From the NCBI GenBank assembly GCA_035247945.1, contig DATFHX010000019.1, positions 3,808 to 67,807 of the forward strand: a stretch of 64,000 bases of DNA, read 5' to 3'. Both the position numbers and the translations under genes were made by a program. The stretch comes from Candidatus Saccharimonadales bacterium. GTDB lineage: Bacteria; Patescibacteriota; Saccharimonadia; Saccharimonadales; Saccharimonadaceae. The notes beneath the pieces are model-generated. The model saw only the letters and a list, made by a program, of their open reading frames with translations, searched no databases and was not told the DNA's origin. Shown here piece after piece: positions 1 to 64,000 of the stretch. Within the stretch, counting starts at the first letter, position 1, and the number at the start of each line of letters is the position of its first letter.

Positions 1-1168
1 TCCGTGCAGCGATATGGTAGATGGACCGGAAGAGAATTGCGATCACAAGCGATCCCAGGAGCCCTGCCATAAGTGCATCTCCACCGTTCTTAATAAAGTT
101 AACGAGGTATCCCCTAGCAAAGAAGGTGATAACCGAAACGGGAAGTGCAAGCCAGATAATAACACGAATAATGGAGCGAAGCTCATCGCGGAATAGATCT
201 GTTCGACCACTGCTCAAACGCTCTGTCATCTTTGGAAATGCTGCCGTACTAATCGCAACCCCAATAAGATTAATTGGTGCCATATGAAGGGTCATGACCG
301 TGTTATAAATGGCCATTGTTCCAGAAGCCATACGGGATGCGAGATTTGTTTCAGCGATTCCCACTAAGTAATCCATGCTCTGATCGAGCGAGCGAATAGG
401 CAACAGTCGAAGTACCTGTCGAAACCCCCTATTTTTCCAGTAAATTTTGAATTGATAATCAAATCCAAGCCCAAGGAGTCCAATACTACTCACAATAAGC
501 TGCAGCACTGAACCAAGGGCAACACCGAGCGCAACACCCATAATGCCGCCTTCGAAAATTTGCACACCAAAGATGTTGATGCCTCCCGTAAACCATACAA
601 GCCCAATAATAATACCAATGTTATAAATTGTCGGAGCGAGTGCATAAAAGGTGAATCGACCCACTGCTTGCTGCATACTCGCAATAACTGTTGCGATCGC
701 GAAGAGGAACGGGTTTACTGCAATAACACGCATCATACTTGCAGCAAGTGCCATTCCCGACTCGCTGAGTCCCGGAGCAATCACATACCGAAGAAGTGGC
801 TCAGCAAAGATCATGATGAGGATGCTCGTCACGAGCGTTACCAGCGCCATGAAATTAATCATGCTCGTTGAAAGCTCCCATGCCGATTTCTTGTTTCCAG
901 ATGCCAGTCGTTGGTTAAAGACCGGAATAAACGACACACTCAGCGCACCAGAGACTAGGATGTAGAACATAAAGTCAGGGACGGTAAACGCCGCAATATA
1001 TGCATCATATCCCGTTGGATAGGTGTCAAGGTATGCACTGGTCAAAAGGCGCATACGGAAGAAGCCAAAGAGAAGTGAGAGGAGACTTGAACTCGCGAGA
1101 AGAAGTGCCGCCCATTGCAGCGGAAGCCTCATGTTAGCTTTCGCAACGACACTTCTAACTCGACCCAT
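1..1168 (-). CDS. murJ: Lipid II flippase MurJ/MviN family, N-terminal part (3' end runs off the left edge)
   Basis: Absent from the ORF track because there is no stop inside the window. Manual minus-strand translation from ATG at 1168 gives MGRVRSVVAKANMRLPLQWAALLLASSSLLSLLFGFFRMRLLTSAYLDTYPTGYDAYIAAFTVPDFMFYILVSGALSVSFIPVFNQRLASGNKKSAWELSTSMINFMAL... This matches the MurJ N-terminal signature. Polytopic. Starts 12 nt after the ftsH stop. Confidence 0.75.
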   Translation of the reverse strand, partial: MGRVRSVVAKANMRLPLQWAALLLASSSLLSLLFGFFRMRLLTSAYLDTYPTGYDAYIAAFTVPDFMFYILVSGALSVSFIPVFNQRLASGNKKSAWELSTSMINFMALVTLVTSILIMIFAEPLLRYVIAPGLSESGMALAASMMRVIAVNPFLFAIATVIASMQQAVGRFTFYALAPTIYNIGIIIGLVWFTGGINIFGVQIFEGGIMGVALGVALGSVLQLIVSSIGLLGLGFDYQFKIYWKNRGFRQVLRLLPIRSLDQSMDYLVGIAETNLASRMASGTMAIYNTVMTLHMAPINLIGVAISTAAFPKMTERLSSGRTDLFRDELRSIIRVIIWLALPVSVITFFARGYLVNFIKNGGDALMAGLLGSLVIAILFRSIYHIAAR

Positions 1169-1179
1169 TCTTCTGGTTC

Positions 1180-3045
1180 CTAATCGTGAAGTTTTGCTTC
1201 TGCTGGGAGTGTTGAACCCTCGAATAGCTTATCGACGTCTTTTTCTTCAAGCGTCTCTTTTTCAATCAGGGCTTTCGCCATAGTATCAAGCTGGTGACGG
1301 TTCGTGTTAATAACAAGCTCAGCACGCTTTGCAGCTTCTCGAATAAGTGACTCGACTTCTTTGTCGATTTCCTTTGCGGTGTCATCGCTGTAAGGACGTT
1401 CGTGCGTCATACGATCGAACATCATGCCACCATTGTCTTCGTGGAATACTTGGTCGCGAAGCTTAGAGCCCATACCCTGTTCAATCACCATATCTCGGGC
1501 AATTTCTGTTGCTTTACGAAGGTCAGATCCTGCACCGGTTGTAATACCATCGGTGCCGTAGATAATCTTCTCCGCAACGCGGCCACCCATTGCACGCGCA
1601 AGGATATCCTTAAACTCGTAAACATTGGTGTAGCTCTTATCTTCCGGTGGAAGGAACCATGTTACACCACCCGTTCCACCACGAGGGATGATGGTTACCT
1701 TATGTACTGGATCGCTGTCGGGAAGTACATGTCCGACAATTGCGTGTCCAGCTTCGTGGTACGCAGTAAGAAGCTTTTCCTTTTCATTCATAACTTTGGT
1801 CTTACGTTCAGGACCAATTGCTACTTTTTCAAAGGCTTCGGTAATGTCATCATTACTGAGCTTCTTTGCGTTACGGCGAGCTGCAATGATTGCTGCCTCA
1901 TTGGCAATGTTTGCAAGGTCTGCACCAGATGAACCTGCGGTCTTTGCAGCCAGTGCATTAATATTTACTGATTCATCCGTTGGCTTGTTCTTGAAGTGAA
2001 TCTTTAGAATTGCTTCACGGTCGCGGCGCTCAGGAAGCATAATGTTCGTGCGACGATCGAAACGGCCTGGACGGAGCAGGGCTGGGTCAAGCACATCTGC
2101 GCGGTTGGTTGCCGCAAGAACAATAACGTTCGTTCCTGTTTCAAATCCATCCATTTCAACAAGGATCTGATTGAGCGTCTGCTCACGTTCATCGTGACCA
2201 CCACCCATTCCGCTTCCACGCTTGCGACCAACAGCGTCGATCTCATCGATGAAGATAATCGCTGGAGCGTTCTTCTTTGCTTTTGCAAAGAGATCACGCA
2301 CGCGAGATGCACCGACACCGACAAACATTTCAACGAACTCAGAACCGCTAATAGAGAAGAACGGAACGTTTGCCTCACCAGCGACAGCACGAGCGAGAAG
2401 GGTCTTACCAGTACCTGGGTTACCAACGAGTAGCACACCCTTAGGGATCTTGGCGCCGAGTTGCTCATACTTTTTAGGATGCTTCAAGAAGTCAACAACT
2501 TCCTGGAGGTCCTGCTTGGCAGCGTCGTTACCAGCGATGTCCTCAAAAGTTACCTTTTCTTTGTCGATTCCATAAAGTTTTGCTTTAGACTTCCCAAAGC
2601 CCATCGCTTGGTTGTTCTGGCCCTGCGCCTGGCGCATCATAAACATGAAGAAGGCTGCGATGAGGACGACAGGAATAATAACCGTTGCAAGTGTTAAGAA
2701 GATATTGCCCGTATCAGATACAGGATCAACAGTCACCTCAGTGCCACTGTCAGACTTAAGTCCTTGCTCATAGACGCTGCTGCCGCCTTCTTTGTATGAC
2801 TTCTCGGTCGCATGATCCTGACCCTTTGGCGTGATCTTCATATCATTGCCCTGAATCTCTATCTTTGAGATGTCACCCTTATTCGCACGGTTAATAACAT
2901 CAGAGAACGGTACTGACTTGAGGCCGTCTTGCTGAGTGGTGATTGCTACAATCACAAGAACACCCACGATCAAAATCAGCCAGAACAAGCCGAGGCGGAC
3001 CCACGTGCTCATCTTTTTCTTTGGTGGTTGCTGCTTAATTGCCAT
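1180..3045 (-). CDS. ftsH: ATP-dependent zinc metalloprotease FtsH
   Basis: 621 aa. Two N-terminal TM segments, AAA+ Walker A GNPGTGKT, Walker [10 protein letters not shown], zinc motif HEAGHA. Confidence 0.97.
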
Positions 3046-3102
3046 ATTGTTTAATTATCTATCCCTTCAAGAAAATTTTCACTTACCCTAGTGTAGCACT
3101 TC

Positions 3103-3948
3103 CTAAAGTGTTTGGACAAGGAATGTCCGCTGTAAAAAGGTCAGTTTTACCCCGTCGCCAACATTGTGCGACGTCCCCACCCTTGCGGTCCGAATCGCAA
3201 GCACAGCTCTCTCAAGTTGCGGCCTCGTTGGGCTTGTTTTCGTCAAGGAGATAATCGCCGCTCGGACGAGCTCACACGCTGTCTGCATGTCAGCCATAAT
3301 AATATCGTGACGCTCGTACGGTTCATTCGGCTGGACATAGTCAGAAAGCAGGGGATCGATCTGTCTTTTAAGCGTGAGCTGTTCTTGCCAAAGCTGCAGT
3401 AGTTGCTCTTTCTGCCCTTTTGTAAGATATCTAAATATTGTGCGACGTATACGATTTCTCAGGTATGCATCGCTTGCGTTCGTACTGTCCTCAACCCACT
3501 CGAGTCTACGCTCCAAAGCGTAGGTATAGATTTCATCCTTCGTAGTAGCAAGCTGTGGTCGCTCAATTCCCGCCGTATCAAATACACTCAGGCCGCGCCA
3601 CCCTGTCCCACGCAGAATATTTATCGCTATCGTCTCGATCACGTCATCTGCATGGTGCGCCGTAACGATACGGGCGTCGTAGCGATCCGCTTGTTCTCGT
3701 AAAAATGCGTAGCGTCTTCGACGCGCTTCATCCTCACTTGCAGATGCACCAAGTTCTTCTCTTTTTACAACAAAGGGCAGGGAATAGAGAAGTGCTAATT
3801 GCTCAACAAACCGTGCGTCCGTAGCAGAGTCGGGTCGAATGCCATGATCAAAGTGAGCCACGATAAGCTCGTGATCTCCCTCGCGGACAAGTTTATCGAG
3901 TAAAACAACTGAGTCTACCCCACCACTTACTGCTACGAGATATCTCAC
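3103..3948 (-). CDS. tilS: tRNA(Ile)-lysidine synthase
   Basis: 281 aa. PP-loop motif VAVSGGVDSVVLL near the N-terminus. GTG start. Classic position downstream of a small ORF and upstream of ftsH. Confidence 0.9.
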   Translation of the reverse strand: MRYLVAVSGGVDSVVLLDKLVREGDHELIVAHFDHGIRPDSATDARFVEQLALLYSLPFVVKREELGASASEDEARRRRYAFLREQADRYDARIVTAHHADDVIETIAINILRGTGWRGLSVFDTAGIERPQLATTKDEIYTYALERRLEWVEDSTNASDAYLRNRIRRTIFRYLTKGQKEQLLQLWQEQLTLKRQIDPLLSDYVQPNEPYERHDIIMADMQTACELVRAAIISLTKTSPTRPQLERAVLAIRTARVGTSHNVGDGVKLTFLQRTFLVQTL

Positions 3949-4125
3949 CTACTCTCCCCACCGTTTTGCGACATAAACACCAATCCATACCCCGATAATT
4001 CCCCCAACTAGCCCGCCGAGAATCGTCCAGCCATCGAAGAGCTCAGTATCCCCAAATAGCGAGGGAAGGTATCCACCAAGCATTCCAAAAACAACAGCAC
4101 TAAATGAGATGATCTTTTTATTCAT
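3949..4125 (-). CDS. Small (58 aa) Gly-rich membrane protein, unknown function
   Basis: Below the ORF-track size cutoff. Manual translation: MNKKIISFSAVVFGMLGGYLPSLFGDTELFDGWTILGGLVGGIIGVWIGVYVAKRWGE. The stop abuts the tilS start. No clear SD. Confidence 0.4.
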   Translation of the reverse strand: MNKKIISFSAVVFGMLGGYLPSLFGDTELFDGWTILGGLVGGIIGVWIGVYVAKRWGE

Positions 4126-4182
4126 ATAGCTCTAGTATACAGTGCCCACTTCCCGCCTGCGACCATCGAAGCTTTTGCGACA

Positions 4183-4818
4183 TTAAGCCCCTGGAGGTGG
4201 GGTTTCGTCACAATTGGTAATGTTCGACACGGTATAAGAATGTTTATAATAATCCTTTGTTATATCATAGCCGCCTGTAGCACCACCAACAGGATTACTA
4301 TTACAGGTATAGAACTGCGTTGAAGTGTCCGTTTGAAATTCACGAAAGCCAAGACGGCGGTAGAGGGTGCTCGTTTGCGGGGTGCCAAGCATATTCCAGG
4401 CCGAAAGAACATATTCCCTTCCATCGCTCACATATAAATAACAGCCTGTTTTGCCGTCTGCCCCCACGTGCTTGGAGGTGCCACTCTGTGGAAGCGTTTG
4501 TTCGAGACCAGGAACCCAATCAGGTGATTGCGAACCATTCGAGCAGTCACTGTCAGAATAGACATCCGCAGCACGCCAATTCGCCTGGGTATTTGTTGTG
4601 GTTTGAGGATACGACCCATGCGTCACTCGGTATGTCTCAATAAGCTTTTGAACGCCCTCTATATCACTCTGAATGCGAACATTGCGCGCTCTCATACTAA
4701 TGCCGTTATAGGCGACTATCACTATCGAGGCGAGGACGGCAATAACAGCAATGACAACTAACAGTTCAACGAGCGTAAATCCCGAGAGTCTAAGCTCCTG
4801 CTGGGGGCGTCTCATCAC
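4183..4818 (-). CDS. Type IV pilin-like protein (prepilin-type N-terminal cleavage/methylation domain)
   Basis: 211 aa. Short basic leader, then G|FTLVELLVVIAVIAVLA (class III signal). Paralog of the upstream ORF, with shared C-terminus ...YYKHS.TV.N.T.CDETPP.GA. Confidence 0.82.
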   Translation of the reverse strand: MMRRPQQELRLSGFTLVELLVVIAVIAVLASIVIVAYNGISMRARNVRIQSDIEGVQKLIETYRVTHGSYPQTTTNTQANWRAADVYSDSDCSNGSQSPDWVPGLEQTLPQSGTSKHVGADGKTGCYLYVSDGREYVLSAWNMLGTPQTSTLYRRLGFREFQTDTSTQFYTCNSNPVGGATGGYDITKDYYKHSYTVSNITNCDETPPPGA

Positions 4819-5443
4819 AGCCAGTCAAATTCCCTACGGTCAATGAATGTTTATAATAATCGGCGTTGCTATCATATCCGCTCGACGCGCCACCGATAGC
4901 GCCAAGATTACAAACTACATATTGACCGCCATGACCTTGGACGCCATCCATCTCCCGGAATCCATATCGGTGATACATGGTCGTATTCTGTGGATTCTTG
5001 ACCATATTCCACGCGGAGAGTACATATTGAATTCCGTTACTCGCATAGATATAGCAACCTCGAAGATTTCCCACTCCTGTGTTTGGATCGCTCTGCGGAA
5101 GTGTTTGGGTAATCCCTGGAACCCACTGCGCTAAGTGGTTAGTGGATGAAGTGACAGGGCAATTACCATCCCCGTTGGCTGTTATAGTGCCCCAGTTAGG
5201 ATTAAGCGAATCACCATAGTTTTGAGTCGTCATTGGATATTTGCCATTAACAGCATTATACGCTTCGACAAGTCGTTGGACACTCGCGATATCCGATTCG
5301 GCCTTAGACGTTCGTGCGCGGTCCTGGATACCGTTATAAGCAACAACGGTAATAGCTGCGAGAATAGCAATAACAACGATGACGATCAGCAGTTCAACGA
5401 TCGTGAAACCAGATTGACGCGTACCCATCCATAGCGCTTTCAT
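4790..5443 (-). CDS. Type IV pilin-like protein (prepilin-type N-terminal cleavage/methylation domain)
   Basis: 217 aa. Leader MKALWMGTRQSG|FTIVELLIVIVVIAILAA. Paralog of 4183..4818. Confidence 0.82.
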   Translation of the reverse strand: MKALWMGTRQSGFTIVELLIVIVVIAILAAITVVAYNGIQDRARTSKAESDIASVQRLVEAYNAVNGKYPMTTQNYGDSLNPNWGTITANGDGNCPVTSSTNHLAQWVPGITQTLPQSDPNTGVGNLRGCYIYASNGIQYVLSAWNMVKNPQNTTMYHRYGFREMDGVQGHGGQYVVCNLGAIGGASSGYDSNADYYKHSLTVGNLTGCDETPPAGA

Positions 5444-5473
5444 ATGCCTATCATAGCAAATAACTGAGGTGAA

Positions 5474-6712
5474 TTACAGATATCTTGTGCTACCAAACGG
5501 AACCTTCTGCTTAATATATATACCAGTTCCAAGTGTATCCGCAGAGTGTATCGTTCGATCGCCAAATCGTCTGTTAATCGTATCAATCGCATCTGTCACT
5601 TGCTGATCACGGGCGAGCTGGTCACCGAAGAGACTGAGCTGGTCACTCATGCCTTCACTAAGTTGGTAACAGGTAACTCCGATTTCTCGGATCGTATCGG
5701 GGGCTTCGCTAAATAACATTGCCGCCTGAGCATAAATTGCTTCGTTACTAAAGAATGGGAGGGGACACATTCGGCGGCGATGCCAATAACCGTGATCATA
5801 AGTGCGGGCATAGACAAAGACGCCACGCGCTGATCGACCCTTTAAACGGAGGCGGTGACCGACCGACTCGCAGAGGTGATGGAGACGTCGTAAAATGTCC
5901 CCTTTAGTAAGATTTTGCGACTCTAAAACATACTGTCTTCCCACCGTCTTGAGGTCATGCGTCACATCGTCAACTTCCCATCCCCTAAGTCGCTGGTGCC
6001 ACTGCCTTCCATTAATACTTTTAAAGACGACGTGATGAAGCGTATCGACACTTGCATCCAAAAATTCAATCGGCGTGTAAATACCAACAGCATTAAGTCG
6101 GGCTTCATTACGACCGGCAATCCCCGTCAGATCCTGAAGCTTCAGGCGAGAGAGGGTAGGGCGGAGGGAAGTGGAATCGACAACCGTTAGCCCATCAGGC
6201 TTATTCATCCCTGCCGCTGTTTTCGCCAAGAATCGATTAGGGGCAATGCCGATATTACAGCGCATAGCTTCCCCCACCTCCGTAAAGAGGGCATTCTTGA
6301 TCTCAAGTCCAATATCTCTAAGATCCCTCCCCTTTATGGACTCTGTTGTTTGATGGAAATCAATAATCCCCTCATCAATACTCTTCATCGTAATATGCGC
6401 CGAATATCGTTTCATGATATCCATGAGCTTATGATAGACATAGCGGTATTTCGGAGGATCACTTTCAAGTGCTACGAGGTCAGGGACAAGTTTTTTCGCT
6501 TCCTTAATCTTCATACCCATCTTGACGCCAAGCTTCTTAGCTTCGTAGCTCGCCGTGACAATCATAGTATGTTCAGTGCGACGATTTGCAATCACAACTG
6601 GACGATGACGAAGCATCGGACGCGACTGCTGTTCTATCGTCGCAAAACATGAGTTAAGGTCAACATGCATGATGAGCGGTCGCTCATCATTGTATTTTTC
6701 ACTATCCCTCAT
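5474..6712 (-). CDS. dinB: Y-family DNA polymerase (DNA polymerase IV-like)
   Basis: IMHVDLNSCFATIEQQ..RP.L..RPVVI is the Y-family (ImpB/UmuC/DinB) catalytic N-terminus. The ORF is open to 6787, but ATG at 6712 is preferred (11-nt overlap with the upstream ORF). Confidence 0.88.
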   Translation of the reverse strand: MRDSEKYNDERPLIMHVDLNSCFATIEQQSRPMLRHRPVVIANRRTEHTMIVTASYEAKKLGVKMGMKIKEAKKLVPDLVALESDPPKYRYVYHKLMDIMKRYSAHITMKSIDEGIIDFHQTTESIKGRDLRDIGLEIKNALFTEVGEAMRCNIGIAPNRFLAKTAAGMNKPDGLTVVDSTSLRPTLSRLKLQDLTGIAGRNEARLNAVGIYTPIEFLDASVDTLHHVVFKSINGRQWHQRLRGWEVDDVTHDLKTVGRQYVLESQNLTKGDILRRLHHLCESVGHRLRLKGRSARGVFVYARTYDHGYWHRRRMCPLPFFSNEAIYAQAAMLFSEAPDTIREIGVTCYQLSEGMSDQLSLFGDQLARDQQVTDAIDTINRRFGDRTIHSADTLGTGIYIKQKVPFGSTRYL

Positions 6713-6971
6713 AGTGATCCATTTCCCTTGTAAGATGCCACGTAAGGCGTTCACTATCAAATTCCAGTCGGTAATCTGTACCACCATCCGTCACTTCGAA
6801 CACATGAATTGTCCGAAGACCTGCATTCGTCGGATGACGGAGCCCCAACTTCTCTACTTCGACTTCCCTCCCATTTGGTCGCCGAAACCGCCTCGGGAGA
6901 CAAAGATCAAGGCCCTCTCCAAAGGTAGCCACCACATCAATTCGTTCGTTCAAAAAGATTTCATCATCCAT
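6702..6971 (-). CDS. Hypothetical 89-aa protein co-transcribed upstream of dinB
   Basis: ORF overlapping the dinB start. No recognised motif. Its position resembles small accessory genes found upstream of Y-family polymerases. Confidence 0.5.
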   Translation of the reverse strand: MDDEIFLNERIDVVATFGEGLDLCLPRRFRRPNGREVEVEKLGLRHPTNAGLRTIHVFEVTDGGTDYRLEFDSERLTWHLTREMDHYEG

Positions 6972-7155
6972 CGTAAAAAATTCCTCAAAAAATTATTCGA
7001 AGAAACGGCAATTTATAGATGTATCGCCCGTCTTCCCTGCCCGTCTCATGCAGCGAATCCGTAGACGATGAATGATCCTATACGCGAGGGACGCTTAACC
7101 TAAAGTCAGTGAGTATCACGCGGAATTAATTCCTATTATACCTCTAGTGTCGCGT

Positions 7156-7195
7156 AAAAGAAAACTGCCACCAGCCGGAATGTCCGGCTGGTGGC
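7156..7195 (-). terminator. Rho-independent terminator after 7214..7588
   Basis: Perfect 12-bp stem gccaccagccgg/ccggctggtggc (7167-7195), followed on the minus strand by ttttctttt. Confidence 0.65.
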
Positions 7196-7213
7196 TTCAC
7201 AATGAGGCGGCCA

Positions 7214-7588
7214 CTACTTCAAGGACGCCGCCCACTCCTGGAACAATCGGTCCAGGGCGACTCCGTACTGCTTGGAGAAGTGGGGATACAGGCACGGCTG
7301 GGCTTCGAGCAGCGACTTGACGCTGATCGTCCATCCATGCTTGATCTCCGTCGGCGTCAGCTTCTCCAGCTTTCCCGACGGCCACACCTTTCGAGGGGAC
7401 GCCAGGCATCGGATGTTCAGCGTGACACCGCACTCCGGCGACTTCAGGTCCGGCGCGATGGTACCTGCGAGCAGGTTCCAAAGCCTTGTCGCCACCGATT
7501 CACGGTATCCGTGCTCGACCGCGAACGCCACCAGGTCCGCCTGCACGACGAACCCCTTGGGAGCCGTCGGAACTTTCCGCTTGGGCAT
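7214..7588 (-). CDS. Hypothetical protein, member 1 of a local 3-paralog family (GC-rich islet)
   Basis: 124 aa. High GC3. Shares ..DLV.FA.E......A.RLWNLL.. and ..SLKSLL.......G..LDRL...W.. with 8101..8427. Own AT-rich promoter region. Confidence 0.6.
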   Translation of the reverse strand: MPKRKVPTAPKGFVVQADLVAFAVEHGYRESVATRLWNLLAGTIAPDLKSPECGVTLNIRCLASPRKVWPSGKLEKLTPTEIKHGWTISVKSLLEAQPCLYPHFSKQYGVALDRLFQEWAASLK

Positions 7589-7610
7589 TACATGCCCACC
7601 CTTCTTCTCG

Positions 7611-7635
7611 GGTACTGTGCGTTACATACAGTACC
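7611..7635. promoter_or_regulatory. Inverted repeat GGTACTGT-N9-ACAGTACC (candidate operator) just upstream of 7214..7588
   Basis: Perfect 8-bp arms, read directly. Lies between the AT-rich putative promoter (7636-7665) and the SD/start at 7588. Confidence 0.4.
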
Positions 7636-7676
7636 ATGTTTTTATAAATATAACAAATAATGGCTCGGATACTTTT

Positions 7677-7710
7677 CCTTGGAGTGACGCCTTTTGGCGC
7701 CACTCCAAGG
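7677..7710 (-). terminator. GC-rich hairpin downstream of 7715..8098 (no U-tract)
   Basis: ccttggagtgacgcc-tttt-ggcgccactccaagg, 14 bp with one A.C mismatch. Confidence 0.5.
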
Positions 7711-7714
7711 GCCG

Positions 7715-8098
7715 TTACGCGCGCGGATCGCGGAGATACTGCAGCCAGAGATGAAACAGCGACCACATATCCTCACTGTGGCCAAACAGACTGTACTGCC
7801 ACCGCTTGGAGTCTAGTGGCAGCCTGGCAAGCGCCTGCCGGTCCAGCGCAACACCTTCTCGCTGAATGTACGGCGGTATGGGGTTGACACTCCCTGTGAG
7901 TGCGTAGCCGGATTCAGCAGACACAGCATCCACGCGCCCCATGCCGTTGTTGATCGTGTATCGATGCAGGTCCTCGGTCATGATCTTCCAGAGCTTTTGA
8001 ATGGTGCGCTGGTTGTTCAGATGCCTCATCTCCGGAACTCGACGCGCCAGCTCCCCAGCGAACTGACGTAGGTCAGACTCTTTGACGTACTTTGTCAC
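7715..8098 (-). CDS. Hypothetical protein, divergent member 2 of the local paralog family (GC-rich islet)
   Basis: 127 aa. GTG start 2 nt after the upstream stop, with GGAAGG SD inside the upstream gene. Motifs SDLRQFAGE...KLWKIM and GVALDRQ echo the paralogs. Confidence 0.55.
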   Translation of the reverse strand: MTKYVKESDLRQFAGELARRVPEMRHLNNQRTIQKLWKIMTEDLHRYTINNGMGRVDAVSAESGYALTGSVNPIPPYIQREGVALDRQALARLPLDSKRWQYSLFGHSEDMWSLFHLWLQYLRDPRA

Positions 8099-8100
8099 GA

Positions 8101-8427
8101 CTATCGCCTTCCGTTCTTGAGCATTTTACTCCTCAGCCATGCTTTCAGGAGCCGATCAATGGTATCCCCATACCCAGGGATACAACCAGGCCCGACCGAA
8201 CGAAGCCTCAACAGACTCTTCAGAGACCCCCGCGAAATAGCACGTTCACCCGGAACCACGCTTGAATGAAATACAAGCACTTCTCGATTAAGCCGATGCT
8301 TGAGATGCGCATCGAGCTCACCAAGAAGATTCCAAAGGCGATATGCAGCTTCGCGCGAGAACCGCCCTTCGCATGCAAATCGCACGAGATCACTTCGCTC
8401 CATCCACACTTCCGCCTCTTGCGGCAT
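8101..8427 (-). CDS. Hypothetical protein, member 3 of the local paralog family (GC-rich islet)
   Basis: The ORF is open to 8457. ATG at 8427 is preceded by GAGGAG. Motifs SDLVRFACEGRFSREAAYRLWNLLGE and GSLKSLLRL...GDTIDRLLKAWL. Confidence 0.6.
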   Translation of the reverse strand: MPQEAEVWMERSDLVRFACEGRFSREAAYRLWNLLGELDAHLKHRLNREVLVFHSSVVPGERAISRGSLKSLLRLRSVGPGCIPGYGDTIDRLLKAWLRSKMLKNGRR

Positions 8428-8518
8428 GCTACACTCCTCGCGTGCGAACAAGTTCATTATATCAGATCACCCTCTAGAAAATCCGTCAGCTATTTGTTAT
8501 AATCTCCAGAGTACATGT

Positions 8519-8595
8519 GGCAGCGTAGCTCAGTCGGTTAGAGCGTAGGACTCATAAGCCTAAGGTCACTGGTTCGATCCCAGTCGCTGCTACCA
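8519..8595 (+). tRNA. tRNA-Met (CAT), elongator type
   Basis: Cloverleaf folded by hand: GGCAGCG/CGCTGCT acceptor, GCTC/GAGC D-stem, loop CTCATAA, ACTGG/CCAGT T-arm with TTCGATC, CCA encoded. No initiator signatures. T-arm and acceptor resemble classical elongator tRNA-Met. TATAAT at 8497-8502. Confidence 0.88.
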
Positions 8596-8602
8596 TGAAA
8601 AT

Positions 8603-8636
8603 CCCCTCATCGAAAGATGGGGGTATTTTCATTTTA
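8603..8636. terminator. Hairpin plus T-run after tRNA-Met (also faces the convergent 8662..11181 gene)
   Basis: cccctcatc-gaaa-gatggggg, followed by tattttcatttt. Confidence 0.6.
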
Positions 8637-8661
8637 TAGCGATCCTTGCCACAAATAAGAG

Positions 8662-11181
8662 TTATTCGATGCTTCTTTTCCTTACTGCAAGAACAGTTGC
8701 TGCACCAAACATACTAAGTGCGGCTATTAAGAATGCGCCCGTGCTTTGGCCAGTATCAGCAAGCGTTCCGCCAGTCGATCGAGCAGCTGGAACCGCTAGA
8801 CCTGCAGGGTCAGAAATTGTACCGTTTACAATGCCATCAGCATCCAGGTTGCCGCCATCTGTAATATCAAAACTTGTTTTTGTTAATGATTGGCCGCCCA
8901 TAGATAAGCTCTCGACGGCTGCCCCATCTATATTAAAGTACGTCTGATTACTAGGGTTGTATTTACGGAGCATAAAGTTAGCCTGAACTCCGTAGTAGTA
9001 CTGTCTTACAGGTGATGTAAACCCTATAGACCCGCCACACGTTGTTTTAAAGTTCATAAGGCCCACAGGATAGTCATAACTCACATCGCTTACCGCATCG
9101 CTCGATTCTGCCTGCATGCTTGCTGTGTTAATTTGGCAGGAAGGGTCTAGTTCTAGCACCGCATACTTGCCCGTAATACTATTAACAAAACTTGCAACGT
9201 TCATCTGAACACTATCCTGAATGCCGTCGCCGTTTGCATCACCTCCGTTCGGCGCAGCGTCTTCGATGGTATTACTAACACCATCATTATCAGAATCGGC
9301 GATGGTTGCAAACGTACCTATCGAACCGGCCGACTCACCGGCAGGGCCGTTTACCACAAGTTGGTATTCATACGTCGTATCCTGAGTAAGACCAGTAAGG
9401 TTTTGATCGTAAGAACTTGGGAAATTAAGTGGTTGAGTTGGTGTGGTTTGCCACGTCGTAGTTCCCTGTTTACGGTACCTAAAGAAAGCTGTTCGACCCG
9501 TAGAATCGGCGGCGTTGCCCGACGATGCTATGGCATTACTAAATTCAGAAGTATTACCCGCAACATCTGTTGCCGTAGCAGCAAGCGACCAACCTGTCGG
9601 CAATGCACCCCCGCTAATCTTTAACCAATCCAGGGCGCTTCCATGCAACGAAGCAGTCGTGAAGGTAACATTATCTGCAGAACCCGTAGTAGGGGTTGGG
9701 CCGAATGTCACATTCCCGTCGCCGTCGGTTGTAAAGCTGGTGCTGCCTATCCATATCTGCCCTTCGCCGTATCCAGAAGGATCCGCTGTTTGGCTAGCAT
9801 AATAATCCATAGTGAATGCCTGGTTAGGTAGTCCATTGTATGACCCCTCAACCAAAGTCCCAGCTGCAGTTTGAGTAAGAACAGGGAAATTAATAATCGT
9901 ATTTGGACCTGCATCAGGATCTTTGGTGTCATTAGCCGTTACGCCGTTATTACCGAGGTCAATCCCCAAACTGTTATTGTTATAGATGCTATTCTGACGT
10001 ATTGTAATGCGACTTGGAACGGTAGGGTCTGTAGCCGCGACAACACCCTTGCTCCCGGCTGAGCCACTTGTGATTGTATTAGCTTGAATAATAAACGGCG
10101 TCTGAACAACGGCCGAAAGTGCCGGCGGCCCTGCAGTAGCCGCCCTGGTTGCAGCAGCACCAGCGGCAAAAATCCCGGCAGTGCTACTATCTTTGATCTC
10201 GTTGCCCTGAATAGTTACTCCGCTAGACCTACTGGCATAAATCCCGTAGGCGCCATTAGCTATTTTATTATTACGAATAATTGCGCCCGGCATACCAGTG
10301 TCGGCATTAGTATAGGCACAAGAAATCTGAATGTTTGCCCCCGCTCCAGTTCCAGTTCCACCATTCAAATTAGGTCGCGGCAGAGTACCCGTGGGGTCAA
10401 GACCAAAATAATTACCCTCTATTATCCAGTTGTTGGTGGTGGGTGCAGTGGTAATGAAAATGTTATTACTTGCTATACCATAGCTTTTATTGCTCCCAAT
10501 AACATTACCCTGGCCAGGGTTAGGGCCACCAATACGAACATTTTGCGAAAACGCGCTATTGGTACACCCACCAACACCAGCATTGTTTCCATTTGCAGTG
10601 CCGTCCAGATTAATGCCTATAAAGTTGGATTGCAGTGTAAATCCACCCGTACATACAAACTGGCCATTATACGCAACTCGCACCTGGCTAAACGCCGAAT
10701 AGTTTTTAGTGATACCACCGGTTATAGACAGCCCTTTTACGGTCGATCCAACACCCGACGGATTAAAGATAGCCGTAGCCGTCCCCGATTGAGTCGGAAG
10801 ACTTGCCCCGTCCACCTGAACAGTCAAGGTTAACGGAAACTGGCTACAGTCGCTACCTGGCTGGCTACAACCATCAATAATGACTGCATTCGACCCATCC
10901 ATTCCAGTGCCAAGTGAAGAACCATCAGTACTAGAATATGGCGCTAGCGGCGAGATAAGATGTGTGCCACCGCCAGGAATGTTGAAGGTGACCGTGTCAA
11001 TGCCTGCATTATTATTAGAATCAATTAAAGCTTGACGTAAAGATCCAGCACCACTGTTATTTGTATTTATTACGGTAAACGTGGCGGCACTTGCCGTCTG
11101 GGGTACCGCAAAAGTTACGACGCACGCAGCAAACACGACACATAGGCTTAGCCCTTTAAGAATTGTCTTAGCCCTTATCAT
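8662..11181 (-). CDS. Large wall-anchored surface protein: parallel beta-helix region, FN3-like segment, Asp-rich Ca-binding-like segment, LPXTG-type anchor
   Basis: 839 aa. Signal peptide ...PQTASA|ATF. Starts FTVINTNNSGAGSLRQALIDSN (CSLREA-like beta-helix lead-in). G/N-rich repeats. DSDNDGVSNTIEDAAPNGGDANGDGIQD. C-terminus LADTG + hydrophobic helix + RKRSIE. Confidence 0.85.
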   Translation of the reverse strand: MIRAKTILKGLSLCVVFAACVVTFAVPQTASAATFTVINTNNSGAGSLRQALIDSNNNAGIDTVTFNIPGGGTHLISPLAPYSSTDGSSLGTGMDGSNAVIIDGCSQPGSDCSQFPLTLTVQVDGASLPTQSGTATAIFNPSGVGSTVKGLSITGGITKNYSAFSQVRVAYNGQFVCTGGFTLQSNFIGINLDGTANGNNAGVGGCTNSAFSQNVRIGGPNPGQGNVIGSNKSYGIASNNIFITTAPTTNNWIIEGNYFGLDPTGTLPRPNLNGGTGTGAGANIQISCAYTNADTGMPGAIIRNNKIANGAYGIYASRSSGVTIQGNEIKDSSTAGIFAAGAAATRAATAGPPALSAVVQTPFIIQANTITSGSAGSKGVVAATDPTVPSRITIRQNSIYNNNSLGIDLGNNGVTANDTKDPDAGPNTIINFPVLTQTAAGTLVEGSYNGLPNQAFTMDYYASQTADPSGYGEGQIWIGSTSFTTDGDGNVTFGPTPTTGSADNVTFTTASLHGSALDWLKISGGALPTGWSLAATATDVAGNTSEFSNAIASSGNAADSTGRTAFFRYRKQGTTTWQTTPTQPLNFPSSYDQNLTGLTQDTTYEYQLVVNGPAGESAGSIGTFATIADSDNDGVSNTIEDAAPNGGDANGDGIQDSVQMNVASFVNSITGKYAVLELDPSCQINTASMQAESSDAVSDVSYDYPVGLMNFKTTCGGSIGFTSPVRQYYYGVQANFMLRKYNPSNQTYFNIDGAAVESLSMGGQSLTKTSFDITDGGNLDADGIVNGTISDPAGLAVPAARSTGGTLADTGQSTGAFLIAALSMFGAATVLAVRKRSIE

Positions 11182-11418
11182 CTTACCCCCACACTGCTTT
11201 CTAGAAGCGTTAATGGTTTTATTGTAGATTATTTTTTACGGCTTCACAATGTTGACATTGTTATGATTTTGAATGGAAAAGTATGATCACAAGGCTCGTT
11301 TTCGACGAACCATGAATCCGCCAATCCCTACGGCCGCACGTAGAACAGTGACCAGTCTACCAAGATTTAACAGATCATCTTCTGGGCGATCTTTTACTTA
11401 ACAGATATAATAAAGTCT

Positions 11419-11958
11419 ATGAACACCTGGAAACGTATCGAGCCTACAGTCGTCAATAAAGTCGGATGGCGCACAGTCGTCACGAAAACATTTATAATGC
11501 CTAACGGCCAAGAAGCAAGCTTCGATACATTTGGACCTGAGAAGCAACAGTTTGCCGCTATTATCGGCTTAACACCTGAAAACAAAGTTATTATCGCTCG
11601 ACAGTTCCGCGTAGGCCCAGAGGCTATCATGGAAGAACTACCTGGTGGATTTGTCGACGAAGGCGAAGATCATGAAGCAGCGGCACTTCGAGAGTTCCAG
11701 GAAGAAACTGGGTATACTGCCGGAGATGTTACGTATCTTGGGAGCTATAGCAAAGACACCTATATGAATGCTCTGTGGCATGTCTATTTCGCTACAGGAT
11801 GCGTACCTTCCGGCACGCAAACATTAGAGGATGAAGAGCATATTGAAATTGATCTCATTTCAATCGACCAGCTTATCCACAACGCGAAGACGAATAAGAT
11901 GACCGATGCTGTAGCGGTATTAATGGCCTACGATACGTTATTGAGTCTTAGTAAGTAA
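11419..11958 (+). CDS. NUDIX hydrolase (ADP-ribose pyrophosphatase-like)
   Basis: 179 aa. Nudix box GGFVDEGEDHEAAALREFQEETGY. Confidence 0.9.
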   Translation: MNTWKRIEPTVVNKVGWRTVVTKTFIMPNGQEASFDTFGPEKQQFAAIIGLTPENKVIIARQFRVGPEAIMEELPGGFVDEGEDHEAAALREFQEETGYTAGDVTYLGSYSKDTYMNALWHVYFATGCVPSGTQTLEDEEHIEIDLISIDQLIHNAKTNKMTDAVAVLMAYDTLLSLSK

Positions 11959-12023
11959 CTGCATCTGGAATCGAAACGAATATCCCCCATCTATCGATGA
12001 GAGGTATTTCAAAGACTGCTTTT

Positions 12024-14534
12024 CTACACTATTCGTTTTCGACGAAGGACAAGGCCACCAATGCCCATGGCAGCAAACAGCGTGACAGGTAAGACGTAAT
12101 TCATAAGATTCTGACCGGTAGAAGCAAGCGTATCTGGGTCCGAGGATGCCGGCGATTGAGGCGTAGAGGTAATCTGAGTTATTACGGCACAGTCAGTATT
12201 AAAGTTAGAATCTGCCGGATTCGTTATCGCAGGGTTAGGACAATTCATAGACCCTGTAATGGTGTTAACGAGCGCCTTATTAGCAAGGTGGTCACTTTGG
12301 TTTACAGTAGCACCATACGTTAGCGTAGCGGTTTTACCTGCAGCAAGATCGCCCGTCCAGATGAGTGATGGAGCGTTATATGTGAATGCACCACTTGTCG
12401 CATTTGCATCGTCGTTATAGCTAGCATCGTCAATAACATCGGAAAGGGTATCATCAACCGTAAGGTTTGTGAGGTCTACGGCACCCGTGTTCGTTATTGT
12501 GACGACATAATTGACCGCATCACCAGGCAGTACCGAGCTAGGCGATAGTGTTGTCTTCTGCGCCGTCCAAGCCGATACCGCTGTGCTCGTTACACAGTTT
12601 GCCTTATATCCAGGCGCACTCGAGTCAAAGATTGGCGTCAATGGACAATCGGCTGAGACAAGCGCATTATTAAGAACTGCATCATTAAGGTTGCTTGCCC
12701 CGTTCACCTTAACTGAGTACGTCACTGTCACGCTGTCCCCTGCGCCACCACTTGCAGCTAGATTTCCATTCCATATGATACGCTTACTTACCGGGTTATA
12801 GGTAAGTACACCCGTGGAAGCGGAGGCATTATTACCATACACCGCATCGTCGAGCACTTCGCTGAGATCGTCAGCGACCGCAACGTTAGAAGCTCCCGTG
12901 CCCCCAATATTAGTAATGACAAACTGGTAGTTTACCGTATCACCAGCTTTAGGATTAGTTGGACTTACTAATGTTTTTTGACTCGTCAGTACTGGTAGTG
13001 GAGTTGTAGTTCGGCATTCTGGATCAATCGCCGGAGAAGCGGTACAGTTCGACTGCGGTCCGGTTCCAACAATCCCATTGTTCAGTTTACCGTCGCCAGT
13101 AACTGGAGAATTCATTGTAAACGAATAGGTAATGGTTGCCGTCTGGCCAACATTTAGATTTCCACCCCACGATATCTGGTTACTTCCGTTCCAAGCGGGC
13201 GTTCCGATCGTTGCACTCACATCATTATTGTACGTGGCATCATCAATGACATTACTCAGGTCATCGGTAAAAGTTAACCCTGTTAAGTTAGTCGTTCCCT
13301 GATTTTCAACGGTTACTGTGTAGGTGAATGTCTGACCCGGAGTAACAGCTGTCACGACGGGATTAACAGTCTTACGGTAGTGTACTTTTGTGAGCGTAGT
13401 TGTAAACGTATTCGTGGATCCAGTTGTCTCCTGAAGCCCATCTCTTCCCTGCCAGCGTACAACTGCCAGGAACTCATACTGGGTGCCCGGAGCGAGACCA
13501 TTGACATTCGCGCTAAATGATCCCGCTGCCGTAACAGGCTGCGGTGAGGTTTGGGAGTAAGGGCCAGTTGATCCCGCCACCCTATACCGGTAAAAGACAT
13601 TCGCGTCTGTAAAATCTCCGAGTGTGCCCAGCGTGCCATTTAGTGTTGCAGAGTTGTCTGCGATGTTAGTGGCCGTGTTCGTTGTTACTTGCGGTGCCAT
13701 AGGGGCATCGTTGTAGATCTTCACGTCACTAATAGTTGCCAGCGGCGCATGTTCCCTCGTATCCTGGCCGATGTAGGTATTGGCTGTCGGCAGACTCATC
13801 GTTGTACCACTGTAATTAATCGGGAAATTCGGATCTTCAACACCATTTATATAGAGGTGAAGCTTCCCTCCGTCGGCGACTTGTTCAATGTGTGTCCATT
13901 GACCAACCGGTATTACTGCCGCAGAGTCGGTTAATGGAGCAAAGCTACCATTAGAGTTCCGGTGGTGTGGACGGATATGTCCCGTGTTATTTACATAGAT
14001 CATCCATGCCCAGTTCGCTGCAGACGAATTACGCCCTACCAGGTTTGCCCATGTTCCACTGGTCCCGACATATCCAGGTTTAAACTTAACCCACAGTGAC
14101 ACAGTGTAATTGTCCATCTGATCCAGAGCTGGACTGTTTCCTAGATTAACAGTATTCGCTGCCGTGGCTGTTGTACCGCTCCCGTCGAAATCGAGCGCAA
14201 AAGGTGTCGTCCCATCGTGACCAGGTGATACCCAAGAGGGACTACCCGTACCCGTGCCTCGAATAATCGTGCCGTTATTGCCGTTACCAGAGGAGTCGGC
14301 TGCCGTCGTGCCCGTACCTTCATCAAGTTTCCACTGACCGATAAGTCCGGATGCTGCGTATGCGAATGATTTAGTTGTAAGAATTGCAAGTATCGGTACG
14401 GCTAGGACAAGCAGCGCAAGGTAAAGCAGATGCTTTTTAGCAGATACTCCAGTACGATATAGCCGATACGGTTTTCTTTTTATTTGCATAGTTACTAAAT
14501 TAATCATACCATAAGCATTTCTTTTGCGACTCAT
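12024..14534 (-). CDS. Large wall-anchored surface protein: LamG/concanavalin-like domain, FN3-like segment, three DUF11-type repeats, LPXTG-type anchor
   Basis: 836 aa. LDEGTGTTAADSSGNGNNGT is typical of Laminin_G_3. Three repeats of the form G.T..Y...(V/I)TN.G...(L/V)T..(D/V)DLS.V(I/L)DDA.Y. C-terminus LASTG + TM + RRKRIV. Confidence 0.85.
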   Translation of the reverse strand: MSRKRNAYGMINLVTMQIKRKPYRLYRTGVSAKKHLLYLALLVLAVPILAILTTKSFAYAASGLIGQWKLDEGTGTTAADSSGNGNNGTIIRGTGTGSPSWVSPGHDGTTPFALDFDGSGTTATAANTVNLGNSPALDQMDNYTVSLWVKFKPGYVGTSGTWANLVGRNSSAANWAWMIYVNNTGHIRPHHRNSNGSFAPLTDSAAVIPVGQWTHIEQVADGGKLHLYINGVEDPNFPINYSGTTMSLPTANTYIGQDTREHAPLATISDVKIYNDAPMAPQVTTNTATNIADNSATLNGTLGTLGDFTDANVFYRYRVAGSTGPYSQTSPQPVTAAGSFSANVNGLAPGTQYEFLAVVRWQGRDGLQETTGSTNTFTTTLTKVHYRKTVNPVVTAVTPGQTFTYTVTVENQGTTNLTGLTFTDDLSNVIDDATYNNDVSATIGTPAWNGSNQISWGGNLNVGQTATITYSFTMNSPVTGDGKLNNGIVGTGPQSNCTASPAIDPECRTTTPLPVLTSQKTLVSPTNPKAGDTVNYQFVITNIGGTGASNVAVADDLSEVLDDAVYGNNASASTGVLTYNPVSKRIIWNGNLAASGGAGDSVTVTYSVKVNGASNLNDAVLNNALVSADCPLTPIFDSSAPGYKANCVTSTAVSAWTAQKTTLSPSSVLPGDAVNYVVTITNTGAVDLTNLTVDDTLSDVIDDASYNDDANATSGAFTYNAPSLIWTGDLAAGKTATLTYGATVNQSDHLANKALVNTITGSMNCPNPAITNPADSNFNTDCAVITQITSTPQSPASSDPDTLASTGQNLMNYVLPVTLFAAMGIGGLVLRRKRIV

Positions 14535-14651
14535 TTAGCTCTAGATGGAGGATCCTGTCTTGATAGAGCCGATTTTCTGTCAGTAACAACCTTGGAGGAT
14601 TATTATCCACTTTTTAATCAAAAGTAGTTTTGTGGATATGACGATATCTTT

Positions 14652-15806
14652 TTACTGAGCGCGTCCCACTCTCTTAACTATAACTAATGCTACTCCCTCG
14701 ACACCGAGAGCTACTGCTAAGCCAGTATATATCCCCTGATTCACACCTGTTGCTGGGAGTGTCGGTACATCCGAGGCTGGCGACGGAGTGTTATCACTTG
14801 GCGTAGGATCTATGGATGGAATAATATCTGAGATAACACCAAGCTTATTTGCATTACTTTCCGTAAACCAGATTGTATTATTTGGTCCGGCAGCAATTAG
14901 AAAGGGTGCGCTGCCTGCCGTTGGAATATCATATTCCGTAAAGACGCCCGCAGGCGTGATCATGCCAATTTTATTGGTCCCACGTTCTGTGAACCAGACG
15001 TTCCCATCCGCACCAAGTGCAGTACCATGGGGATCACTTGTGCTCCCAGATGGAACAGTATACTCGGTAATTACACCCGCAGTCGTAATTTTGCTGACAC
15101 GGCCGCCCTCACCGGCGTACCAAAGATTCCCGTCCGATCCAGTGGTAATATCGTAGGGTCGACGAGTTGGCGTACCGAGGATTGGATATTCCGTGACTAC
15201 TCCGCTTGTAGTAATCATTCCTATATTTGCGCCGGTATATTCCGTAAACCATATATTACTATCTGGTCCTACAGTAATTCCATAGGGAGAGCTCGCTGCT
15301 GTCGTAACAGGGAAAAGTGTGATCACGCCAGTAGGTGTAATACGTCCGATCTGGTCACCTCCGATATGCGTAAACCAGATATTTCCATCGGGGCCTGTGA
15401 TAAGTTCGTGTGGATTTGATCCTCCAGTGATACTGTATTCAGTTATTACACCCGTTGGTGTTATAACACCGATCTTATTTGCACCGTATTCGGTAAACCA
15501 AAGATTTCCATCTGGTCCGACAGCTATATCGTTTGGTTGACTATTCGGTGTCGGAACCGTGTATTCATTAAGTACCGCGCCAGAAGGAGACATGACACCA
15601 ATTTTATTTGCGGAAAATTCCGTAAACCACATGTTACCATCCGGGCCAAGCACTACTTCGTGCGGAACGCTCGCTGCGGTCGTAATGTCATATTCTGCTA
15701 TTGAAACAGCGGCGAATGTTGGCTGAGCCGCTACGAGTGCTACAAGAAAGGTTGCAGTAGCTCCCATACTAGTGCGTTTTAGTTTTAGCAGAGTATTCTT
15801 AATCAT
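14652..15806 (-). CDS. Wall-anchored beta-propeller protein with Vgb/streptogramin-lyase-like repeats
   Basis: 384 aa. Signal peptide. About seven repeats of about 42 aa (GPDGN.WFTE...NKIG.I(T/S)P.G...EY..P). C-terminus LPATG + TM + KRVGRAQ. Confidence 0.8.
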   Translation of the reverse strand: MIKNTLLKLKRTSMGATATFLVALVAAQPTFAAVSIAEYDITTAASVPHEVVLGPDGNMWFTEFSANKIGVMSPSGAVLNEYTVPTPNSQPNDIAVGPDGNLWFTEYGANKIGVITPTGVITEYSITGGSNPHELITGPDGNIWFTHIGGDQIGRITPTGVITLFPVTTAASSPYGITVGPDSNIWFTEYTGANIGMITTSGVVTEYPILGTPTRRPYDITTGSDGNLWYAGEGGRVSKITTAGVITEYTVPSGSTSDPHGTALGADGNVWFTERGTNKIGMITPAGVFTEYDIPTAGSAPFLIAAGPNNTIWFTESNANKLGVISDIIPSIDPTPSDNTPSPASDVPTLPATGVNQGIYTGLAVALGVEGVALVIVKRVGRAQ

Positions 15807-15935
15807 GGCAATCCTTAGGATGATACTTACGCTTTTGCCTTATTCTATCACATACGCGCTTCGATAGAGATTCTCTTTTTACAACAAAAGCGATCAGGTG
15901 GTACCATAGTCATAGATAGCAGAAAGGATATATAA

Positions 15936-16142
15936 ATGCCATCAAACGAAAATAGAAAAACGATTAAGATAGTCGAACAGGGTCCGTGGGGATTCTTTCA
16001 TTTCCTCGCCTACGTAGGTGCAGCGATTTACTTCATTTCACATACCAATGGCGGATTCTGGGAAGTTGTTCTCGCACTTCTAAAAGCAGTCGTCTGGCCT
16101 GTGTACGTCATCTTCCACGTACTTCGTCTAATTGGAGCCTAG
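15936..16142 (+). CDS. Small membrane protein, unknown function
   Basis: 68 aa with two hydrophobic helices, followed by a strong terminator. Confidence 0.55.
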   Translation: MPSNENRKTIKIVEQGPWGFFHFLAYVGAAIYFISHTNGGFWEVVLALLKAVVWPVYVIFHVLRLIGA

Positions 16143-16159
16143 AAGAATAAACGAACTAA

Positions 16160-16195
16160 GCCCCGCTCACGCGAAACGCGTGAGCGGGGCTTTTT
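16160..16195. terminator. Strong rho-independent terminator between convergent genes
   Basis: gccccgctcacgcg-aaa-cgcgtgagcggggc, followed by ttttt. Confidence 0.85.
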
Positions 16196-16196
16196 G

Positions 16197-16580
16197 TCAG
16201 CGGTTGTCGGGGCGACGGCGCCTTGTATCCAGTGTGAATCCAAAACTTCGTTCGTCTTCCGGAATGATCTCGCTTATAGGCAGGCCCGGCTCCATATAGA
16301 TATCCGCGCCCAACTCCGTTGCGATCTCCTTCAGGCTTGCGTCGAGCTTATCTTCCGGCCAGGCACCGGAGAACTCGACGAACCAGTCGTTACGGCCCTC
16401 GATGTGGTGAATCGTGAAGCGGCCGTGCTTCTGCACACCCTTGGCAAGAATCGCACGAAGACGATCCCTGAAGGAGATGACATGCGCTGGATTGACGAAC
16501 ACGAGGCTCACGAACTGCACACGCCCCGTTCGCCGCGTTGTCTTCATGACATGGATCGGGGGTGCCCCTTGCGGTGACAT
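16197..16580 (-). CDS. Hypothetical protein (GC-rich islet, orphan)
   Basis: High GC3 in this frame only. GGAG lies 8 nt upstream of ATG at 16580 (ORF open to 16586). The opposite-strand ORF 16194..16577 is a high-GC shadow. Confidence 0.55.
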   Translation of the reverse strand: MSPQGAPPIHVMKTTRRTGRVQFVSLVFVNPAHVISFRDRLRAILAKGVQKHGRFTIHHIEGRNDWFVEFSGAWPEDKLDASLKEIATELGADIYMEPGLPISEIIPEDERSFGFTLDTRRRRPDNR

Positions 16581-16636
16581 ACTCACGCTCCGTTTTGACG
16601 AGTACTGACTAATATATTATAACATTTATTCCGTCT

Positions 16637-17017
16637 TTATCGAATAATAAGCTCAACAATATAGAGTGCAGCCGCAATACGAACACCGTCTATGAGCGTT
16701 AACAGAAAGACTGGTCCACCAGATACCTGGTAGTCTGCATAGGTAGAAAGATACGAAGCGCAGAGGAGTAGGAGTGGTACGGCTACAAGTGGAAGAAATG
16801 GTACGCTCGCCCAGTGTGCAAGCAGCATCAACGCCACTCCCTGAAAGAGCTTCTCGCCTATCGCTGCCCAGAAAGGAAACGCTTTTGACGGACGTGATAT
16901 TTGACTAAAATGCTTGTCATTCCACCGCTTAAGAACGACAACGTACATAAGCACCCCACTTAGGAACAACCATGCCGCTGATGCAAGTACCGCAAGCGTA
17001 TCATAATAGATGAACAT
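16637..17017 (-). CDS. Membrane protein, unknown function
   Basis: ATG at 17017 is preceded by AAGGAGG (ORF open to 17080). Four hydrophobic helices. Native GC. Confidence 0.65.
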   Translation of the reverse strand: MFIYYDTLAVLASAAWLFLSGVLMYVVVLKRWNDKHFSQISRPSKAFPFWAAIGEKLFQGVALMLLAHWASVPFLPLVAVPLLLLCASYLSTYADYQVSGGPVFLLTLIDGVRIAAALYIVELIIR

Positions 17018-17137
17018 ATCCCTCCTTATATACAAAAAAGATCCGGAACTTCTTCCGGGTCTTTTTACCTCTTTAGGCATATTCTATCACATCTAATACG
17101 CTAGGGTCTTAGAAGAAAATTATCTCAAAGTACGTCT

Positions 17138-17171
17138 GGCGAACCTCTGCGAGTAACCGCAGAGGTTCGCC
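17138..17171 (-). terminator. GC-rich hairpin after the methyltransferase gene (no U-tract)
   Basis: Perfect 14-bp stem ggcgaacctctgcg/cgcagaggttcgcc with a 6-nt loop. Confidence 0.5.
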
Positions 17172-17182
17172 GTCCGTATGGA

Positions 17183-18427
17183 TCAGCGGTACTGGTGCGC
17201 CCGCGTCCGCAGCTCGCCCGTCTTCGTTTTACTCAAGACGAGCTGCGTCAGGCCCAGCTTGCCGTGACGGAACCCTGCCCAGGAGCCGATGAGCCAGAGA
17301 GTTCGCATCCGATAGAACTCCTCTCCGGTCATCTTCTCCATCTTGAAGGCATCTGCCATCTCGATGATCCCGGCCTTGTGCTGCGCGTGGTTTTCCCACC
17401 AGAGCTCAAGGGTACGCGCATAGTGCGGCGCGAGGTCCTCGGTCTCTTCGGAGTACCACCCCGCCGGCTCGGAGGACAGAGCGATCTGCGCCTTCGTCGG
17501 CAGATTCCCGCCCGGGAAGATATACCGATCCGTCCAGGCGTCCACACGACGAGCAGGATCCTGCTGCGTGATGGTGTGCAGAACGAACACACCGTCGTCA
17601 GCCAGTGCTCGGTGCATCACCCGGAAGAACAGACCGTAGTCTTTCTTGCCGACGTGCTCGAACATGCCGACCGAGACAATCCGGTCGAATTGCTCGTCCA
17701 CGTCCTGGTAGCCCAGCTTGCGGAATTCGACGCGCTCGGCAACCTCTTCTCGCTCAGCCAGCCTCCGCGCATATTCCAGCTGCTGATCACTGAGCGTGAT
17801 GCCGACCACACGCGCCTTGGGGGCGCGCTTGGCGATTTCTACCGCCAAGTGGCCCCAGCCGGAGCCCACATCGAGGACACGACCGTTCGGCCGCATACGG
17901 TCAAGCCGCAACTTGGCCACGATGTGGTCGACCTTCGCGTGCTGCGCTTCGTCCAGCGACATGTCCGACCGCGCGAAGTACGCACACGAATACAGCATCG
18001 TCGCGCCCAGGAATAGACCGTAATAGTCGTTCCCCAGATCGTAGTGATACGCGATGTTTCGCGCCTGATTCTGCTGCGCGTTACTCGACCCACGGTAGAG
18101 CTGCCGCCGGGCAGTGCGCGGAGCGTTCTTGGCGATCAGCTCGAAGAAAGAGAACAGCTCCTTCTCGCCGATGACCAGCGTGCCGCCCATGTACGCTTCG
18201 CCAACCGCCAGGCTGGCGTTCGCGGCGCAGGACAGCACAACCTTCGGATCGCTCACGGCAAGTCTCACCGAAGGACCGTCGGCACTCGTGCGGCCGACAT
18301 AGCGCCGCCTTCGGTCGTTCCAGTCGAGCAAATCGACCTGGCCATACTGCAAGCCTGCATGCATGATGCCGTCGAGCAGTACACCGGCCGCCTGGCGCGT
18401 GACATCGTCACGAAATGTGCGAGCCAC
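17183..18427 (-). CDS. Cyclopropane-fatty-acyl-phospholipid synthase / mycolic-acid cyclopropane synthase (CMAS) family SAM methyltransferase
   Basis: 414 aa. HYDLGNDYYGLFLG.TMLYSCAYF, SAM motif VLDVGSGWGHLAVEIA, SVGMFEHVGKKDY, IFPGGNLP, HYARTLELW. GTG start with GGAGG SD. Markedly GC-rich, with long antisense shadow ORFs. Confidence 0.9.
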   Translation of the reverse strand: MARTFRDDVTRQAAGVLLDGIMHAGLQYGQVDLLDWNDRRRRYVGRTSADGPSVRLAVSDPKVVLSCAANASLAVGEAYMGGTLVIGEKELFSFFELIAKNAPRTARRQLYRGSSNAQQNQARNIAYHYDLGNDYYGLFLGATMLYSCAYFARSDMSLDEAQHAKVDHIVAKLRLDRMRPNGRVLDVGSGWGHLAVEIAKRAPKARVVGITLSDQQLEYARRLAEREEVAERVEFRKLGYQDVDEQFDRIVSVGMFEHVGKKDYGLFFRVMHRALADDGVFVLHTITQQDPARRVDAWTDRYIFPGGNLPTKAQIALSSEPAGWYSEETEDLAPHYARTLELWWENHAQHKAGIIEMADAFKMEKMTGEEFYRMRTLWLIGSWAGFRHGKLGLTQLVLSKTKTGELRTRAHQYR

Positions 18428-18772
18428 GAAGGACCACCTCCTCGTCTTTCTTGATCCACTTTACGGACAAAAAATATTATACAAGGATTTAAGTGAGATA
18501 GATAGACTATTCGACGTCTATATCATCGGGCAACTGGCTGTGACGCTGCTCAACAAAATTACGAAGCTCTTCGATTGAACGTGGTCGATTCCAAGAATCG
18601 AGAAGTGTGTCATTTTCCATTTTTTGATGCCCTTTTGCGTTTTTTGTTTTTATGATCTTATAAATCTATTTAAGCATAATCTATATAAAAATGCAATAGT
18701 ATTATTGGCTGTTGTTTCTTACATAAAAAGAGCGTATGCTGATCCTTATACAGGTCAACCGCGGAGGTAAGC

Positions 18773-18910
18773 GTGACAACTCAACCATCTCAGCCAAAGC
18801 AGCCGCCGAAACCCGACACTCATCCGTGCACCTACGCCAAGGGTGGCGTTTGTCGCACATGGAAAAAGTGCGTGAGGACGTACTGCCGAGGCGCCGAGGG
18901 CGAGGACTGA
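18773..18910 (+). CDS. 45-aa Pro/Lys-rich peptide with four cysteines (micro-ORF)
   Basis: GGAGGT lies 6 nt upstream of GTG. Translation MTTQPSQPKQPPKPDTHPCTYAKGGVCRTWKKCVRTYCRGAEGED. TGA is followed 12 nt later by a perfect terminator. The competing 68-aa frame runs into the terminator stem. Confidence 0.45.
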   Translation: MTTQPSQPKQPPKPDTHPCTYAKGGVCRTWKKCVRTYCRGAEGED

Positions 18911-18922
18911 CGCATCCCTGTT

Positions 18923-18964
18923 GCCCTATGGCTGCATATTGATGCAGCCATAGGGCGGTTTTTT
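18923..18964 (+). terminator. Rho-independent terminator
   Basis: 15-bp perfect stem gccctatggctgcat/atgcagccatagggc, followed by ggtttttt. Confidence 0.85.
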
Positions 18965-18980
18965 AAATTGAGCATTGCTT

Positions 18981-19955
18981 ATGTCAGAACTACATCCAAA
19001 CCCAGAAAAGGAGCCTTCTCGCTCTGCCAGGCGCGAGCTTGCCCAGCGTGCGCTTGGCATTGAACGTCCGCGAATAACGCAAACGATTGAAGTGGATGGT
19101 CGCTCTGTTGAATATTACCGATCAGGAGATAGGCGGGCACACTCAATCTTCTTTCTTCATGGAAGCCCAGGCCACTGTACAGCACCACTCATTCGAACGT
19201 TTCGCCTTCATTTACTTGGGGTAGAAGCCCTTTCATATAGTCGTCCTGGATACGGAAGGTCGGATCGCCACGAGGGCCGTAGGATCGTGGATGAGGTCGC
19301 GCGGATCGAAGCCATTGCCGATCAGTGCGGCATTGAAACCTTTAGTGTTGTTGGACGATCTGGCGGCGGACCAAGCGCCCTTGCTACTGCTACGCTTCTC
19401 CCCGATCGAGTTAAAAGTGTCGCCGTTCTTGCCGGTCCAACTGCACCTCGTTTTCTCACTGCGCAAACTGAGCAGTGGAGTAGCGGTATGTCTGATGAAA
19501 ACACGAGAATTCATGACTACGCAGCTCGCCATCCAGAAAAGCTCCGTGAGGAAATGATAAGACTCTCTGAGGCCGTGAGCCATAATCCCCGTTTTCTTAT
19601 CGACTTTTTGCGCCCCCAAATGCACAAGAATGATATCGATATCGTCGATAGCACGCTCCAAACACTCCTGCTTCAATCGTATCGAAATGGAATCTCGAGT
19701 GCAGACCATACGGGATGGCTAGATGACACTATTGCTCTACATGATGACTGGGGTTTTGAGATTAGAGATATAGAAACCCCAACACTTCTCTGGTATGCGG
19801 AAAACGATCCTTTCTGTCCGCCGAAGCATGGTGTTTATTTCAAAGAACATATGCCGAGTGCGCATTTTAGTATTATGCCAAACAGTTCGCATTTTGATTC
19901 TTTTCGTGATCTAGAGAAAGTGGTCGCGTGGGTACGCGATAGCGCAGGATCATAA
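18981..19955 (+). CDS. Alpha/beta hydrolase fold protein
   Basis: HGSPG oxyanion region, nucleophile elbow VVGRSGGG, ENDPF (Asp), SSHF (His). ATG at 18981 within the ORF 18975..19955. Confidence 0.85.
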   Translation: MSELHPNPEKEPSRSARRELAQRALGIERPRITQTIEVDGRSVEYYRSGDRRAHSIFFLHGSPGHCTAPLIRTFRLHLLGVEALSYSRPGYGRSDRHEGRRIVDEVARIEAIADQCGIETFSVVGRSGGGPSALATATLLPDRVKSVAVLAGPTAPRFLTAQTEQWSSGMSDENTRIHDYAARHPEKLREEMIRLSEAVSHNPRFLIDFLRPQMHKNDIDIVDSTLQTLLLQSYRNGISSADHTGWLDDTIALHDDWGFEIRDIETPTLLWYAENDPFCPPKHGVYFKEHMPSAHFSIMPNSSHFDSFRDLEKVVAWVRDSAGS

Positions 19956-19973
19956 GCATGATAAAATACCTTT

Positions 19974-20996
19974 ATGGGCATCAAGAAAGATCAAGATCAC
20001 GCAGTTGAAGAACTTATTCGAACCGACCGGGAGGCATTTCGCGCCCAAGCCACTGAAGCATTAAAGCAATTTGGTCCCGAAGACCGCGAACGCGCCGCGA
20101 GTCTCGAAACCGATACCGTTACTGCCGACGATGTGCTTCGCGCCTGGGCACAGCAAATTGAGCCGATTCATAATGACCTTGAGGCTCAACGTGATGATAC
20201 ACGCTTCAAGAAATCGCTCATAAAACGGTTTGGGTTCACCGATAGTGAAGCGGATCGTATGGTAGATTATCTTATCGATGAACGTAAATCAGGCCTCCTT
20301 GATGAAGTACTTGGCAACCTCTACCCTGCCGAAAATGGTGACATTCCCTACCAGCGAAACTACGCCTACGAACTACTTACGAGTTCAGATACGGAACTTA
20401 ACGACTATTTCGCTCGTTATATCGACTTTGTTACTGCACTCGACGCAGCTGAAAAACACGATGTCCTACTCTGTGACCCTCATGGATCGTGGCTTGAACG
20501 ACAGCGCGCTGCGATCCAGATTAATAAAGAAAGGCAGCGCCTCGTCCAGGATGAAGATGAGCGGCTTGAGGAAATTCATAGGCAGCTCCAAAAGCTTGTC
20601 GGCGATCCTGAAAGCCTCGTTGGTCCAATCGCAGCAAAGCACTGGAACTTCATTACCATTCTCGATCTGCGCGCTAAGTACCAAAAACACATCGACGCAC
20701 TTTCTAAAACTGATGCCAAAAACCCGACAAAACGACTGCGTCTTTTTGAACGCGTCACTCAAAGTTTCCGCGACCGTGAAGCCGAGAAGCTCGTGCACGC
20801 TCATAAGACGCATAGCCTCAAGGCAACACGTAAGATTAATGAAGATATTTACGACCTTCTCCTGGAGATTTTTGACCTTGATGCAACCCATCGTAATCGT
20901 CTCCTTATGGACATTCAGAGGCACACTCGCCTGACTCAGGAACGTGACTTAATCCTCCTTATTCAGCGTAACCGCGAACAGTTCCTAGCGAAATAA
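19974..20996 (+). CDS. Hypothetical charged, helical protein
   Basis: 340 aa, E/R/K/D-rich, no recognised motif. Starts 18 nt after the hydrolase gene. Confidence 0.7.
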   Translation: MGIKKDQDHAVEELIRTDREAFRAQATEALKQFGPEDRERAASLETDTVTADDVLRAWAQQIEPIHNDLEAQRDDTRFKKSLIKRFGFTDSEADRMVDYLIDERKSGLLDEVLGNLYPAENGDIPYQRNYAYELLTSSDTELNDYFARYIDFVTALDAAEKHDVLLCDPHGSWLERQRAAIQINKERQRLVQDEDERLEEIHRQLQKLVGDPESLVGPIAAKHWNFITILDLRAKYQKHIDALSKTDAKNPTKRLRLFERVTQSFRDREAEKLVHAHKTHSLKATRKINEDIYDLLLEIFDLDATHRNRLLMDIQRHTRLTQERDLILLIQRNREQFLAK

Positions 20997-21069
20997 ATAG
21001 CTTTGACCAGTCTAGACCGCTTATGGTATAACTTAGTGTAAGGGGCAGCTTAAATAAACACCGTATTCA

Positions 21070-21786
21070 ATGATATATTCGCTCGCTATCGTCGCCTTTG
21101 CAGCACTCATCCATGCTAGCTTCCAGCTGAGCGTGAGTGTTTTAACACTTCTTAGTGGCCACGCGATAGGATCGAAGACATCACATATGAAACTCCTTCG
21201 ACTTACATCAAGTTTTCTTTCTGGAGCTGCCATTATGACCGCACTGCTTCTCACGTTTGTCGCCTACCTTGCGCAGCATCTTTTTGGCGTCGAAGCCCCA
21301 GGATTTGCCTGGGCAATTGCTTGCGGGCTCCTTCTTGGTCTCGGTATTGCCGTATGGGTCTTCTACTACCGCCGTGAACCAGGTACAAGCCTTTGGCTTC
21401 CACGTGGCATGGCAAGGCATCTTAGTGATCGAACAAAAGCAACAAAATTAAGTGCCGAAGCTTTCAATCTGGGGCTTGGAAGTGTACTTGCAGAGATTCT
21501 TTTTATTCTTGCACCAGTTACCGTAAGTGCATTTGTGCTTATCCAGCTATCTCCTGGTATGCAGCTTGTAGGAGTTTTGCTCTACCTTTTCATCTCTCTG
21601 CTTCCCCTCCTTATCGTATGGGCACTTATTGGAGGTGGACACAAGCTTAGTGAGATTCAAAAATGGCGTGAGGATAACAAGCGGTTTTTGCAGTTTGCGG
21701 CCGGAAGTGGCCTTATCGTGCTTGGGTTCTACGTATACGTCCAAGAAGTCGTGAGTGTTGCAGCACTTGCTCATGGAGGAGTCTAA
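21070..21786 (+). CDS. Polytopic membrane protein, unknown function
   Basis: 238 aa with about six hydrophobic helices. Confidence 0.7.
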   Translation: MIYSLAIVAFAALIHASFQLSVSVLTLLSGHAIGSKTSHMKLLRLTSSFLSGAAIMTALLLTFVAYLAQHLFGVEAPGFAWAIACGLLLGLGIAVWVFYYRREPGTSLWLPRGMARHLSDRTKATKLSAEAFNLGLGSVLAEILFILAPVTVSAFVLIQLSPGMQLVGVLLYLFISLLPLLIVWALIGGGHKLSEIQKWREDNKRFLQFAAGSGLIVLGFYVYVQEVVSVAALAHGGV

Positions 21787-21787
21787 T

Positions 21788-22072
21788 ATGACCGACCTCA
21801 TTCACATCATAAAAAGAGATGGCGAGCGACAAAGTGAGACCTTTGATGAGACGAAACTCTTTCGCAGCATACAAGCCGCCTGCCTCAGTGTCCGCAGTCC
21901 TGAGGGAGAAGCCGAGATGATTGCCGAACGTGTCTGCCGTGCGGTTACACAGTGGCTCACTACCCGCCCCGAAGTAACCAGTAGCGATCTACGCCGAAAA
22001 GCGACCGAAACCCTGATGATCCACCACCCTGAAGCCGCCTATCTATATAAACACCACAGACTTGTCATATAA
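21788..22072 (+). CDS. Stand-alone ATP-cone domain protein
   Basis: MTDLIHIIKRDGERQSETFDETKLFRSIQAACLSV... is the ATP-cone pattern (V.KRDG....F...KI..SI). ATG at 21788. Confidence 0.72.
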   Translation: MTDLIHIIKRDGERQSETFDETKLFRSIQAACLSVRSPEGEAEMIAERVCRAVTQWLTTRPEVTSSDLRRKATETLMIHHPEAAYLYKHHRLVI

Positions 22073-22083
22073 AGGAGAACACC

Positions 22084-23460
22084 GTGGCCAAAAAACACAC
22101 ATTTGATTACGACCTGATAGTTATCGGCAGCGGTGCCGGCGGAAGTGCGGCTGCAACCATTGCCGCACGGGCTGGTAAGCGAGTTGCCGTTATTGAAGCA
22201 GCGACCTTTGGTGGTGAGTCGCCCAACTGGGGAGATGTTCCGACCAAGGCACTTCTTCATGCCGCCCAACTCTACGACGAAGCCAAGCACGGTGCACGGT
22301 TTGGCATCCGTTCTTCTATGCTTGGATACAACTACCCTTCTCTTCACGCCTGGAAAGATCTTACTGTTAAGCGTACGGGCGCAGGGGGCAACCGTCGCTA
22401 CTACGAGAACGAAGGAATTAGTGCCTTTAACGGGATTGCTCATTTCCTCACCCCTAATGAAATTAGTATTAACCGACGCCACCTTTCAGCGGAGTATTTC
22501 CTAGTAGCAACAGGTGCACATATCGAAGTGCCTCCCATTCCAGGTCTTGAGAATGTAAAATACCTTACTCCACGGACTATCCTCGAGACGACACGTCCAC
22601 CAAAAAGCCTGTTTGTTATTGGCGGTGGCACAACAGGAGTGGAACTATCACAACTCATGGCTATTTTTGGAACGAAGGTATATTTAGCCGAAATCGCTGG
22701 TCGTATCCTTCCTCAAGAAGACGAAGAGGTTGGTGTTCTCATGGAACGCATCCTCAAAGAACAAAAAGGGGTCACTCCGCTCACACAAACGCGTATCGTC
22801 TCCATTGTAAAAGACGGAGTTGGTAAGCGCGTCACCTTTAACCGAGGAGGAGTAGAGAAATCGGTCCATGTTGACGAGATTCTTATTGCAACAGGCCGCG
22901 TACCAACCGTTGATCTTGGTCTGGAAAACGCGAGTGTCGACTACACCCCCAAGGGTATCGAGGTCAACGAGTATCTCCAGACAAGCGCTCGTCATATCTT
23001 TGCGGCAGGTGAAGTACTTGGCCGCGGTAGCCCAACGCACACCGCCCTGCTCGAAAGTCGCGTGGTAGCGCATAATATCCTGCATCCGAAATCCCGAACA
23101 TCACCAAGCTACGAAGCAACTCCTCGCATCACCTTCACCTACCCGGGCGTTGCGTCCGTAGGGCTTACCGAAGATGACTGCATTAAGCGTGACCTCCGCA
23201 TTAATAAGGCAATTGCGCCGCTTAATATCGTCGCTCGGAGTAACACCTCTGATTTTCGTGATGGATTCGTGAAGGTTATCTCAGATAAGCGAGGCACGAT
23301 CATCGGTGCAACCGTTGTTGCTCCTCATGCGGCAGAGATTATTCATGAGCTTGTCCTTGCAGTCAAACATGAACTTACCGCCGTCGATGTCGCAAGTACA
23401 CCGCACGCTTTCCTGAGTTGGAGTGAAGCAGTACGCGTCGCATGCGCGAAACTATCTTAG
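22084..23460 (+). CDS. FAD-dependent pyridine nucleotide-disulfide oxidoreductase family protein (Lpd/GR-like) lacking the redox-active CxxxxC
   Basis: 458 aa. FAD GxGxxG (VIGSGAGGSAAA), NAD(P) site VIGGGTTGVELS, C-terminal dimerisation domain. The canonical GGTCLNVGCIPSK is replaced by GGESPNWGDVPTK. Confidence 0.85.
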   Translation: MAKKHTFDYDLIVIGSGAGGSAAATIAARAGKRVAVIEAATFGGESPNWGDVPTKALLHAAQLYDEAKHGARFGIRSSMLGYNYPSLHAWKDLTVKRTGAGGNRRYYENEGISAFNGIAHFLTPNEISINRRHLSAEYFLVATGAHIEVPPIPGLENVKYLTPRTILETTRPPKSLFVIGGGTTGVELSQLMAIFGTKVYLAEIAGRILPQEDEEVGVLMERILKEQKGVTPLTQTRIVSIVKDGVGKRVTFNRGGVEKSVHVDEILIATGRVPTVDLGLENASVDYTPKGIEVNEYLQTSARHIFAAGEVLGRGSPTHTALLESRVVAHNILHPKSRTSPSYEATPRITFTYPGVASVGLTEDDCIKRDLRINKAIAPLNIVARSNTSDFRDGFVKVISDKRGTIIGATVVAPHAAEIIHELVLAVKHELTAVDVASTPHAFLSWSEAVRVACAKLS

Positions 23461-23466
23461 AAATAC

Positions 23467-23495
23467 TTGCAAATACATAGCATATTTGATAAAAT
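23467..23495 (+). promoter_or_regulatory. Putative sigma-70 promoter of tRNA-fMet
   Basis: TTGCAA-17 nt-TAAAAT with TG extension. The -10 ends about 11 nt before the tRNA 5' end. Confidence 0.45.
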
Positions 23496-23506
23496 AGGCA
23501 ATGTAT

Positions 23507-23584
23507 CGCGGGGTGGAGCAGTCTGGTCAGCTCGTTGGGCTCATAACCCAAAGGTCGTAGGTTCAAATCCTACCCCCGCAACCA
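23507..23584 (+). tRNA. Initiator tRNA-fMet (CAT)
   Basis: CGCGGGG...CCCCGCA acceptor with C1xA72 mismatch. Anticodon stem ends in three G:C pairs (TTGGG CTCATAA CCCAA). T-loop TTCAAAT. CCA encoded. Confidence 0.92.
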
Positions 23585-23725
23585 AGAAAGATTTCGAAAG
23601 CTCTTCGGAGTCTTTTTTAGTTGACACTCTATAAATCTGATTTGGTCGACTCAAACTATGGTTCTCGCGTCTCGGGAACCTTGAAGGTTTTTTCATCCCT
23701 CTAACGTAGGAGATTCTTCTTACTC

Positions 23726-23754
23726 TTGCAAAATTATTAACTATATATGATAAT
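23726..23754 (+). promoter_or_regulatory. Putative promoter in front of the GC-rich ORF 23823..24194
   Basis: TTGCAA-17 nt-GATAAT in an AT-rich stretch, the same architecture as the tRNA-fMet promoter. Confidence 0.4.
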
Positions 23755-23822
23755 CTTTGAGACGCGGCCAATCCGCGTTATATCTGCACCTACAGATACC
23801 CTTCTCGTGAATCGAGAGAACA

Positions 23823-24194
23823 ATGGGCAAGTTCATGGACTTCATGGATGCCGCGGCGTACATCATGTACGGCGTGGACACGAAGGCCGAGCGTCAGAAG
23901 AGGAACGCGAGGCGGGGGCGTCCCATCGGCAAATCCGCTTACGGGCAGAACACCCGTAGCGGCGCCTACGGTCGTGGCACCTACAGCTTCGACGAGGGTA
24001 CGTACGACGGCCTGCCCGCGATCGGTCGCCACCGCGACGGCGTCTACGAGGTGTTCTACCAGGCGGGTGCCGTCGACATCGACGACGAGAACCACGGTCA
24101 CGTCATCATGGCAAGCGAGGGCGGCGAGGTCATCTACCACCGTCGTCCCAACGAGAGCACCCCCATCGTCGACAAGCGTAAAACCAAGGGCTAG
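23823..24194 (+). CDS. Hypothetical protein (GC-rich islet, orphan)
   Basis: 123 aa. Almost every codon ends in G/C in this frame. The alternative ORFs 23790..24230(-) and 23848..(+) are shadows. Confidence 0.6.
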   Translation: MGKFMDFMDAAAYIMYGVDTKAERQKRNARRGRPIGKSAYGQNTRSGAYGRGTYSFDEGTYDGLPAIGRHRDGVYEVFYQAGAVDIDDENHGHVIMASEGGEVIYHRRPNESTPIVDKRKTKG

Positions 24195-24270
24195 CGGCCC
24201 TCCAGACCTGAGCCATGTCTGGATTATCAAAAACTGGCTTGTTTTTATTTTAGACAGTATAATTACTTCT

Positions 24271-24699
24271 ATGCTTGAATCAACAGGAGAGATATTCAGT
24301 CACTACATTGGCAGAGTGTCGTTTTATACAATCAACTCAGTCGAGATGGTTCGTGGCCAGAACCCTGAAGATCGGTACTATTTGTGCAATATCGATAAGA
24401 GATGGTTTGTCGTCTACGAAACCGACTTTATCCATTCGCTCGCCAAAGTACTCGAGGAAGCTATAGAGATTTATGGAGATGATGAGCTCTTTCCATTGCA
24501 CTGGTTAGTGAAAAAAGAGAGTCAGAACGACACTACAGAAACGACAATTCCTCTATACGGCCCATCCTTAGAGGACCACTACGAAGATATTGTACTCGCC
24601 CAGAGTGGAACCTACTTGCGCCAAGCTGTTATTGAGTTCGCCTCTTCAACTGAAGACCAAAAGCGATACAATCCAAATACCTACGGCTCCCACTCATAA
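24271..24699 (+). CDS. Hypothetical protein
   Basis: ATG at 24271, inside the composite ORF 23848..24699. Native GC. No motif recognised. Confidence 0.6.
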   Translation: MLESTGEIFSHYIGRVSFYTINSVEMVRGQNPEDRYYLCNIDKRWFVVYETDFIHSLAKVLEEAIEIYGDDELFPLHWLVKKESQNDTTETTIPLYGPSLEDHYEDIVLAQSGTYLRQAVIEFASSTEDQKRYNPNTYGSHS

Positions 24700-24723
24700 T
24701 TGTATCCTTGCTATAGTGAGAGT

Positions 24724-24936
24724 ATGCAACCAGCGTCGAACCAAAACCGAAGAATAGTCATTGCCGCGCTTGGCGGTGGAGCACTCTGCCTCTTCCTTTA
24801 CAAGCTATACCTCTACATTTTTGATAGAGTGCAATTCGAAGACTCTAATGCCCTTGTCTCACTTGTGATCTTTATCGCGGCTTCAATCCTTGTATTTATC
24901 GTCCTAAAACTCATACAACGACATTCTCGCTCATAG
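24724..24936 (+). CDS. Small two-TM membrane protein
   Basis: 70 aa from ATG at 24724. Two hydrophobic helices. Confidence 0.45.
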   Translation: MQPASNQNRRIVIAALGGGALCLFLYKLYLYIFDRVQFEDSNALVSLVIFIAASILVFIVLKLIQRHSRS

Positions 24937-24944
24937 ACAACTGT

Positions 24945-25388
24945 TTACTGCTTTTCGTGGTTACCACCGAAGAGGAAATTAACCCACTGCGCCATATTAC
25001 TTGGTGTCTTCGCAACTTGAGGAGTTGTCTCTCCTTTTACTTGGCTGTCCGCATTTTTTGCCTGGGCGGTATTTGGCGGAAGGAAAAGTACCTTTTCGCC
25101 TGGTTTTACAAGTCCGGTACGCTGACGAAGGGCAAGCTCCTTGTACTCATCACTCTGGTAATATTTCTGTTCGAACTGCAGGCTCTGTACTTCAAGTTCG
25201 GCGAGGAGTGAGTCGCGCTTCTTGCTATCGACTTCCTTTTGCAGAGCAAAGTTACGCTGCATCATACCAACCGATCCCCATGCCCAACCAATGCCGATAA
25301 GAAGCGCAACCACAATAACGATGTTATTCAGCGTCAGATACTGATGCCGAATATGATAATAAATTCTACGAATGTTTATTTTCTTCAT
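24945..25388 (-). CDS. Septum formation initiator family protein (FtsB/DivIC-like)
   Basis: Single N-terminal TM, then a coiled coil and ...YYQSDEYKELALRQRTGLVKPGEKVLF, typical of the DivIC/FtsB family. Confidence 0.72.
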   Translation of the reverse strand: MKKINIRRIYYHIRHQYLTLNNIVIVVALLIGIGWAWGSVGMMQRNFALQKEVDSKKRDSLLAELEVQSLQFEQKYYQSDEYKELALRQRTGLVKPGEKVLFLPPNTAQAKNADSQVKGETTPQVAKTPSNMAQWVNFLFGGNHEKQ

Positions 25389-25446
25389 TGCTTCCCTGGT
25401 AATAGTATAGCCCAACAGATTGAAATAGGCTATAATGGCGAGGAGC

Positions 25447-25522
25447 GGGGGCGTAGCTCATCGGTTAGAGCAGGCGGCTCATAACCACTTGGTAGTTGGT
25501 TCGATTCCAACCGCCCCCACCA
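25447..25522 (+). tRNA. tRNA with CAT anticodon, most likely tRNA-Ile2 (lysidine-modified)
   Basis: GGGGGCG/CGCCCCC acceptor. The anticodon arm AGGCGGCTCATAACCACTTGGT closely resembles the classical tRNA-Ile2 arm (AGGCGACUCAUAAUCGCUUGGU), with one C.A mismatch in the stem. TATAAT at 25431-25436. CCA encoded. Confidence 0.8.
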
Positions 25523-25538
25523 AATGAGCTTATAGTGA

Positions 25539-25566
25539 CGGCTGGAAACGTTTCCAGCCGCTTTTT
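25539..25566 (+). terminator. Rho-independent terminator after the tRNA
   Basis: cggctggaaa-cg-tttccagccg, followed by cttttt. Confidence 0.85.
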
Positions 25567-25580
25567 GTTGTGTTGATGCC

Positions 25581-25934
25581 TCAAGCAGCCTGCGCCCCGT
25601 GCATTGCTACACGTACGCGTTCTCGTCCTTGCCTATCTCTGCTTAGCTGCTCTGGAGATTTCCGCCCTACAGGTGGAAGTTCCGCTGAAAGAAGGTGGTT
25701 GTATGCCGCCTCAGGCTCTCTTGAAACGTCATAGCTGTCAAGGGCGATCTCTACGGGATCCTCCCGAGAGGCGGGTAGCTCATTAAGGCTCGCACCGTAC
25801 CGCGTGTCGAGTTCATAGGGAGGTGTCCCGAGGGCAAGTCGTGCAAGTTCATATGAGTAAATGCCAGAATCTACCATGCGTTCCAGTTTGCTATCATATT
25901 CCTCAGCTTCTCGCTGTTCACCCCTATATTCCAT
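25581..25934 (-). CDS. Hypothetical acidic protein (moderately GC-rich, orphan)
   Basis: ATG at 25934 (ORF open to 26000). No motif and no clear SD. Confidence 0.5.
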   Translation of the reverse strand: MEYRGEQREAEEYDSKLERMVDSGIYSYELARLALGTPPYELDTRYGASLNELPASREDPVEIALDSYDVSREPEAAYNHLLSAELPPVGRKSPEQLSRDRQGRERVRVAMHGAQAA

Positions 25935-26079
25935 GTCTTTTATTCTACCGCACACCCCTGTTAATCGCAAATAAATAGCGCCAACAAAATAGCCTCGCAC
26001 CTATTTTTGGCACGAGGCTATTTGGCACCTGTTTGTTTGATACTACTGTATCATCAAAGTGCTTGCGCTTGCAAGTAAA

Positions 26080-26289
26080 CTAGTCTTTTTTCTTGCTGAT
26101 AGTAAGGAAGCCGTTGCGTGGGTTTTCCTTAACAACGCGGTCTGCTGGTAGATCAGTTGGTTCACCCTTAGGGTTCTTCTCTACCTTGGCAAAAAAGTAG
26201 ATGGTCTGTGGTTTGCCGCCACGGAGTGTGACTTCGGTTTTGTGTAGGTAGTAAGTCACGCCTTTTGAATTAGTGTGTTTGTAAGCCAT
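26080..26289 (-). CDS. Small conserved basic protein, unknown function
   Basis: 69 aa, MAYKHTNSKGVTYYLHKTEVTLRGGKPQTIYFFAK... AGGAGGG SD upstream. Hairpin 25998-26034 downstream. Confidence 0.65.
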   Translation of the reverse strand: MAYKHTNSKGVTYYLHKTEVTLRGGKPQTIYFFAKVEKNPKGEPTDLPADRVVKENPRNGFLTISKKKD

Positions 26290-26364
26290 TTCGTTGTTAG
26301 CCCTCCTGTTAGCTTGGTGGTTACATTTGCTAGAGTACCGCCCTTTATGAACGGTGTCAACAGT

Positions 26365-26994
26365 TTACACGCCCCTGTAATGACGTTTTAATAATAGGTG
26401 AAGAATCCAAAGACTTATGAGACGTGCCAAAATCACAAGCACAATCACAGCACAGGCAAGCATTGACCACCCTGCAAAATCCGGGGACCACAGTGGCGCA
26501 TCATACTCATGACGGTAGAGATCTACCTTTGGAAGCGTAGCCGTATCAGAGGGGTTGCTCGAGGGCGGGTATTTCGAAAGCTCCTCAGTAAAACACTGTA
26601 CATAGGCCTGAGACCAGACCTCAAACTGCGGTCGGCATACTGCCTCGGCCTTCACATTAATATTGCCATTAGGGTTGTCGTCATTACTGGCCGCATCAAC
26701 TGCTTTTTGCGCATCTCTTCGATACTGATACTCAAGGTAGAAGGGACCCGTACTGGCATTAACATGCGAGAAAACATACCGTTGTAAGTCATACAACCTA
26801 CTTTGAAGCGCCGTCTCATCCCCCACCTTATCGGCAGAAAGTACAGCGTCACGGCGCTGTACCATACCAATGTTATTGAGGCGTAAAAAGGTAGCCGCCA
26901 CGAAGGCCATAAGTATCAAGACAACAATAAGCTGCCACGTTTTTACACGCTGCAACCGCTTGATGTTTTTATGGACACGACGTTTATCTGCCAA
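26365..26994 (-). CDS. Hypothetical protein with N- and C-terminal TM anchors
   Basis: 209 aa. TM near residues 20-40 and at the C-terminus. Confidence 0.65.
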   Translation of the reverse strand: MADKRRVHKNIKRLQRVKTWQLIVVLILMAFVAATFLRLNNIGMVQRRDAVLSADKVGDETALQSRLYDLQRYVFSHVNASTGPFYLEYQYRRDAQKAVDAASNDDNPNGNINVKAEAVCRPQFEVWSQAYVQCFTEELSKYPPSSNPSDTATLPKVDLYRHEYDAPLWSPDFAGWSMLACAVIVLVILARLISLWILHLLLKRHYRGV

Positions 26995-27045
26995 GCTCTA
27001 CCCACCTCTACTACTGCCCGTTATTATACCACGAGCAGCTACGGC

Positions 27046-28266
27046 TTAGCCACGACGGTACACAGCGAATTTGGCTACTAAAATGCCAAGACCTGCCACA
27101 GCACCTATAAAGAAGAAGTTACGAAGTCCTGCATGATCCCCTAGAAGTGAAACCATGCCATATGCTGCTGCCGCAGCTGCCACGCATCCAAGATTTAGGA
27201 ATACCTCTGTTACTCCAAGAAAGGTGATACGTCGTTCAATTCGATCCGCCGTGTCAAATAGGCCCTTGAAGTACGCCATTATATACCCTGTCGTTGCGGT
27301 TTCATTAGCTACGTTTACTGCCGCGGCATTCATTGAGGAAAATGTGAACGGTCGAGAAAGATGCACGATACTATTGGCGATCACACCTGCTTTTAGGAGT
27401 GTTCCTCCTTGGTTCTTATCGATCACCTTTCCAAAGACATAGGAGACGGCGAGTGCTGCAAAGAGCGAGATCGAAACGAGCACTCCCAGCTCAGCATATA
27501 CTTCGTTCGTAGATCCCACACCAAGCACCACAACAGCCACAAAGAGTGCCCATACTGTTCCGGATGTCGTAGCATCAAAGCCAACAGCGAATTCTGCAAT
27601 GAGCACTCGCACCGCCGAACGCCACGGAAAATCACGGAAATTGAGACGCTGTCCTGTCGCCAGTGGCTCTGCCGTTTTAAAGAGTGGAATAGAAGAAAGC
27701 AGGAAAAGCAGCGCAGCCGCCCACATGATGAACTGGGGGCCAAGCATGAACGCGAGAAGTCCGCCCAGAAATGGGCTTACGCCTTTTGCCGTCTTTTCAA
27801 ACATATTCATAACAGCGATTTCTTTACCAGCATGATCAACGCTTTTTACTTTTGAGAAATCAATCAAATAACAGAGGTCATAAAGCGTCACCGAGAGACC
27901 TTGAAGCACCATGGCGACAGCGAGGATAGGAAGCCCATATTGCGGTACAAGCGCAAAAGCCATAATCGACGGAATATAAAGAAGATTCGAAAGAAGGATA
28001 CCGTGCTTTGGACCAAAGCGTGCGGCATAGGCTGCCGCAGGAATCGCTACAAAAGACTTAAACAGAAAGAAGGCTCCCCAAAACGCAATGATAAACAAGA
28101 TAGAATAGCCGTTTTGGTATAGGAAAACTCCCATAAACGTTACAGAGATGTTAATCGCCAGCATACGCATGAGACGAGAGACGTAGAGCTCGGATACTTC
28201 AGAGAATGTCGCATAGCGCCAAAAATGACGTCTGAGCAAAAGCTTATGGAAAAATTCGCGGATCAT
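27046..28266 (-). CDS. MFS-type transporter
   Basis: 406 aa with about 12 hydrophobic helices. Confidence 0.75.
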   Translation of the reverse strand: MIREFFHKLLLRRHFWRYATFSEVSELYVSRLMRMLAINISVTFMGVFLYQNGYSILFIIAFWGAFFLFKSFVAIPAAAYAARFGPKHGILLSNLLYIPSIMAFALVPQYGLPILAVAMVLQGLSVTLYDLCYLIDFSKVKSVDHAGKEIAVMNMFEKTAKGVSPFLGGLLAFMLGPQFIMWAAALLFLLSSIPLFKTAEPLATGQRLNFRDFPWRSAVRVLIAEFAVGFDATTSGTVWALFVAVVVLGVGSTNEVYAELGVLVSISLFAALAVSYVFGKVIDKNQGGTLLKAGVIANSIVHLSRPFTFSSMNAAAVNVANETATTGYIMAYFKGLFDTADRIERRITFLGVTEVFLNLGCVAAAAAAYGMVSLLGDHAGLRNFFFIGAVAGLGILVAKFAVYRRG

Positions 28267-28336
28267 GTGTGTTTTACCTCTCTTTATCTGTAGTATAGCA
28301 TTTATGCTTACCCTTATAAAATGCTATACTATCCCT

Positions 28337-29587
28337 ATGAACATATACTTTGCAGGTATTGGGGGTGTTGGCATTGGTCCACTTGCGCAAATCGCACGCG
28401 ATGCTGGCAATAGCGTCCAGGGATCGGATCTTAGTGAAAGCCTTACGACCCACCGACTCATTCAGCAAGGTATTCCTGTCGATACAAACCAGGATGGTAC
28501 ATTTCTCCGTGCTTGCAATGACTCAACTCCTATTGACTGGTTCGTGTACTCGGCATCTCTTCCCGAGGATCATCCCGAGCTCGTTACTGCCCGTGCACTG
28601 GGTATAAAGACGAGCAAGCGCGATGCACTGCTTGCTCATATTATTAGTGCAAAGAAGCTTAAACTCATTGCTGTCGCTGGAACACACGGCAAGACCACAA
28701 CAACAGGAATGGCTGTCTGGGCGTTTAAGCAGCTTGGCATCCCCATTAGCTATTCGGTAGGCTCGACACTTAGTTTTGGCCCCAGTGGAGCTTTTGATCC
28801 AAAGAGCGAATACTTCATTTATGAATGTGACGAGTTTGATCGTAATTTCCTTCACTTTTTCCCTCATCTTTCGCTCATTACTTCTGTAGGATACGACCAT
28901 CCAGACGTCTACCCAACAGAGCAATCGTATATGCAGGCATTTCGACAATTCCTTGACCAATCCCAGCAGGTGATTATGTGGCAGCATGACGGCGATAGGA
29001 TTCAGGCTACCGAAAAAGATGGGTGGATTCTCCGTGAGACAGAGGTGCAGTCAATTACCCTCGCCGGAGAGCATAATCGCCGTAACGCAACGCTCGTCCT
29101 TAAAGGCCTCGAATACCTCCAGCTTACAGACGCCGAGAGCGCACGAAAGATCCTCGCGTCATTTCCGGGAACTGACCGACGCTTTGAAAAACTAGCCGAT
29201 CATCTCTATTCCGACTATGGCCACCATCCGTCTGAGATTGCAGCTACACTGCAGATGGCGCGGGAACTCTCCGACCACGTTGTTCTCGTCTACCAGCCAC
29301 ACCAAAATGTTCGCCAGCATGAGATCCGCGACCTCTATACGCACTGCTTTGAACTCGCCGAAACAATCTACTGGCTCCCTACCTATCTCTCGCGGGAAGA
29401 TCCCGCCCTACCAATTCTTACTCCTCAGCAACTTGCGATCAATGTAACGAACCGCGAAGCTATTCATTTTTCAGAAATGAACGATCGTCTCTGGAAAACT
29501 ATTCAGGATGCACGCGAAAACGGCAAACTTGTACTCCTTATGGGTGCAGGTAGTATCGATAGCTGGGCACGACGTGAGCTTTCCTAG
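28337..29587 (+). CDS. murC: UDP-N-acetylmuramate--L-alanine ligase (Mur ligase family)
   Basis: MNIYFAGIGGVGIGPLAQIARDAGNSVQGSDL, P-loop IAVAGTHGKTTTTGM, ECDEFDRNF, SVGYDHPDVY. ATG at 28337 within the ORF 28265..29587. Confidence 0.85.
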   Translation: MNIYFAGIGGVGIGPLAQIARDAGNSVQGSDLSESLTTHRLIQQGIPVDTNQDGTFLRACNDSTPIDWFVYSASLPEDHPELVTARALGIKTSKRDALLAHIISAKKLKLIAVAGTHGKTTTTGMAVWAFKQLGIPISYSVGSTLSFGPSGAFDPKSEYFIYECDEFDRNFLHFFPHLSLITSVGYDHPDVYPTEQSYMQAFRQFLDQSQQVIMWQHDGDRIQATEKDGWILRETEVQSITLAGEHNRRNATLVLKGLEYLQLTDAESARKILASFPGTDRRFEKLADHLYSDYGHHPSEIAATLQMARELSDHVVLVYQPHQNVRQHEIRDLYTHCFELAETIYWLPTYLSREDPALPILTPQQLAINVTNREAIHFSEMNDRLWKTIQDARENGKLVLLMGAGSIDSWARRELS

Positions 29588-29636
29588 AGAGGTTTTACAT
29601 TCTCTTTGAATAAAATACCACCTCTTCGGCGGTATT

Positions 29637-30290
29637 TTATTTTGGAGGAGTTGCTTTTACAAAGTAGGTCGGAAGTCCTTCGGCGGTAAAGCGTGTTTCA
29701 TAGGTTGTTTTATTCTTATAGAGCCCATTTAGGTCTGATTCATGCAGATCAAAACTCAGTTCTTCTATGCGCCAGCCTTCCCGTACCAGTTGCTCTAGAC
29801 TCCAAGTAAAGAGACTAGCTGCATCGGTCTTAAAGTAGAATGCTCCCTTTTTAGAAAGCAGCGATTGGTACATCGCAAGAAAGCCAGGGTGTGTTAGCCG
29901 CCGTTTGGCGCTTCGCTTCTTCGGAAATGGGTCTGGAAACGTTACCCAAATAGATTCGATAGAGCCTTCTTTTATAACTTCTGGCAGCTGGTCGGCTCGA
30001 GCGCGCATAAACTGAACGTTCGTAAGCCCCTCTTCCATTGCCTTCTTTGCTCCCGTTTGGAGACGGTCTGCTTTTACATCCACTGCGAGTATGCGCTGGG
30101 CATATTGAGCAGATGCAAGCGCTACGCCAAAAAGGCCGGTCCCAGCACCGATCTCAAGTACAGTCGGCGCTGGCTGGTCTGTCCATTCGTTAAGTTCAAA
30201 GCAGAGCGGGTTATTATGAAAGAGCGCAAACTTATAGAGTTTTCGCTTACGCGTAATAATAAAGTCCTGCGGATTGAGCTTTTCGCTCAT
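29637..30290 (-). CDS. trmB: tRNA (guanine-N7)-methyltransferase
   Basis: 217 aa. SAM site VLEIGAGTGLF and FPDPFPKKRSAKRRL motif. Confidence 0.9.
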   Translation of the reverse strand: MSEKLNPQDFIITRKRKLYKFALFHNNPLCFELNEWTDQPAPTVLEIGAGTGLFGVALASAQYAQRILAVDVKADRLQTGAKKAMEEGLTNVQFMRARADQLPEVIKEGSIESIWVTFPDPFPKKRSAKRRLTHPGFLAMYQSLLSKKGAFYFKTDAASLFTWSLEQLVREGWRIEELSFDLHESDLNGLYKNKTTYETRFTAEGLPTYFVKATPPK

Positions 30291-30847
30291 CGAAGACGCT
30301 CCTTGGTGCCATCTGAATGCACGGCATACAGCTGAGAAGGTGCATCGTCCGTCACCATTCCCCCATCGACATAAAAATCAACACTGTCTCCAAAGTAGTT
30401 CACTGCTTCTTGCATATCCTTAGCGGGACGAAGCCCTTCCGGATTAGCACTCGGTGCAATAAGGGGTCCGGTAAGCTGTAGAAGTTCACGAAGATGAGCG
30501 TCACCCGGGACACGGTATGCAAGCGTACTCCCACCACGAGTCAACCACTCGGGCGCTCCCTCGACAGGCAGAATAATACTCACCTTACCCGGCCACGATG
30601 CGTCGAGTACACTTGTCACTGCTTCGTTATACTTTGTTGGCAGGTCATCCACTGAGGCAATGAGAATAATTGGTGGTTTTGAAGGGGTGCGTCCCTTAAC
30701 TTCGTAGACGCGCTCGACAGCGTCTTGGTTATCTGCACTGGCAACAATGCCGTAAAGTGTATCCGTTCGAAGAACGCCAATACCGCCACTACGAAGTACA
30801 TTCACGATCGTGGCGTCAAACTGGTCAGTGTAAACAGTGGTCATCAC
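30287..30847 (-). CDS. L-threonylcarbamoyladenylate synthase (Sua5/YrdC/YwlC family)
   Basis: 186 aa. VLRTDTLYGIVASA and APSANPEG motifs. 4-nt overlap with trmB. Confidence 0.85.
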   Translation of the reverse strand: MMTTVYTDQFDATIVNVLRSGGIGVLRTDTLYGIVASADNQDAVERVYEVKGRTPSKPPIILIASVDDLPTKYNEAVTSVLDASWPGKVSIILPVEGAPEWLTRGGSTLAYRVPGDAHLRELLQLTGPLIAPSANPEGLRPAKDMQEAVNYFGDSVDFYVDGGMVTDDAPSQLYAVHSDGTKERLR

Positions 30848-30864
30848 ATGCTATACTACCACAT

Positions 30865-31764
30865 ATGGACCTAAATTCTTATCTTAAACATATCCAGGAG
30901 TTTCCTGGATGGCTAGTATCTCCCGCTGCTCACGGCGTTAGGGATGACTTATTCGCCATTATCGGTAATATTATCCTTGCGGTTATCCTACTCACGTTCG
31001 GCGCACTCCTGCTTCGTAAGATTGTACGAAAATCGATCCAGAAAGGCTACGAAAAGACGTGGCACCCAAAGGACATTGAGAAGCGACAACGCACCCTTGA
31101 AGCTCTGTTCGTTAATTTATGGAGGACGATTGTCATTACGATCATCGCCTATGCAATTATCCATATCATCTTCCCACTTGCCGACTTTGCGCCTCTCTTT
31201 GCCGGAGCTGGAATTGTTGGTGTTGCTCTTGGTTTTGGTGCTCAATCACTGGTTCGAGATTTTCTCTCTGGAATCTTTATTATCTCTGATAATCAATACC
31301 GCGTTGGTGATATTGTTGAAATCGAAGGCGCTGCCGGAACTGTCGAGCGAATCGGCATGCGCTCAACTGTCCTCCGTGACGCCGAAGGAAACGTTCACTA
31401 CTTCCCTAACGGCATGGTGCAGCACGTCATTAATAAGACAATGGGATATAGCAACGCCCGTTTTATGGTTGATGTGCATCCGTCAAGCGATATCGATACC
31501 GTTATTGAGATTATTAATGCAACCGGTGCTGAACTTGCTGGGGAGGATAAATGGAAGCGAAAAATACTGCAGGCTCCTGAGTTCGTCTCAGTAAGTGACT
31601 TCACTTCAACCAGTGTAACTCTCATTGTCTCGGGTAAAACGCAGCCATCAGATCAGTGGTCAGTTGCTGCCGAAATGCGTCGACGTCTCCTTGAGGCTTT
31701 TGAAAAGAACAAGATTAAGCTCGGTATGACAGCCCCACTTTTTCAACAGCCACCGAAGAAGTAG
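30865..31764 (+). CDS. mscS: Small-conductance mechanosensitive channel (MscS family)
   Basis: GAGIVGVALGFGAQSLVRDFLSGIFIISDNQYRVGDIVEI..AGTVERIGMRSTVLRD.EGNVHYFPNG. ATG at 30865 within the ORF 30757..31764. Confidence 0.88.
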   Translation: MDLNSYLKHIQEFPGWLVSPAAHGVRDDLFAIIGNIILAVILLTFGALLLRKIVRKSIQKGYEKTWHPKDIEKRQRTLEALFVNLWRTIVITIIAYAIIHIIFPLADFAPLFAGAGIVGVALGFGAQSLVRDFLSGIFIISDNQYRVGDIVEIEGAAGTVERIGMRSTVLRDAEGNVHYFPNGMVQHVINKTMGYSNARFMVDVHPSSDIDTVIEIINATGAELAGEDKWKRKILQAPEFVSVSDFTSTSVTLIVSGKTQPSDQWSVAAEMRRRLLEAFEKNKIKLGMTAPLFQQPPKK

Positions 31765-31770
31765 GCCCGC

Positions 31771-32133
31771 CTACTTAATATCGAGCGTATCATCGCTCAT
31801 TGCATCACCACCAAAGCTATCGATTGCGGTAGCTTTTTTGGCACGTTCATCGTAGAGCGACTGAAACTGGTCAAGGGCTTTCTTATCGATTGCGCCACTT
31901 GCTGAAAAACCATCAAACTGCTCGTTATCCTCCGCCTGCTTGCTAACCGAGGAATAGCCAGGACGACTCAGATCAAGCAGCGCCGCGCCACTACTGTAAT
32001 AAAGAGCCAGAGCAATTCCTACCATGGTAATGGCAATAATCGTTACCCCCGTTACCATAGTGGCGAGGCGATACCGCGCCCAAAGACCTACCTGCCGAGT
32101 TCTCGCCTCTTTTACAAGCTGTTCTTCGCTCAC
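31771..32133 (-). CDS. Hypothetical membrane-anchored protein
   Basis: 120 aa with one TM. 4-nt overlap with the upstream ORF. Confidence 0.6.
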   Translation of the reverse strand: MSEEQLVKEARTRQVGLWARYRLATMVTGVTIIAITMVGIALALYYSSGAALLDLSRPGYSSVSKQAEDNEQFDGFSASGAIDKKALDQFQSLYDERAKKATAIDSFGGDAMSDDTLDIK

Positions 32134-32663
32134 TGATTTTCTCCTAGGTAATTCTTTCTGAAATCGACAAAGGTATTTCTATACATGTCGATCGTTTTCG
32201 TGAGCGCGACTGTGCTGTCATGGAGTGTACTGCGTTTTGTACGTGCATCTTCAATCTGGGCGTAGAAACCCGTAGGATCGGTCGTACAGTCAATTTTAAT
32301 CGCAGCCGAGAGCGATTCTTCATACTGCTGGTAGTCTGCCCTAAAGGCCATGAGCTGCTGCTGATACTGGGCTGCATCAGCTACAAGATTGACACTGTTA
32401 AGGTTATTTAATGCCACACGACTATTAAAAGGAGACATAAGTTTTGTAAGAATCTGCTCATAAAGCTGGCCACGGTTCACGCGCAGGAGGGTGTCGGCTG
32501 TATGTAGCTGATTTAACCGTGATTTTACATCCACACAGTTAGTCCGAATGCGATCGAGTTGCCCACTATCTGGGGCCGAATCCTGAGCAAATGCCGTGTT
32601 GGCACTAAAAATACCGCCGGTTAGCAGTCCGCATAGCAAAAATAGCGCCAAGAGTCGTTTCAT
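32130..32663 (-). CDS. Hypothetical secreted protein
   Basis: 177 aa. Signal peptide MKRLLALFLLCGLLTGGIFSANTAFA. Confidence 0.65.
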   Translation of the reverse strand: MKRLLALFLLCGLLTGGIFSANTAFAQDSAPDSGQLDRIRTNCVDVKSRLNQLHTADTLLRVNRGQLYEQILTKLMSPFNSRVALNNLNSVNLVADAAQYQQQLMAFRADYQQYEESLSAAIKIDCTTDPTGFYAQIEDARTKRSTLHDSTVALTKTIDMYRNTFVDFRKNYLGENQ

Positions 32664-32688
32664 GCTCTTTTATTATGAAGATAAAGTG

Positions 32689-33489
32689 TTATTTGGTCAA
32701 ATGAATCCGACCGTTCGTTCGGGTAACCAGGCCGTCTCGAAGAAGCCCTAAAAGAGCCGGCTCGAAGCGCTCATCCGCGCTGAGTTGCCTTTTGAGCTGC
32801 ATCTCTGTCATAGATGTCTCGGTTAACTGCCGTATAATCTGTCCACGAACTTCTCGCACACTCCCTTTTAGAGGAGATTGCTTTTTATAACCCCGGCTTA
32901 GCGCGTTGCGGCTTGCACCATGTCGTTTTAACCACGACCCATAATCCATAAGTGCCCAGTAGAAGGCGCGGGGGTGTTCGTGATCAATTGTTTCGACTAC
33001 CTTTGCAAGAATCTCTTTGTCATCGACCGTATCGTAGCCTTCAAAGAAATGCTGGAAGTATACAGTCCGTACATTCGTTTCTACAAATGGCTGCGCAGTA
33101 TTAAATGCGTAGGTCATAAGGGCACCGGCCGTTCCTTTGCCCACACCTGGAAGATCCAGCACCTGATCGTACTCGCTCGGAAAAATCCCCTGGTATTCAT
33201 AAACGATCTTTCGTGCTGATTCGTGTAAAAACTTCGCCCTTCGGTTATAGCCAAGTCCATTCCAAAGCGTCAACACCTCGGCAAGTGGAGCGTCGGCAAG
33301 GTGCCGTTCATCGGGAAATCGTTTAATAAATGCTTCAAACTTCGGAATCACCCGGTCAACCTGCGTTTGCTGCAACATAAGCTCACTTACGAGTACATAG
33401 TATGGTCTCGTATCGGTGCGCCAAGGCATCTCTCGGTATAGCTCATCGCCCTTTTGCCAGATGAGCTCTAAGAATTCTTCTCGTTTCAC
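32689..33489 (-). CDS. HhH-GPD base-excision glycosylase, MutY-like, without Fe-S cluster cysteines
   Basis: SELMLQQTQVDRVIPKFEAFIKRFPD, LWNGLGYNRRAKFLHESA, LDLPGVGKGTAGALM. No Cys where the C-x6-C-x2-C-x5-C loop normally sits. GTG at 33489 chosen because the ORF upstream of it overlaps the msrA promoter/start. Confidence 0.78.
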   Translation of the reverse strand: MKREEFLELIWQKGDELYREMPWRTDTRPYYVLVSELMLQQTQVDRVIPKFEAFIKRFPDERHLADAPLAEVLTLWNGLGYNRRAKFLHESARKIVYEYQGIFPSEYDQVLDLPGVGKGTAGALMTYAFNTAQPFVETNVRTVYFQHFFEGYDTVDDKEILAKVVETIDHEHPRAFYWALMDYGSWLKRHGASRNALSRGYKKQSPLKGSVREVRGQIIRQLTETSMTEMQLKRQLSADERFEPALLGLLRDGLVTRTNGRIHLTK

Positions 33490-33520
33490 TTTTTCTAGTA
33501 TAGCGGGGTATACTAGAAAT

Positions 33521-34051
33521 ATGACAGCCTTTGTACTTGGTGGTGGATGTTTCTGGTGTCTCGACGCGGTATTTCGTCGACTTAACGGGGTAAGTAAGTC
33601 TGAGTGTGGGTATGCGGGCGGCACCGTAGATCAGCCAAATTACTATGAAGTAGCCTCAGGTCGTACAGGTCATGCAGAAGTAGTTCGTGTTACTTTTGAT
33701 GAAACGAAACTTCCTGCAGAAACACTGCTTGAAATCTATTTTCTCATCCACGATCCGACGACACTAAACCGACAGGGTGCCGACATTGGACCACAGTATC
33801 GATCAATCATGCTCTATGAAGGTGAAGAACAGAAACAGCAGTTCGAAACAGCCCTCCGACATGCAAAAACCATCTGGGATAACCCTATTGTTACAGAGTT
33901 AAAGGCACTCGATACGTTTTATCTTGCGGAGCCAGAACACCAAGATTACTTTGCCAAAAACCCAGACGCAGGATACTGCTCGATCGTTATCGCTCCAAAG
34001 ATCACTAAAGCCCGCAGAGCATACACTAAATGGTTTAAGGAGGAACGCTAG
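33521..34051 (+). CDS. msrA: Peptide methionine (S)-sulfoxide reductase
   Basis: MTAFVLGGGCFWCLDAVF... is the GCFWC active site. ATG at 33521. Confidence 0.92.
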   Translation: MTAFVLGGGCFWCLDAVFRRLNGVSKSECGYAGGTVDQPNYYEVASGRTGHAEVVRVTFDETKLPAETLLEIYFLIHDPTTLNRQGADIGPQYRSIMLYEGEEQKQQFETALRHAKTIWDNPIVTELKALDTFYLAEPEHQDYFAKNPDAGYCSIVIAPKITKARRAYTKWFKEER

Positions 34052-34053
34052 AG

Positions 34054-34683
34054 ATGCAGCTTACCAAATTCAAGCACGCCTGTTTCACTGTAACAAAGGA
34101 TATTCACACGGTCGTAGTAGATCCGGGAGCTTTCAGTACTGATTTTGTCGCGCCGGACAATGTTGTTGCGGTTGTTATTACCCATGAGCATATGGACCAC
34201 CTCGACGAGAAGCATCTTGACGCACTTCTTGAACGAAGCCCTGAAATGGAAGTGGTAGCACATGAATCCATTACGAGTAAGCTTGTGAAGTTCCGTACAC
34301 GTACTGTCCGTGCCGGCGACACTCTTGATATTGCTGGTTTCAGTCTTCGTTTCACCGGTGGTGAGCATGCCACCATTCGTCCTGGTAGTGCACCGATTCC
34401 GAATCTTGGCGTCCAATTCGGAGACCTTCTCTATTACCCGGGCGATTCTTTCGCGCTACCAGAAGGTTCCGTTAAAGCGCTCGCCCTGCCCGCAGCTGCG
34501 CCCTGGATGAAACTGAGCGAGGCAATCGAGTTTATGGCCCAAGTACAGCCCGAGCTCGTATTCCCTACCCATGACGCTATCCTTTCAAGCGAAGGAAAGG
34601 GCATCTATGACACTAACTATGAAGCAGCAGCAACGCCTCTCGGTATTTCATACCAACGGCTTACGACACCAATTGAGCTATAA
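34054..34683 (+). CDS. MBL-fold metallo-hydrolase
   Basis: 209 aa. VVITHEHMDHLD (HxHxDH). Confidence 0.85.
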   Translation: MQLTKFKHACFTVTKDIHTVVVDPGAFSTDFVAPDNVVAVVITHEHMDHLDEKHLDALLERSPEMEVVAHESITSKLVKFRTRTVRAGDTLDIAGFSLRFTGGEHATIRPGSAPIPNLGVQFGDLLYYPGDSFALPEGSVKALALPAAAPWMKLSEAIEFMAQVQPELVFPTHDAILSSEGKGIYDTNYEAAATPLGISYQRLTTPIEL

Positions 34684-34685
34684 AA

Positions 34686-34718
34686 AGTAAAATACCCCTC
34701 CTAAAAGGGTATTTTACT
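34686..34718. terminator. Bidirectional terminator hairpin
   Basis: agtaaaataccc/gggtattttact between convergent genes. Confidence 0.7.
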
Positions 34719-34750
34719 GTAACTTTATAACGAGATACTGGATCTTGTTA

Positions 34751-35110
34751 TTATTTTTTAACTGCTTTTGTAACCTTATCTACAGGCTGCTTGGCAGCGG
34801 ATACGACACGCTCAGAACGAGTTTTAGCTTCAGTAGCAAGTTTTTCAACTTCCTTATTCACATCCTTACCAAGTCGTTTCGCAGAAGCTGCGGCACTTTT
34901 TGCCATACCTGCTGCTTCCTCACGAGCTACAGTAGCGCTCTGCGCTGCAGAACCACGTGCTTCACCATATTGTTTAGTTGCATGTTTTCGAAGGTGCTTA
35001 GCCCTCGCTTGTAAATCTTTACGAGTTTCTTCACCGCTTTTTGGTGCAAGTAATACACCTGCTGCGAATCCTGCTGCGGCTGCGAGTGCGAGTTTGATTG
35101 CTTTAGACAT
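34751..35110 (-). CDS. YtxH-like general stress protein
   Basis: 119 aa. N-terminal hydrophobic helix, then APKSGEETRKDL and a Lys/Ala-rich helical tail. Confidence 0.72.
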   Translation of the reverse strand: MSKAIKLALAAAAGFAAGVLLAPKSGEETRKDLQARAKHLRKHATKQYGEARGSAAQSATVAREEAAGMAKSAAASAKRLGKDVNKEVEKLATEAKTRSERVVSAAKQPVDKVTKAVKK

Positions 35111-35143
35111 TGTATTCTCCTAATATGTGTATTTTAGTGAAAA

Positions 35144-35368
35144 TTATTTACGTGTTTTACGTGATTTATGAACGAGATTGCTAAAGAATCCCATTGGCGA
35201 AAACCATTCAGTGGCTGCTGCAACGTTCTGTGTAATTTCATCGACAGTCTTAGCGATACGCTTAATCTTGACAAGTACAAGCGTGACCGCGGTAAGAAGG
35301 GCGATAATCACAACGGACAGCAAGATCACCGTAACTGTAAGTAGGGTTACGACGGTGCTATTATCCAT
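35144..35368 (-). CDS. DUF948-like small membrane protein
   Basis: 74 aa. One TM followed by an amphipathic helix. Sits next to the YtxH-like gene, as in Firmicutes. Confidence 0.55.
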   Translation of the reverse strand: MDNSTVVTLLTVTVILLSVVIIALLTAVTLVLVKIKRIAKTVDEITQNVAAATEWFSPMGFFSNLVHKSRKTRK

Positions 35369-35516
35369 ACGTGTGGCTCCTTTTTATTTTTTTGTTTAGG
35401 TGCTTTTTATGTTGGTCGATGCCAATACTTGTATAGTAGCATTAAATTGACAAAAAAGCAATAGCTTTATGTCGTACTTGACAAAAATCGCATCACTTTC
35501 TGTGATGCGATCCCTG

Positions 35517-35897
35517 TTACGTATCTGCCTTGTTTTTAGCTTTGGCTTGTTGCCATGGCCAGCGCCCTTCAATCTCCATCTCAAATTCAACACCAAGAAA
35601 CGACCTGACGAGTACGATGATAGCCAAAATGATGACACTATTGAAACTCAAATCACCAGCCACAGAGCGGATGATATCTCCCGCTACAAGAAATTCGAGA
35701 CCAATGAGGATACTCCGAGCAAGATTGCTCCGATATGCTCTATATAGTCCATGTACGCTTCGATGACGAAGCACTGTTGCGGCCGCATATGCCGTCGAGA
35801 GAACAGCTCCAGCGAGGATAACGATCACCCCGAACATGTCGAGGATTTCCCCTGCGCTTTGTGCAAACGTCTCGAAATTAACCATTACTGGTATCAT
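35517..35897 (-). CDS. DUF1622-like membrane protein
   Basis: 126 aa. ...RSILIGLEFLVAGDIIRSV... pattern. Confidence 0.68.
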   Translation of the reverse strand: MIPVMVNFETFAQSAGEILDMFGVIVILAGAVLSTAYAAATVLRHRSVHGLYRAYRSNLARSILIGLEFLVAGDIIRSVAGDLSFNSVIILAIIVLVRSFLGVEFEMEIEGRWPWQQAKAKNKADT

Positions 35898-35931
35898 CGC
35901 ATATACGGATCGGTGCCGTCAAGATGGAGTG

Positions 35932-37680
35932 CTAGAGACTAAGTTCTTTAAGCTGCTCTGGGTCAACGACACTCGGTGAACTCATCATGGCATCAACACC
36001 AGAGCCGTTCTTTGGAAAGGCAACAACTTCACGAATGTTATCTTCACCTGTAAGTACCATGAAGATACGATCGATACCAAAGGCACATCCGGCATGTGGT
36101 GGAGCGCCATATTTAAAGGCATTAATCATAGCGCCGAAACGGCTATCCACGTAGTCCTTATCGTACCCAAGCGCACCAAAGACTTCATACATAACCTCAG
36201 GGTTATGGTTTCGAACCGCACCTGAGCAGATTTCATAGCCGTTAGCGACCATGTCATATTGATCTGCGAGAATGCTGAGCTTATCTTCTGCTTTAAGCGC
36301 ATCCAGGCCGCCCTTAGGCATACTGAATGGGTTATGACCAAAGTCGATCTTCTTCGCCTTGTCATCCCATTCGTAGAATGGAAAATCAACAATCCACGCA
36401 AGCGCAACTTTGTTCGGGTCCTTTAGGTTGAAGTGATCGGCAAATTCACTACGGAGGCGTCCGAGTACCTTGTTCGCTACTTCGCGTTTGTCTACACCGA
36501 AGAAAATAGTATCGCCATCCTTCGCTTCGAGGCGTTCTTTAATAGCCGTCAGCTCCTGCTCCGAAAGAAACTTCGCAATAGGCGACTTCACCTCTCCATC
36601 ACTATAGGTAATATAAGCAAGCCCTCCGGCTCCTTCGCTTTTTGCTACTTCGGTGAATTGATCAATTTGCTTGCGACTCAGAGCCGCGGCGCCTTCAACT
36701 CGAATTGCTTTAACGACGCCACCGTCTTTAATGGCGTTTGCAAAGACACTAAATGCCGTGTCCTTAAGAACATCAGTGAGTTCAATAAGCTCCATTCCGA
36801 AACGGAGATCTGGCTTGTCTGATCCATATCGGTCCATTGCTTCCTGGTACGGAATACGTGGCACGTCTACAGTCGTGAGTTCTTTGCCTGCAAATTCTGT
36901 AACCAGTCGCTTAATGAGTGGCTCCATGGTGGATCGTACTACTTCACCATCTTCTACAAATGACATTTCGAGGTCAAGCTGGTAGAAATCACCATAGAGA
37001 CGATCCGCACGTGGATCCTCGTCGCGAAAACAGGTTGCAATCTGGTAGTACCGTGAAACACCACCGACCATAAGAAGCTGCTTGAACTGCTGTGGTGCCT
37101 GCGGAAGCGCATAGAACTTGCCAGGGTGGACGCGAGATGGAACTAAGAAGTCACGAGCACCTTCTGGACTTGAGTTCGCGAGAATTGGAGTTGTAATCTC
37201 AGTGAACTCATTCTCTTCCATGTACTCACGCATGAACTTGTAATATAGTGAGCGCTTCTTGAGCGTTTCCTGCATTTTGCTTCGACGAAGGTCAAGATAG
37301 CGGTACTTGAGGCGATGTTCTTCACTTGCCTGTGGAGCATCTTCGCGAACAGGAATTGGGAGTGGCCTTGCGCGGTTAAGCAGGCGCAGTTCAGTAACGA
37401 AAATTTCGTAGTTTCCCATAGGGAGGTTAGGGTTCTTTAGCGCTTCGTCGCGCTCTTTCATTGTCCCGGTTGCTGAAACGACAAACTCGTCGCGAACTTG
37501 CTCGGCAAGTTCAAAGGCTTCGGCATATTCAGGTTGAACAACCAGCTGCATAATGCCGCTGTGGTCGCGAAGGTCGATAAAGATTAGTCCTCCGTGATCT
37601 CGGCGTGAGTGCACCCAGCCACTTACAGTTACGGTTTGCCCCATTTCTAGAGCGAGGTCTTTTACAAGTGTCCGTGTCAT
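35932..37680 (-). CDS. aspS: Aspartyl-tRNA synthetase (bacterial type)
   Basis: 582 aa. OB-fold N-terminus, class II motifs (FRDEDPRADR, GGLDR-type C-terminal region GIDRIFMVLTG). Confidence 0.97.
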   Translation of the reverse strand: MTRTLVKDLALEMGQTVTVSGWVHSRRDHGGLIFIDLRDHSGIMQLVVQPEYAEAFELAEQVRDEFVVSATGTMKERDEALKNPNLPMGNYEIFVTELRLLNRARPLPIPVREDAPQASEEHRLKYRYLDLRRSKMQETLKKRSLYYKFMREYMEENEFTEITTPILANSSPEGARDFLVPSRVHPGKFYALPQAPQQFKQLLMVGGVSRYYQIATCFRDEDPRADRLYGDFYQLDLEMSFVEDGEVVRSTMEPLIKRLVTEFAGKELTTVDVPRIPYQEAMDRYGSDKPDLRFGMELIELTDVLKDTAFSVFANAIKDGGVVKAIRVEGAAALSRKQIDQFTEVAKSEGAGGLAYITYSDGEVKSPIAKFLSEQELTAIKERLEAKDGDTIFFGVDKREVANKVLGRLRSEFADHFNLKDPNKVALAWIVDFPFYEWDDKAKKIDFGHNPFSMPKGGLDALKAEDKLSILADQYDMVANGYEICSGAVRNHNPEVMYEVFGALGYDKDYVDSRFGAMINAFKYGAPPHAGCAFGIDRIFMVLTGEDNIREVVAFPKNGSGVDAMMSSPSVVDPEQLKELSL

Positions 37681-37834
37681 AAAGAATTCCTTGTTAGTAG
37701 TAGTAAATGGCCGAATGGGTCGATTACTAAAAGCGCGCCGAGCTTTTAGCCGACCCGTCGATTATTGTCAGAATCGATTTGCCATGTCATAGATAGGATT
37801 ATTTTACCACAGAATAACGGGTGTGGCTACGGGA

Positions 37835-38872
37835 CTATACATCCTTCCGGCCAGTAGAAATATTATTGCCATGTGGATTACGAGCGGCAACCACACGAAG
37901 ATCCTCATGTGCGTCAAATTCATCGACAATCTTTTTACCAAGCAGGGATTCGATAACGTCCTCAAGTGTAATGAGTCCGACCGTTTCTTGGAATTCGTTC
38001 ACTACAATAAACAAGTGGTGTCTGGTGCGGAGGAATGCCGCCAGCGCATGACGAAGCGTTTGGGTATTTTTAATATAGAATACTCGTGGTTCCATCGACT
38101 TTTTTACGGTAGACGATTTACTTCCCGCATTTACTACAAGAAGATTTTGAATGTAGAGCATTCCGACAACATGATCGATATCGCCGTTAACAACGGGAAA
38201 ACGACTATGTCCTGTCTTATGAAGGTCGCTTAATACGAGTGGGCCAAGCACTTCATCGACTGGGATGCTCTCGATCACGGCACGTGGCGTCATAACTGAC
38301 TCCACGGTTCGCGTATCAAACTGCAGACTTTCTGAAATGAGTCGTCGTTCATCTGCAGAGAGGATCCCTGTTGCCTTGCTCACAAGATGATCGAGTTCCT
38401 CCCTCGACTCTAGTTGAGACTCCTCCTGTTTGATACTGACGCTTCGAAAGAGCATTCCAACCCAGGTGTGCCGTGTAACAAATGTAAGAATGTGTGGCTC
38501 TACCTTCTCGTAGTATCGCTCAACAAAGGTGCCGAGACCCGCAATCCGTGCAATCCTTCCATACTCGAGCGCCACAAGCACTGCGATAATTACACCAAAG
38601 AGCCATCCAAATGCAGCCACGCTAGCCGTCACGAAGATAACGAGAAGGAGCGCCTGAAGGACACGAAGGAGCGATAGGATGTCTTCAAGAGCATTCTCAC
38701 GTTCTAAGATGGACGCGGCTTTCGCATCGCCCGCCTCCGTACGTCGCTTGAGCTCAAAGAGACTCACTGCAGTTCTCGTTGGAGCGATACTACTGGTTGC
38801 TATCAGCAAAAAGAAAATAAGTATACAGACGATAATCATGCCGGTAGTCATATCCTTATTGTACCCTACCAT
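37835..38872 (-). CDS. CNNM/DUF21 transmembrane domain plus CBS-pair protein (TlyC/CorC family, no CorC_HlyC domain)
   Basis: 345 aa. N-terminal 4-TM region, then two CBS motifs (VMTPR...VVNGD.DHVVGMLY; ...LFIVVNEFQETVGLITLEDVIE). Confidence 0.85.
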   Translation of the reverse strand: MVGYNKDMTTGMIIVCILIFFLLIATSSIAPTRTAVSLFELKRRTEAGDAKAASILERENALEDILSLLRVLQALLLVIFVTASVAAFGWLFGVIIAVLVALEYGRIARIAGLGTFVERYYEKVEPHILTFVTRHTWVGMLFRSVSIKQEESQLESREELDHLVSKATGILSADERRLISESLQFDTRTVESVMTPRAVIESIPVDEVLGPLVLSDLHKTGHSRFPVVNGDIDHVVGMLYIQNLLVVNAGSKSSTVKKSMEPRVFYIKNTQTLRHALAAFLRTRHHLFIVVNEFQETVGLITLEDVIESLLGKKIVDEFDAHEDLRVVAARNPHGNNISTGRKDV

Positions 38873-38927
38873 TTGCTTGTGGCTTAGAGGTTTTTGTCCT
38901 ACACTTAGTATAGTTTAACCATAAGGA

Positions 38928-39611
38928 GTGCGTTTAGTGAGCAAAAAAACCTGGATTATCTTTGCGGCTGTATGTGTGGTGGTACTAGCCGGACTGATTT
39001 ATTTCTCAAGCCGAAACAGAGTGGACGTAAGTGGCATTGACTCAAGCAAGATTCTTGCCGCAACAAGCCAGTCAGGCAATATTGCAGATCATGTCTTCGG
39101 AAAAGCAGATAGTAAAGTCATTTTCGTCGAATATGGTGACTACCAATGCCCTGGTTGTGGTAATGCATATGCGCCTGTAAAGGAGATTACCGAAAAGTAC
39201 AAAGACAAGGTTGCCTTTGTCTTTCGTAACTTCCCCCTCTCGAGTTTACACCCGAATGCTCGTGCTGCAGCCGCAACAGCTGAAGCAGCCGGCCTTCAAG
39301 GAAAGTACTGGGAGATGCATGATAAACTCTATGAAACTCAGAACTCTTGGAATAGCCTAGACGGCGCACAGCGTTCAACCTACTTTGAAGATGCCGCTAA
39401 AGAGCTTGGGCTCAATATCGATACGTTCAAGAAGGATGTGAACGCGGGAAACGTCCTCGATAAGATCAACTTTGACCTAGCACTTGGTAAGTCGATCGGC
39501 ATTACGAGCACTCCAAGCTTCTATCTAAATGGACAAAAGTTCGATCCATACACAAATAATCAGTTCGATTCAGACAAGGTTTCAAAAGCATTCGAAGACA
39601 AGCTGAAGTAG
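38928..39611 (+). CDS. DsbA-family thiol:disulfide oxidoreductase, membrane anchored
   Basis: 227 aa. N-terminal TM. Active site YGDYQCPGCGNAY. Confidence 0.85.
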   Translation: MRLVSKKTWIIFAAVCVVVLAGLIYFSSRNRVDVSGIDSSKILAATSQSGNIADHVFGKADSKVIFVEYGDYQCPGCGNAYAPVKEITEKYKDKVAFVFRNFPLSSLHPNARAAAATAEAAGLQGKYWEMHDKLYETQNSWNSLDGAQRSTYFEDAAKELGLNIDTFKKDVNAGNVLDKINFDLALGKSIGITSTPSFYLNGQKFDPYTNNQFDSDKVSKAFEDKLK

Positions 39612-39634
39612 TAGGAAACACCCTAAAAAACCAA

Positions 39635-39669
39635 AAACACCCCGGTGCCTTGGGGTGTTTTACTTTTTC
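39635..39669 (+). terminator. Rho-independent terminator
   Basis: aaacacccc-ggtgcctt-ggggtgttt, followed by tacttttt. Confidence 0.75.
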
Positions 39670-40003
39670 TAGGTTAACACACTAATGTGCGATATACAGT
39701 TGCCATTCGGCAGGCACCACATCCACTGCAATCTTTTTGCGTCTCGTAGACACAAATTCGACAGCTATTGGCATGTGCGGTTTGTACTCCTTGTACTATG
39801 TGCAGCCCTACGCGCTTCGACCTATTTAAGAAAATTTACGTGTTTTGACGCAGGACACATATGAAATAATAGCAATCCTGCCTATACACGTCAAGTATAC
39901 CTACGCACCTCACGTAGTGGTTATGCTTTTACTATATCGAAAAAACAGATCACCGACAACCCTTTAAGCGTAGGCAAATTTACTACGCCAGGACTAAGAC
40001 GAC

Positions 40004-40921
40004 CTAGAAGATGCCGCGCTTTCGGCCAATTGCAAATACCAAAAAGACGATTGCCAGACTAAAGAGAAGGATGACGAAATACACCCACTGTTCGTGTTGG
40101 AACGGAAGGCCTACATTCATGCCGTACATGCCGTAGACTACGTTAGGGAGTGCGATAAGGACAGTAAGCACCGTCAGTGTCTTCATGCGCATATTGAGGA
40201 CGTTATTTGCGATTGTCCCGTAGGCATTACGGATACTGAGCACGCTTTGGCTGTAACTCTCTATTGCAACCAGAAGCTGACGAATATAGAGGAGGATATC
40301 GTCAATTGCCTCGGTATGTCCATTTCCGTATTCTGTACGGAGGCGTTCTGCTACGACAAGCATTGCAGCTAGATTCATCTTATATTCGTTAAGGTTATCT
40401 TCTACAGTTACAAAGCGAATAAAGTCGTCGTTTGTTACTTCATGTGAGCGAAGGCGTCTTCCGGTGTCGTGTATATTCTGCGCTGTATGCTGCATGAGGA
40501 ATTCATAATCACTAAGGATAGACACAAACGTAGCGAGCAGGAGTCCTACACTGTCATCGAGGTGCTGTGCGACACTCTGATGTGTTGATGCCGTGCTTGG
40601 AGTCTCACGTGATGATAACGTCGCAAACACTGACCCTCTCACAGCGAGAAGGACCGGTGCGGTTGAAGCACGCCCATGCTTATCTCGTTGGATTGTCCGA
40701 ACAAATACATAGGTGCCGTCATTCTTCTTTTCAACTCGCGGGAGCTCATGAGCATCTAGAACATCTCTCAGGATATTAATATCCAGCGTGTAGGTCTTTG
40801 AGAGCATCTGGAGATCTGCATCGTCAACGTGATCACCACGAATCCACACCTCCCCTTCAGGTGGAGATGCGATCGCCTGGAACTCCTCACCGCGGCTCCG
40901 TCGAATAAAGTACCGAATCAT
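40004..40921 (-). CDS. corA: CorA-family magnesium/cobalt transporter
   Basis: C-terminal two TM with YGMNV (GMN motif). ATG at 40921 within the ORF open to 40969. Confidence 0.85.
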   Translation of the reverse strand: MIRYFIRRSRGEEFQAIASPPEGEVWIRGDHVDDADLQMLSKTYTLDINILRDVLDAHELPRVEKKNDGTYVFVRTIQRDKHGRASTAPVLLAVRGSVFATLSSRETPSTASTHQSVAQHLDDSVGLLLATFVSILSDYEFLMQHTAQNIHDTGRRLRSHEVTNDDFIRFVTVEDNLNEYKMNLAAMLVVAERLRTEYGNGHTEAIDDILLYIRQLLVAIESYSQSVLSIRNAYGTIANNVLNMRMKTLTVLTVLIALPNVVYGMYGMNVGLPFQHEQWVYFVILLFSLAIVFLVFAIGRKRGIF

Positions 40922-40962
40922 TACATTAGCAGTATACCGTGTTTTAGAAGGTGTGCCTATAT

Positions 40963-40994
40963 AAAACACCCCAGATTGATATCTGGGGTGTTTT
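40963..40994. terminator. Hairpin terminator after the MFS gene
   Basis: 14-bp perfect stem aaaacaccccagat/atctggggtgtttt. Confidence 0.65.
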
Positions 40995-41010
40995 TGGTAT
41001 ATAACCAGGA

Positions 41011-42708
41011 CTAGAGTTCGCCTGGCGTTACCTCTGCACTCGCCGCTTGGAGCGGGCGCTCTTTGATTGTCAGCGAGAGGACCAGGCCTACAGCCATCAC
41101 GATAGCAGCGATCATAAAGATCTGGTGCATACCGTCAGCGTACGCGTTAACAATCTTGTCGCTATACTCGTCCTGCTGCTTCGAGAACGCATCTTTTTGC
41201 TGCGTTTTCACCGCTTCAGGAAGGTGCATCGAATCGATAGCCTTATCTGCGCCTTCTGCAATTTTATTCCTTGTGTCAGGCATGTTCAGGTTGAGAAGCG
41301 TATTTGCGTCTGTCAGATCGCCAAATGCTTGGCTTGCTGCAGGCATTTTCTGCAAACTCTGAATGTAGCTGTTGTGGCTCATGTCACCAAGCGAGTTAGT
41401 GAGGCTGAGTGTAAGCATACTTCCGAAGATGGCAACACCAATTGTTGAACCAAGGCCACGGAAGAGCTGATTCGAACTCGTCGCCATACCAAGGTCTTTT
41501 TGTTCGAATTCGTTCTGGGTTGCAATCGCCATGAGTGGCATACCTGCACCGATACCAACACCGACAAATACCATGATCACTGCTTCCTGGAGGAATGAAC
41601 TCTCCGGTGTAAGTGTGAGAAGCATCGCCATAGATGCGGTTGCGATCGTAAACCCGGCAACCATGAACCGCTTGTATGCACCCGTCTTAGAGACAAGGCG
41701 TCCGACGAGGATGCTTGCTGCCATAAGACCAACGATCATAGGCATGAGCATGAGCCCAGATTGAGTAGGTGTTGCACCAAAGACCTGCTGGTTAAACTGC
41801 GTTAGGTAAAGGATTGAACCCATCATACCCGCACCAACCGCAATAGCGATTCCAAGCAGGATAAGGAAGTTACGGTTCTTAAAGAAGCGTAGATCCAGGA
41901 TCGGCTCCTTCACGCGCTTCTCAACAAAGACAAAGAGCGCAGTCGCTACAACGATGATAGCCGCCATGATAAGACGAAGACCACCGAGTGAAAGTCCAGT
42001 ACTATCGAGCAGGTTGGCAAAAATCTGCTCAGTGTTGTCCACTGCAAGGACAATTGTCGCAAGAATAACTGCGAGCAGTCCAGCACCAACAAAGTCAATC
42101 TTTGGCTTGTTTTCGTGCTTAAGCGGTGGGCAGAAGATTGCGATAATCGCAAGTGCCGCAATACCAACTGGAATGTTGATAAAGAACGTCCAGCGCCAGT
42201 CAGTCACGAGGCCAAGAATGGTGTGTGACTCTGTAAGGAATCCTCCAAGGAGTGGACCGATGAGTGATGAGATACCGAAAACGGCACCGATCATCCCCTG
42301 CCACTTACCGCGCTCACGTGCGGCGAACAGGTCACCAACGATCGTAAAGGCGTTGGCCATGATGATACCACCACCGATACCCTGGAAGGCACGCCAAATG
42401 ATGAGCTGGTTGATATCACCACTCATACCACTTAGGAATGAGCCGAGGGTGAAAATCCCCACACCCGTCAAGATGACGTTGCGGCGACCAAACATGTCAG
42501 ACATCTTACCCGCAATAGGCGTTGTAATCGTGGTTGTAATAAGATACGCCGTCACCACCCACGTTAGTGATGAAAAGGCGTTGAACTCTTCGACAATCTT
42601 ACCGAGAGCCGTCGAGACGATGGTCTGGTCGAGCGCAACCAAAAAAAGGCTGGCCATAACCGAGATCATGATAATCAACTTGCTGCGCAAGCTAAGATGA
42701 TGATGCAT
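41011..42708 (-). CDS. MFS transporter, DHA2 (14-TMS EmrB/QacA-like) family
   Basis: 565 aa. GKMSDMFGRRNV motif and about 14 helices. Confidence 0.88.
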   Translation of the reverse strand: MHHHLSLRSKLIIMISVMASLFLVALDQTIVSTALGKIVEEFNAFSSLTWVVTAYLITTTITTPIAGKMSDMFGRRNVILTGVGIFTLGSFLSGMSGDINQLIIWRAFQGIGGGIIMANAFTIVGDLFAARERGKWQGMIGAVFGISSLIGPLLGGFLTESHTILGLVTDWRWTFFINIPVGIAALAIIAIFCPPLKHENKPKIDFVGAGLLAVILATIVLAVDNTEQIFANLLDSTGLSLGGLRLIMAAIIVVATALFVFVEKRVKEPILDLRFFKNRNFLILLGIAIAVGAGMMGSILYLTQFNQQVFGATPTQSGLMLMPMIVGLMAASILVGRLVSKTGAYKRFMVAGFTIATASMAMLLTLTPESSFLQEAVIMVFVGVGIGAGMPLMAIATQNEFEQKDLGMATSSNQLFRGLGSTIGVAIFGSMLTLSLTNSLGDMSHNSYIQSLQKMPAASQAFGDLTDANTLLNLNMPDTRNKIAEGADKAIDSMHLPEAVKTQQKDAFSKQQDEYSDKIVNAYADGMHQIFMIAAIVMAVGLVLSLTIKERPLQAASAEVTPGEL

Positions 42709-42714
42709 CGTGCA

Positions 42715-42969
42715 TTACTCCTTATTGTTATCTGCGAGGGCGCGAAAGCTCTCAATGCTTTCGGTCATCTGTTTTACCAGTGACTCGAGCATTTCTTCTT
42801 TAAGTAGTACAACACCGCTTCCGTGCATTCCGTTCATAACATATAAACGGTCTCCGGGCTTAATGTTTAACTCCTCACGGGCGTCAGCAGGAATAACTAC
42901 CTGACCTTTCGATCCAACAGTAGCGGTTCCGTATAACTTTTTATCACCCATTAGTTGTTTACTACTCAT
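42715..42969 (-). CDS. AbrB/MazE/SpoVT-family DNA-binding protein
   Basis: 84 aa. VGSKGQVVIPADAREELNIKPGDRLYV swapped-hairpin motif. Lies 7 nt upstream of the MFS gene. Confidence 0.8.
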   Translation of the reverse strand: MSSKQLMGDKKLYGTATVGSKGQVVIPADAREELNIKPGDRLYVMNGMHGSGVVLLKEEMLESLVKQMTESIESFRALADNNKE

Positions 42970-42981
42970 ATCGCGCTTCTC

Positions 42982-43020
42982 CTTGTAGACATTGTACTAC
43001 AAGTATGAAAAGTATGTCAA
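42982..43020 (-). promoter_or_regulatory. Putative promoter with overlapping inverted repeat (candidate AbrB-type operator)
   Basis: On the minus strand: TTGACA-18 nt-TACAAT, then AAGGAG SD. The inverted repeat CTTGTAG-N8-CTACAAG (42982-43003) spans the -10. Confidence 0.45.
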
Positions 43021-43066
43021 GTATCCCACGAGCATTCTATGGGAAAACGTCCCAAAAGAAACCTGT

Positions 43067-43984
43067 CTATCGTTTACGCATGAAGTAGATAATGAGAATT
43101 AATGCCGCAATCGCACTCCCCCCTACAATGAGCCAAAATGCGTATGGTGAATGTGGATCACCTGGAAGTACGACGTTCATACCAAAGATCCCCGCCATCA
43201 TGGTTGGAATCGTCATCGCAAGGGTAATTACGGTGAGGATTCGGATCGTTTCGTTAAGGCGCGTGTCCATGACGGCGCGGTATGAATCTCGCACGTTCGT
43301 AATAGTACGAAGCAGGCTCTTACATCGCCCGACGAGCTGTTCAAGATCAATCGAAAGATCTTCGACAAGATCCCTATCATCTTCGTAGAGACGGATCATT
43401 TTTCCGCTTAGAAGTTTCTCAAGGGCAATGTTCATTGGAATTAACGCATCGGTGTAATCGTTAAGTTTTCGCTCATATTCAACAAATGTCGCGATGTCTT
43501 TCGGACGAAGATTCACCACGTCCGTTGACGCTGCGCGCATCTGCCTATTAATTGCTGCAACCCGTGTCTGGTATTGGCGGACAATGGCATCAACCATCAC
43601 CATAAAGAACTTCGTCTTCTGCGTTGTTGGAATGGTTGTTCTATCTATAAATGGCTGCCACATACGACCGAGCGGATCACGGCTTACTGTCACGATATGC
43701 TCTTTGCCAAGCGCAAAGAGCATTGGCGTGGTGAAGTCATTGAAATCGTCATCGGTGTCGGGAAGACGGGTGAAGAAATACGTCCACTCGCCGTCTACTT
43801 CAATACGAGGCACTTCGTGAGGGTCGAGTGCATCGCTGAGGATATCCTCATCAAGCCCAAGCTCAATGAGTGTTGCGAGCTCTTCTTCCTGTGGCTTCTC
43901 AACACGAACCCAACTTCCCGGCTGCAACGTATCTCGCTCTTTTATTTCTGGTCGGTGGTGCGTAGAGCGAAGAACGGTAATCAT
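43067..43984 (-). CDS. corA: CorA-family magnesium/cobalt transporter (second paralog)
   Basis: 305 aa. GIFGMNV (GMN) plus two C-terminal TM. Confidence 0.85.
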   Translation of the reverse strand: MITVLRSTHHRPEIKERDTLQPGSWVRVEKPQEEELATLIELGLDEDILSDALDPHEVPRIEVDGEWTYFFTRLPDTDDDFNDFTTPMLFALGKEHIVTVSRDPLGRMWQPFIDRTTIPTTQKTKFFMVMVDAIVRQYQTRVAAINRQMRAASTDVVNLRPKDIATFVEYERKLNDYTDALIPMNIALEKLLSGKMIRLYEDDRDLVEDLSIDLEQLVGRCKSLLRTITNVRDSYRAVMDTRLNETIRILTVITLAMTIPTMMAGIFGMNVVLPGDPHSPYAFWLIVGGSAIAALILIIYFMRKR

Positions 43985-44034
43985 ATATTCAGTATAGCAG
44001 CTCGGGAAAGGGATCTTCTTCTGTAAAAGATGTA

Positions 44035-45891
44035 TTACACGTTTTGCTTAGCGCGGTATTCCATCTTCGCGAGCAGTATCCCGCCGCCGACCATCAGGAT
44101 TGTAGCCGTCGATATAATACCGAACATCGATTGACCCGTACTTGCAAGTCTACAGGTAAATCCGAAGTCGAGCGTCATATTAGCGAAGTCGTCTGCGGTA
44201 CCCTGATCACTGACAGCAAGATCAGTCTCCCCTGTGGGTTCGACAGCGAATGGGCCAAGGTTAAGAGAACCTGTACGTACCGCGGTACCTGCCTTAGGAG
44301 GATCAATACCATTATCGTCGCTATCGATATTGTTCTCAGGATTCGCACTCTGCTTACTTCCAGTAGAACTCATACCACACGTAGATAAGGTTGGGTTATC
44401 TGTAAAGTTTGAGGTTACTACCTCTGTTTGATAACATCCTTCGTTCAGATTGTCGAACCTGTAGTGACCATCTGAATCAGTTGTCGTTGTCGTGATACGC
44501 GTACCATCACAGTCATAGAGGGCAACGACAACGTTACCAATTCCAGGATGGTCACCATCTGCGCCGTTAATATCTCCCGAGTTGTCTTTGTCGAGCCATA
44601 CGCGGTTTCCAAGGCTGTATGGATGCCAGAATCCAAAGTCGATCGTTTGATCAGATGAATCGTCGTTGTCGTCATCCGCTGGACTTGTCGTTGTCGCTGG
44701 CTCGGTGAAAACATTAAGGGTTGTTTGACTTGAGCAGAGGCCATTCGCTACCATCGTGCCTCCATCCGGAACGAGGCCGTGGCTTTGGTTGTCACTCCTC
44801 GAATTTCCCGTTACTCCACTTGGAACTGGTGAGGCACTGTAGCGACTCAGGAGTCCACTCGTTCCAAAATTACTAGGTGCCACACAGACAAAGTAATCGC
44901 CTGGGTCAAGATTAGTAAATTCATAGTATCCCGCCCTGCCACTTGTTGGAAGACCTGAGCGAGCATCGTTTGCCGTTTTTGTTGTCTTGAGCGCAGTCGC
45001 AGCAGCTAGTTCAGATGCACTAAGAACTCCGTCGTTATTTGTATCTGCTGTTTTTTCGTATAGATTCATCGATACGTTATTGAATCCTTGACCATCGTCC
45101 TTACCGTTCACGACACCATCATTATTCGCATCGAACCAAACAAAGTTACCGACAGACACTTTTGGCTGGAGTGGTTCCAATGTCCACCCGAAGAGCGGAT
45201 CGACCAGACCTGTTGGGTTAGCACAGTTCTTGTCAATGTCGTACTTGGATCCGTCCGGGTTAGTAAATGTTATAAGTGGTCGATCTTTTGGGCCATCCAT
45301 AAAGAACACAGGGTCAAGGTTTTCCTTTGTTGAGACACCCGAATTAATAAAGCTCGTCATAGTTGTCAGATGATTAGATGGATTCCAATCAACACGACCT
45401 TCTGCATCGTACTTACGAACAAGCTTTTCCCAGTACGAAACATCTGATTGCGCCTGACTCACACCACCGGTAATGGATGTGAACTGCGAGCCATTCTTAC
45501 CGAGCATTGTTTCAATAAGAAAGGCAGTCCCCTTCTGCTCGGTGGCGTCAGACCCATTAAGCGCATTTTTAATTTCTGCAATAAACTGGTCGACATTTGT
45601 AACAGCCATCAATGCGTCGTTACCACCAGGGTTTGCAAGTACGTTTGCAACGTCAATGCCGTTATTGTACTGATCCTGCCCCGTAAAGTATCCGTCACAA
45701 ATTGCCCGATTAAATGTCGACGGGCCGCCAACTGGACATGTTTGACTTCCGACATGACCCGCCGCAAACGCAGGCGATGTCACCATTATTCCTACAGCTG
45801 GAACCGCCACCGCAAACGCACAAATTCGTCCCAAACCGCTTCTAACCACATCTCTCACTATGTGTTTTACACGCATTTTTATTTCCCTCAC
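44035..45891 (-). CDS. Wall-anchored surface protein with two SdrD-B/Cna-B-like domains
   Basis: 618 aa. Signal peptide. GNFVWFDANNDGVVNGKDDG and GNRVWLDKDNSGDINGADGDHPGIGNVVVALYD...TDSDGHYRFDNL. C-terminus LASTG + TM + basic tail. Confidence 0.82.
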   Translation of the reverse strand: MREIKMRVKHIVRDVVRSGLGRICAFAVAVPAVGIMVTSPAFAAGHVGSQTCPVGGPSTFNRAICDGYFTGQDQYNNGIDVANVLANPGGNDALMAVTNVDQFIAEIKNALNGSDATEQKGTAFLIETMLGKNGSQFTSITGGVSQAQSDVSYWEKLVRKYDAEGRVDWNPSNHLTTMTSFINSGVSTKENLDPVFFMDGPKDRPLITFTNPDGSKYDIDKNCANPTGLVDPLFGWTLEPLQPKVSVGNFVWFDANNDGVVNGKDDGQGFNNVSMNLYEKTADTNNDGVLSASELAAATALKTTKTANDARSGLPTSGRAGYYEFTNLDPGDYFVCVAPSNFGTSGLLSRYSASPVPSGVTGNSRSDNQSHGLVPDGGTMVANGLCSSQTTLNVFTEPATTTSPADDDNDDSSDQTIDFGFWHPYSLGNRVWLDKDNSGDINGADGDHPGIGNVVVALYDCDGTRITTTTTDSDGHYRFDNLNEGCYQTEVVTSNFTDNPTLSTCGMSSTGSKQSANPENNIDSDDNGIDPPKAGTAVRTGSLNLGPFAVEPTGETDLAVSDQGTADDFANMTLDFGFTCRLASTGQSMFGIISTATILMVGGGILLAKMEYRAKQNV

Positions 45892-46002
45892 AGATAAGAC
45901 TACGGTTTTCTAGCCCCACCCACCAAAAAAGTTTTTTATATGTTCGTTTGTGTCGTTGGTTGCTTTCAGTGTAGCGTTAGCTACATCATTTTGCAATACT
46001 TT

Positions 46003-49000
46003 TTATGCTTTTTTACCTAATTTTCGGAGGCGCCATATAACAAGCGCAATAAGAATGAGTCCAAGAAGTCCAAGCCAAAGGTAGACGTAGTCCTTAATGA
46101 AGTACAAAACGGCACCGGTCGTCCCAGCAACTCCCCACCAGAGTGCCCACTGCTTTCTTGCAAGCGCACCAATAACAAGCAGTGTAATCTGCTCGACCAG
46201 GAACAGGAGCTGGTACCAGCCACCATGAGTAAGCGCCGAGGATGCGGTCGAGAGCGTAAGGATTGTTGCCGCTACTACGGGACGAGTCATACTATCGCGG
46301 CGCCATATGGAGGTACTGAGGAGTATAGTCGCCCAGAGGTGCGCATACAAAATGAAGGGAACCCCAGGCACCAAAAGTACACCGAGTCGCTGCAGTCCCG
46401 CTATGCCAAGATAGAGTCCAAGCTCCATCACCGCGCGCTGTTTTGAGAGATACCCTTGTAGAGCGACCGTTAAAGCGGCGACAACGAGCGTTATAGCTGC
46501 AGCAATTTCATGTGGGGTATCTGCAATAAGATACCAAATAATAACAACCGATAGTGTGATCCATGTCGAAAAAAGACCGGTCCAGTATCGAGTGATATCA
46601 TTGAGACCTCGATAGATCCATGACTGAAGATACGAGACGGCAGCCACTATCCAGAGTGAAGCGGCGAGCATCCACGCTTGATCCCATCCAAGCCAGTTCC
46701 AGGTATAAATGAGCCCGAAAAGGAGTACGGCGTTCCCGATCGCAGTGAGGAATGAAAGCCGTTCGATATGCGATGCAACCCAAAGCACTACAGTCGTAAT
46801 GCCATAGACCGCAACCAGCCATCCACCACCCTCCTGAAGTGCAAAGAGCCAGGCGAGTAGTAAGTAGGTTACATACCCTGCAGAGAGTATTGTCTTTATT
46901 CCTGAAGATAATGGACGAGACGTACGGATCACTAGAGCTCCTACAGATCCCAGAAGAAGCGCAAGAAGGCTATACTGCTGAATAACCGGAGTGGAAGCTA
47001 TATTAAAGACAAGACCAGCAAACACCAGCATGCCGATCGACAGCGCAAGTCGTCGACGTTCCACTTCCCCACGTTTCAAGTGTATAAGGTACGCTAATAC
47101 CGTAAGGAATACACCGCTTCCCACAACTGAGCTCGCATACCAATCGCCCCCATTTACGTCAAGAAGCCACACAGCGGCAGAAGCTACGAGAATACCGAGA
47201 CCAACTCCTTCAATGCTTGCCGAGCGGACTGTATATGAAGAAGCGATCCAGAAGACGCCACTAAGGAAGAGGGCGATAGCAAACACGAGAGTGTCGTATT
47301 GTAGCCACCAGCCAAGAATACCAATAAGAGCGAAACCAAACGCCGCACCCGAAAGAACGAGTGAACGAATATGCTGAGATGTACTTGCCTGCATCACTCG
47401 AAGAATTATTGTTCCAGCGAGACACACCAGACTCACAGCCGCGAACCAGCGACCTTCGGTGCCGCAAGGTCGTAGAATACTCATACCAGCAAGTGACGTC
47501 CATAATGCAATCTGCATCACCCAGGCTCGTTCACTATCAAATCTCTTCTGGTATACATACGCCGCACCGTAGAATAGAATACTCGCTACGCCAAGCACTC
47601 CTGCCCAGCGCCAAATCTCAAGTCCTCCCGATACTGACCATAGGGCATTAAGCATTCCTATGAGCGCAGCGCAGGTGACAAGACTCAGTCTCCACTGCTT
47701 CTCTATATGCGAAGCCGTCTCATAAAACAGCACAAGTATGCCGTAGACACCAACGAGCCATTCATTACCCGTTCCCAGTGCCATAATCCATGCGAGAATT
47801 CCATAGATTAGATAGGCGATTCGTGTTAATAGGAGAAGAATGGTATCTTTAGCACAAAGACGAACCCACAATAATCCGAGTGCTCCTGCAGTGAGGAGAA
47901 GTGTACTTGCGCGCATCGTTTCTATAGATCGGTCTACAAAAAGAAGTGAGAGACCGATAACTGCCATAAACATAACAAGGCCATTTCGCCGCATTCGTTC
48001 AGCGCGGAGATGGTGCACGAATGATCCTGCTGCAAGAAGGATACTCATTACGATAACCGACACGATAAGATGCCAGCGACTTCCTATTGAGGAATGCCAT
48101 ACCCATAGAGGGATTGAAATAAGTCCAGCAATAACCGCCGTTCCCTCGATAAGCGGGTCGGAAAATGCATATGAAAGAATAATTCCAGATACTCCTATAA
48201 GCGCAAATGAAAGACCTGTAAGGAAAGTGTTATCCGACAAGCATCCTGTTATAACGAGAAGTGTGACATAGAGTAAATATGCAGAAAGAAGCAGGGCTCG
48301 CAGTGGAGCATTCCGCCTACTAAGTGGGTGTCGTAGGGCAAAAGAGACGGCAAATGAAAGACCGGCAAAGCTCACTACTTCAATGAGCCACTTCCCGTCT
48401 TGCGTCGCGATCCAGTTACTTACCGTAAATGGAAGCCAAAGAGAAGCACCGAGCGCGGCGTAGAGCCACCCGGCATGTCGAAAGCGCTTTGCAGCCAGAA
48501 TACTGGTGCCTATTACTATAAAAGAATGGATAACCGAAAGGCTGGTCTGTACATGCAAGCCGAGTCCATATGGATAAAACGTGTTAGCGGCAAGAACAAG
48601 AATAGATGCGCCTGTAAAAAATGCTTCGTATTTCCTAGTCGTATCCTTAAGGCGCCGCAGACTAAGCAGAATACCTCCTACAGTGAGAAGTTGCAGGGAG
48701 AGGCTAAATAGGAACCCGTCATGATGCATCCAATCCCATATAAATAGAGTCAAGGTGAGGTATCCGAGACAGCGAAGGAGTATCTCAAACCCGTATGACC
48801 GTACTTGAAGCCAGGCAACAAAGTAGTGAAGCGTCGCTACGGTAAAGACAATTTCGTATGCGTGTACCGACATTTTGTCAGACACGTAAAGCGTAGCAAG
48901 TAACGCGAGTGGTGTGACAATCTGACCTGTCGCTTCTACGGGCTGGGAAAATACTTTTGGTAGCCAGTTTGGTCGAAGAAGCGAGCAGAGCGTTGCGAGA

Positions 49001-49866
49001 AGTGACACACCAATAAGGGCCACAAAATACCATACAAGCGGAAGGCTTACTACCGCCACACTACTACTTGCAAGAGAAAGAACGAAGGCAAGTGATATAT
49101 AGGAAAGAACTTGGCTGTTAAGTCGAATTGTTGCCACGACGTAGAAAAGGATTCCCACAATTGAAGTAATCCACCAGGAAGCTGCCGCCCCCATACCGCC
49201 AATGAGTGTTAACGCAACTCCAACGAATGGTAAGATGGCAAGGCCCGTACCGACAAATGCGATTGCTGCAGGACGAAGACGCTCTGATCTCGCATGGATA
49301 GCAAGTCCAAGTCCATAAAAAAGAATTACGACAATGATAAGGCCCGCGATCTTTACGAAGCTCGGCATTGCTGCTGCTACGAATGCTGCGGCGGCAGCTA
49401 CAAGAAGAAAACTCGCAGCGTAAAGAACAATATTTAAATTGCGAAGTGTAATACGTGCCTTCTCTGCTTCTAGTTCTGCAGGATCGAGTTTGAGCTCAGG
49501 CTCTATTTCAAGCGCCACTTCTGGGTCGACTTCGGTCGCCGAGGTTGTAGATCGTGCATATTGCTGAAGGAAGGGAACGTCATCTTCCGCCTCAACTTCA
49601 AGTTCGTCACCCACCTCATCTCCTGACAACTCGGGCGTATCGCTTTCAACGTCAGTGTTGGGAGCTCCTCGACCGACATCTATAAGCTCATCAAGTTTTT
49701 TGTTTGGCTTAATAGACTTGTTCTCAATCGCTTGTCGAATTGCATCTCCAAGTGAGCGATATCCATCCCAAAATCCTTGATTGTAACGGTCGCTTTCTGG
49801 TTTCTGCTTTGCGTTAAGCCATAAAATAAAGAAGATTACTGCCAGTATGAACCACAAAAACGCCAT
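46003..49866 (-). CDS. Giant (1287 aa) polytopic membrane protein, unknown function
   Basis: N-terminal TM, then an acidic linker (DVESDTPELSGDEVGDELEVEAEDD), then dozens of hydrophobic helices. Internal duplication: ...YLIYGILAWIMALGTGNEWLVGVYGILVLFYETASHIEKQ versus ...YLLLAWLFALQEGGGWLVAVYGITTVVLWVASHIERL. Confidence 0.8.
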   Translation of the reverse strand: MAFLWFILAVIFFILWLNAKQKPESDRYNQGFWDGYRSLGDAIRQAIENKSIKPNKKLDELIDVGRGAPNTDVESDTPELSGDEVGDELEVEAEDDVPFLQQYARSTTSATEVDPEVALEIEPELKLDPAELEAEKARITLRNLNIVLYAASFLLVAAAAAFVAAAMPSFVKIAGLIIVVILFYGLGLAIHARSERLRPAAIAFVGTGLAILPFVGVALTLIGGMGAAASWWITSIVGILFYVVATIRLNSQVLSYISLAFVLSLASSSVAVVSLPLVWYFVALIGVSLLATLCSLLRPNWLPKVFSQPVEATGQIVTPLALLATLYVSDKMSVHAYEIVFTVATLHYFVAWLQVRSYGFEILLRCLGYLTLTLFIWDWMHHDGFLFSLSLQLLTVGGILLSLRRLKDTTRKYEAFFTGASILVLAANTFYPYGLGLHVQTSLSVIHSFIVIGTSILAAKRFRHAGWLYAALGASLWLPFTVSNWIATQDGKWLIEVVSFAGLSFAVSFALRHPLSRRNAPLRALLLSAYLLYVTLLVITGCLSDNTFLTGLSFALIGVSGIILSYAFSDPLIEGTAVIAGLISIPLWVWHSSIGSRWHLIVSVIVMSILLAAGSFVHHLRAERMRRNGLVMFMAVIGLSLLFVDRSIETMRASTLLLTAGALGLLWVRLCAKDTILLLLTRIAYLIYGILAWIMALGTGNEWLVGVYGILVLFYETASHIEKQWRLSLVTCAALIGMLNALWSVSGGLEIWRWAGVLGVASILFYGAAYVYQKRFDSERAWVMQIALWTSLAGMSILRPCGTEGRWFAAVSLVCLAGTIILRVMQASTSQHIRSLVLSGAAFGFALIGILGWWLQYDTLVFAIALFLSGVFWIASSYTVRSASIEGVGLGILVASAAVWLLDVNGGDWYASSVVGSGVFLTVLAYLIHLKRGEVERRRLALSIGMLVFAGLVFNIASTPVIQQYSLLALLLGSVGALVIRTSRPLSSGIKTILSAGYVTYLLLAWLFALQEGGGWLVAVYGITTVVLWVASHIERLSFLTAIGNAVLLFGLIYTWNWLGWDQAWMLAASLWIVAAVSYLQSWIYRGLNDITRYWTGLFSTWITLSVVIIWYLIADTPHEIAAAITLVVAALTVALQGYLSKQRAVMELGLYLGIAGLQRLGVLLVPGVPFILYAHLWATILLSTSIWRRDSMTRPVVAATILTLSTASSALTHGGWYQLLFLVEQITLLVIGALARKQWALWWGVAGTTGAVLYFIKDYVYLWLGLLGLILIALVIWRLRKLGKKA

Positions 49867-49992
49867 GTCACCCCATCTCTCTATGCGACTCTTTGGTCAC
49901 TTAATTATGGATATAGTACCGTAAATTGTCGTATTTTACCATAGCCAGAATAAAGCACAAGAGTACTGAGAAATGCACATACTGTCAGAGTA

Positions 49993-50346
49993 TTATGTCT
50001 TGGCGATTTTTGTCTCATTCGGATTGAGAATCACCACATGCTTATAGTCATCTGGATCTTCATACCCCATGAAGTTGGTACGAATTACAATAAGCTTCTG
50101 CTCACTCGCCTCTTTAATAACACAGGGGTGCCATGCCTGATCGTCAGTGTCGAAGTAATTCCATACTCCCATAAGTGTCGACAGCCCCTGTTCGCGAACA
50201 ACCCGTTCCGCTTCAGCTCGATCTACTGTTCGTGAAATGAGATATCCAAAGAGCGTTTCCGCTTGCCAACCTGCACCACTCGGCTCAATAAAACCAAGAA
50301 GCTCACCGTCGTCTTCTCGAATAATAGGAGTTCTCTCTTGAGTCAT
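49993..50346 (-). CDS. Hypothetical protein
   Basis: 117 aa. AGGAGG lies immediately upstream of the ATG. No motif recognised. Confidence 0.6.
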   Translation of the reverse strand: MTQERTPIIREDDGELLGFIEPSGAGWQAETLFGYLISRTVDRAEAERVVREQGLSTLMGVWNYFDTDDQAWHPCVIKEASEQKLIVIRTNFMGYEDPDDYKHVVILNPNETKIAKT

Positions 50347-50362
50347 CCTCCTAGTATACCTG

Positions 50363-50830
50363 CTACGAAGTGAAAGCTGCTAACACTTCCTCACTCGGTT
50401 CATATCCCGCAACCCAAACACGTCGGTCTGCTTTATGAACCATTACTGGATGGTGTGCACGTTCGGTCGTGTCCACGCGCCAGTAACAAAGATACCGTTT
50501 CGATTGGTTAAATCTCCATATTCCCATAAGATGTTCTTCGTTCAGCCCCAGCGCTTCGAAATGTTTTGTGAGAAACTCCATAACCATTTCCGGATTGGTT
50601 AGCTCAATATTCTTTACACTCTTAACTGTTATGCGCCCAACGATTGGCCCTGAAGACTCTTTTAAATACACGGTATCGCCGTCGGCAAGCTTCTGGTATG
50701 GTGCGGTGCGATTCGTTGTGAACTTAAATCCGAGCCTCTTCGATCCACTCAATATCTGGGCAATTACATCGTGCCCAGCCACCTTTTTGTTGTAGATGAC
50801 CATATGATTCATACGTTCATTTAACCACAC
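50363..50830 (-). CDS. ASCH/PUA-like domain protein (tentative)
   Basis: Pattern ..IAQILSGSKRLGFKF.......LADGDTVYLKESSG.IVGRITV.. resembles ASCH. The true start may be ATG at 50803. Confidence 0.45.
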   Translation of the reverse strand: MWLNERMNHMVIYNKKVAGHDVIAQILSGSKRLGFKFTTNRTAPYQKLADGDTVYLKESSGPIVGRITVKSVKNIELTNPEMVMEFLTKHFEALGLNEEHLMGIWRFNQSKRYLCYWRVDTTERAHHPVMVHKADRRVWVAGYEPSEEVLAAFTS

Positions 50831-50904
50831 ACCTTACTTGCGTGAAATATGCTTCGTATGATAAAAATAAACTCGTACACTCACCCTGTCGACTGGAGGC
50901 GTAG

Positions 50905-51408
50905 GTGAAGACTGCATTTCTGCGGGCTGGCAACATCAAGGAGCTTGGCCGAATCTATGGACAGGTCGACGAACCTGGAAGTCCTCTAAAAGCGTTTCCG
51001 GATGCGGTTAAGGACTCGATCCATCTAAGGAAGCCTGTCCTCTGCATTCCCGAAGGTGATGTCTCACTCTTCACGTTTCAAGCGCGCTCAATCTATACCA
51101 CAAAAAGCCCTGAGAGAGGGACACTGTGGACCTGTATCATTGAGGTCTTCAGTGGCGACTCACCCTTCCAGCTCGCGTGCACCCGAGATATTCCGGTTGT
51201 CTACATGAGGAGTAACGGCATTGCCGAACTTCACTGTGAGGATCGCCTCGTCGCAGAGGTATCCAAGGTGAGCAAGCGTGGCGTCACCTTGGAGTTCCTG
51301 GGTGGCGAGACCAGACAGTTTCAGTCCATCGAAGGCGCTCATGTCGGTAAAGTCCTCACTTTGCGGAGGACCGTCAAAGATCGCCTGATCGTCCTGCAGG
51401 ACGTGTGA
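50905..51408 (+). CDS. Hypothetical protein (GC-elevated orphan)
   Basis: 167 aa. GTG start 5 nt after GGAGG. Followed by a GC-rich hairpin. Confidence 0.55.
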   Translation: MKTAFLRAGNIKELGRIYGQVDEPGSPLKAFPDAVKDSIHLRKPVLCIPEGDVSLFTFQARSIYTTKSPERGTLWTCIIEVFSGDSPFQLACTRDIPVVYMRSNGIAELHCEDRLVAEVSKVSKRGVTLEFLGGETRQFQSIEGAHVGKVLTLRRTVKDRLIVLQDV

Positions 51409-51413
51409 GGTAC

Positions 51414-51441
51414 CTCGGCGGCCCCTAAAATGGCCGCCGAG
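51414..51441. terminator. GC-rich hairpin between convergent genes (no U-tract)
   Basis: ctcggcggcc-cctaaaat-ggccgccgag. Confidence 0.5.
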
Positions 51442-51458
51442 ATTACCCAGTTCAGCCC

Positions 51459-51944
51459 TTACCTTGGGCTGTTTTGTTTATTCCGCCTCTCTACAATCTT
51501 TGCATATTCGTAAACTTGTCGCTCTGAAAAGCTTTCCGAGTCTTTAAACAGTCGTGGATCAATAAACGCAATTTCATCCCCGTCCTCGCCAGGAGAAAAT
51601 TTCATATTCGCTGGCGTTATAGCAAAGATAAGTCGGAGCTGCCACCATGAATGGCCCTGTATAAAGCGTGGTTCTTCAGCCTCAAGAATTGAGTATTCGA
51701 AATCACCTTCAAGGCTGACTTCTTCATACATTTCCCTGGCAAGCGCGCTCCTTATAGTCTCTTCATGATCCATCCCGCCTCCGGGTAAGTCCCATTTACT
51801 CTCTCTACCCGTCTCTTTGACGACAAGGACCTCGCCTTTATCATTTTGAATGAATCCCTTAAGCGATATCCGGTAGAGAAAGTCTGTCTTTCGTGCTGAA
51901 GCTGCGTGATGGACTACGCCATGTACATTTTCTTGATCTATCAT
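51459..51944 (-). CDS. NUDIX hydrolase
   Basis: 161 aa. Nudix box GGGMDHEETIRSALAREMYEEVSL. Confidence 0.87.
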   Translation of the reverse strand: MIDQENVHGVVHHAASARKTDFLYRISLKGFIQNDKGEVLVVKETGRESKWDLPGGGMDHEETIRSALAREMYEEVSLEGDFEYSILEAEEPRFIQGHSWWQLRLIFAITPANMKFSPGEDGDEIAFIDPRLFKDSESFSERQVYEYAKIVERRNKQNSPR

Positions 51945-51984
51945 GTTCTACAGTATATCGCTTATGTATATGTTGTGTATATAA

Positions 51985-52019
51985 ATGAGCCCTGTGATGT
52001 ATATAGTCACAGGGCTCAT
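51985..52019 (-). terminator. Hairpin terminator after 52027..52320
   Basis: 13-bp perfect stem atgagccctgtga/tcacagggctcat. Confidence 0.6.
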
Positions 52020-52026
52020 AGGGGGG

Positions 52027-52320
52027 TTACTGCCAGGCGGCTCCACTGATATGACGCCGAAAAAGCGTAAGTGTGGCAGCACGCGTCATGACACCGAGCG
52101 TGTCGAGCGCATCGAAACTCAAGCTCCACGTCGGACCCTTCTCATCCGCCTTGGGTCGTACTTCAACCTCCCAGTAGAAGACGCGGCGCTGCTCAAATGG
52201 ATCGTCGGGGACGCACACGTGCATGATGACACCAGCCGAATGGCCAAGTGCGGCTACAACCTCACGGCCCGCCAACTGAGCATTCAGCTCACCACGAAGT
52301 GCTTTAACTCCAAACAGCAT
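52027..52320 (-). CDS. Hypothetical 97-aa protein, tandem paralog A
   Basis: Shares AL.GEL...L.GREV...H..G.I..VC.PD....RVF.WEVEV.P..D..G.W..SF..LD.L...RAA.LT.FRRH.S...W with 52434..52724. Confidence 0.6.
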   Translation of the reverse strand: MLFGVKALRGELNAQLAGREVVAALGHSAGVIMHVCVPDDPFEQRRVFYWEVEVRPKADEKGPTWSLSFDALDTLGVMTRAATLTLFRRHISGAAWQ

Positions 52321-52398
52321 CCTCTACACCCTTCGCTTGGTCAAACCCTACCTATGCACTATACCATTCCTTCATTTTAGATACGTTACCGAATGAAA

Positions 52399-52430
52399 TA
52401 TGTGCCTCGGCATTACTACCGAGGCACATA
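52399..52430 (-). terminator. Hairpin terminator after 52434..52724
   Basis: 12-bp perfect stem tatgtgcctcgg/ccgaggcacata. Confidence 0.6.
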
Positions 52431-52433
52431 GGA

Positions 52434-52724
52434 CTACTCCCAAACAACATCACTGAGGTGACGTCGGAAGATCGTAAGTATTGCCGCTCGCCTTATGATG
52501 TCCAGCCTGTCGAGTTCACTGAAGCTCATACCCCACGTGCCCTGGCCATCATCTGGAGTAGGCTGTACTTCCACCTCCCAGAAAAAGACACGGGCTTGAT
52601 ATTGCTGGACGTCCGGCGGGCATACGCGGATGATCTCTCCTGTTGGATGAAGTGGTGACTGTGCCACTTCACGCCCCACCAGTAGTCCACTCAGTTCCCC
52701 ACAGAGTGCATCAATCACAGTCAT
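52434..52724 (-). CDS. Hypothetical 96-aa protein, tandem paralog B
   Basis: See paralog A. AAGGA SD 5 nt upstream of the ATG. Confidence 0.6.
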   Translation of the reverse strand: MTVIDALCGELSGLLVGREVAQSPLHPTGEIIRVCPPDVQQYQARVFFWEVEVQPTPDDGQGTWGMSFSELDRLDIIRRAAILTIFRRHLSDVVWE

Positions 52725-52807
52725 GACACATCCTTATTCGAAGCGGCTCCTACAAAAGAAACTATAGCAGTTTTAACATCACCAGTGCTATACTGAAAGT
52801 ACACGTA

Positions 52808-54565
52808 ATGAAAATAAAAATCGCGATTATCACCCTTGTAGTTGGTATCGCCGGAGGTTTTTTCACCGCTGGGCAATTCGTGCGGCCAGAAAACCCTACC
52901 CCTCCCCTCTCTCCTGCTTCTGAAACGCCAAAGAAGCCTCTTCCCATTATGAACGCACTTGATCAGCGTTCGCTACAGACAATTCGAAGTGATCGTATGC
53001 AGCCACCTGTTGCTACAATCCCTCATCCGGCAACTAATGTCTCTCTTGAGCAAGCAGCCTCATTTCATGCTGATGGAGTAGAATATCCACTCCGTACATA
53101 TGAAACAATGGCAGTAAATGACCCGGCAGCAAATCAATGGTGGATTTCAAGTACCGGTCTTAATACTGCGTGGAATATTGGAGCGGGCGCTCGGCACACC
53201 ACGGTTGCAGTTATTGATACCGGCTTTGCACTCGCACATGAAGAGTTCGCTGGGCGCTGGGCTCAGAACAGTAGCGAGAAAGGGGCAGCAGCCAACCAAA
53301 ACCCGAGTCGCCTTAACTGTACGGATCGAGGACTTGCGATTGATAAATCGTGTAACCTTATTGACGATGACTACGACGGAATCGTTGATAATGAAACTGG
53401 CAGTACAGCCAACCAAAACCCTTCGCAGCGTAACTGTACGGATCGTGGCATTCCACTCGATAAATCATGTAATCTTATCGATGACGACAATAACGGCTAT
53501 ATTGACGATGTGACCGGATGGGATTTTGCCGACAATGACTCGAGCGTGCAAGCCGGTGAAATGAATCCATCTGGTGCAGGAACACAGCACGGAACAATGG
53601 TAGCGGGAATCCTTGGCGCGACAGGAAACAACGGAAAAGGTATCGCTGGCGTCAACTGGACAACCGACATTCTTCCCCTTCAAGCAATCGATGATAATCG
53701 CTATGGCAACACCCTCACGGTCGCACGGGCAATTTACTACGCTGCCGACCGCGGTGTTGATGTCATCAGCCTGAGTCTCGGTGCAAGTAGTGAAGATCCA
53801 TATCTCCGTCAAGCCATCCGCTACGCCATGGACCATGGCGCCATTGTTGTAGCTGCCAGTGGCAACGATGGATGTAACTGTATTTCGTATCCCGCTAACT
53901 ACCCAGAGGTTGTAGCAGTAGGAGCGGAAAATGCATCAGGTCAGCCGTCTTCCTTTAGTAGCTACGGTGCTAATCTCGACATACTGGCACCAGGAGAGAA
54001 TATGGCTTCTGCTTCCTGGGCACCAAATAACGGTACTTCACTCTATGCAAGCGGTATTGCGGGAACGTCTTTTGCCACGCCGTACGTGAGCGGCCTTCTT
54101 GCGCTCTCTCGCAGCCACCAACCAGATGCAAGTTGGGGAGAATTGCAATCGACATTACAAATGACGGCAAGCCATACCGGGCTAACATCAAGCGCCCCTT
54201 TCTCTCCTACGCGCGGTTCAGGAACTGTACGCGCCGACATGCTCATATCACGTACCGTAACTCCAGCACATCCTTCTATTCGCTACACCTTCGCCCCATT
54301 AACAACGAGTAGTATCCTTGGAACGAATCGTGCTTACGACTGCACACAGGAGGGTGCATTCCCAGCGACTCCTCTTTATAAGCTTATTTCCGGAGGAGTG
54401 GCTACATATACAACCGACACACTCACTATGGTAGATGCAGCTGCGGGTGGGGCAACGGTCTCTACGGCGTCTCATGTTTGCGAAGGGCTCCCGGGCGATA
54501 CTGCATCTACAGAACGAACGATTGATCTGCGGCATGAAACTGATTCGTACGTAGGCAAACAGTAG
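52808..54565 (+). CDS. Subtilisin-like serine protease (peptidase S8), membrane/secretion anchored
   Basis: 585 aa. Catalytic Asp VAVIDTGF, His HGTMVAGILGA, Ser GTSFATPYVSGL. N-terminal TM. Contains a 39-aa tandem duplication between Asp and His. Confidence 0.92.
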   Translation: MKIKIAIITLVVGIAGGFFTAGQFVRPENPTPPLSPASETPKKPLPIMNALDQRSLQTIRSDRMQPPVATIPHPATNVSLEQAASFHADGVEYPLRTYETMAVNDPAANQWWISSTGLNTAWNIGAGARHTTVAVIDTGFALAHEEFAGRWAQNSSEKGAAANQNPSRLNCTDRGLAIDKSCNLIDDDYDGIVDNETGSTANQNPSQRNCTDRGIPLDKSCNLIDDDNNGYIDDVTGWDFADNDSSVQAGEMNPSGAGTQHGTMVAGILGATGNNGKGIAGVNWTTDILPLQAIDDNRYGNTLTVARAIYYAADRGVDVISLSLGASSEDPYLRQAIRYAMDHGAIVVAASGNDGCNCISYPANYPEVVAVGAENASGQPSSFSSYGANLDILAPGENMASASWAPNNGTSLYASGIAGTSFATPYVSGLLALSRSHQPDASWGELQSTLQMTASHTGLTSSAPFSPTRGSGTVRADMLISRTVTPAHPSIRYTFAPLTTSSILGTNRAYDCTQEGAFPATPLYKLISGGVATYTTDTLTMVDAAAGGATVSTASHVCEGLPGDTASTERTIDLRHETDSYVGKQ

Positions 54566-54570
54566 CAATC

Positions 54571-55542
54571 TCATCCCCAGGTCGTATTCTGAAGACCAAA
54601 ATGCCCATATCTTGCTGTTGCCTCATAGATTGGTCGTTTAAGATTTAGTGCTTTGATTATTCCGTTCGGCGTAAGATCATATCCTTCTATACTTACCTCT
54701 TCTTCGTCTACATGCGCCGTCGCTTCGAGTGGTTGGTCATGACCAATTGCATAAGCAAGATATACGTAGACCTCTGATGCTTCATGCTTCTTGAGATAGT
54801 CAACTGCGATTTTTCTCGCCATATACGCAGCAGATCGGTCCACTTTACTTGGATCCTTGCCGCTAAATGCGCCGCCGCCTATAGGAATTCTTGGGCCGTA
54901 CGTATCAACGACGAGTTTACGACCGGTAAGACCAGCATCCGCATCAAAACCACCACATACCCAATCTCCTGCTGGATTCGCGTGAATTCTTGTAGTCGCA
55001 TGGATATGAGCTAGCGGTTCACTTGAAGCCCACGCTCGTATGCATTTTTCCAGTGTTGGCCGTGATACATTCTGAAAACTTGCAACAATGGAGGTAATTA
55101 TTCCGTTTTCAAGTGTTATCTGTGTCTTTCCATCAAATGGATACTCGGTAAAAATATATTGGTTGAGCCGTCGGGCTAAAACATATTCAAGTGGAAGATA
55201 CTCCGCCGTTTCATTGGTAGCGTACCCGACCATTATTCCCTGATCACCCGCACCGCCGCTGTCAACACCTTGTGCGATTTCAATGCTCTGCGGAGCTATA
55301 TGTTCAACCACGTCGACATCACCCGCGATGCGTTTTACGATTCCTTTAATGTCAATGCCTCTAGCTTTGGAGGTCACTTCTCCGGTAATAAACACTTTGC
55401 CATGTCCACCAATAACGTCCACTGCCACCCGTGAATGTGGATCTTGCATAAGATGAGCGTCTAGAATTGCATCAGATATCTGATCGCAAAGTTTATCTGG
55501 ATGCTTTGGAGAGACACTCTCCGCCGTTTTAAAACGTGACAT
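54571..55542 (-). CDS. metK: S-adenosylmethionine synthetase, compact form
   Basis: 323 aa. ESVSPKHPDKLCDQISDAILDA, GAGDQGIMVGYATNET, GLTGRKLVVDTYG, GGGAFSGKDPSKVDRSAAYMAR. About 60 aa shorter than classical bacterial MetK through loop deletions. Confidence 0.93.
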   Translation of the reverse strand: MSRFKTAESVSPKHPDKLCDQISDAILDAHLMQDPHSRVAVDVIGGHGKVFITGEVTSKARGIDIKGIVKRIAGDVDVVEHIAPQSIEIAQGVDSGGAGDQGIMVGYATNETAEYLPLEYVLARRLNQYIFTEYPFDGKTQITLENGIITSIVASFQNVSRPTLEKCIRAWASSEPLAHIHATTRIHANPAGDWVCGGFDADAGLTGRKLVVDTYGPRIPIGGGAFSGKDPSKVDRSAAYMARKIAVDYLKKHEASEVYVYLAYAIGHDQPLEATAHVDEEEVSIEGYDLTPNGIIKALNLKRPIYEATARYGHFGLQNTTWG

Positions 55543-55545
55543 AAA

Positions 55546-55716
55546 AAATAACTCCTTTCGTATCTGCCCGTATGAAACAGAATAAGGAGTCGAGGTCTCT
55601 TTCTATCTTTCCCATACCGGGCTAGAGGGGGCACCGTTTGTGCATATATCTGCTGATATAGAGGCTGGTTGCCGGCAGGTCATCGAGCTAGTTCTCTCGC
55701 TGCACTCTTGATACTT
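55546..55716 (-). promoter_or_regulatory. SAM-I (S-box) riboswitch with terminator/SD-sequestering expression platform, 5' leader of metK
   Basis: Minus strand reads ..UAUCAAGAGUGCAGCGAGAGAACUAGCUCGAUGACCUGCCGGCAACC-[insert]-GGUGCCCCCUCUAGCCCGGUAUGGGAAAGAUAGA.. It matches the S-box core (AUCAAGAG, GAGGGA-like GAGAGA, GAUGA k-turn, GGCAACC/GGUGCC P3). The pseudoknot pair covaries: CUAG/CUAG in place of CUGG/CCAG. It is followed by the hairpin GACUCCUU...AAGGAGU + UUUUUU, which covers the SD. Confidence 0.85.
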
Positions 55717-55764
55717 TTACGTAATGTACGTTTTTAGTGTATCACATATGCCATACTATACGTT

Positions 55765-56107
55765 ATGGAATATCTTGGCTTACCCCTTCTTACCTTTACT
55801 GATAAGGCGCAGCTTCGTCGATGGCTTCAAGAGAATCACCGAGTGTCACCAGGAATATGGGTGCGTGTTTATAAGACAAAAAGTAAGATTCCTTCCGCCT
55901 CTTTTGAAGATGTGCTAGACCAGAGGACTCTGTTTTGGATGGAGCGAAAGTCTTCGCCACCCATATGATAGAGACTCATACCTCCAGAAATTCACTCCCC
56001 GAAGAACAAAAGGGACTACCTCAAAACGAAACCTCGAGCATGCAGAAAAATTTATTGCGTCAGGCGAAATGACAGAAAGTGGCCTCCGCGCACTGGGCAT
56101 AGATTAG
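55765..56107 (+). pseudogene. YdeI/OmpD-associated (DUF1801-type) family gene, frameshifted and C-terminally truncated
   Basis: Frame 1 gives ...FTDKAQLRRWLQENHRVSPGIWVRVYKTKSKIPSASFEDVLDQ. The family continuation (LCFGWSESLRHPYDRDSYLQKFTPRRTKG..EKFIASGEMTESGLRALGID*) is in the +1 frame from about 55919. It ends well short of normal family length. Confidence 0.65.
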
Positions 56108-56163
56108 CGTAGCAAAATATATCATCGCCGAGTGGCGATGATATATTTTTATATAGCACTCCC

Positions 56164-58299
56164 TTACAGTAATCGTTCGGCAAGATTGCGGCGGCGAATG
56201 GTAAGGATTACGGCGCTCATCGTCAGGATGATTGACGCGATTCCACCGATGAGCAGTGCATCACTACCTGTCGATGCGAGTCCACCATTCCAAGGGTCAC
56301 CAGTTGTCGTATCTGTTGTACTACCACCCGTATTCGTCGTAGGAGCACTTTGGCTGACGAGCGTGACCTTAACATTTGCAGCATCACACACGGTTGGATC
56401 TGCGTTAGCGCAGGTAACATATCCGAGGCTGTAGGTACCCGCTGCAGTGCTCGCTGCAACCGTCACATCACCTGAGCCTTGGATCGTAATGCCTGGTTCA
56501 AGCGATTCCGATGTAAGCGTAACTGCTCCGGCTGACATAGGTTGACCATTTATGGTATCGTTTTCGAAGACGTTCCCCGCGGTGCCTCCCCCAACATTCA
56601 TCTGGTACACATCATCATTCGCGGAGACAGTCGTTATCTGTGAGTTACCCGTACCACGTAAGATAAGTGTTATATCTGCGTTGGCACAATTTGTTGGAAG
56701 TGAATTCTGACAAAGATTGTAGTGGAGCGCGTAGGTCATTCCACCGGGGGTTGTTGCAGGAATGACAAGGTTACCATTTGCGTCGACACTTGCCCCAGTT
56801 ATACCACCGTTATTCGTAATTGTAGCCGTGTACTTCGTTGGGTCGATTGGTTGACCATTTGCTGAGTCATTAATGATGATACTTCCTAGGTTTGTGTCAC
56901 CTTCGTCTGCGATAAAGTTATCGTTATTTGCAACAAGTGTTACAGGTGGAACGCTTGTCACAGTTACCGTGACTGTTGCAGGATCACAGTGCCCTGGAAC
57001 TGCTACCTCACAGATCTGATACGGCACAGTATAGGTACCGGGAGCAAGCGTTGAAGGAACTGTAATGTCTCCATTAGGGGCGATCGTAATCCCTGTTGAA
57101 CTTGGGTCTTGGTAGGATAACGTCACTGTGCTCGTTGTTGCTGGTGCATTATTCTGCGTGTCATTAGTAAGCGCATTACCGACAACACCCCCCGCTCCCT
57201 GTACAGTACTAAATGAATCGTCATTGGCATTAAGTTCCGTTGGAGGGGTGTAGCATTGAAGTCCTCCGACAGTACCATCCATGGTCGCATCCGCTTGGAG
57301 TGGCATAAGGTCAAGCCCAAGGATTTCGATGTCAGGAAGTAATGGAACCGGCTGGAAGACGCGGACTGACAGTACAGAGACAGACCCACTTGCGTGTGAT
57401 CCATCTGCAGCCTGGGTAATCGTTGGATTGTTAAGTGTAACAGTTATTTGTGGTGTCAGGCCGGCAAGTCCGAGTCCTACGGTATTTACTGTAATTGACT
57501 GACCAAGACTGAGTGGCTGCCCTGCAACCGTCACGGTTGGTGCGGTATAGGTTGCGGAAGCTCCGCCAGGCAGTCCCGATGCCTGTGCAGTTATTGTAGG
57601 TGTACCACCCACCGTTATAGGCACGCCGGCTATCGTTAGAGAGTTAACTGATGCGGATGCTGTCGACACGAGTTTGCGCTCGTCGTTCGCCCCACCCGTC
57701 GGAAGCAGCGCTGTCTTTGAATCTGTTGCTAAAAGCTGTGCATTAATAAGACTGATAACGCCTAGATTAGCAACACTAAGGTTTGTCGCACTCGTTGCAC
57801 TACGTGAAAGCGTGTTCGCAACACAGGCAGTATCGCTCGTCCAGTTAGCCTCTGAATTCACTGTCATAGCGTTCATTGCAAGAAGTGGGTTTGCCCCTAG
57901 TGACGCTAACGAATTGTTATCTGCGGTGCCCGGAGGCGCAACACTATGTGCACCAAGAAGGAGCGGGCTGATATCGAGGCCAATTACAGAACCCCCTAGG
58001 TTATGTGCATCCGCTACTGTTCGTGGAGACGACGCTGTATTTGCAGACGTTGCAGCTGGTTCTACCTTTAGGCCCGCCACATTAAAGGTAGCAATCTGCA
58101 GCGTATGAATATCAAGCAGTGTCGCATTGCTGCTTCCGCTATACGCTACCGGCGGCAGCGCAGCCAGCGCCTGCTGTGTCGCATACCCCGATCCAGCAAG
58201 CACAAGTCCTGCAACCGTTCCCGCTGTCATGAATCGTAGTGCCTTTTTGTAGGTACCACGAAAAGCCACTAATAATCCTCGCACATTTGTTCCTCGCAT
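56164..58299 (-). CDS. Wall-anchored surface protein with three about 95-aa Ig-like tandem repeats
   Basis: The ORF is open to 58320. The second ATG (58299) follows AAAGGAG. Signal peptide ...ATQQALA. Three repeats N(D/N)D.(F/Y)......G....N.L.ND..NG.P..........P.G.YT..Y..C......C..A.V.V.(V/L). C-terminus LASTG + TM + RRRNLAERLL. Confidence 0.82.
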   Translation of the reverse strand: MRGTNVRGLLVAFRGTYKKALRFMTAGTVAGLVLAGSGYATQQALAALPPVAYSGSSNATLLDIHTLQIATFNVAGLKVEPAATSANTASSPRTVADAHNLGGSVIGLDISPLLLGAHSVAPPGTADNNSLASLGANPLLAMNAMTVNSEANWTSDTACVANTLSRSATSATNLSVANLGVISLINAQLLATDSKTALLPTGGANDERKLVSTASASVNSLTIAGVPITVGGTPTITAQASGLPGGASATYTAPTVTVAGQPLSLGQSITVNTVGLGLAGLTPQITVTLNNPTITQAADGSHASGSVSVLSVRVFQPVPLLPDIEILGLDLMPLQADATMDGTVGGLQCYTPPTELNANDDSFSTVQGAGGVVGNALTNDTQNNAPATTSTVTLSYQDPSSTGITIAPNGDITVPSTLAPGTYTVPYQICEVAVPGHCDPATVTVTVTSVPPVTLVANNDNFIADEGDTNLGSIIINDSANGQPIDPTKYTATITNNGGITGASVDANGNLVIPATTPGGMTYALHYNLCQNSLPTNCANADITLILRGTGNSQITTVSANDDVYQMNVGGGTAGNVFENDTINGQPMSAGAVTLTSESLEPGITIQGSGDVTVAASTAAGTYSLGYVTCANADPTVCDAANVKVTLVSQSAPTTNTGGSTTDTTTGDPWNGGLASTGSDALLIGGIASIILTMSAVILTIRRRNLAERLL

Positions 58300-58326
58300 A
58301 AAACTCCTTTTTCCTCGCATAAAAAA

Positions 58327-58352
58327 GAGACCCGAGCTCTCGCTCGGGTCTC
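58327..58352. terminator. Hairpin flanked by A- and T-runs just upstream of the 56164.. gene start
   Basis: gagacccgagc-tctc-gctcgggtctc. On the minus strand it is followed by tttttt and then the ATG. Confidence 0.45.
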
Positions 58353-58552
58353 CAAAAAACCTCTACTTCGATAATAGAACACTCATTGCCTGCGCGCAAC
58401 GCCCAATTTCAATGCATTATTTTCTCGCCACCTCAGTAGCTTCTCGAGACTAAAAATAGCAATGGCTTGCTATCTCGTAGAACCACGTCGTTAAGCTAGC
58501 ACCTTTACTCTCTGGCGTAATACCCCATAGCCAACTTGCCGCTCTTTACAGA

Positions 58553-59074
58553 TTACTCTGCAATTTGTCTGTTAGTGGCGCGAAGATGCTTTTTGAAATG
58601 TCTCATAATCTCCGGACCAAATAGTGTGCCATCCTCAGCAAGTGCATTGGCTAATACTTCATCCCAACCCCACATCCTTTGCCTCATCTTCCTACTCCAC
58701 GACCGACGATTAAAAGAGCTTACGTACATCATTCCAATACCTTCAACATTCCCAATCGCTGCCGGGCCGATACTTCCAATATCAGACCAATAAATGTGCT
58801 TATGAAAAACACCTAGGAACGTTACGTGTACGCCAGCCGTATCAATTTGGTAGTAGACGAGTCTCGGTATGGAAAACAGAAGAGAGAAAATTATTAAAGC
58901 GGGAAAAGCGAGTGATCCATAAAGCATTACAGTCCTAACTGTTTCGTTTCGCAGCCCCGAGGCATATAGAACAGTCGTAACAAACATGAGGAGTATAGGG
59001 AGCAGCGTTGATAGTTGTTTTAATGTATCTTTGGAATTCAGATAGTACTTTGGGGAGGAAGATTTAACGGCCAT
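58553..59074 (-). CDS. Hypothetical membrane protein
   Basis: 173 aa. Two N-terminal TM followed by a soluble domain. Confidence 0.6.
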   Translation of the reverse strand: MAVKSSSPKYYLNSKDTLKQLSTLLPILLMFVTTVLYASGLRNETVRTVMLYGSLAFPALIIFSLLFSIPRLVYYQIDTAGVHVTFLGVFHKHIYWSDIGSIGPAAIGNVEGIGMMYVSSFNRRSWSRKMRQRMWGWDEVLANALAEDGTLFGPEIMRHFKKHLRATNRQIAE

Positions 59075-59145
59075 TTCTTATATCATAACAGAGTGCGCGA
59101 TCTCCGAAGAGAGTCCACGATACTATGTATACAACCCTAGCATAG

Positions 59146-59180
59146 AAAAAATCCTTAGCTAAGTTAACTAAGGATTTTTT
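59146..59180 (-). terminator. Terminator after tRNA-Asn
   Basis: atccttag/ctaaggat stem flanked by A6/T6 runs. Confidence 0.6.
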
Positions 59181-59182
59181 CA

Positions 59183-59257
59183 TGGCTCCGGCAGCTGGGC
59201 TCGAACCAGCGACCTAATCGTTAACAGCGATCCGCTCTACCACTGAGCTATGCCGGA
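59183..59257 (-). tRNA. tRNA-Asn (GTT)
   Basis: The reverse complement folds as TCCGGCA/TGCCGGA acceptor, GCTC/GAGC D-stem, loop CTGTTAA, GCTGG/CCAGC T-arm with TTCGAGC. CCA encoded. Confidence 0.92.
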
Positions 59258-59306
59258 ATACTGGGAGTATTATACACGTTTCTAGCGATTCCCGTCAAGG
59301 GGTACT

Positions 59307-59330
59307 GCTCGGCCGGTTTGCCGGCCGAGC
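59307..59330 (-). terminator. GC-rich hairpin after 59339..60016 (no U-tract)
   Basis: gctcggccgg-tttg-ccggccgagc. Confidence 0.55.
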
Positions 59331-59338
59331 GTCTCACA

Positions 59339-60016
59339 TCACACCTGGTAGTAGCCGCTCCCGTACGAAGCGACCTTGATCCGCTCAATCGGTTTACAGA
59401 CAAGGCTACCATTGGATGGGTCATAGAGGGTACAGTGACGGGAATCTTCTGGAATTGCCAGAAGGGTGTGCACCGTTCCACCTACTGCGAGTTCTGAACA
59501 GAAGACGAAACACCCGTCGAGGAGCATTCGCTTGAAATCGACTTGCGTTGCATATCCTTCCTGAATATCGATCTGTCCCTTGAACTGACGACGGATTTGT
59601 ATTTGTATACGCGCCGCCTCAACCAGGTCCGAAAAGAAATACGGAAGATCGAATTCGATCTCCACCTCAGTTCGCCCCATCTGCCTCCAGAACGCTTCGA
59701 CCTTTTTCAAGCCGTCGGGCCCGACGATCTCTTCGGGCCGGATTGGGGACTTCGCTTTCAGGTGAAGTCCATGCTCTAGAAGGAGCCTCATGTTGCCATA
59801 CTGCATGTCGGGCTGATATGCACGACGACCGATTCGCCTATCGAGGCTCAGTACTTGATTTCGCTCGATTTTACCGAGCATATAGAGAATCTGCGCCGTA
59901 CAGGCTGTTTCGCAGGCCATCGCATCCCACTGCACTAGTGGAAGTGGTGCTCGCATCGCTACACTACCATCCTCTCGTACGCTTTTGAGACATTCAGGAT
60001 TATAGAGGAGTATCAC
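59339..60016 (-). CDS. Papain-fold cysteine peptidase-like protein (C39-like domain), tentative
   Basis: Gln-x5-Cys in VQWDAMACETACTAQILYMLG, and His...Asp-Pro in GGTVHTLLAIPEDSRHCTLYDPSNG, echoing the C39/papain Q-C-H-D layout. GTG at 60016 overlaps the upstream TGA (GTGA). The alternative start is ATG at 59956. GC moderately elevated. Confidence 0.5.
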   Translation of the reverse strand: MILLYNPECLKSVREDGSVAMRAPLPLVQWDAMACETACTAQILYMLGKIERNQVLSLDRRIGRRAYQPDMQYGNMRLLLEHGLHLKAKSPIRPEEIVGPDGLKKVEAFWRQMGRTEVEIEFDLPYFFSDLVEAARIQIQIRRQFKGQIDIQEGYATQVDFKRMLLDGCFVFCSELAVGGTVHTLLAIPEDSRHCTLYDPSNGSLVCKPIERIKVASYGSGYYQV

Positions 60017-60441
60017 GCTTCGGGCAATGCTTGGATGGCTTGCTTCTGCGCTTCGTACTCTTCTTGGTAGCCAAGGATACGCAGCGATTCGACAAGTATT
60101 TGAAGATCTTCAATTCCCTCTTTAGAGGGGTTATCCTTGTGAGTTTTGATGGTTTTAGACAGCTTTTCCACTAACCAGGTTGGTTTGTCCTCAGTTTTCT
60201 CCTGTTTATCCACAACTTTTCCACTTGTTTTCACCACCTCAAGTGAACGAGCAGATCTGTCGCGCTTAATGAGATGTCCACCAGCGATGAGTCCATCTAT
60301 ATGCACAGCAACCGTTGAGACTGACTTGTAGTCGAGGGCACGCATAATCTCCCGGTAACTTGGACCGTAGCCATTGCCCCGGATAAACCCATCGATGTAA
60401 GCGAGCAGTTCAAACTGTTTTTTACTCGGTCTTTTTTGCAT
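60013..60441 (-). CDS. LexA-type winged-helix DNA-binding domain protein lacking the S24 autoprotease domain
   Basis: KKQFELLAYIDGFIRGNGYGPSYREIMRALDYKSVSTVAVHIDGLIAGGHLIKRDRSARSLEVV matches the LexA N-terminal domain. The C-terminal about 70 aa are K/E-rich helical with no Ser-Lys dyad domain. ATG at 60441. Confidence 0.75.
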   Translation of the reverse strand: MQKRPSKKQFELLAYIDGFIRGNGYGPSYREIMRALDYKSVSTVAVHIDGLIAGGHLIKRDRSARSLEVVKTSGKVVDKQEKTEDKPTWLVEKLSKTIKTHKDNPSKEGIEDLQILVESLRILGYQEEYEAQKQAIQALPEA

Positions 60442-61720
60442 ACATACCCTCCTTACTAAGTGCCACTGCGGCAAGCCCCCACCAAATAATCGAGACAGTA
60501 TCGTCTACCCATACTGGCTGTAGGAGGCCTACGATTCCAATACCTATACCACTCGCCAATACGCCAAGCGCTACCCAATCGGATCGGGTATGCCATAGTC
60601 GTTTGATGATGAGAATAAATAGTGCGAGAAAAATAACGAGGCCGAGCCACCCTACCTCATGAGCAATGAAGAGATACTGATTCTCGATAACAAGTGGGTG
60701 CGCTCCTTGCAGCGAAGCCGAGCCAGTGCTTCCAATGCCTGCGCCGAGTGGCTGTTGAAGCATAAGGCGAAGCCCATCGATAAGTGACGATGCGTGTTGC
60801 TCGTCAGATGTAACCGAAGCACCAGTACTTGCTGAGTTATGGAGAATGACATTCGATACAAAGTCTGACTCGCGTACGGCATATACAACCCCTGCTCCGA
60901 TAAGAAGTACTGCAACACCAGCTCCCCACACCCAGCGGTTCACTGCTTTTCCGTACCGCATAAGTGCTACTACCGCGGCACCGATAAGCGCCGCAATAAG
61001 CGCACTCCTTGAGTAAGTTACCCAAAGAACAACCAGACTTCCAAGCCCCAGAAGGAATGCAAGCAGTTGATTACGGCGCGAAGTGATCTTCCCTCTTACC
61101 CATAGAGCAAAAAGCATGACGAGGATAATTACTGTGTAGATGCCAAGGGGATTCGGACCACGCAGCGTGCTGTTGATACGGATGAATGCGGGATTGTCGT
61201 CTACAGTTAGATACGGGGCGATTGTATGAGACCCGTAGCCAATATGCGTGAGAATATCCGCTGGAAGAAAGAGTTGGAGCACTCCAAAACTAATCACTAT
61301 TCCCGCACCAATTAGCCCAACCCTAAGGAAAAGCTTTCTATACTGCGGCGTAATTCGAAGGAGCCCGTAAACAAGTGTGAAGAAAAATGTATAGCGAAGA
61401 TCGACCGCAAGGCCAGCGAGCGTCGGCGCACTCCCCTGGTACAGTAGCGCGAGTAGAATAAAATGCATCACCGCGTAGCCGCCGAGAAACCAGATGATGG
61501 GATCTTTTAGAAAGTGCCTCCAAGCATGGTTCTGAGATACATAGAGTATGGCGACTGGAATGAGTAGCGCCATAAGGATTTCTTTCCATGACTTAAGCAG
61601 TAGGTCGTAGGTGGGAAACTGCGTTCCTAGAAATACCGTAAGCGGCGCATGCAGCACTATGAGCCCAAAGATAACAAGCAGGCCTCCGGCATAGACACGC
61701 CCTAGTAGTGAACTTATCAT
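60422..61720 (-). CDS. O-antigen ligase/polymerase-like (Wzy_C family) membrane protein
   Basis: Polytopic, with ...WVTYSRSALIAALIGAAVVAL... typical of the family. ATG at 61720 chosen to avoid overlapping the divergent gene. Confidence 0.75.
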   Translation of the reverse strand: MISSLLGRVYAGGLLVIFGLIVLHAPLTVFLGTQFPTYDLLLKSWKEILMALLIPVAILYVSQNHAWRHFLKDPIIWFLGGYAVMHFILLALLYQGSAPTLAGLAVDLRYTFFFTLVYGLLRITPQYRKLFLRVGLIGAGIVISFGVLQLFLPADILTHIGYGSHTIAPYLTVDDNPAFIRINSTLRGPNPLGIYTVIILVMLFALWVRGKITSRRNQLLAFLLGLGSLVVLWVTYSRSALIAALIGAAVVALMRYGKAVNRWVWGAGVAVLLIGAGVVYAVRESDFVSNVILHNSASTGASVTSDEQHASSLIDGLRLMLQQPLGAGIGSTGSASLQGAHPLVIENQYLFIAHEVGWLGLVIFLALFILIIKRLWHTRSDWVALGVLASGIGIGIVGLLQPVWVDDTVSIIWWGLAAVALSKEGMYAKKTE

Positions 61721-61762
61721 GGTTACTAGTGTACTAGATAAAATGGTATAATAGCAGTACCT

Positions 61763-63220
61763 ATGCCATCCAAGAACACCAAGCTGTATAGTTTGTTCCT
61801 CATTATTGCCGATTTTGTCATCTTGCTTCTGGCGTTTACCATCGCGTATATTCTCCGCGTGCAGCACGACCCACGTCCGCTTCTAAGTCCTGTTTATGCA
61901 CAGGACTACCTTATTAGCTTCCTTCTCATTGTCCCTATCTGGATCCTTATCTTTGCTGCTCTCGGGCTTTACCATTCAAGTGTCTATAACCGACGTCTTG
62001 TGGAGTGGAGTAAGATTGCCATTGGCTCTTTCATTGGAATTCTTGTCATTATTGGCTGGGAATATGTCAGCGAAGAACACATATTCCCCGCTCGCCTTGT
62101 GGCTGCCTACGCGCTTGCTGGTGCCTTTATTATGATCGTCCTAGAGCGTGAGATCCTCCGTATAACCCGAAGTCTTATGTTCTATTTTGGACGAGGCATT
62201 AGTAATGTTCTTATTATTGGCGATAGCGATGCAACTAGAGATATTGCCGATAATCTTGCCGAGACTCACAAGAGTGGCTACCGCATCGTTGCAGTTGCGG
62301 GACCTAAAAAAGTAATTCCACCCGGCCTTACTGTCCAACACTTCTCTTCGTTTGAAAAAGCACTCTCTCATATCAAGCAGCTTGGCATCACGACAATTAT
62401 CCAAACCGACCTTTATGATTCAGCCGAACGAAACCAGCAGATTCTTGGTGCGGCGCAGGTAAACCATATTCGCTATAGTTTCATTCCTGGTGAGCCCGAA
62501 TTCTATACGGGTAAAAATACTGTCGATGTTTTTCTAGGCTACCCTATGATTTCTGTGAGCCAAACACCACTCATTGGGTGGGGCGGCATCGTAAAGCGGC
62601 TCTTTGATCTCATCGCCACTTCCATTATCGTAATCGTTCTCTCGCCCGTTTTCTTACTCCTTATTATTCTCCAAAAGATACTCAATCCTGGCCCTATCTT
62701 TTATGCTGCAAATCGCCTCACGAAGGGAGCGCAGCCATTTGGCATGCTTAAGTTCCGGAGTATGCGTCCTGAATTTGGATCGAAGGATGCAGTACAGGAT
62801 TTTATCGATATGGGGCTTCCGGAGCTCGCGAAAGAATATGAAAAGAACCGTAAAATTCTCAGCCAGCCAGATCCACGTATTACCCCATTTGGACATTTTA
62901 TCCGCAAGACATCACTCGATGAACTTCCTCAATTCTTTAATGTCCTAAAGGGCGACCTAAGCCTCGTTGGACCCCGTCCTATTGAACCAATTGAGCTGCC
63001 TCGCTACCGTGACCGTGGCGCGCTCCTTCTCAGTGTCCAATCGGGGATTACCGGACTTTGGCAGGTTTCCGGACGAAATAGTCTTTCCTTTGATCAGCGC
63101 GTTGAGCTTGAACTCTACTATGCACAAAACTGGAGTTTCTGGATGGATATAAAGATTCTCCTTAAGACACCAGGTGCGCTACTAAAACGACGAGGAGTAC
63201 CAGGCACAGATGGCAAGTAA
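61763..63220 (+). CDS. Polyprenyl-phosphate sugar phosphotransferase (WbaP/bacterial sugar transferase family)
   Basis: 485 aa. N-terminal TM bundle. KRLFDLIATSIIVIVLSPVFLLLII, MLKFRSM, DELPQFFNVLKGDLSLVGPRP. Extended -10 TGGTATAAT at 61744-61752. Confidence 0.9.
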   Translation: MPSKNTKLYSLFLIIADFVILLLAFTIAYILRVQHDPRPLLSPVYAQDYLISFLLIVPIWILIFAALGLYHSSVYNRRLVEWSKIAIGSFIGILVIIGWEYVSEEHIFPARLVAAYALAGAFIMIVLEREILRITRSLMFYFGRGISNVLIIGDSDATRDIADNLAETHKSGYRIVAVAGPKKVIPPGLTVQHFSSFEKALSHIKQLGITTIIQTDLYDSAERNQQILGAAQVNHIRYSFIPGEPEFYTGKNTVDVFLGYPMISVSQTPLIGWGGIVKRLFDLIATSIIVIVLSPVFLLLIILQKILNPGPIFYAANRLTKGAQPFGMLKFRSMRPEFGSKDAVQDFIDMGLPELAKEYEKNRKILSQPDPRITPFGHFIRKTSLDELPQFFNVLKGDLSLVGPRPIEPIELPRYRDRGALLLSVQSGITGLWQVSGRNSLSFDQRVELELYYAQNWSFWMDIKILLKTPGALLKRRGVPGTDGK

Positions 63221-64000
63221 TTCACCGAAAATTGCTATTGTTGCAGAATTTCTCACCGTCATGGGTGGAGCTGAACGTGTTGTCTATGAACTCCACGAAG
63301 CTTTTCCGAGCGCCCCTATTTATACTGCAATCTACGACGAGGAGCGTGTCCTACCCGAGTTTAAGACACTCGATGTTCGAACCACCTGGCTCCAGAAAAT
63401 TCCAAAGTCACTTCGAAAGATGTACAAGCTCTTCCCCACACTTCAAGTAAAAGCGTTCCGAGATCTTGACCTTAGCGAGTTCGATATTATTATTACGAGC
63501 TCATATCTCAATGCCAACCAGGTGCGAAAGACTCGTCCCGACCAAGTCCTTATTTCCTACTGCCATACACCCGCCCGGTATTACTGGAGCCACTACGAGC
63601 AGTATCGGAAGAATCCGGGCTACGGTAAACTGGATCCAATTGTACGGCTCCTTATTCCACTGCTCGTACCTCACCAGCGTAAACTCGACTATGAAGCCGC
63701 TCAAGACGTGGATGTATTTATCGCAAATTCTTCCGAAACACAGAAGCGAATTAAAGAGTACTACAATAAACCATCTACCGTTGTCCACCCTCCAGTAGAT
63801 GTTGCCCGGTTCAACCCGAAGCGTGAACGTGGGAACTATTACATGACTATGGGGCGACAACTTCCATATAAGCGGTACGACCTTGTTGTAGCAGCCTGCA
63901 CAAAACTCGAACTCCCCCTCAAAGTATTCGGTAATGGGCCTGCACACGAAGAACTTGTGGCTATGGCTGGGCCGAGCGTTGAATTCTACACGGATCGATT
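63210..64000 (+). CDS. Glycosyltransferase family 4 (partial; runs off the right edge)
   Basis: Not in the ORF track (no stop in window). Manual translation: MASNSPKIAIVAEFLTVMGGAERVVYELHEAFPSAPIYTAIYDEERVLPEF...YCHTPARYYW...FIANSSETQKRIKEYYNKPSTVVHPPVD...GRQLPYKRYDL. Overlaps the previous gene by 11 nt. Confidence 0.8.
   Translation, partial: MASNSPKIAIVAEFLTVMGGAERVVYELHEAFPSAPIYTAIYDEERVLPEFKTLDVRTTWLQKIPKSLRKMYKLFPTLQVKAFRDLDLSEFDIIITSSYLNANQVRKTRPDQVLISYCHTPARYYWSHYEQYRKNPGYGKLDPIVRLLIPLLVPHQRKLDYEAAQDVDVFIANSSETQKRIKEYYNKPSTVVHPPVDVARFNPKRERGNYYMTMGRQLPYKRYDLVVAACTKLELPLKVFGNGPAHEELVAMAGPSVEFYTDR

Follow-up and report, generated by a model that had tools for sequence, protein, structure and literature searches.

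GC-rich accessory genes in a Saccharimonadales chromosome: codon usage, genomic context and a possible ancient foreign origin

The window analysed here is a 64,000-nt stretch of a contig from a soil 'Candidatus Saccharimonadales' metagenome-assembled genome, and the lineage that a sequence-only reading had guessed, Saccharibacteria, is thus correct. Its GC content is 48.5% with a standard deviation of 4.7% across 200-nt windows. On balance we regard it as an ordinary Saccharimonadales chromosome, in which lineage-restricted accessory genes are interspersed with a class-wide backbone. The four tRNA genes (ARAGORN and Rfam) lie exactly where that reading had placed them, and together with the backbone they form the following framework:

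8519..8595, (+), tRNA-Met(CAU) 'a'
8662..19955, lineage-specific 11-kb block, 3' of tRNA-Met(a) (Pfam annotation)
21070..23460, (+), core backbone genes o238, ATP-cone protein and pyridine-nucleotide-disulphide oxidoreductase (PyrRedox), gene order the same in all 80 Saccharibacteria species loci
23507..23584, (+), tRNA-Met(CAU) 'b', initiator type
24945..25415, (-), core gene o156, flanked by tRNA-Met(b) and tRNA-Met(c); same place in 54 of 80 loci
25447..25522, (+), tRNA-Met(CAU) 'c'
26080..26289, (-), core gene o69, end of a variable slot; 81-96% amino-acid identity in 39 loci
59183..59257, (-), tRNA-Asn(GUU)

Strong GC-rich segments were defined as 300-nt stretches that exceed the median by at least 0.10. 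These segments and the islet genes and hairpins are listed below, with GC3 compared to a background of 0.450 ± 0.039 from 32 genes:

7113-8101, strong GC-rich segment
7167..7195, (-), terminator hairpin with U-tract, 3' of ISL1a; 13-bp stem, then AGTTTTCTTT
7214..7588, (-), ISL1a, 124-aa orphan protein with RLWNLL motif; GC 0.627; strong outlier with GC3 0.83, z 6.5
7677..7710, (-), GC-rich hairpin without U-tract, 3' of ISL1b; -32.6 kcal/mol, z -6.5
7715..8098, (-), ISL1b, 127 aa, distant ISL1 family member; GC3 0.69, z 4.0
8101..8457, (-), ISL1c, 118-aa ISL1 family member of ordinary composition; GC3 0.53, z 1.3, not an outlier
16149-16610, strong GC-rich segment
16158..16192, (-), GC-rich 16-bp hairpin, 3' of ISL2
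16197..16586, (-), ISL2, 129-aa orphan protein; GC3 outlier with 0.685, z 4.0
17098-18499, strong GC-rich segment
17138..17171, (-), GC-rich hairpin without U-tract, 3' of the CFA synthase gene; -36.3 kcal/mol, z -5.2
17183..18427, (-), cyclopropane-fatty-acyl-phospholipid synthase (CFA), 414 aa; PF02353, E 1.4e-80; GC3 0.79, z 7.3
18773-18910, (+), ORF of a 45-aa cysteine-rich peptide (from its translation) with a GGAGG ribosome-binding site, the 'islet 4' of the earlier reading; GC3 0.65, z 2.4
18920-18965, (+), strong U-tract terminator after the 45-aa ORF (whole feature 18773..18965)
23736-24269, strong GC-rich segment
23823..24194, (+), ISL5, 123 aa; highest GC3 in the window, 0.86, z 7.0
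24271..24699, (+), ISL5 partner gene, 142 aa, native composition; GC 0.44, GC3 0.50
25581..25934, (-), ISL6, 117 aa, lineage-specific, located in the 3' slot of tRNA-Met(c); GC 0.537, due to GC1 of 0.71; GC3 0.44, not an outlier
50905..51441, (+), ISL7, 167-aa orphan protein plus hairpin; moderate outlier with GC3 0.62, z 3.1
51140-51458 and 51982-52336, weaker GC-rich segments
51414-51441, GC-rich hairpin without U-tract at ISL7; z -5.9
52027..52724, (-), ISL8a (97 aa) and ISL8b (96 aa), paralogues in tandem, of marginal composition; GC3 0.58, z 2.1 (ISL8a) and 0.53, not an outlier (ISL8b)
59307-59330, hairpin without U-tract, 3' of ISL9
59307..60016, (-), ISL9, protein of 205-225 aa, marginal composition; GC3 0.58, z 2.4

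Five of the about 13 islet genes are true codon-level GC outliers, namely ISL1a, ISL1b, ISL2, CFA and ISL5 (GC3 0.69-0.86, z = 4-7). In the strong islets G- and C-ending codons are both enriched at 4-fold and 2-fold sites, as in high-GC genomes, and the codon usage of the five genes is of a foreign type, typical for a genome of about 60-65% GC. The sequence-only reading had described several segments as far GC-richer than the background, with codons ending almost always in G or C. The first statement holds strongly for these five genes and the second for ISL1a, ISL5 and CFA; the GC3 values of all other islets do not bear it out. ISL1c, ISL6, ISL8 and ISL9 reflect normal compositional scatter or an effect of amino-acid content. 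Long overlapping ORFs on both strands, which had been noticed earlier, are indeed present in the GC-rich segments, and even the ENA gene calls were misled by the antisense ones. The picture of a genome-wide mosaic was not borne out: GC-rich segments make up 6.3% of the window compared to a mean of 4.0% in related loci, and 14 of 77 such loci exceed the window.

The window contains 14 perfect hairpins with a stem of at least 10 bp, eight of them at islet 3' ends (P about 9e-5). As had been stated before, the U-tract is missing at 7677, 17138, 51414 and 59307 and present at 7167-7195. We lean towards viewing ISL1a, ISL1b, ISL2, CFA synthase and ISL5 as self-contained cassettes of one ORF each, usually followed by its own GC-rich hairpin.

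As the source is a metagenome-assembled genome, the islets could in principle be products of chimeric assembly or of contamination of the bin with DNA from a high-GC organism. We consider such an artefact hardly credible: the islets are internal to the contig, their flanks are syntenic with 80 Saccharibacteria, an independent ENA assembly shows 100% identity across 21 kb, the islet 1 junctions were seen again in five contigs from other samples, and the GC switches fall at gene boundaries.

The three clustered tRNA-Met genes mark class-wide hypervariable slots, mostly on the 3' side of the tRNA. In 48 of 54 loci variable DNA follows tRNA-Met(b), and in 32 of 40 it follows tRNA-Met(c). The median gap at tRNA-Met(b) is 59 nt 5' of the gene and 1067 nt 3' of it, and at tRNA-Met(c) it is 64 nt and 2741 nt, respectively. 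The gap between PyrRedox and o156 ranges from 113 to 9434 nt and that between o156 and o69 from 221 to 6557 nt, while the distance from tRNA-Met(a) to o238 is 0.4-2 kb in most relatives and 12.5 kb in the window. The cargo of these slots consists of ordinary metabolic and transport genes. The variability of the slots supports the earlier suggestion of tRNA-proximal hot spots, but GC-rich DNA is not enriched at tRNAs. The claim of an islet beside every tRNA fails both in the window (permutation P 0.07-0.5, varying with the threshold; with a cut-off of 0.60, tRNA-Met(b) alone has an islet within 400 nt) and across 177 tRNAs of 80 species, where 10 tRNAs had a GC-rich segment nearby and 16.4 ± 3.7 were expected to.

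The 3' variability would also be expected if the islets were relics of classical integrase islands inserted at tRNA 3' ends, with integrases and att repeats since decayed, and the inversion of tRNA-Met(b) and its cargo as a unit in some species fits this explanation. We nevertheless find it improbable. Neither an integrase nor a transposase was found among the about 56 window ORFs scanned with Pfam, and no tRNA-derived direct repeat or att repeat was found in the window, in agreement with the sequence-only reading. Among 144 slot ORFs the 25 commonest Pfam families likewise include no integrase. Islet 1 and ISL9 are found 5' of their tRNAs, and the 3' asymmetry may reflect a need for the tRNA to remain directly downstream of a core gene in order to be expressed.

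The strong islets are accessory genes: in the syntenic loci of 80 Saccharibacteria species no islet gene was found, ISL5 and ISL6 included. The same was found for the genes of the 11-kb block, which encodes a beta-helix protein, a NUDIX protein, a DUF11 surface protein, a Vgb-lyase-like protein (Pfam), ISL2, a membrane protein, CFA and an alpha/beta hydrolase, and only part of which is GC-rich. ISL2 has no match in Pfam, PHROGs, NCBIfam or PADLOC and no viral relative, and the feature at 18773..18965 has no match above noise in Rfam. ISL5 and its partner form a two-gene cassette in the 3' slot of tRNA-Met(b), with ISL5 as the first gene. ISL5 has 23 relatives among 1.84 billion representatives, and its family was met only in this lineage or on apparently CPR-like contigs without a taxon label; its predicted C-terminal beta domain (pLDDT above 90) has no fold match. 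The only ISL5 homologue with readable context, L093, sits in a CPR-like genome and is followed by a homologue of the partner gene, with the GC contrast between the two genes retained. Among the distal islets, ISL8a and ISL8b are 49% identical (E 3e-32), and ISL9 overlaps the stop codon of a LexA_DNA_bind domain gene (60013-60474) by 4 nt.

Islet 1 is syntenic and still GC3-rich in comparison loci L002 and L004 (about 84% nucleotide identity) and L175 (about 70%), so that a GC3 excess of about 0.2-0.4 has been kept in three lineages. ISL1a is a paralogue of ISL1c (E 5e-9) and has an orthologue in L002 with GC3 0.81 and 69% amino-acid identity. ISL1b has kept its position in L004 (91% amino-acid identity) and L175 (57%), both with GC3 0.66. 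The AlphaFold model of ISL1c is a helix-helix-hairpin-helix (pLDDT 74) with no significant fold match. All seven members of the ISL1 family belong to this lineage or to contigs without a taxon label. Between the window and L002 the proteins of ISL1a and ISL1b diverge fast, while their 4-fold sites diverge less than those of the flanking core genes, which points to synonymous constraint or later exchange as possible causes.

CFA, the gene of the largest GC-rich islet (GC 0.623), matches PDB entries 5z9o (E 1e-57) and 6bqc (E 4e-51). Its closest relatives are in Saccharibacteria genomes and contigs; the best homologue among 5.8 billion proteins is 52% identical and named Actinomycetota reach 45-46%. 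Across four syntenic Saccharibacteria its identities track those of the flanking DUF192 and o160 genes, with 4-fold sites near saturation. In a neighbour-joining tree, in which a minority of leaves carry taxon names, the Saccharibacteria CFA clade adjoins a clade with Pseudonocardia and Nocardioidaceae, with Alphaproteobacteria outside.

These results bear on the model of the sequence-only reading, in which the islets were captured recently and piecemeal from a high-GC actinobacterial host, without an integrase, at tRNA hot spots. The high-GC-type codon usage, the hairpins without U-tract after islet genes, the variable tRNA-Met flanks and the named Actinomycetota in the clade next to the Saccharibacteria CFA all fit it, and a preprint reports gene transfer between Saccharimonadia and Actinomycetota (bioRxiv 10.64898/2026.09.16.751625). 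However, the low identity of CFA to its best match and to named Actinomycetota, the ISL1 and ISL5 families without a named actinobacterial member, the conservation of islet 1 in two diverged relatives and the missing tRNA enrichment speak against it. Islet 1 and CFA already contradict the model, and we think it very improbable for the islets in general. No donor was identified for any islet.

With modest confidence we favour the view that the GC-rich islets are ancient foreign-type cassettes which are now inherited within Saccharibacteria. We consider them old rather than recent because islet 1 is syntenic and GC3-rich in both sets of relatives and because CFA divergence tracks that of its flanks. 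The five outlier genes would most likely have been acquired horizontally from a gene pool of higher GC content, at an early time that precedes the divergence of lineages now differing by 16-30% in DNA sequence. They would since have been passed on by vertical descent or by exchange restricted to Saccharibacteria. ISL5 and its partner sit in the tRNA-Met(b) 3' slot, ISL6 sits in the tRNA-Met(c) 3' slot, and CFA and ISL2 are part of the 11-kb block. Slot cargo is probably swapped without resident integrases, either by DNA uptake followed by homologous recombination between conserved flanks or by integrases since lost. Transfer of a whole block from a single donor is at odds with the ISL5 cassette, where ISL5 is GC-rich and its partner is not.

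An old transfer also faces a difficulty: neutral amelioration would be expected to remove most of the excess in GC3, yet this excess persists in CFA and islet 1 although synonymous sites are near saturation. The alternative is that a GC-rich state is actively maintained in particular accessory genes and is no leftover of a donor, either by selection on synonymous sites (e.g. for mRNA stability or structure) or by GC-biased gene conversion, already proposed as a hypothesis for bacteria (PMC4450053), at frequently recombining loci, for instance in flexible slots or in genes subject to diversifying selection. In all seven Saccharibacteria loci CFA stands alone as a GC-rich gene (GC 0.56-0.62, irrespective of a flank GC of 0.45-0.53), and 47 control CFA loci show no excess (-0.001 ± 0.028). 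The GC3 excess of islet 1 in three lineages, the low 4-fold but high amino-acid divergence of ISL1a and ISL1b and the GC contrast persisting in L093 point in the same direction. The samples are small, at 40-160 sites, conversion tracts would hardly yield gene-sharp boundaries, and the cargo of tRNA-Met slots in other species is on average AT-richer than core genes, which argues against a regional conversion bias. We regard maintained composition as possible but rather unlikely. In the L006 lineage CFA is losing GC, with 15-17 S-to-W changes compared to 2-4 W-to-S changes, so that any constraint is not universal.

The window has a GC content of 48.5% (standard deviation 4.7% over 200-nt windows) and its 32 long genes set a GC3 background of 0.450 ± 0.039. 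Against this background we found five single-gene cassettes with a foreign composition; they are accessory, and several of them sit in variable slots beside tRNA-Met genes that are shared class-wide. The sequence-only reading had picked out a series of short GC-rich islets and four tRNA genes, and all four tRNA genes are where it had placed them:

23823-24194, ISL5: GC3 0.86, z 7.0, clear outlier
7214-7588, ISL1a (islet 1): GC3 0.83, z 6.5, clear outlier
17183-18427, CFA synthase: GC3 0.79, z 7.3, clear outlier
7715-8098, ISL1b (islet 1): GC3 0.69, z 4.0, clear outlier
16197-16586, ISL2: GC3 0.685, z 4.0, clear outlier
ISL7, ISL9, ISL8a and a 45-aa ORF: GC3 0.62, 0.58, 0.58 and 0.65, moderate (z 2.1-3.1)
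ISL1c (islet 1) and ISL8b: GC3 0.53 each, no codon-level outliers
ISL6: GC3 0.44, no outlier; its GC stems from first codon positions (GC1 0.71)
8519, 23507 and 25447: tRNA-Met(CAU) genes a, b and c
59183: tRNA-Asn gene

At the codon level the islets are thus real in five cases, and the others deviate moderately or not at all. GC-rich segments made up 6.3% of the window compared to a mean of 4.0% for the related loci, and the window was exceeded in 14 of 77 loci. Many of these segments are driven by amino-acid content. The FAD-binding N-terminus of the backbone gene PyrRedox (window 22071-22401), which recurs in a cluster of 39 orthologous segments, scores as GC-rich in many species because of its Gly and Ala content and is a warning for window-based GC scans. 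We rejected translational selection as the cause of the high GC3 because conserved core genes, o69, FtsH and AspRS among them, are not GC3-rich and because NNG and NNC codons are both enriched.

We detected exact matches to FtsH, MetK and several islet proteins in a 'Candidatus Saccharimonadales bacterium' MAG (HJP813xx, VJ841_) as well as a 128,949-nt ENA contig (L001) that is identical (100%) to window 4652-25806; the guess of a Saccharibacteria-like lineage was therefore right. The gene content fits this lineage, with FtsH, TilS, type IV pilin-like proteins, DinB, large DUF11 surface proteins, a Mur ligase, AspRS, a short MetK and a subtilase. An assembly chimera was rejected, as a second assembly is identical over 21 kb and islet 1 was found in contigs of other metagenomes. 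In this genome gene finding goes wrong at the GC-rich islets: the ENA gene calls take antisense ORFs of CFA synthase (17195-18016, + strand; L001 7791-8612) and ISL5 (23790-24230, - strand; L001 1577-2017) for genes.

To compare the locus across relatives we used the oxidoreductase gene at 22084-23460 as an anchor and took it together with 10 kb on either side in the representatives of 80 species. The conserved order is tRNA-Met(a) … o238 – ATP-cone – PyrRedox – gap – tRNA-Met(b) – o156 – tRNA-Met(c) – gap – o69 – o209 – MFS – Mur, where all 80 loci have o238, ATP-cone and PyrRedox, 54 have o156, 39 have o69 and 37 have o209. The gap between PyrRedox and o156 ranges from 113 to 9434 nt and the one between o156 and o69 from 221 to 6557 nt. 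Most of the variable DNA is located 3' of the tRNAs. For tRNA-Met(b) the median gap was 59 nt on the 5' side versus 1067 nt on the 3' side (54 loci), and for tRNA-Met(c) 64 nt versus 2741 nt (40 loci). tRNA-Met(b) lies on the + strand beside PyrRedox in 10 of its 54 loci and on the - strand beside o156 in the remaining 44 (orthologous loci L009-L088; window 23461-26079). As the variable DNA is located 3' of this tRNA in both orientations, the tRNA and its cargo seem to invert as one unit in some species.

In the window, the slot 3' of tRNA-Met(b) holds ISL5 and its partner gene, and that of tRNA-Met(c) holds ISL6. The block at 8.6-19.9 kb likewise lies on the 3' side of its tRNA, tRNA-Met(a), and islet 1 and ISL9 lie on the 5' side of theirs. 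The cargo families encountered in other species are ABC-2 transporters, aminotransferases, PRPP synthase, dehydrogenases and pilins. The entire block after tRNA-Met(a), including ISL2 and the CFA synthase gene, is missing from all 80 loci, and ISL5 is absent there as well; the nearest species among them has a PyrRedox identity of 86%. The absence of the window's slot cargo from 80/80 loci agrees with accessory genes. Conserved core flanks and a content and length that differ among relatives are marks of a flexible genomic island or plasticity slot, and we observed both. What emerges is a variable zone, common to the class, around the three clustered tRNA-Met(CAU) genes of Saccharibacteria.

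Since these hypervariable gaps hold islets of the window, the idea of a hot spot beside tRNA genes is correct as far as the tRNA-Met cluster goes. A high GC content, however, is no property of these slots. The slot ORFs of other species are on average AT-richer than core genes (mean ΔGC3 -0.06) and only 3% of them exceed +0.1. The suggestion that every tRNA gene has an islet beside it lacks statistical support: across the 80 loci 10 of 177 tRNAs had a GC-rich segment within 400 nt, compared to 16.4 ± 3.7 expected, and the association in the window gave a permutation P that varied with the threshold between 0.07 and 0.5. With the threshold set at 0.60, tRNA-Met(b) is the only tRNA with an islet within 400 nt.

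In another Saccharimonadales species (L049, 7278-10531) the tRNA-Met(b) slot holds a 3-kb GC-rich block that includes a histidyl-tRNA synthetase with a GC3 of 0.85. A giant single ORF of ~1700-1885 aa lies between o156 and tRNA-Met(c) in L076, L080 and L083-L088 (~10.7-17.4 kb), one of which is labelled Candidatus Nanosynbacter.

Pfam scans of ~56 window ORFs returned no integrase, recombinase or transposase domain, and the 25 commonest Pfam families among the 144 slot ORFs that other species have include no integrase family. When each tRNA with its flanks was searched for attL/attR by blastn-short we obtained only chance matches of 12-14 nt, and a repeat search of the window gave no tRNA-derived direct repeat. 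The reported lack of an integrase and of att-like duplications was borne out by these searches of the window. The hairpins listed by the sequence-only reading are present and mostly lack a U-tract; 8 of the 14 perfect hairpins (stem ≥10 bp) are located at islet 3' ends. We considered integron gene cassettes, which come with an IntI integrase and arrays of attC sites, and dropped the idea, because no integrase was found and the hairpins, which are perfect and GC-rich, are mutually dissimilar and scattered over 52 kb. A 22-nt direct repeat (86% identical, 15832-15853 and 17071-17092) encloses o68, ISL2 and a 147-aa membrane protein, and may be due to chance or to similar 5' leaders.

Islet 1 consists of three small tandem genes, of which ISL1a and ISL1c are paralogues (E 5e-9) and ISL1b is a distant member of the same family. 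Among 5.8 billion proteins the family has 7 members, none of them from a named actinobacterium. We found islet 1 at the same place in contigs of other metagenomes, near a 90-aa gene, DinB, pilin, TilS and FtsH; the nucleotide identity to the window is ~84% for L002-L005 and ~70% for L175. The proposed recent capture would leave the islet absent from sister lineages, and here it is present and syntenic in all of these relatives. Its proteins are conserved within the same lineage, an outcome which the sequence-only reading had itself named as counting against the capture. Thus islet 1 is old within Saccharibacteria.

The ISL1 genes are GC3-rich in all three lineages, with 0.81, 0.66 and 0.52 in L002/L004 and 0.69, 0.63 and 0.66 in L175, compared to 0.39-0.47 in the flanks. 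Between the window and L175 the flanking core genes have almost saturated 4-fold sites (identity excess 0.13-0.24). Between the window and L002 the 4-fold identity excess was 0.56-0.68 for ISL1a and ISL1b and 0.32-0.41 for the flanks, so these two genes have diverged less. Despite this lower 4-fold divergence the protein identity of ISL1a is only 69%, compared to 87-97% for the flanks. The structure model of ISL1c (pLDDT 74) gives only a hint of a resemblance to winged-helix regulators, the best PDB fold being not significant (E 0.83).

The only islet with a known family is the ORF at 17183-18427, which by its sequence is a two-domain cyclopropane-fatty-acyl-phospholipid synthase (PF02353, E 1.4e-80, with a score of 271 bits where the curated cut-off is 27, and a match that spans profile positions 3-272 of 273). 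It aligns with PDB 5z9o over residues 52-407 and with 6bqc over 56-407, and with the single-domain mycolate enzymes only from residue ~123. Like the enzymes of E. coli (Cfa, PDB 6bqc) and L. acidophilus (PDB 5z9o) it is full-length with two domains, a CMAS domain and the SAM-binding motif VLDVGSGWG. Unlike known bacterial CFA synthases, the Saccharibacteria gene is compositionally isolated from its own genome. The enzyme of the window is at most 52% identical to any known sequence. Named Actinomycetota reach 45-46% and Alphaproteobacteria 38-44%.

We read the contigs of five of the closest homologues. Four of them are from Saccharibacteria, with core genes 65-88% identical to named Saccharibacteria loci, and the assignment of the fifth, L089, is doubtful. 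A metagenome scan added L096, where the gene has Saccharibacteria flanks and adjoins a tRNA-Met. The gene is GC-rich in 7/7 loci (the window, the four Saccharibacteria contigs, L089 and L096), with a GC of 0.56-0.62 and a GC3 of 0.70-0.82 compared to a flank GC of 0.45-0.53. It is the lone GC-rich gene at these loci, but in L089 (5621-11239) it adjoins several GC3-rich genes (0.60-0.76) and belongs to a multi-gene GC-rich block, unlike a single-gene islet. That GC-richness is a general property of cfa genes was rejected with 47 other metagenomic CFA loci among the matches listed, all distant homologues (34-44% identity), which match their own flanks (gene minus flank GC -0.001 ± 0.028, maximum 0.071).

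In four syntenic Saccharibacteria genomes the order is RimK – DUF192 – o160 – tRNA-Lys – [variable] – CFA – [variable] – YebC – RuvC. The CFA identities among them (60-81%) track those of DUF192 and o160 (62-89%), and the 4-fold sites are near saturation. The gene therefore appears to be old within Saccharibacteria too. The segment from tRNA-Lys(UUU) to YebC in these genomes (L006, L007, L090, L092) is a second variable slot on the 3' side of a tRNA, in which the neighbours of CFA differ (CHAP, DUF347, glyoxalase, RNHCP, a truncated aaRS-like gene). In a neighbour-joining tree the window CFA stands next to the Saccharibacteria clade on a branch that is both long and deep; the adjoining clade holds Pseudonocardia and Nocardioidaceae, and Alphaproteobacteria fall outside. 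The gene may therefore have come from Actinobacteria in the distant past. A recent actinobacterial donor is not supported, as the identities are low and the recipient is not nested in the donor phylum.

An exhaustive search for ISL5 returned 23 relatives among 1.84 billion representatives. Neither this family nor ISL1 has a named actinobacterial member. ISL5 is the first gene of a two-gene cassette whose partner (24271-24699) has a native composition (GC3 0.50). In the one relative that could be placed, L093, a 333-kb CPR-like contig, the same cassette occurs distant from any tRNA; the ISL5 homologue there has an ordinary GC3 of 0.49 and the partner is AT-rich (0.28), so the two genes differ in GC as they do in the window, though at another absolute level.

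The persistence of the high GC3 needs an explanation of its own. Lawrence and Ochman reportedly described the amelioration of transferred DNA in 1997. This framework and that of GC-biased gene conversion in bacteria (PMC4450053) both predict a change of GC3 over time in a foreign or recombining gene. By a simple relaxation estimate ~0.37 of the initial GC3 excess is left per lineage, which would cap the CFA gene of L007 at a GC3 of ~0.62; 0.755 was observed. GC3 that stays high past synonymous saturation is not predicted by simple amelioration, and active maintenance, by synonymous selection or GC-biased gene conversion, is therefore the main rival to an old entry from a higher-GC pool. Polarised changes in the L006 CFA lineage number 15-17 from S to W versus 2-4 from W to S, which suggests that the GC of CFA is decaying there, and suggest a balance in L092; the samples are small. 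At the scale of single genes in these organisms, GC-biased gene conversion is no more than a candidate.

We infer that the cassettes entered Saccharibacteria from a higher-GC pool long ago and would since have been inherited or exchanged within the group, with slot turnover occurring via recombination between the conserved flanks or via integrases that were later lost. A further reading, which we regard as rather doubtful, is that CFA synthase, the ISL1 family and perhaps ISL5 keep a gene-specific GC3 ~0.2-0.4 above the genome through vertical descent far beyond saturation, or else that the slots were repeatedly refilled from co-diverging high-GC hosts. Such refilling is conceivable, yet no donor is visible. 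If true, the first of these would mean that composition is actively upheld gene by gene in the reduced genome of an episymbiont, through selection on synonymous sites or through GC-biased gene conversion at flexible loci prone to recombination. That CFA synthase and the ISL1 family are GC-rich in every lineage examined bears on the speed of amelioration of foreign DNA, and also on a possible role of selection or biased gene conversion in shaping the composition of CPR genomes.

Flexible (hypervariable) genomic islands adjoining tRNA genes have reportedly been described in Prochlorococcus by Coleman et al. in 2006. The slots resemble them in their conserved core flanks, the tRNAs at the slot borders, a cargo that differs among relatives in one slot, small orphan cargo genes and, often, the lack of a resident integrase. 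They differ in being tiny (0.1-9 kb) and bound to three tRNA-Met genes that form a conserved cluster; part of the cargo is GC-richer and not AT-richer than the genome, and we found no phage-linked evidence. With classical tRNA-linked genomic or pathogenicity islands they share the atypical composition and, for ISL5, ISL6 and the 11-kb block, the site 3' of a tRNA. Those islands carry an integrase and an att duplication of the tRNA 3' end, whereas here there is no integrase and no direct repeat, the size is that of single genes, and islet 1 and ISL9 lie on the 5' side. The islets are flexible islets of foreign-type composition, which is an already known kind.

Horizontal gain into Saccharibacteria is documented (PMC7427843, PMC8764695), and a 2026 preprint (bioRxiv 10.64898/2026.09.16.751625) reports transfers between Saccharimonadia and an actinobacterial host with a criterion of >99% nucleotide identity. 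The low GC of clade G6 has been explained by transfer from low-GC streptococci (PMC8386444). As in the reported cases, accessory genes of metabolism with a foreign origin sit in the reduced genome of an episymbiont, and Actinomycetota are plausible partners. The islets differ in that those cases are based on close homologues or trees, whereas the islets have no close donor and are old within the lineage. Neither CFA synthase nor GC-rich islets in Saccharibacteria were the subject of any paper in our literature search. GC-rich islets in mid-GC episymbiont genomes are tempting evidence of gene flow from host to symbiont, and the sequence-only reading had taken them for possible integrase-independent captures from a high-GC actinobacterial host. 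The lineage, the accessory nature of the genes, the tRNA-Met variable zone and the lack of an integrase stand. Recency and the donor fail on comparison with the relatives, and the claim that each tRNA has an islet does not hold either.

The orphan islet proteins scanned gave no match in Pfam, PHROGs, NCBIfam and PADLOC, and scans of viral contigs with ISL5, ISL1a and ISL2 gave no relatives. The structure model of ISL5 (pLDDT 70, above 90 for the C-terminal domain) has no significant match among PDB folds (best E 1.1). The family looks modular: its N-terminal module MDFMDAAAYIMYGVDTKAER (window 23823-23910) also occurs on proteins with a different C-terminus (P0152, P0158), and other members have CxxC motifs in its place. 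ISL8a and ISL8b are paralogues (E 3e-32). 'Islet 4' (18773-18965) is an unannotated ORF of a 45-aa cysteine-rich peptide, MTTQPSQPKQPPKPDTHPCTYAKGGVCRTWKKCVRTYCRGAEGED, directly upstream of a hydrolase gene; it has GGAGG as its ribosome-binding site and ends in a strong terminator with a U-tract. Rfam, searched with 18400-19000 at a permissive threshold, returned noise only. ISL9 has a 4-nt overlap with a gene whose product carries a LexA DNA-binding domain (window 59339-60474), which suggests that the two form an operon. ISL9 gave no family and no PDB match, and its Cys and His residues might fit a peptidase. Elsewhere in the window a 1287-aa ORF without a Pfam domain (46003-49866) lies in a + strand stretch of strong AT skew (+0.22), and a Vgb-lyase-like gene (14852-15685) contains four diverged copies of a 75-nt unit, which are probably the beta-propeller blades of its protein.

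Follow-up and report, generated by a model that had tools for sequence, protein, structure and literature searches.

Small paralogous genes in a variable site between tRNA-Met and the dinB operon of Saccharibacteria: a rare protein family with a possible link to DNA metabolism

What are three small genes without a recognisable domain doing between a tRNA gene and the operon of a translesion polymerase? In Saccharibacteria, which are epibionts with reduced genomes, the majority of lineage-specific genes still await an explanation, and the locus described here offers a compact case of this kind: a very rare superfamily, with structure models that find no match, turning over gene by gene beside the sole translesion polymerase operon. 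We analyzed it within a stretch of 64,000 nucleotides (the window) from a genome of Candidatus Saccharibacteria. The three genes, which we refer to as A, B, and C, are real, under selection, paralogous, and rare; what they do is addressed below with more caution.

Three small genes and their expression signals

An earlier note on this DNA had placed three open reading frames on the minus strand next to the dinB operon, and all three are present there. Gene A (8101–8427, minus strand) encodes a protein of 108 amino acids with a pI of 10.3, starts at the ATG at 8427 with a Shine-Dalgarno sequence (GAGGAG) 6 nt 5′ of it, and is matched by the family HMM at E 1e-27. An ATG at 8457 was rejected as its start since it lies within the −10 box of the A-B promoter (TATAAT, 8456–8461, minus strand; read from sequence and kept in the related loci L003 and L004) and loses the reading frame of A through a 4-nt indel in L001, a sister metagenome contig that is ~84% identical. 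Gene B (7715–8098, minus strand; 127 amino acids, pI 9.6) begins with GTG and is a distant paralog of the other two, while gene C (7214–7588, minus strand; 124 amino acids, pI 9.5) is, like A, an A/C-type member and forms a separate transcription unit. The claim that A and B are translationally coupled is supported: two nucleotides separate the stop codon of A (TAG, 8101–8103) from the GTG of B (8096–8098), with GGAAGG upstream, and in L001 the stop and start overlap as TGATG, B there starting with ATG. We rejected a type II toxin-antitoxin pair as an account of A and B because the coupling is found only in the lineage of the window and L001; in other loci, B is either missing or stands behind a promoter of its own, a terminator, or some other gene.

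Could the three frames be mere chance reading frames of a GC-rich spacer? Long antisense frames do lie opposite them on the plus strand (7202–7660 and 7272–7754), as expected of GC-rich DNA, but the minus-strand frames show dN/dS values far under 1 against L001 (0.12 for A, 0.10 for B, and 0.43 for C, compared to 0.014 for dinB), which signifies purifying selection. All three are intact in L001, with amino acid identities of 83% for A and 69% for C, the orthologs of B are 56 to 91% identical, and homologs are known from many contigs, which settles the earlier question of whether these frames are conserved. With Shine-Dalgarno sequences, promoters, and terminators all present and with confident AlphaFold2 models (see below), the chance-frame explanation is effectively refuted.

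Gene C carries the regulatory signals that had been ascribed to it. Its promoter, as read from the sequence, comprises a −35 box TTGTTA (7651–7656) and a −10 box TACTGT (7628–7633) on the minus strand, separated by a 17-nt spacer with a TG before the −10. This −10 is overlapped by an operator-like palindrome, GGTACTGT-N9-ACAGTACC (7611–7635), which is conserved at 25 of 25 nt in L001 amid variable surroundings. The palindrome is limited to the lineage of the window and L001: it is single in the window, no second copy was found there or in the other loci, and a C-type ortholog in L035 has another promoter. In a comparison with LexA sites, the spacing of TACTGT-N9-ACAGTA exceeded by one nucleotide that of the E. 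coli box (N8), which may not be the type used by this host, and the papers that we consulted gave no LexA motif for this group. Gene C would be kept off by a repressor that binds this palindrome as a dimer, until some signal lifts the repression. Another palindrome, GGAATTAATTCC, situated after the −10 of the dinB operon, was discarded as an operator, as it is not conserved in L001.

The hairpin that had been described before C and the strong terminator after it were both recovered. The former is a long hairpin directly after the stop codon of B (7677–7710, minus strand; dG −32.6, z −6.8) that has no U-run and whose stem is retained in L001 despite differences on both arms; it may serve 3′-end formation or processing, or act as a weak terminator. 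The latter is an intrinsic terminator of C (7157–7195, minus strand), a 13-bp stem (7167–7195) followed by a U-run UUUUCUUUU, with a dG of −29 kcal/mol and a z of −5.9, conserved in L001.

A variable site between divergent promoters

The tRNA-Met gene (CAT anticodon; 8519–8595, plus strand) and the operon of dinB (Pol IV) and a gene for an 89–amino acid protein are conserved divergent neighbours, and the interval between them is a hotspot. The tRNA gene forms one border here and in more than 35 related loci, and the homology with L001 spans the entire tRNA gene and ends at its 3′ end. The other border is the 5′ leader of the 89-aa/dinB operon (6972–7125, minus strand), which is both conserved and structured. 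This leader RNA is in itself of note, as it covaries and is unannotated, with no match in Rfam; its features may be read as a riboswitch-like control of dinB, which makes it a candidate new cis-regulator of that gene.

That the genes constitute a variable insert was borne out by the related genomes. The distance from tRNA-Met to the 89-aa gene ranges from 228 bp, where the site is empty (~230 bp in L026 and L031), up to ~4.2 kb with varied cargo, such that we can distinguish three states of the same junction: empty, filled with a gene for a pentapeptide-repeat protein only (a frequent partner at this site), and filled with members of the family. Every array of family genes adjoins the dinB operon. 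Within the arrays, the genes are usually split by a −10-like box of their own and a terminator hairpin, and a few abut or overlap like A and B. The A-B pair and C would be separately transcribed cassettes set inside the divergent promoter region of tRNA-Met and the leader-89aa-dinB operon, and arrays would expand and contract as old subfamilies are gained or lost. With its three states, the hotspot is a natural system for gene gain without mobile-element machinery.

A sliding-window analysis confirmed the GC-rich islet that had been noted, with 51 to 63% GC compared to 43 to 50% in the flanks, and third-codon-position GC (GC3) is 0.50 in A, 0.69 in B, and 0.83 in C, compared to 0.43–0.46 in the 89-aa gene and dinB. 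The earlier note had also pointed to the 7-mer CCTCTAG just outside each end of the islet (7141–7147 and 8471–8477, plus strand) as a possible target-site duplication. Both copies are present, but the duplication did not hold up: the window has four copies of the 7-mer against 5.7 expected, and both are linked to promoters, the first abutting the −10 (7135–7140) of the 89-aa/dinB operon promoter and reading CTAGA-G in L001, the second overlapping the −35 (TAGAAA, 8475–8480) of the tRNA-Met promoter. At the empty sites, where the repeat was to be checked, the tRNA-side copy is kept in L031 as TTTTCYAGRGG, the form seen in most related loci, and L026 retains only TTTTCTAG. A transposon with a target-site duplication was rejected on these grounds, the repeat being not above chance and its second copy a conserved promoter region.

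Three further observations could speak for a remnant of an element integrated at the tRNA, with A, B, and C as anti-defence or host-takeover cargo. Next to a tRNA gene lie small orphan genes that have raised GC and promoters of their own; at ~0.41, the dS of B and C falls below that of A and the flanking genes (0.87 to 1.28), a possible sign of more recent exchange; and the region on the other side of the tRNA gene varies too, with HNH, Gp49-like, and HSDR_N genes in L035. Yet no integrase or transposase was found in the islet or its flanks, the 3′ end of the tRNA is not repeated as an att site, and the islet adjoins the promoter (5′) end of the tRNA gene, which also led us to reject a tRNA-targeting integrative element. 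An integron cassette array was rejected likewise, as an integrase is missing and the array genes mostly have their own −10, their 3′ hairpins being GC-rich terminators with U-runs. Scans of IMG/VR with the B and A/C alignments and tblastn searches of the INPHARED phages and PLSDB plasmids revealed no relatives, and none occur in PHROGs or PADLOC. With CCTCTAG explained by promoters, and with position and synteny stable between genomes at dS ~1, a mobile-element origin is not supported, and we regard the cargo explanation as very improbable.

A rare superfamily and its predicted structure

The three proteins had been described as paralogs, and this was upheld to different degrees. The kinship of A and C is clear (BLASTP, 32% identity, E 5e-9). 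B showed no significant similarity to A or C by BLASTP or in hhalign comparisons of shallow profiles, and its distant relationship emerged by profile-profile comparison alone once the profiles had been enriched (107 columns aligned by hhalign with a probability of 91% and E 9.6e-7); the order of the predicted secondary-structure elements is identical in B and C. The best explanation is that A, B, and C belong to one superfamily of small (~100 to 130 amino acids) cytoplasmic, non-catalytic alpha/beta proteins, confined to Candidatus Saccharibacteria.

The superfamily is very rare, amounting to a few dozen clusters, none of them named, among 15 billion proteins. Few lineages of Saccharibacteria carry it, and the majority of those that share the dinB locus are without it, so that it must be dispensable for dinB function. 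The arrays hold one to five divergent paralogs (25 to 40% identity) drawn from at least 10 subfamilies, in combinations that vary between related genomes. Most members are basic, and acidic ones (pI 4.7 to 5.9) also exist. Solitary members, extended by one N-terminal helix, occur 77 nt after dnaE (L009) and after dnaX-dnaB, near ybaB-recR (L037), and the N-terminal module is unit-like in its behaviour, with duplicates inside larger relatives (L063). A search of GTDB genomes and JGI metagenomes with B-family patterns for an outside origin came back empty, and the literature held nothing relevant on the hotspot, the family, or the leader. The absence of a recognisable domain, as first reported, held in all libraries scanned: none of the three proteins had a match among the Pfam, NCBIfam, PHROGs, or PADLOC profiles at E values up to 1, scans with 17 to 22 family members gave only scattered single matches at E ≥ 0.01, and no well-known family could be assigned.

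AlphaFold2 produced confident models for B (pLDDT 87, pTM 0.81) and C (pLDDT 85.4, pTM 0.76). Both are composed of a strand, a helical segment, a strand, a loop, a short helix, a strand, and helices, of which the last is a long C-terminal helix. Foldseek comparisons, suggested earlier as a route to function, returned no matching structure in PDB or BFVD: the best PDB matches had E 3.3 (TM 0.23) for C and E 4.4 for B, and the best BFVD match of C had E 0.72 (TM 0.28), with its top matches there at E ≥ 0.7 and TM ≤ 0.32, compared to the E < 1e-3 or TM > 0.5 that we took to indicate a shared fold. The invariant or near-invariant columns are hydrophobic only, without a catalytic signature, and form a core of L19, F22, L36, and W37 on the two N-terminal helices and L115 and W119 on the C-terminal helix. 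As only this hydrophobic core is conserved, the proteins appear to be stable scaffolds with fast-changing surfaces that act by binding rather than catalysis; A, B, and C look like non-catalytic binding proteins.

Possible functions and resemblance to known systems

What would such proteins bind? A lead toward DNA metabolism comes from the arrays beside dinB, the single copies by dnaE and dnaX-dnaB, the basic pI of most members, and the pentapeptide-repeat partner, whose class includes the gyrase protectors Qnr, MfpA, McbG, and AlbG; as an argument from neighbourhood, this comprises three independent contexts and was drawn after the fact. How the proteins bind, that they are tied to DNA metabolism, and that C is repressed at its palindrome are inferences. 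Family members would bind DNA or components of replication or damage tolerance, modulating or protecting them. Our preferred but decidedly tentative reading combines a binding scaffold, cassettes in a hotspot, a role in DNA metabolism, and repression of C at the palindrome. Speaking against it are the acidic members, the failure of Foldseek and of a profile of the N-terminal module to reveal a DNA-binding fold or HTH, the confinement of the palindrome to one lineage, and the fact that most Saccharibacteria have this dinB locus without the family. A bolder version, which we consider unlikely, would have a new fold whose members bind, modulate, or shield DinB, Pol III, DnaB, or gyrase and have diversified in a dedicated hotspot beside the riboswitch-like dinB leader; if true, it would mean that these ultra-small epibionts control or protect their DNA synthesis through an additional layer specific to their lineage.

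The main rival interpretation is an orphan array of the immunity type, in which the paralogs neutralise toxins or inhibitors from hosts or competitors, one variant each, with the pentapeptide-repeat neighbour likewise protecting gyrase. Islands of immunity genes typically show tandem divergent arrays, relaxed constraint, and foreign composition, and the pentapeptide-repeat class includes the immunity proteins McbG and AlbG. Correspondingly, we observed two to five tandem divergent paralogs whose make-up differs between related genomes, conservation confined to the core, relaxed constraint (dN/dS of 0.43 for C compared to 0.014 for dinB), and a GC3 of 0.5 to 0.9 in the family genes against ~0.45, with the pentapeptide gene being host-like. 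On the other hand, none of the fetched loci contained a toxin gene, a secretion-system marker, or a known immunity family, no SUKH/Imm-like fold or Imm Pfam profile was matched, mobile elements do not carry the family, and its extreme rarity contrasts with the wide distribution that is usual for immunity families. Overall, we would give this interpretation a rather low, though by no means trivial, probability. Should the link to replication or damage tolerance, or to toxin protection, prove true, it would show how Saccharibacteria tune or defend DNA synthesis and would provide a new small fold for structural biology.

We judged it less probable still, and altogether doubtful, that the proteins are small DNA-binding transcription regulators, with an N-terminal pair of HTH-like helices (DLxxFAxExG...AxRLWxLL) packed on the C-terminal helix in a permuted winged-helix-like manner and with C autoregulated through its palindrome. 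The basic pI of most members, the unit-like N-terminal module that is duplicated within the relatives in L063, the perfect, conserved palindrome over the −10 of C, and the top BFVD matches, which include Bro-N, regulatory, and DNA-binding proteins, are in line with this idea. The latter matches are, however, not significant (E ≥ 0.7, TM ≤ 0.32), Foldseek revealed no DNA-binding fold or HTH in PDB or BFVD, no PDB sequence was matched, a profile of the N-terminal module yielding only noise there, and no Pfam HTH profile was matched even at E 10. Moreover, other family genes lack a comparable operator, and five paralogous regulators at one locus of a ~1-Mb genome would be unusual. The order of the elements in the models may nonetheless suggest a circularly permuted winged helix, which order-dependent searches would miss.

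The locus can be set beside four known systems. It resembles tRNA-linked islets and integration hotspots in its variable insert with deviant composition, its fixed tRNA junction, and its empty or otherwise filled sites; unlike these, it has neither integrase nor att repeat, the insert lies in a 5′ divergent promoter region, and the cargo seems to be exchanged one gene at a time. With the SUKH/Imm arrays of polymorphic-toxin immunity, it shares tandem, small, divergent, non-catalytic paralogs that vary between strains and are conserved only in their core, but here there is no similarity in sequence or fold, there are no toxin or secretion genes nearby, and the genes are chromosomal, by dinB, and restricted to few Saccharibacteria. 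The Bro-N/KilA-N modules of phages, which are among the weak BFVD matches, are likewise multigene alpha+beta modules of ~100 amino acids with an N-terminal strand-helix-helix, whereas the matches here are not significant (as quoted above), no Pfam profile is matched, and a phage context is missing. Finally, compared with the SOS genes found by translesion polymerases (dinB-yafNOP of E. coli, and the LexA-repressed Tum and GfoA), the locus has no protein homology and an N9 rather than the E. coli N8 spacing, where the LexA motif of the host may differ, but it likewise has small genes beside dinB and, in gene C, the arrangement of a CTGT...ACAG-type palindrome over the −10.

Three coding genes between tRNA-Met and dinB

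Three small genes of one orphan family, A, B and C, lie on the minus strand between tRNA-Met and the dinB (Pol IV) operon. As the earlier note had described them, they span 8101-8427 (gene A, 108 aa), 7715-8098 (gene B, 127 aa) and 7214-7588 (gene C, a 124-aa ORF), and the GTG start of B lies 2 nt past the stop of A. The start of A is set by a GAGGAG Shine-Dalgarno sequence 6 nt upstream; an upstream ATG at 8457 was rejected, as it falls within the -10 element TATAAT and a 4-nt indel in the sister metagenome contig (L001) breaks its frame. In the sister contig, the A/B junction is an overlap, TGATG, and B starts with ATG.

The window matches L001, a JGI metagenome contig, and several Logan contigs at ~84% identity across ftsH-tilS-pilin-dinB-89aa-C-B-A-tRNA. 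The L001 alignment omits ~500 bp of the window at two adjacent prepilin-type (N_methyl) genes (4183-4818 and 4790-5443), only one of which was called there, and pilin copy number seems to vary among close relatives. All three ORFs are intact in L001-type sister contigs, and between the window and L001 we obtained dN/dS values (Nei-Gojobori) of 0.12 (A), 0.10 (B) and 0.43 (C). Given these intact ORFs and ratios, A, B and C are selected coding genes, and it is hardly conceivable that they are noncoding. They are under far weaker constraint than their neighbors, for which the same comparison gave 0.014 (dinB) and 0.023 (the 89-aa gene). The dS values were ~0.41 for B and C, 0.95 for A, 0.87 for the 89-aa gene, and 1.28 for dinB; the low B and C values could mean that codon bias (GC3) is strong or that lineages exchanged the B-C segment more recently. 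The islet is indeed GC-rich (51-63% versus 43-50% in the flanks, sliding window), with GC3 of 0.50 in A, 0.69 in B and 0.83 in C, compared to 0.43-0.46 in the adjacent 89-aa gene and dinB. Across the family, GC3 ranges from 0.50 to 0.92, versus 0.42-0.46 for dinB and pentapeptide genes of the same hosts.

The transcription signals read earlier in the islet proved real. On the minus strand, C is followed by a terminator (7157-7195) with a 13-bp stem and a U-run (dG -29 kcal/mol, z -5.9), and B by a long hairpin lacking a U-run (7677-7710; dG -32.6, z -6.8), whose stem is kept in the sister contig despite differences on both arms. The C promoter reads, from the sequence, TTGTTA, 17 nt, TG-n-TACTGT, and its -10 is overlapped by an operator-like palindrome, GGTACTGT-N9-ACAGTACC (7611-7635), which occurs once within the 64-kb window and is identical in the sister contig, where the spacer around it varies.

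A variable gap beside tRNA-Met

A search with the 89-aa protein placed the organism in Candidatus Saccharibacteria (Saccharimonadaceae-like MAGs), a group whose genomes keep tRNA-Met(CAT) and the 89-aa/dinB operon side by side in divergent orientation. The gap between them, which we call the hotspot, varies from 228-229 bp in two loci (L026 and L031) up to ~4.2 kb elsewhere. These two are empty sites that hold two promoters and the leader, nothing more; at filled sites, cargo differs between genomes. Other cargo includes a pentapeptide-repeat protein (common), a Maf-like protein, unrelated ORFs and, by eye, an apparent HAD-type nucleotidase. The family occupies the hotspot in a minority of lineages only: GTDB genomes and JGI metagenomes supplied ~60 hotspot loci, and detectable members were present in just three of them. 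The window carries three CAT-anticodon tRNA genes, at 8519-8595 (tRNA-Met), 23507-23584 and 25447-25522. The far side of tRNA-Met is also variable, with synteny to a sister contig (L003 1-247) stopping precisely where tRNA-Met ends on its 3' side, so that the two differ from window position 8596 on; it carries an LPXTG surface protein in the window, DUF4190 in L012, and HNH, Gp49-like and HSDR_N genes in L035 (1-7300). A virginiamycin B lyase-family gene lies at 14652-15806, amid large surface proteins.

Where the family occurs, its arrays differ in composition. The window and L001 share the order A-B-C; L005 has two A/C-type genes, a pentapeptide protein and B; L011 has four A/C-type genes and a pentapeptide protein; L044 has four A/C-type genes, a pentapeptide protein and one further member; L035 has two A/C-type genes and B; and L040 has two A/C-type genes, an unannotated 211-aa protein and B. 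Single members occur in L020 and L046, and L063 holds five larger, very distant relatives, one with a duplicated N-terminal module. At ~40% identity there are at least 10 subfamilies, whose combination differs in each islet, a pattern that looks like old paralogs in gain and loss. Within arrays, a terminator hairpin and a -10-like box mostly stand between one gene and the next, and a few genes abut or overlap, as A and B do here. In L035 (~7905-7935 and 8390-8420) and L008 (~512-540), successive family cassettes are each followed by a near-identical terminator hairpin (GGCCGCGATC...GATCGCGGCC and a T-run), which suggests that gene and terminator were duplicated as one. The commonest hotspot resident, often beside family arrays and absent from the window, is the pentapeptide-repeat protein (~205-245 aa, host-like GC), encoded among others at L005 1062-1673, L011 1752-2381, L016 5105-5737, L043 1004-1639, L044 2846-3577 and L046 8-544.

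The earlier interpretation is supported in part, as to a regulated orphan family in a variable islet, and is not supported as to a mobile element or a target-site duplication. The 7-mer CCTCTAG, proposed as that duplication at the two ends of the islet (7141-8477), occurs four times in the window versus 5.7 expected. Its copy at 8471-8477 overlaps the -35 of the tRNA-Met promoter; most related loci, the empty site L031 among them, keep it as TTTTCYAGRGG. The copy at the other end, 7141-7147, lies directly against the -10 of the dinB-operon promoter, and the sister contig has CTAGA-G in its place. Other evidence also speaks against a mobile-element origin: no integrase or transposase was found in the islet or its flanks, the islet lies on the 5' side of tRNA-Met, and IMG/VR, INPHARED and PLSDB contain no family relatives. 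We consider it quite improbable that these are mobile-element cargo or anti-defence genes. The promoter and 5' UTR start of A (CTAGAGG...TATAAT...TTCGCACGCGA) resemble the promoter and leader start of the dinB operon (CTAGAGGTATAAT...TTCCGCGTGA), and in L020 a 16-nt direct repeat, CATTCAAGYCTAGAGG (~5155-5170 and 5915-5930), flanks a 150-aa cassette. Together, these features give a weak hint that cassettes may spread via local duplication of promoter regions rather than by transposition.

The leader and 89-aa gene of the dinB operon

A minus-strand leader of ~155 nt (~6972-7125) separates the 89-aa start codon (6971) from the dinB-operon -10 (7135-7140) and is conserved in all 26 aligned Saccharibacteria loci. 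RNAalifold predicted 28 pairs from the 26 sequences, with compensatory changes in 14, and 93.8% of alignment cells paired on the predicted structure, where shuffles gave 84.7 ± 0.8%. None of 500 shuffles reached the covariation score of 0.369 (shuffles 0.188), and register-shifted controls gave at most 0.157. The last predicted helix pairs with the Shine-Dalgarno region. Rfam 15 yielded no match, either at its gathering scores or with the limit relaxed to E 1, and a literature search returned nothing on a dinB leader. The leader is a candidate new cis-regulatory RNA (riboswitch or leader) for a translesion polymerase operon. The 89-aa ORF (6702-6971, minus strand) overlaps the start of dinB (5474-6712, minus strand; 412-aa DinB). 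Its protein is highly conserved across Saccharibacteria (96% amino acid identity to L001), belongs to no Pfam, NCBIfam or PADLOC family, and looks like an unrecognized Pol IV partner.

Fold, context and possible function of the family

That A and C are paralogs is evident (32% identity, E 5e-9). B did not match them by BLASTP or shallow profiles, and was linked by profile-profile comparison after enrichment to 16 A/C-type and 5 B-type sequences (probability 91%, E 9.6e-7, 107 of ~125 columns). The A/C HMM weakly detects B ORFs as well, and the joint alignment is coherent along its full length, in agreement with the original description of a three-member family with a more divergent middle one. 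The family is rare: only a few dozen clusters, all metagenomic and none with an informative name, came from three word-index searches (5.8 billion cluster representatives) and one full HMMER pass (1.84 billion representatives). As first noted, no domain could be recognized, with no match for A, B, C or 17-22 family members in Pfam, NCBIfam, PHROGs or PADLOC, and none among PDB sequences. Confident AlphaFold2 models of C (pLDDT 85.4, pTM 0.76) and B (pLDDT 87.0, pTM 0.81) share the order strand, helical segment, strand, loop, short helix, strand and helices, the last being a long C-terminal helix; compared to C, B has additional short helices within the helical stretches. In the fold check proposed earlier, Foldseek matched these predicted models to nothing in the PDB (best E 3.3 for C, 4.4 for B) or BFVD (best E 0.72, TM at most 0.32). 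Judged against these two libraries, the fold is provisionally new.

All positions that are invariant or nearly so carry hydrophobic residues (L19, F22, L36, W37, L115 and W119, C numbering), which favors a scaffold that would carry variable surfaces over an enzyme. Most members are basic (pI 10.3 for A, 9.6 for B, 9.5 for C), and several are acidic. DNA synthesis is the sole recurring theme of their context. All arrays adjoin the Pol IV operon, and two single members that have an additional helix at the N terminus follow replication genes: one comes 77 nt after dnaE (L009, 10001-10432), the other after dnaX and a dnaB that contains an intein, close to ybaB-recR (L037, 6330-6776). Their usual hotspot partner is the pentapeptide-repeat protein, a class that includes gyrase-protecting DNA mimics. 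Since the context points to DNA synthesis, most members are basic, catalytic residues are lacking and C has an operator of the repressor type, we tentatively favor small binding proteins with DNA or the replication/damage-tolerance machinery as their target, a reading that we hold as possible rather than probable; A, B and C would then bind DNA or components of that machinery. A pure transcription-factor role is unlikely: helices 1 and 2 and the C-terminal helix could, by element order only, form a permuted winged-helix core, which order-dependent searches would miss, but the role finds no fold support. The main rival to the binding-protein reading, itself rather doubtful, is an orphan immunity-type array, which accounts equally well for the tandem divergent paralogs, strain-specific combinations and relaxed constraint, yet comes without any toxin or known immunity family. 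What is new is the protein family, for which none of the family and structure libraries searched gave a match; its setting, a multigene array borne on a hotspot, is familiar.

Follow-up and report, generated by a model that had tools for sequence, protein, structure and literature searches.

Saccharibacteria are epibionts with reduced genomes and very few recognisable regulators, and the locus analyzed here raises the question whether one such regulator is paired with a protease of its own. The window, a 64,000-nt stretch of a Candidatus Saccharimonadales genome (assembly GCA_035247945.1, contig DATFHX010000019.1), carries on its minus strand a gene for a LexA-like protein without the self-cleaving domain, followed by an ORF, termed ORF2, with a residue arrangement known from cysteine peptidases. 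In an earlier note the pair was read as a split, translationally coupled repressor-protease switch, with envelope regulation as the alternative. To our knowledge, the repressor-inactivation switches described so far use either self-cleaving S24 domains or ImmA/IrrE metalloproteases only. If true, a trans-cleavage switch would bring the mechanistic classes of repressor-inactivating proteases to three.

The LexA-like regulator lacks the S24 domain

The regulator gene (60013..60441, minus strand) encodes 142 aa comprising a winged helix-turn-helix (wHTH), a linker and C-terminal helices. The LexA N-terminal domain proposed in the earlier note was confirmed with the Pfam model PF01726 (LexA_DNA_bind; residues 6-65, E = 3.4e-9, 36.8 bits, above the gathering cut-off of 23.7 bits). 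The AF2 model consists of the wHTH (7-69), a disordered linker (73-84) and three helices (88-137). Its top Foldseek matches are LexA DNA-binding domains with a probability of 1.0 (3k2z, 28% identity, rmsd 1.6 Å), and superposition of 3k2z and 1lea on the wHTH gave an rmsd of 1.3-1.8 Å over about 70 residues.

The lexA equivalog TIGR00498 reached 38.4 bits, which is below its cut-off of 110.95 bits. As this match is restricted to model positions 5-72 of 203, the S24 half is missing, in agreement with what had been noted. No S24 Ser-Lys peptidase domain was found in the protein, whose chain stops at residue 142 and ends in the three helices, and reading of the sequence revealed no Ala-Gly self-cleavage site in linker residues 70-88. 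The homologue search yielded 3,817 sequences, and the best 120 of these are all 138-154 aa long with PF01726 as the sole domain. Across the alignment, the DNA-binding domain hardly changes and the C-terminal helices are kept, but the linker varies. Relatives are labelled only 'LexA family protein' or 'hypothetical' by NCBI, and a literature search for Saccharibacteria LexA-like proteins returned nothing.

Sequence and predicted structure support the assignment of the product as an S24-less LexA-type DNA-binding protein. It would represent a housekeeping-type regulator across Saccharibacteria that is incapable of self-cleavage, and its three-helix C-terminal domain most likely serves dimerisation.

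Translation start and putative promoter of ORF2

The overlap of the regulator's stop codon with a GTG, on which the proposed coupling was based, is present in the window (GTGA at 60013-60016), but it is not conserved. In L001, an 86%-identical relative, the stop codon of the LexA-like gene is TAA, so that the GTG overlap is missing, and the presumed extension of ORF2 by 20 codons is disrupted by a 2-nt indel. All ORF2 homologues start at MRxP, corresponding to the ATG at 59956. For these reasons, translational coupling via GTGA was rejected and ORF2 was assigned to 59339..59956 (minus strand), encoding 205 aa without a signal peptide. Readthrough of the single in-frame stop between the two genes of L001 was also dismissed; this arrangement is attributed to chance because the frames differ in other loci.

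The spacer between the regulator's stop codon and the ATG comprises 56 nt and holds a sigma70-like promoter site, TTGCCC-17-TATAAT (60027..59999, minus strand), which straddles the stop codon, as well as a GAGAGG Shine-Dalgarno-like motif. The sigma70-like site recurs in this spacer in five lineages, namely the window, L001, L003 (TTGACA-16-TATAAT), L007 and L010, and some of the ORF2 transcription, if not all, may start from it.

The GC-rich hairpin described beside tRNA-Asn was verified 8 nt past the ORF2 stop (59307..59330, minus strand; 10-bp stem, CAAA loop, dG -23.6 kcal/mol, z = -3.2), and no U-tract was found at it. The tRNA-Asn with its promoter-like site occupies 59183..59298 (minus strand; tRNA 59183-59257, TTGACG-18-TATAAT at 59298..59269). 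The elevated GC content claimed for ORF2 is marginal: its 52.8% exceeds the 46.4% of the LexA-like gene and the 48.5% of the whole window, but the Wzy-like gene (49.9%) and a 718-aa gene (50.7%) are similar. Horizontal transfer of ORF2, considered on the basis of GC content or divergence, was rejected because the GC content lies in the local range and the nucleotide identity to L001 (0.80-0.90) resembles the value for the Bac_transf gene. The dN/dS of ORF2 against L001 is 0.12.

ORF2 belongs to a papain/C39-like family

No significant match to ORF2 was obtained in Pfam, NCBIfam, PADLOC, PHROGs or the PDB sequences, and, lacking any match among the first four, it represents an undescribed family. 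Among 62 relatives, Pfam gave sub-threshold matches only, to C39 (PF03412) in two and to C39_2 (PF13529) in one, with E about 0.07 in two of the 62. A word-indexed search recovered just 3-6 relatives, and an exhaustive profile search was needed to obtain about 86 clusters, which are confined to Saccharibacteria-type contigs. Scanning genome contigs with the family pattern resulted in a single doubtful match in Filomicrobium (31% over 48 residues), and a metagenome scan added four further loci.

The AF2 model of ORF2 (pLDDT 95.6, pTM 0.91) has as top Foldseek matches the C39 domains of PCAT1 (7n87, 6v9z), ComA (3k8u) and LahT (6mpz) and the Cpe1 toxin, with a probability of 1.0. The E-values lie in a modest range of 4e-3 to 1e-2, and the target-normalised TM is 0.55-0.69 for the C39 domains, with 0.69 for ComA. 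The Gln-x5-Cys ... His ... Asp-Pro arrangement pointed out earlier stands, with Q29/C35/H183/D199-P200 counted from the GTG corresponding to Q9/C15/H163/D179 from the ATG. In the model, C15 begins helix 15-26, H163 lies within strand 162-169 and D179 ends strand 174-179. Judged by secondary structure, Q9-x5-C15 and H163-x15-D179 follow the canonical C39 order and spacing. The catalytic residues of ComA are Cys17, His96 and Asp112 (PMC5481443), and the His-to-Asp spacing of 16 is equal in both proteins. Sequence and model thereby support a papain/C39-like fold in which the Gln/Cys/His/Asp set is complete. If the protein is a peptidase, Cys15 at the helix N-terminus would be the nucleophile and His163 the base, oriented by Asp179, while Gln9 would form the oxyanion hole. 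AF2 and Foldseek also show a helical insert (82-124, about 50 residues) for which the C39 domains offer no equivalent. A RecX match to this insert (E = 0.019) was seen with one profile only and was discarded as noise.

Cys and His are both present in 34 of the 62 family members, both absent in 23, and one of them is present in five (Fisher p = 1e-11, ignoring phylogeny). About 40% of the family thus lack Cys and/or His. The 23 members without either residue still keep Q22, L24, G63 and P180. A HEXXH motif is absent from ORF2. No fusion ('Rosetta stone') of a LexA DNA-binding domain with ORF2 was found, and longer family members carry only low-complexity N-terminal extensions. ABC transporter genes were found in none of the ORF2 contexts examined; in the window, ORF2 is flanked by the LexA-like gene and tRNA-Asn.

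The regulator is tied to a surface-glycan block

Upstream of the regulator lies a gene for a Wzy_C/O-antigen-ligase-like membrane protein (60422..61720, minus strand; PF04932, E = 1.5e-9), which encodes 432 aa from the ATG at 61720, a start set by aligning orthologues. It overlaps the LexA-like gene by 20 nt (60422-60441), as had been stated, and an overlap of 4-44 nt is found in all nine lineages examined. Divergently oriented to it is a Bac_transf-type initiating sugar transferase (61763..63220, plus strand), which is part of the conserved block; PF02397 was found in its orthologues of L001, L004, L007, L008 and L019-L021.

The divergent promoter region between both genes (61721..61762) is near-invariant across lineages, with six loci compared. 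Within it lie TGGTATAAT, assigned to Bac_transf, TAGTACACT, assigned to Wzy, and, at 61726-61737, the palindrome CTAGTACACTAG, which occurs as a single exact copy in the window, near-matches being no more frequent than expected by chance. The region is a candidate binding site of the LexA-like regulator. No motif shared by it and the upstream regions of ORF2, uvrB or radA was found.

The order of GT1 and Bac_transf on one side and, divergently, Wzy, LexA-like gene and tRNA-Asn on the other is kept in all nine lineages. The slot between the LexA-like gene and tRNA-Asn, its conserved downstream boundary, varies. Read at the locus only, it holds ORF2 in four lineages, a gene unrelated to ORF2 in one (L004) and nothing in four (L008, L019, L020, L021), and the empty-slot genomes might encode ORF2 elsewhere. 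One further ORF2-adjacent LexA-like locus beyond the nine lineages is located on a short contig (L010). In the neighbourhood survey that had been suggested as a check, the adjacency proved not to be conserved: among six LexA-like loci sampled independently of ORF2, a homologue of ORF2 is next to one, tRNA-Asn follows directly in four and an unrelated gene in one. Conversely, five of ten distinct ORF2-family contexts have no LexA-like neighbour, and relatives with intact catalytic residues are also found far from any LexA-like gene. In L011-L014, L017 and L018 the relatives sit at other sites, and each has a promoter-like sequence of its own and an unrelated upstream region. Furthermore, ORF2-bearing loci are intermingled with empty-slot loci in the Wzy plus LexA-like tree.

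Where both genes adjoin (window, L001, L003, L007, L010), they lie on the same strand with a 47-59 nt spacer without a terminator, at an ORF2 identity down to about 30%. Such an adjacency outlasts the usual random synteny, which counts against independence of the two genes.

Independent neighbours or a regulatory pair

We lean towards two independent units that became neighbours by chance: a non-cleavable regulator that goes with the Wzy operon, and a cysteine peptidase of the cytoplasm with an accessory role. Accordingly worded, the LexA-like protein would be made from the mRNA of the Wzy-like gene, with overlapping stop and start codons, and would bind the divergent Bac_transf/Wzy promoter region, thereby tuning the surface-glycan genes; ORF2 would fill the variable slot in front of tRNA-Asn. 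Of the two earlier proposals, envelope regulation suits the LexA-like gene better, because the overlap with the Wzy-like gene holds in nine lineages. The coupled split switch was not borne out, given the promoter-like site of ORF2, the non-conserved overlapping start and the facultative adjacency. A repressor-protease switch of some kind is conceivable and unsupported, since the two are separate genes and neighbours in some lineages only.

In its most specific form, the switch would operate in one Saccharibacteria clade, where ORF2 would cut the linker of the S24-less protein at [S/G]-G-[K/N]-x-V-[E/D]-K, so that the DNA-binding head would come off the dimerisation domain and the targets would be de-repressed. 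Such a switch would be the cysteine-peptidase counterpart of ImmA/ImmR or IrrE/DdrO. We consider this unlikely. The motif, a possible site of recognition or cleavage, is common to all five regulators adjoining ORF2 (SGKVVDK in the window) and present in 26 of the 120 closest LexA-like homologues; the layout of DNA-binding domain, disordered linker and small C-terminal domain is as required, C39 enzymes cleave after Gly-Gly-type pairs of small residues, the genes adjoin on one strand in five lineages, and some distant ORF2 relatives adjoin uvrB or radA. However, five of the nine LexA-like lineages, three of them bearing the motif as well, have a slot that is either vacant or taken by another gene, and the residues N-terminal to the linker SG, as read from the sequence, do not match the -4/-7/-12 hydrophobic pattern of double-glycine leaders. 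The missing regulator in half of the ORF2 contexts, the absence of coupling, the separate promoter, the frequent loss of Cys or His and the lack of fusions argue in the same direction. A regulatory link without proteolysis, in which ORF2 would be a target of the regulator through an operator overlapping its promoter, is likewise improbable. It would agree with the location of the promoter-like site, which in five lineages falls at the regulator gene's 3' end, and with the frequent control of adjacent genes by regulators, but the ORF2 promoter region shares no sequence with the conserved Bac_transf/Wzy intergenic region, and the upstream regions of relatives located elsewhere are unrelated.

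Two further explanations concern the activity of ORF2 itself. There is a small but appreciable chance that it is a papain-fold non-peptidase, either an acyl-/amido-transferase or amidase (BtrH, CtaG, arylamine N-acetyltransferase or transglutaminase-like) or a module that mainly binds peptides without catalysis, as the C39-like domains in some ABC transporters do. Foldseek also finds CtaG (9qvl), the Tse1 amidase and deubiquitinases, the helical insert is foreign to C39 domains, and the retention of Q22, L24, G63 and P180 in members lacking Cys and His indicates a conserved binding or scaffold role. Against this, the top structural matches are true peptidases, geometry and spacing of Gln, Cys, His and Asp agree with C39, and in a weak alignment with the PeiR endoisopeptidase, His and Asp-Pro coincide with the equivalent PeiR motif. 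A Cpe1-like toxin with an immunity protein encoded by a neighbouring gene is very improbable: the Cpe1/Cpi1 entry 9l5u is the top Foldseek match, but ORF2 has no N-terminal extension, no delivery domain and no signal peptide, no partner gene is conserved between its contexts, catalytically dead members are frequent and PADLOC gave no match.

Comparison with known systems

While the present outcome mainly corrects an attractive, over-interpreted gene pair, both genes are of interest on their own. A LexA-like regulator hard-wired to a Wzy-like gene throughout the class would offer an entry point to envelope control and the host interface. ORF2 would represent an uncatalogued cytoplasmic papain/C39-like family and a new stand-alone branch of the C39 fold, and the repeated loss of its catalytic residues provides a useful case of enzyme-to-pseudoenzyme turnover.

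The regulator shares with LexA of E. coli and Thermotoga (PF01726 + PF00717) the N-terminal wHTH and the succession of DNA-binding domain, linker and C-terminal oligomerisation domain. Unlike LexA, it has neither the S24 Ser-Lys autoprotease nor the Ala-Gly site, its C-terminus is a three-helix bundle of 50 residues, and its gene overlaps the Wzy-like gene instead of being an autoregulated SOS gene. Phage LexA-DBD proteins without S24 (phrog_3502, E = 1.9e-12; phrog_24920, E = 1.2e-6) are likewise short, with a wHTH and a short tail; the match is limited to the DNA-binding domain, and the LexA-like protein is encoded on the chromosome, in a gene order shared by a whole bacterial class.

With the C39 domains of ComA, PCAT1 and LahT, ORF2 has in common the papain-like fold, a Gln six residues before the Cys at the helix N-terminus, a His and an Asp on neighbouring strands with a spacing of 16 residues, and a C-x3-C ... 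Y-M-x-G helix motif. In contrast to C39 transporters, it is stand-alone and cytoplasmic, with no ABC transporter or double-glycine leader gene nearby, and it differs from the domains in the helical insert and in scoring below the Pfam thresholds. Cpe1 is a papain-like interbacterial toxin; its targets are cytoplasmic proteins, which it cleaves at double-glycine motifs (PMC12136450). ORF2 resembles it as a putative small papain-like protease, but lacks a T6SS or CDI delivery domain and a conserved immunity partner, and many of its relatives are catalytically dead.

In ImmR-ImmA of ICEBs1 and DdrO-IrrE/PprI of Deinococcus, a non-self-cleaving HTH repressor is encoded beside its dedicated protease, a logic that the earlier note proposed for the present pair. 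ImmA and IrrE/PprI are COG2856 zinc metalloproteases, and their pairing with the repressor is strictly conserved, whereas ORF2 has a cysteine-type fold and a facultative pairing.

Organization of the locus

On the minus strand of the window, a Wzy_C/O-antigen-ligase-like membrane protein (60422-61720; PF04932, E=1.5e-9) is followed by a LexA-like protein of 142 aa (60013-60441), the gene of which shares its first 20 nt with the end of the Wzy gene, by ORF2, which ends at 59339 and begins at a conserved ATG at 59956 (from the ORF and homologue starts), by a GC-rich hairpin (59307-59330; dG -23.6 kcal/mol, z=-3.2) and by a tRNA-Asn (59183-59257) preceded by a promoter-like site. The sequence elements listed in the earlier note were all recovered in place, including GTGA at 60013-60016.

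Just past the tRNA-Asn, 58387-59183 does not align to 6773-8056 of locus L001 from an 80% identical relative. The window carries a 173-aa membrane protein here and L001 a 127-aa and a 208-aa gene; this stretch is a second variable spot flanking the tRNA-Asn. A 718-aa protein at 56164-58320 (-), without Pfam match, has LASTG, a hydrophobic segment and RRRN at its C-terminus and is predicted to be a large surface protein with a sortase-type cell-wall anchor. The window further contains three separate tRNA-Met (CAT) genes within 17 kb (8519-8595, 23507-23584, 25447-25522) and two CorA-type Mg2+ transporter paralogues (43067-43984 and 40004-40969 (-)), 2 kb apart with an MFS transporter in between.

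The LexA-like regulator

Residues 6-65 of the regulator match PF01726 (LexA_DNA_bind) above the Pfam threshold (E=3.4e-9). The lexA equivalog model TIGR00498 is covered only at positions 5-72 of 203 and scores 38 bits where 111 would be required, so the S24 half is genuinely missing. Both matches bear out the earlier description of a LexA winged-helix head without the S24 self-cleaving domain. An Ala-Gly site was searched for in the linker (residues 70-88) and is absent as well; since both features are lacking, the protein belongs to the LexA_DNA_bind domain family and stands outside the LexA repressor family.

In the AlphaFold2 model, built from an alignment of 35 homologues, the winged helix spans residues 7-69 and the three-helix domain residues 88-137, and the linker between them (73-84) is disordered, with pLDDT below 50. 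By Foldseek, the head corresponds to the LexA DNA-binding domains of T. maritima (3k2z; 28% identity, rmsd 1.6 A) and E. coli (1lea), and the whole protein resembles, loosely, only MntR/DtxR-type repressors with a wHTH plus helical dimerisation domain. The regulator is no one-off truncation: of 3817 homologues, the top 120 range from 138 to 154 aa (138-154 aa in every case) and each has PF01726 as its single Pfam domain. The DNA-binding domain is near-invariant among the homologues and the linker variable. Entries that carry a name come from Candidatus Saccharibacteria and are annotated as "repressor LexA", "LexA family protein" or "hypothetical". A literature search on these proteins found nothing; Sanchez-Osuna et al. 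reportedly studied the SOS network of Patescibacteria in 2017.

Compared with its L001 counterpart (5512-5946), the LexA-like gene of the window is saturated at synonymous sites (dS about 3.2), against a dS of 0.67 for the adjacent ORF2, at similar protein identities of 83% and 86%, respectively. As sliding identity between window and L001 is the lowest of the block across Wzy and LexA-like (0.65-0.77), the gap is attributed to fast-evolving DNA in these two genes and not to a foreign ORF2.

ORF2 is a papain/C39-like protein

ORF2 has no significant match in Pfam, NCBIfam, PADLOC, PHROG or the PDB sequences. A word-indexed search found three relatives, and an exhaustive profile search was needed for the remainder. 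It gave 86 clusters, formed at 50% identity, of which 39 have E<1e-10; almost all are 200-225 aa long. The AlphaFold2 model (62 relatives aligned; pLDDT 95.6, pTM 0.91) matches the C39 domains of PCAT1 (7n87, 6v9z), ComA (3k8u; target-normalised TM 0.69) and LahT (6mpz) in the PDB with Foldseek probability 1.0, and also the papain-like toxin Cpe1 (9l5u). CtaG, a CdiA-CT domain, Tse1 and deubiquitinases ranked lower, and a viral library gave papain-like matches only.

In numbering that starts at the conserved ATG, helix 15-26 begins with Cys15, and Gln9 precedes this Cys by six residues. His163 stands at the opening of strand 162-169, and Asp179, 16 residues past His163, at the close of strand 174-179. 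Residue order and His-Asp spacing are identical to those of the ComA triad Cys17/His96/Asp112 (PMC5481443). All four residues are retained in the window protein. In the family, Cys and His are both present in 34 members, both absent in 23 and single in 5 (Fisher p 1e-11, a statistic ignoring shared ancestry), the pattern expected if the two form a catalytic pair and members have repeatedly decayed to pseudoenzymes. Below-threshold matches of a few members to C39, C39_2 and C70, and a sub-threshold alignment placing the His and Asp-Pro of ORF2 on the matching motif of the PeiR endoisopeptidase, hint in the same direction. The proposed papain/C39-like fold and intact catalytic set are therefore upheld, and the family to which ORF2 belongs is uncatalogued. 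ORF2 is assigned to the fold class by structure and motif and kept outside Pfam C39, since its matches are sub-threshold, it lacks a transporter and it has an extra helical insert. With a dN/dS of 0.12 relative to its L001 counterpart (86% identity), ORF2 is under purifying selection. No signal peptide was found in the sequence.

The helical insert weakly matched RecX (3d5l, E=0.019; 12-sequence family profile). With the uvrB (L011:2615-5267, L013:2641-5294; two lineages) and radA (L014:886-3000; one lineage) neighbours of distant family members and the LexA-type neighbour, this makes three weak pointers to DNA-damage genes, none significant singly.

Start site and promoter of ORF2

Translational coupling through the GTGA overlap, as first proposed, was not confirmed. 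The regulator of L001 ends in TAA, so that the GTG start is unavailable there, a 2-nt indel in L001 breaks the would-be 20-codon extension, and every ORF2 homologue starts with MRxP, corresponding to ATG 59956. ORF2 therefore starts at this ATG after a 56-nt spacer. The spacer and the last regulator codons contain a sigma70-like promoter (TTGCCC-17-TATAAT, 60027..59999 (-)), and a GAGAGG Shine-Dalgarno-like motif lies within the spacer. Equivalent promoter-like sequences occur at the matching position in four further lineages (TTGCCT-17-TATAAT in L001, TTGACA-16-TATAAT in L003, TTTACA-16-TATACT in L007 and TTGTCA-16-TAAAAT in L010). No terminator was found in the spacer, so read-through into ORF2 is also possible.

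Conservation of gene order

Across lineages the framework GT1<-Bac_transf / Wzy->LexA-like->tRNA-Asn is kept, with a Wzy/LexA-like overlap of 4-44 nt in 9/9 lineages examined and a variable slot between regulator and tRNA-Asn. The slot holds an ORF2 homologue in the window, L001/2, L003/15/16 and L006/7, an unrelated 281-aa protein in L004/5, and nothing in L008, L019, L020 and L021, where the tRNA follows 20-69 nt past the stop. In L010 an ORF2 homologue directly follows the regulator and the contig ends too soon to show the tRNA. Only one of six loci retrieved through the regulator alone carries ORF2. In a rough Wzy+LexA-like tree, ORF2-bearing loci are interspersed among empty ones, which fits an old occupant lost repeatedly or repeated gains. 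Relatives with intact Gln/Cys/His also occur at a distance from LexA-like genes, and each of them is preceded by a promoter-like sequence of its own: behind an HD-domain gene (L018), in L017, convergent with uvrB (L011-L013) and divergent from radA (L014). A conserved pairing of regulator and ORF2 is contradicted by the variable slot, the 1/6 count and these relatives. No LexA-DBD/ORF2 fusion was found among longer family members.

In L019 (4481-8456; GCA_009612935.1, WBZM01000016.1), the tRNA-Asn is followed by an ABC-F-type double-ABC protein, an APH-family phosphotransferase and a large serine recombinase, which resembles an integrated element that carries resistance-type genes in a Saccharibacteria genome. 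L008 (GCA_033792395.1, JARAUW010000001.1, 957,675 bp), filed under Streptomyces caniscabiei, contains the GT1/Bac_transf/Wzy/LexA-like/tRNA-Asn block in its Saccharibacteria-type form and has a length usual for genomes of that group; it probably represents the genome of an epibiont within a Streptomyces assembly.

Proposed function and comparison with known systems

The LexA-like protein would be a regulator that cannot be cleaved, probably forms dimers and is co-translated with the Wzy-like protein. Its most plausible target is the near-invariant promoter region between the divergent Bac_transf and Wzy genes (61721-61762), an inference, as the window yielded no regulon signal. This region contains the palindrome CTAGTACACTAG (61726-61737) as well as back-to-back -10 elements, and is almost identical among lineages with proteins only 50-60% identical. 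The distance from the -10-like elements to the respective ATGs is just 10 nt (TGGTATAAT) and 7 nt (TAGTACACT), which suggests leaderless or near-leaderless Bac_transf and Wzy mRNAs.

ORF2 would be an accessory cytoplasmic Cys-His-Asp peptidase with its own promoter; a transferase/amidase or binding module is less likely. That it inactivates the regulator by cutting the linker, as a split switch, is improbable, even though the two genes stay neighbours on one strand, 47-59 nt apart, down to about 30% ORF2 identity and the regulator has the head, floppy linker and small C-terminal domain that such a switch would need. The otherwise variable linker carries [S/G]-G-[K/N]-x-V-[E/D]-K in 5/5 ORF2-adjacent regulators, and the motif occurs in 26 of the 120 closest homologues. 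C39-type enzymes including Cpe1 cut after Gly-Gly-like pairs (PMC12136450). However, the motif is also present in L004, L008 and L021, where the slot is without ORF2. Double-glycine leaders have a hydrophobic -4/-7/-12 pattern, and the residues before the linker SG deviate from it. The switch logic is proposed but not supported, and the pair is not established as a split-switch system.

Compared with LexA, the regulator has the same type of DNA-binding head but is without self-cleavage; similar S24-less LexA-DBD mini-proteins occur in phage families of unspecified function. The pair is not of the ImmR/ImmA or DdrO/IrrE type, because the protease class differs and the adjacency is facultative. 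ORF2 likely works as small papain-fold peptidases do.
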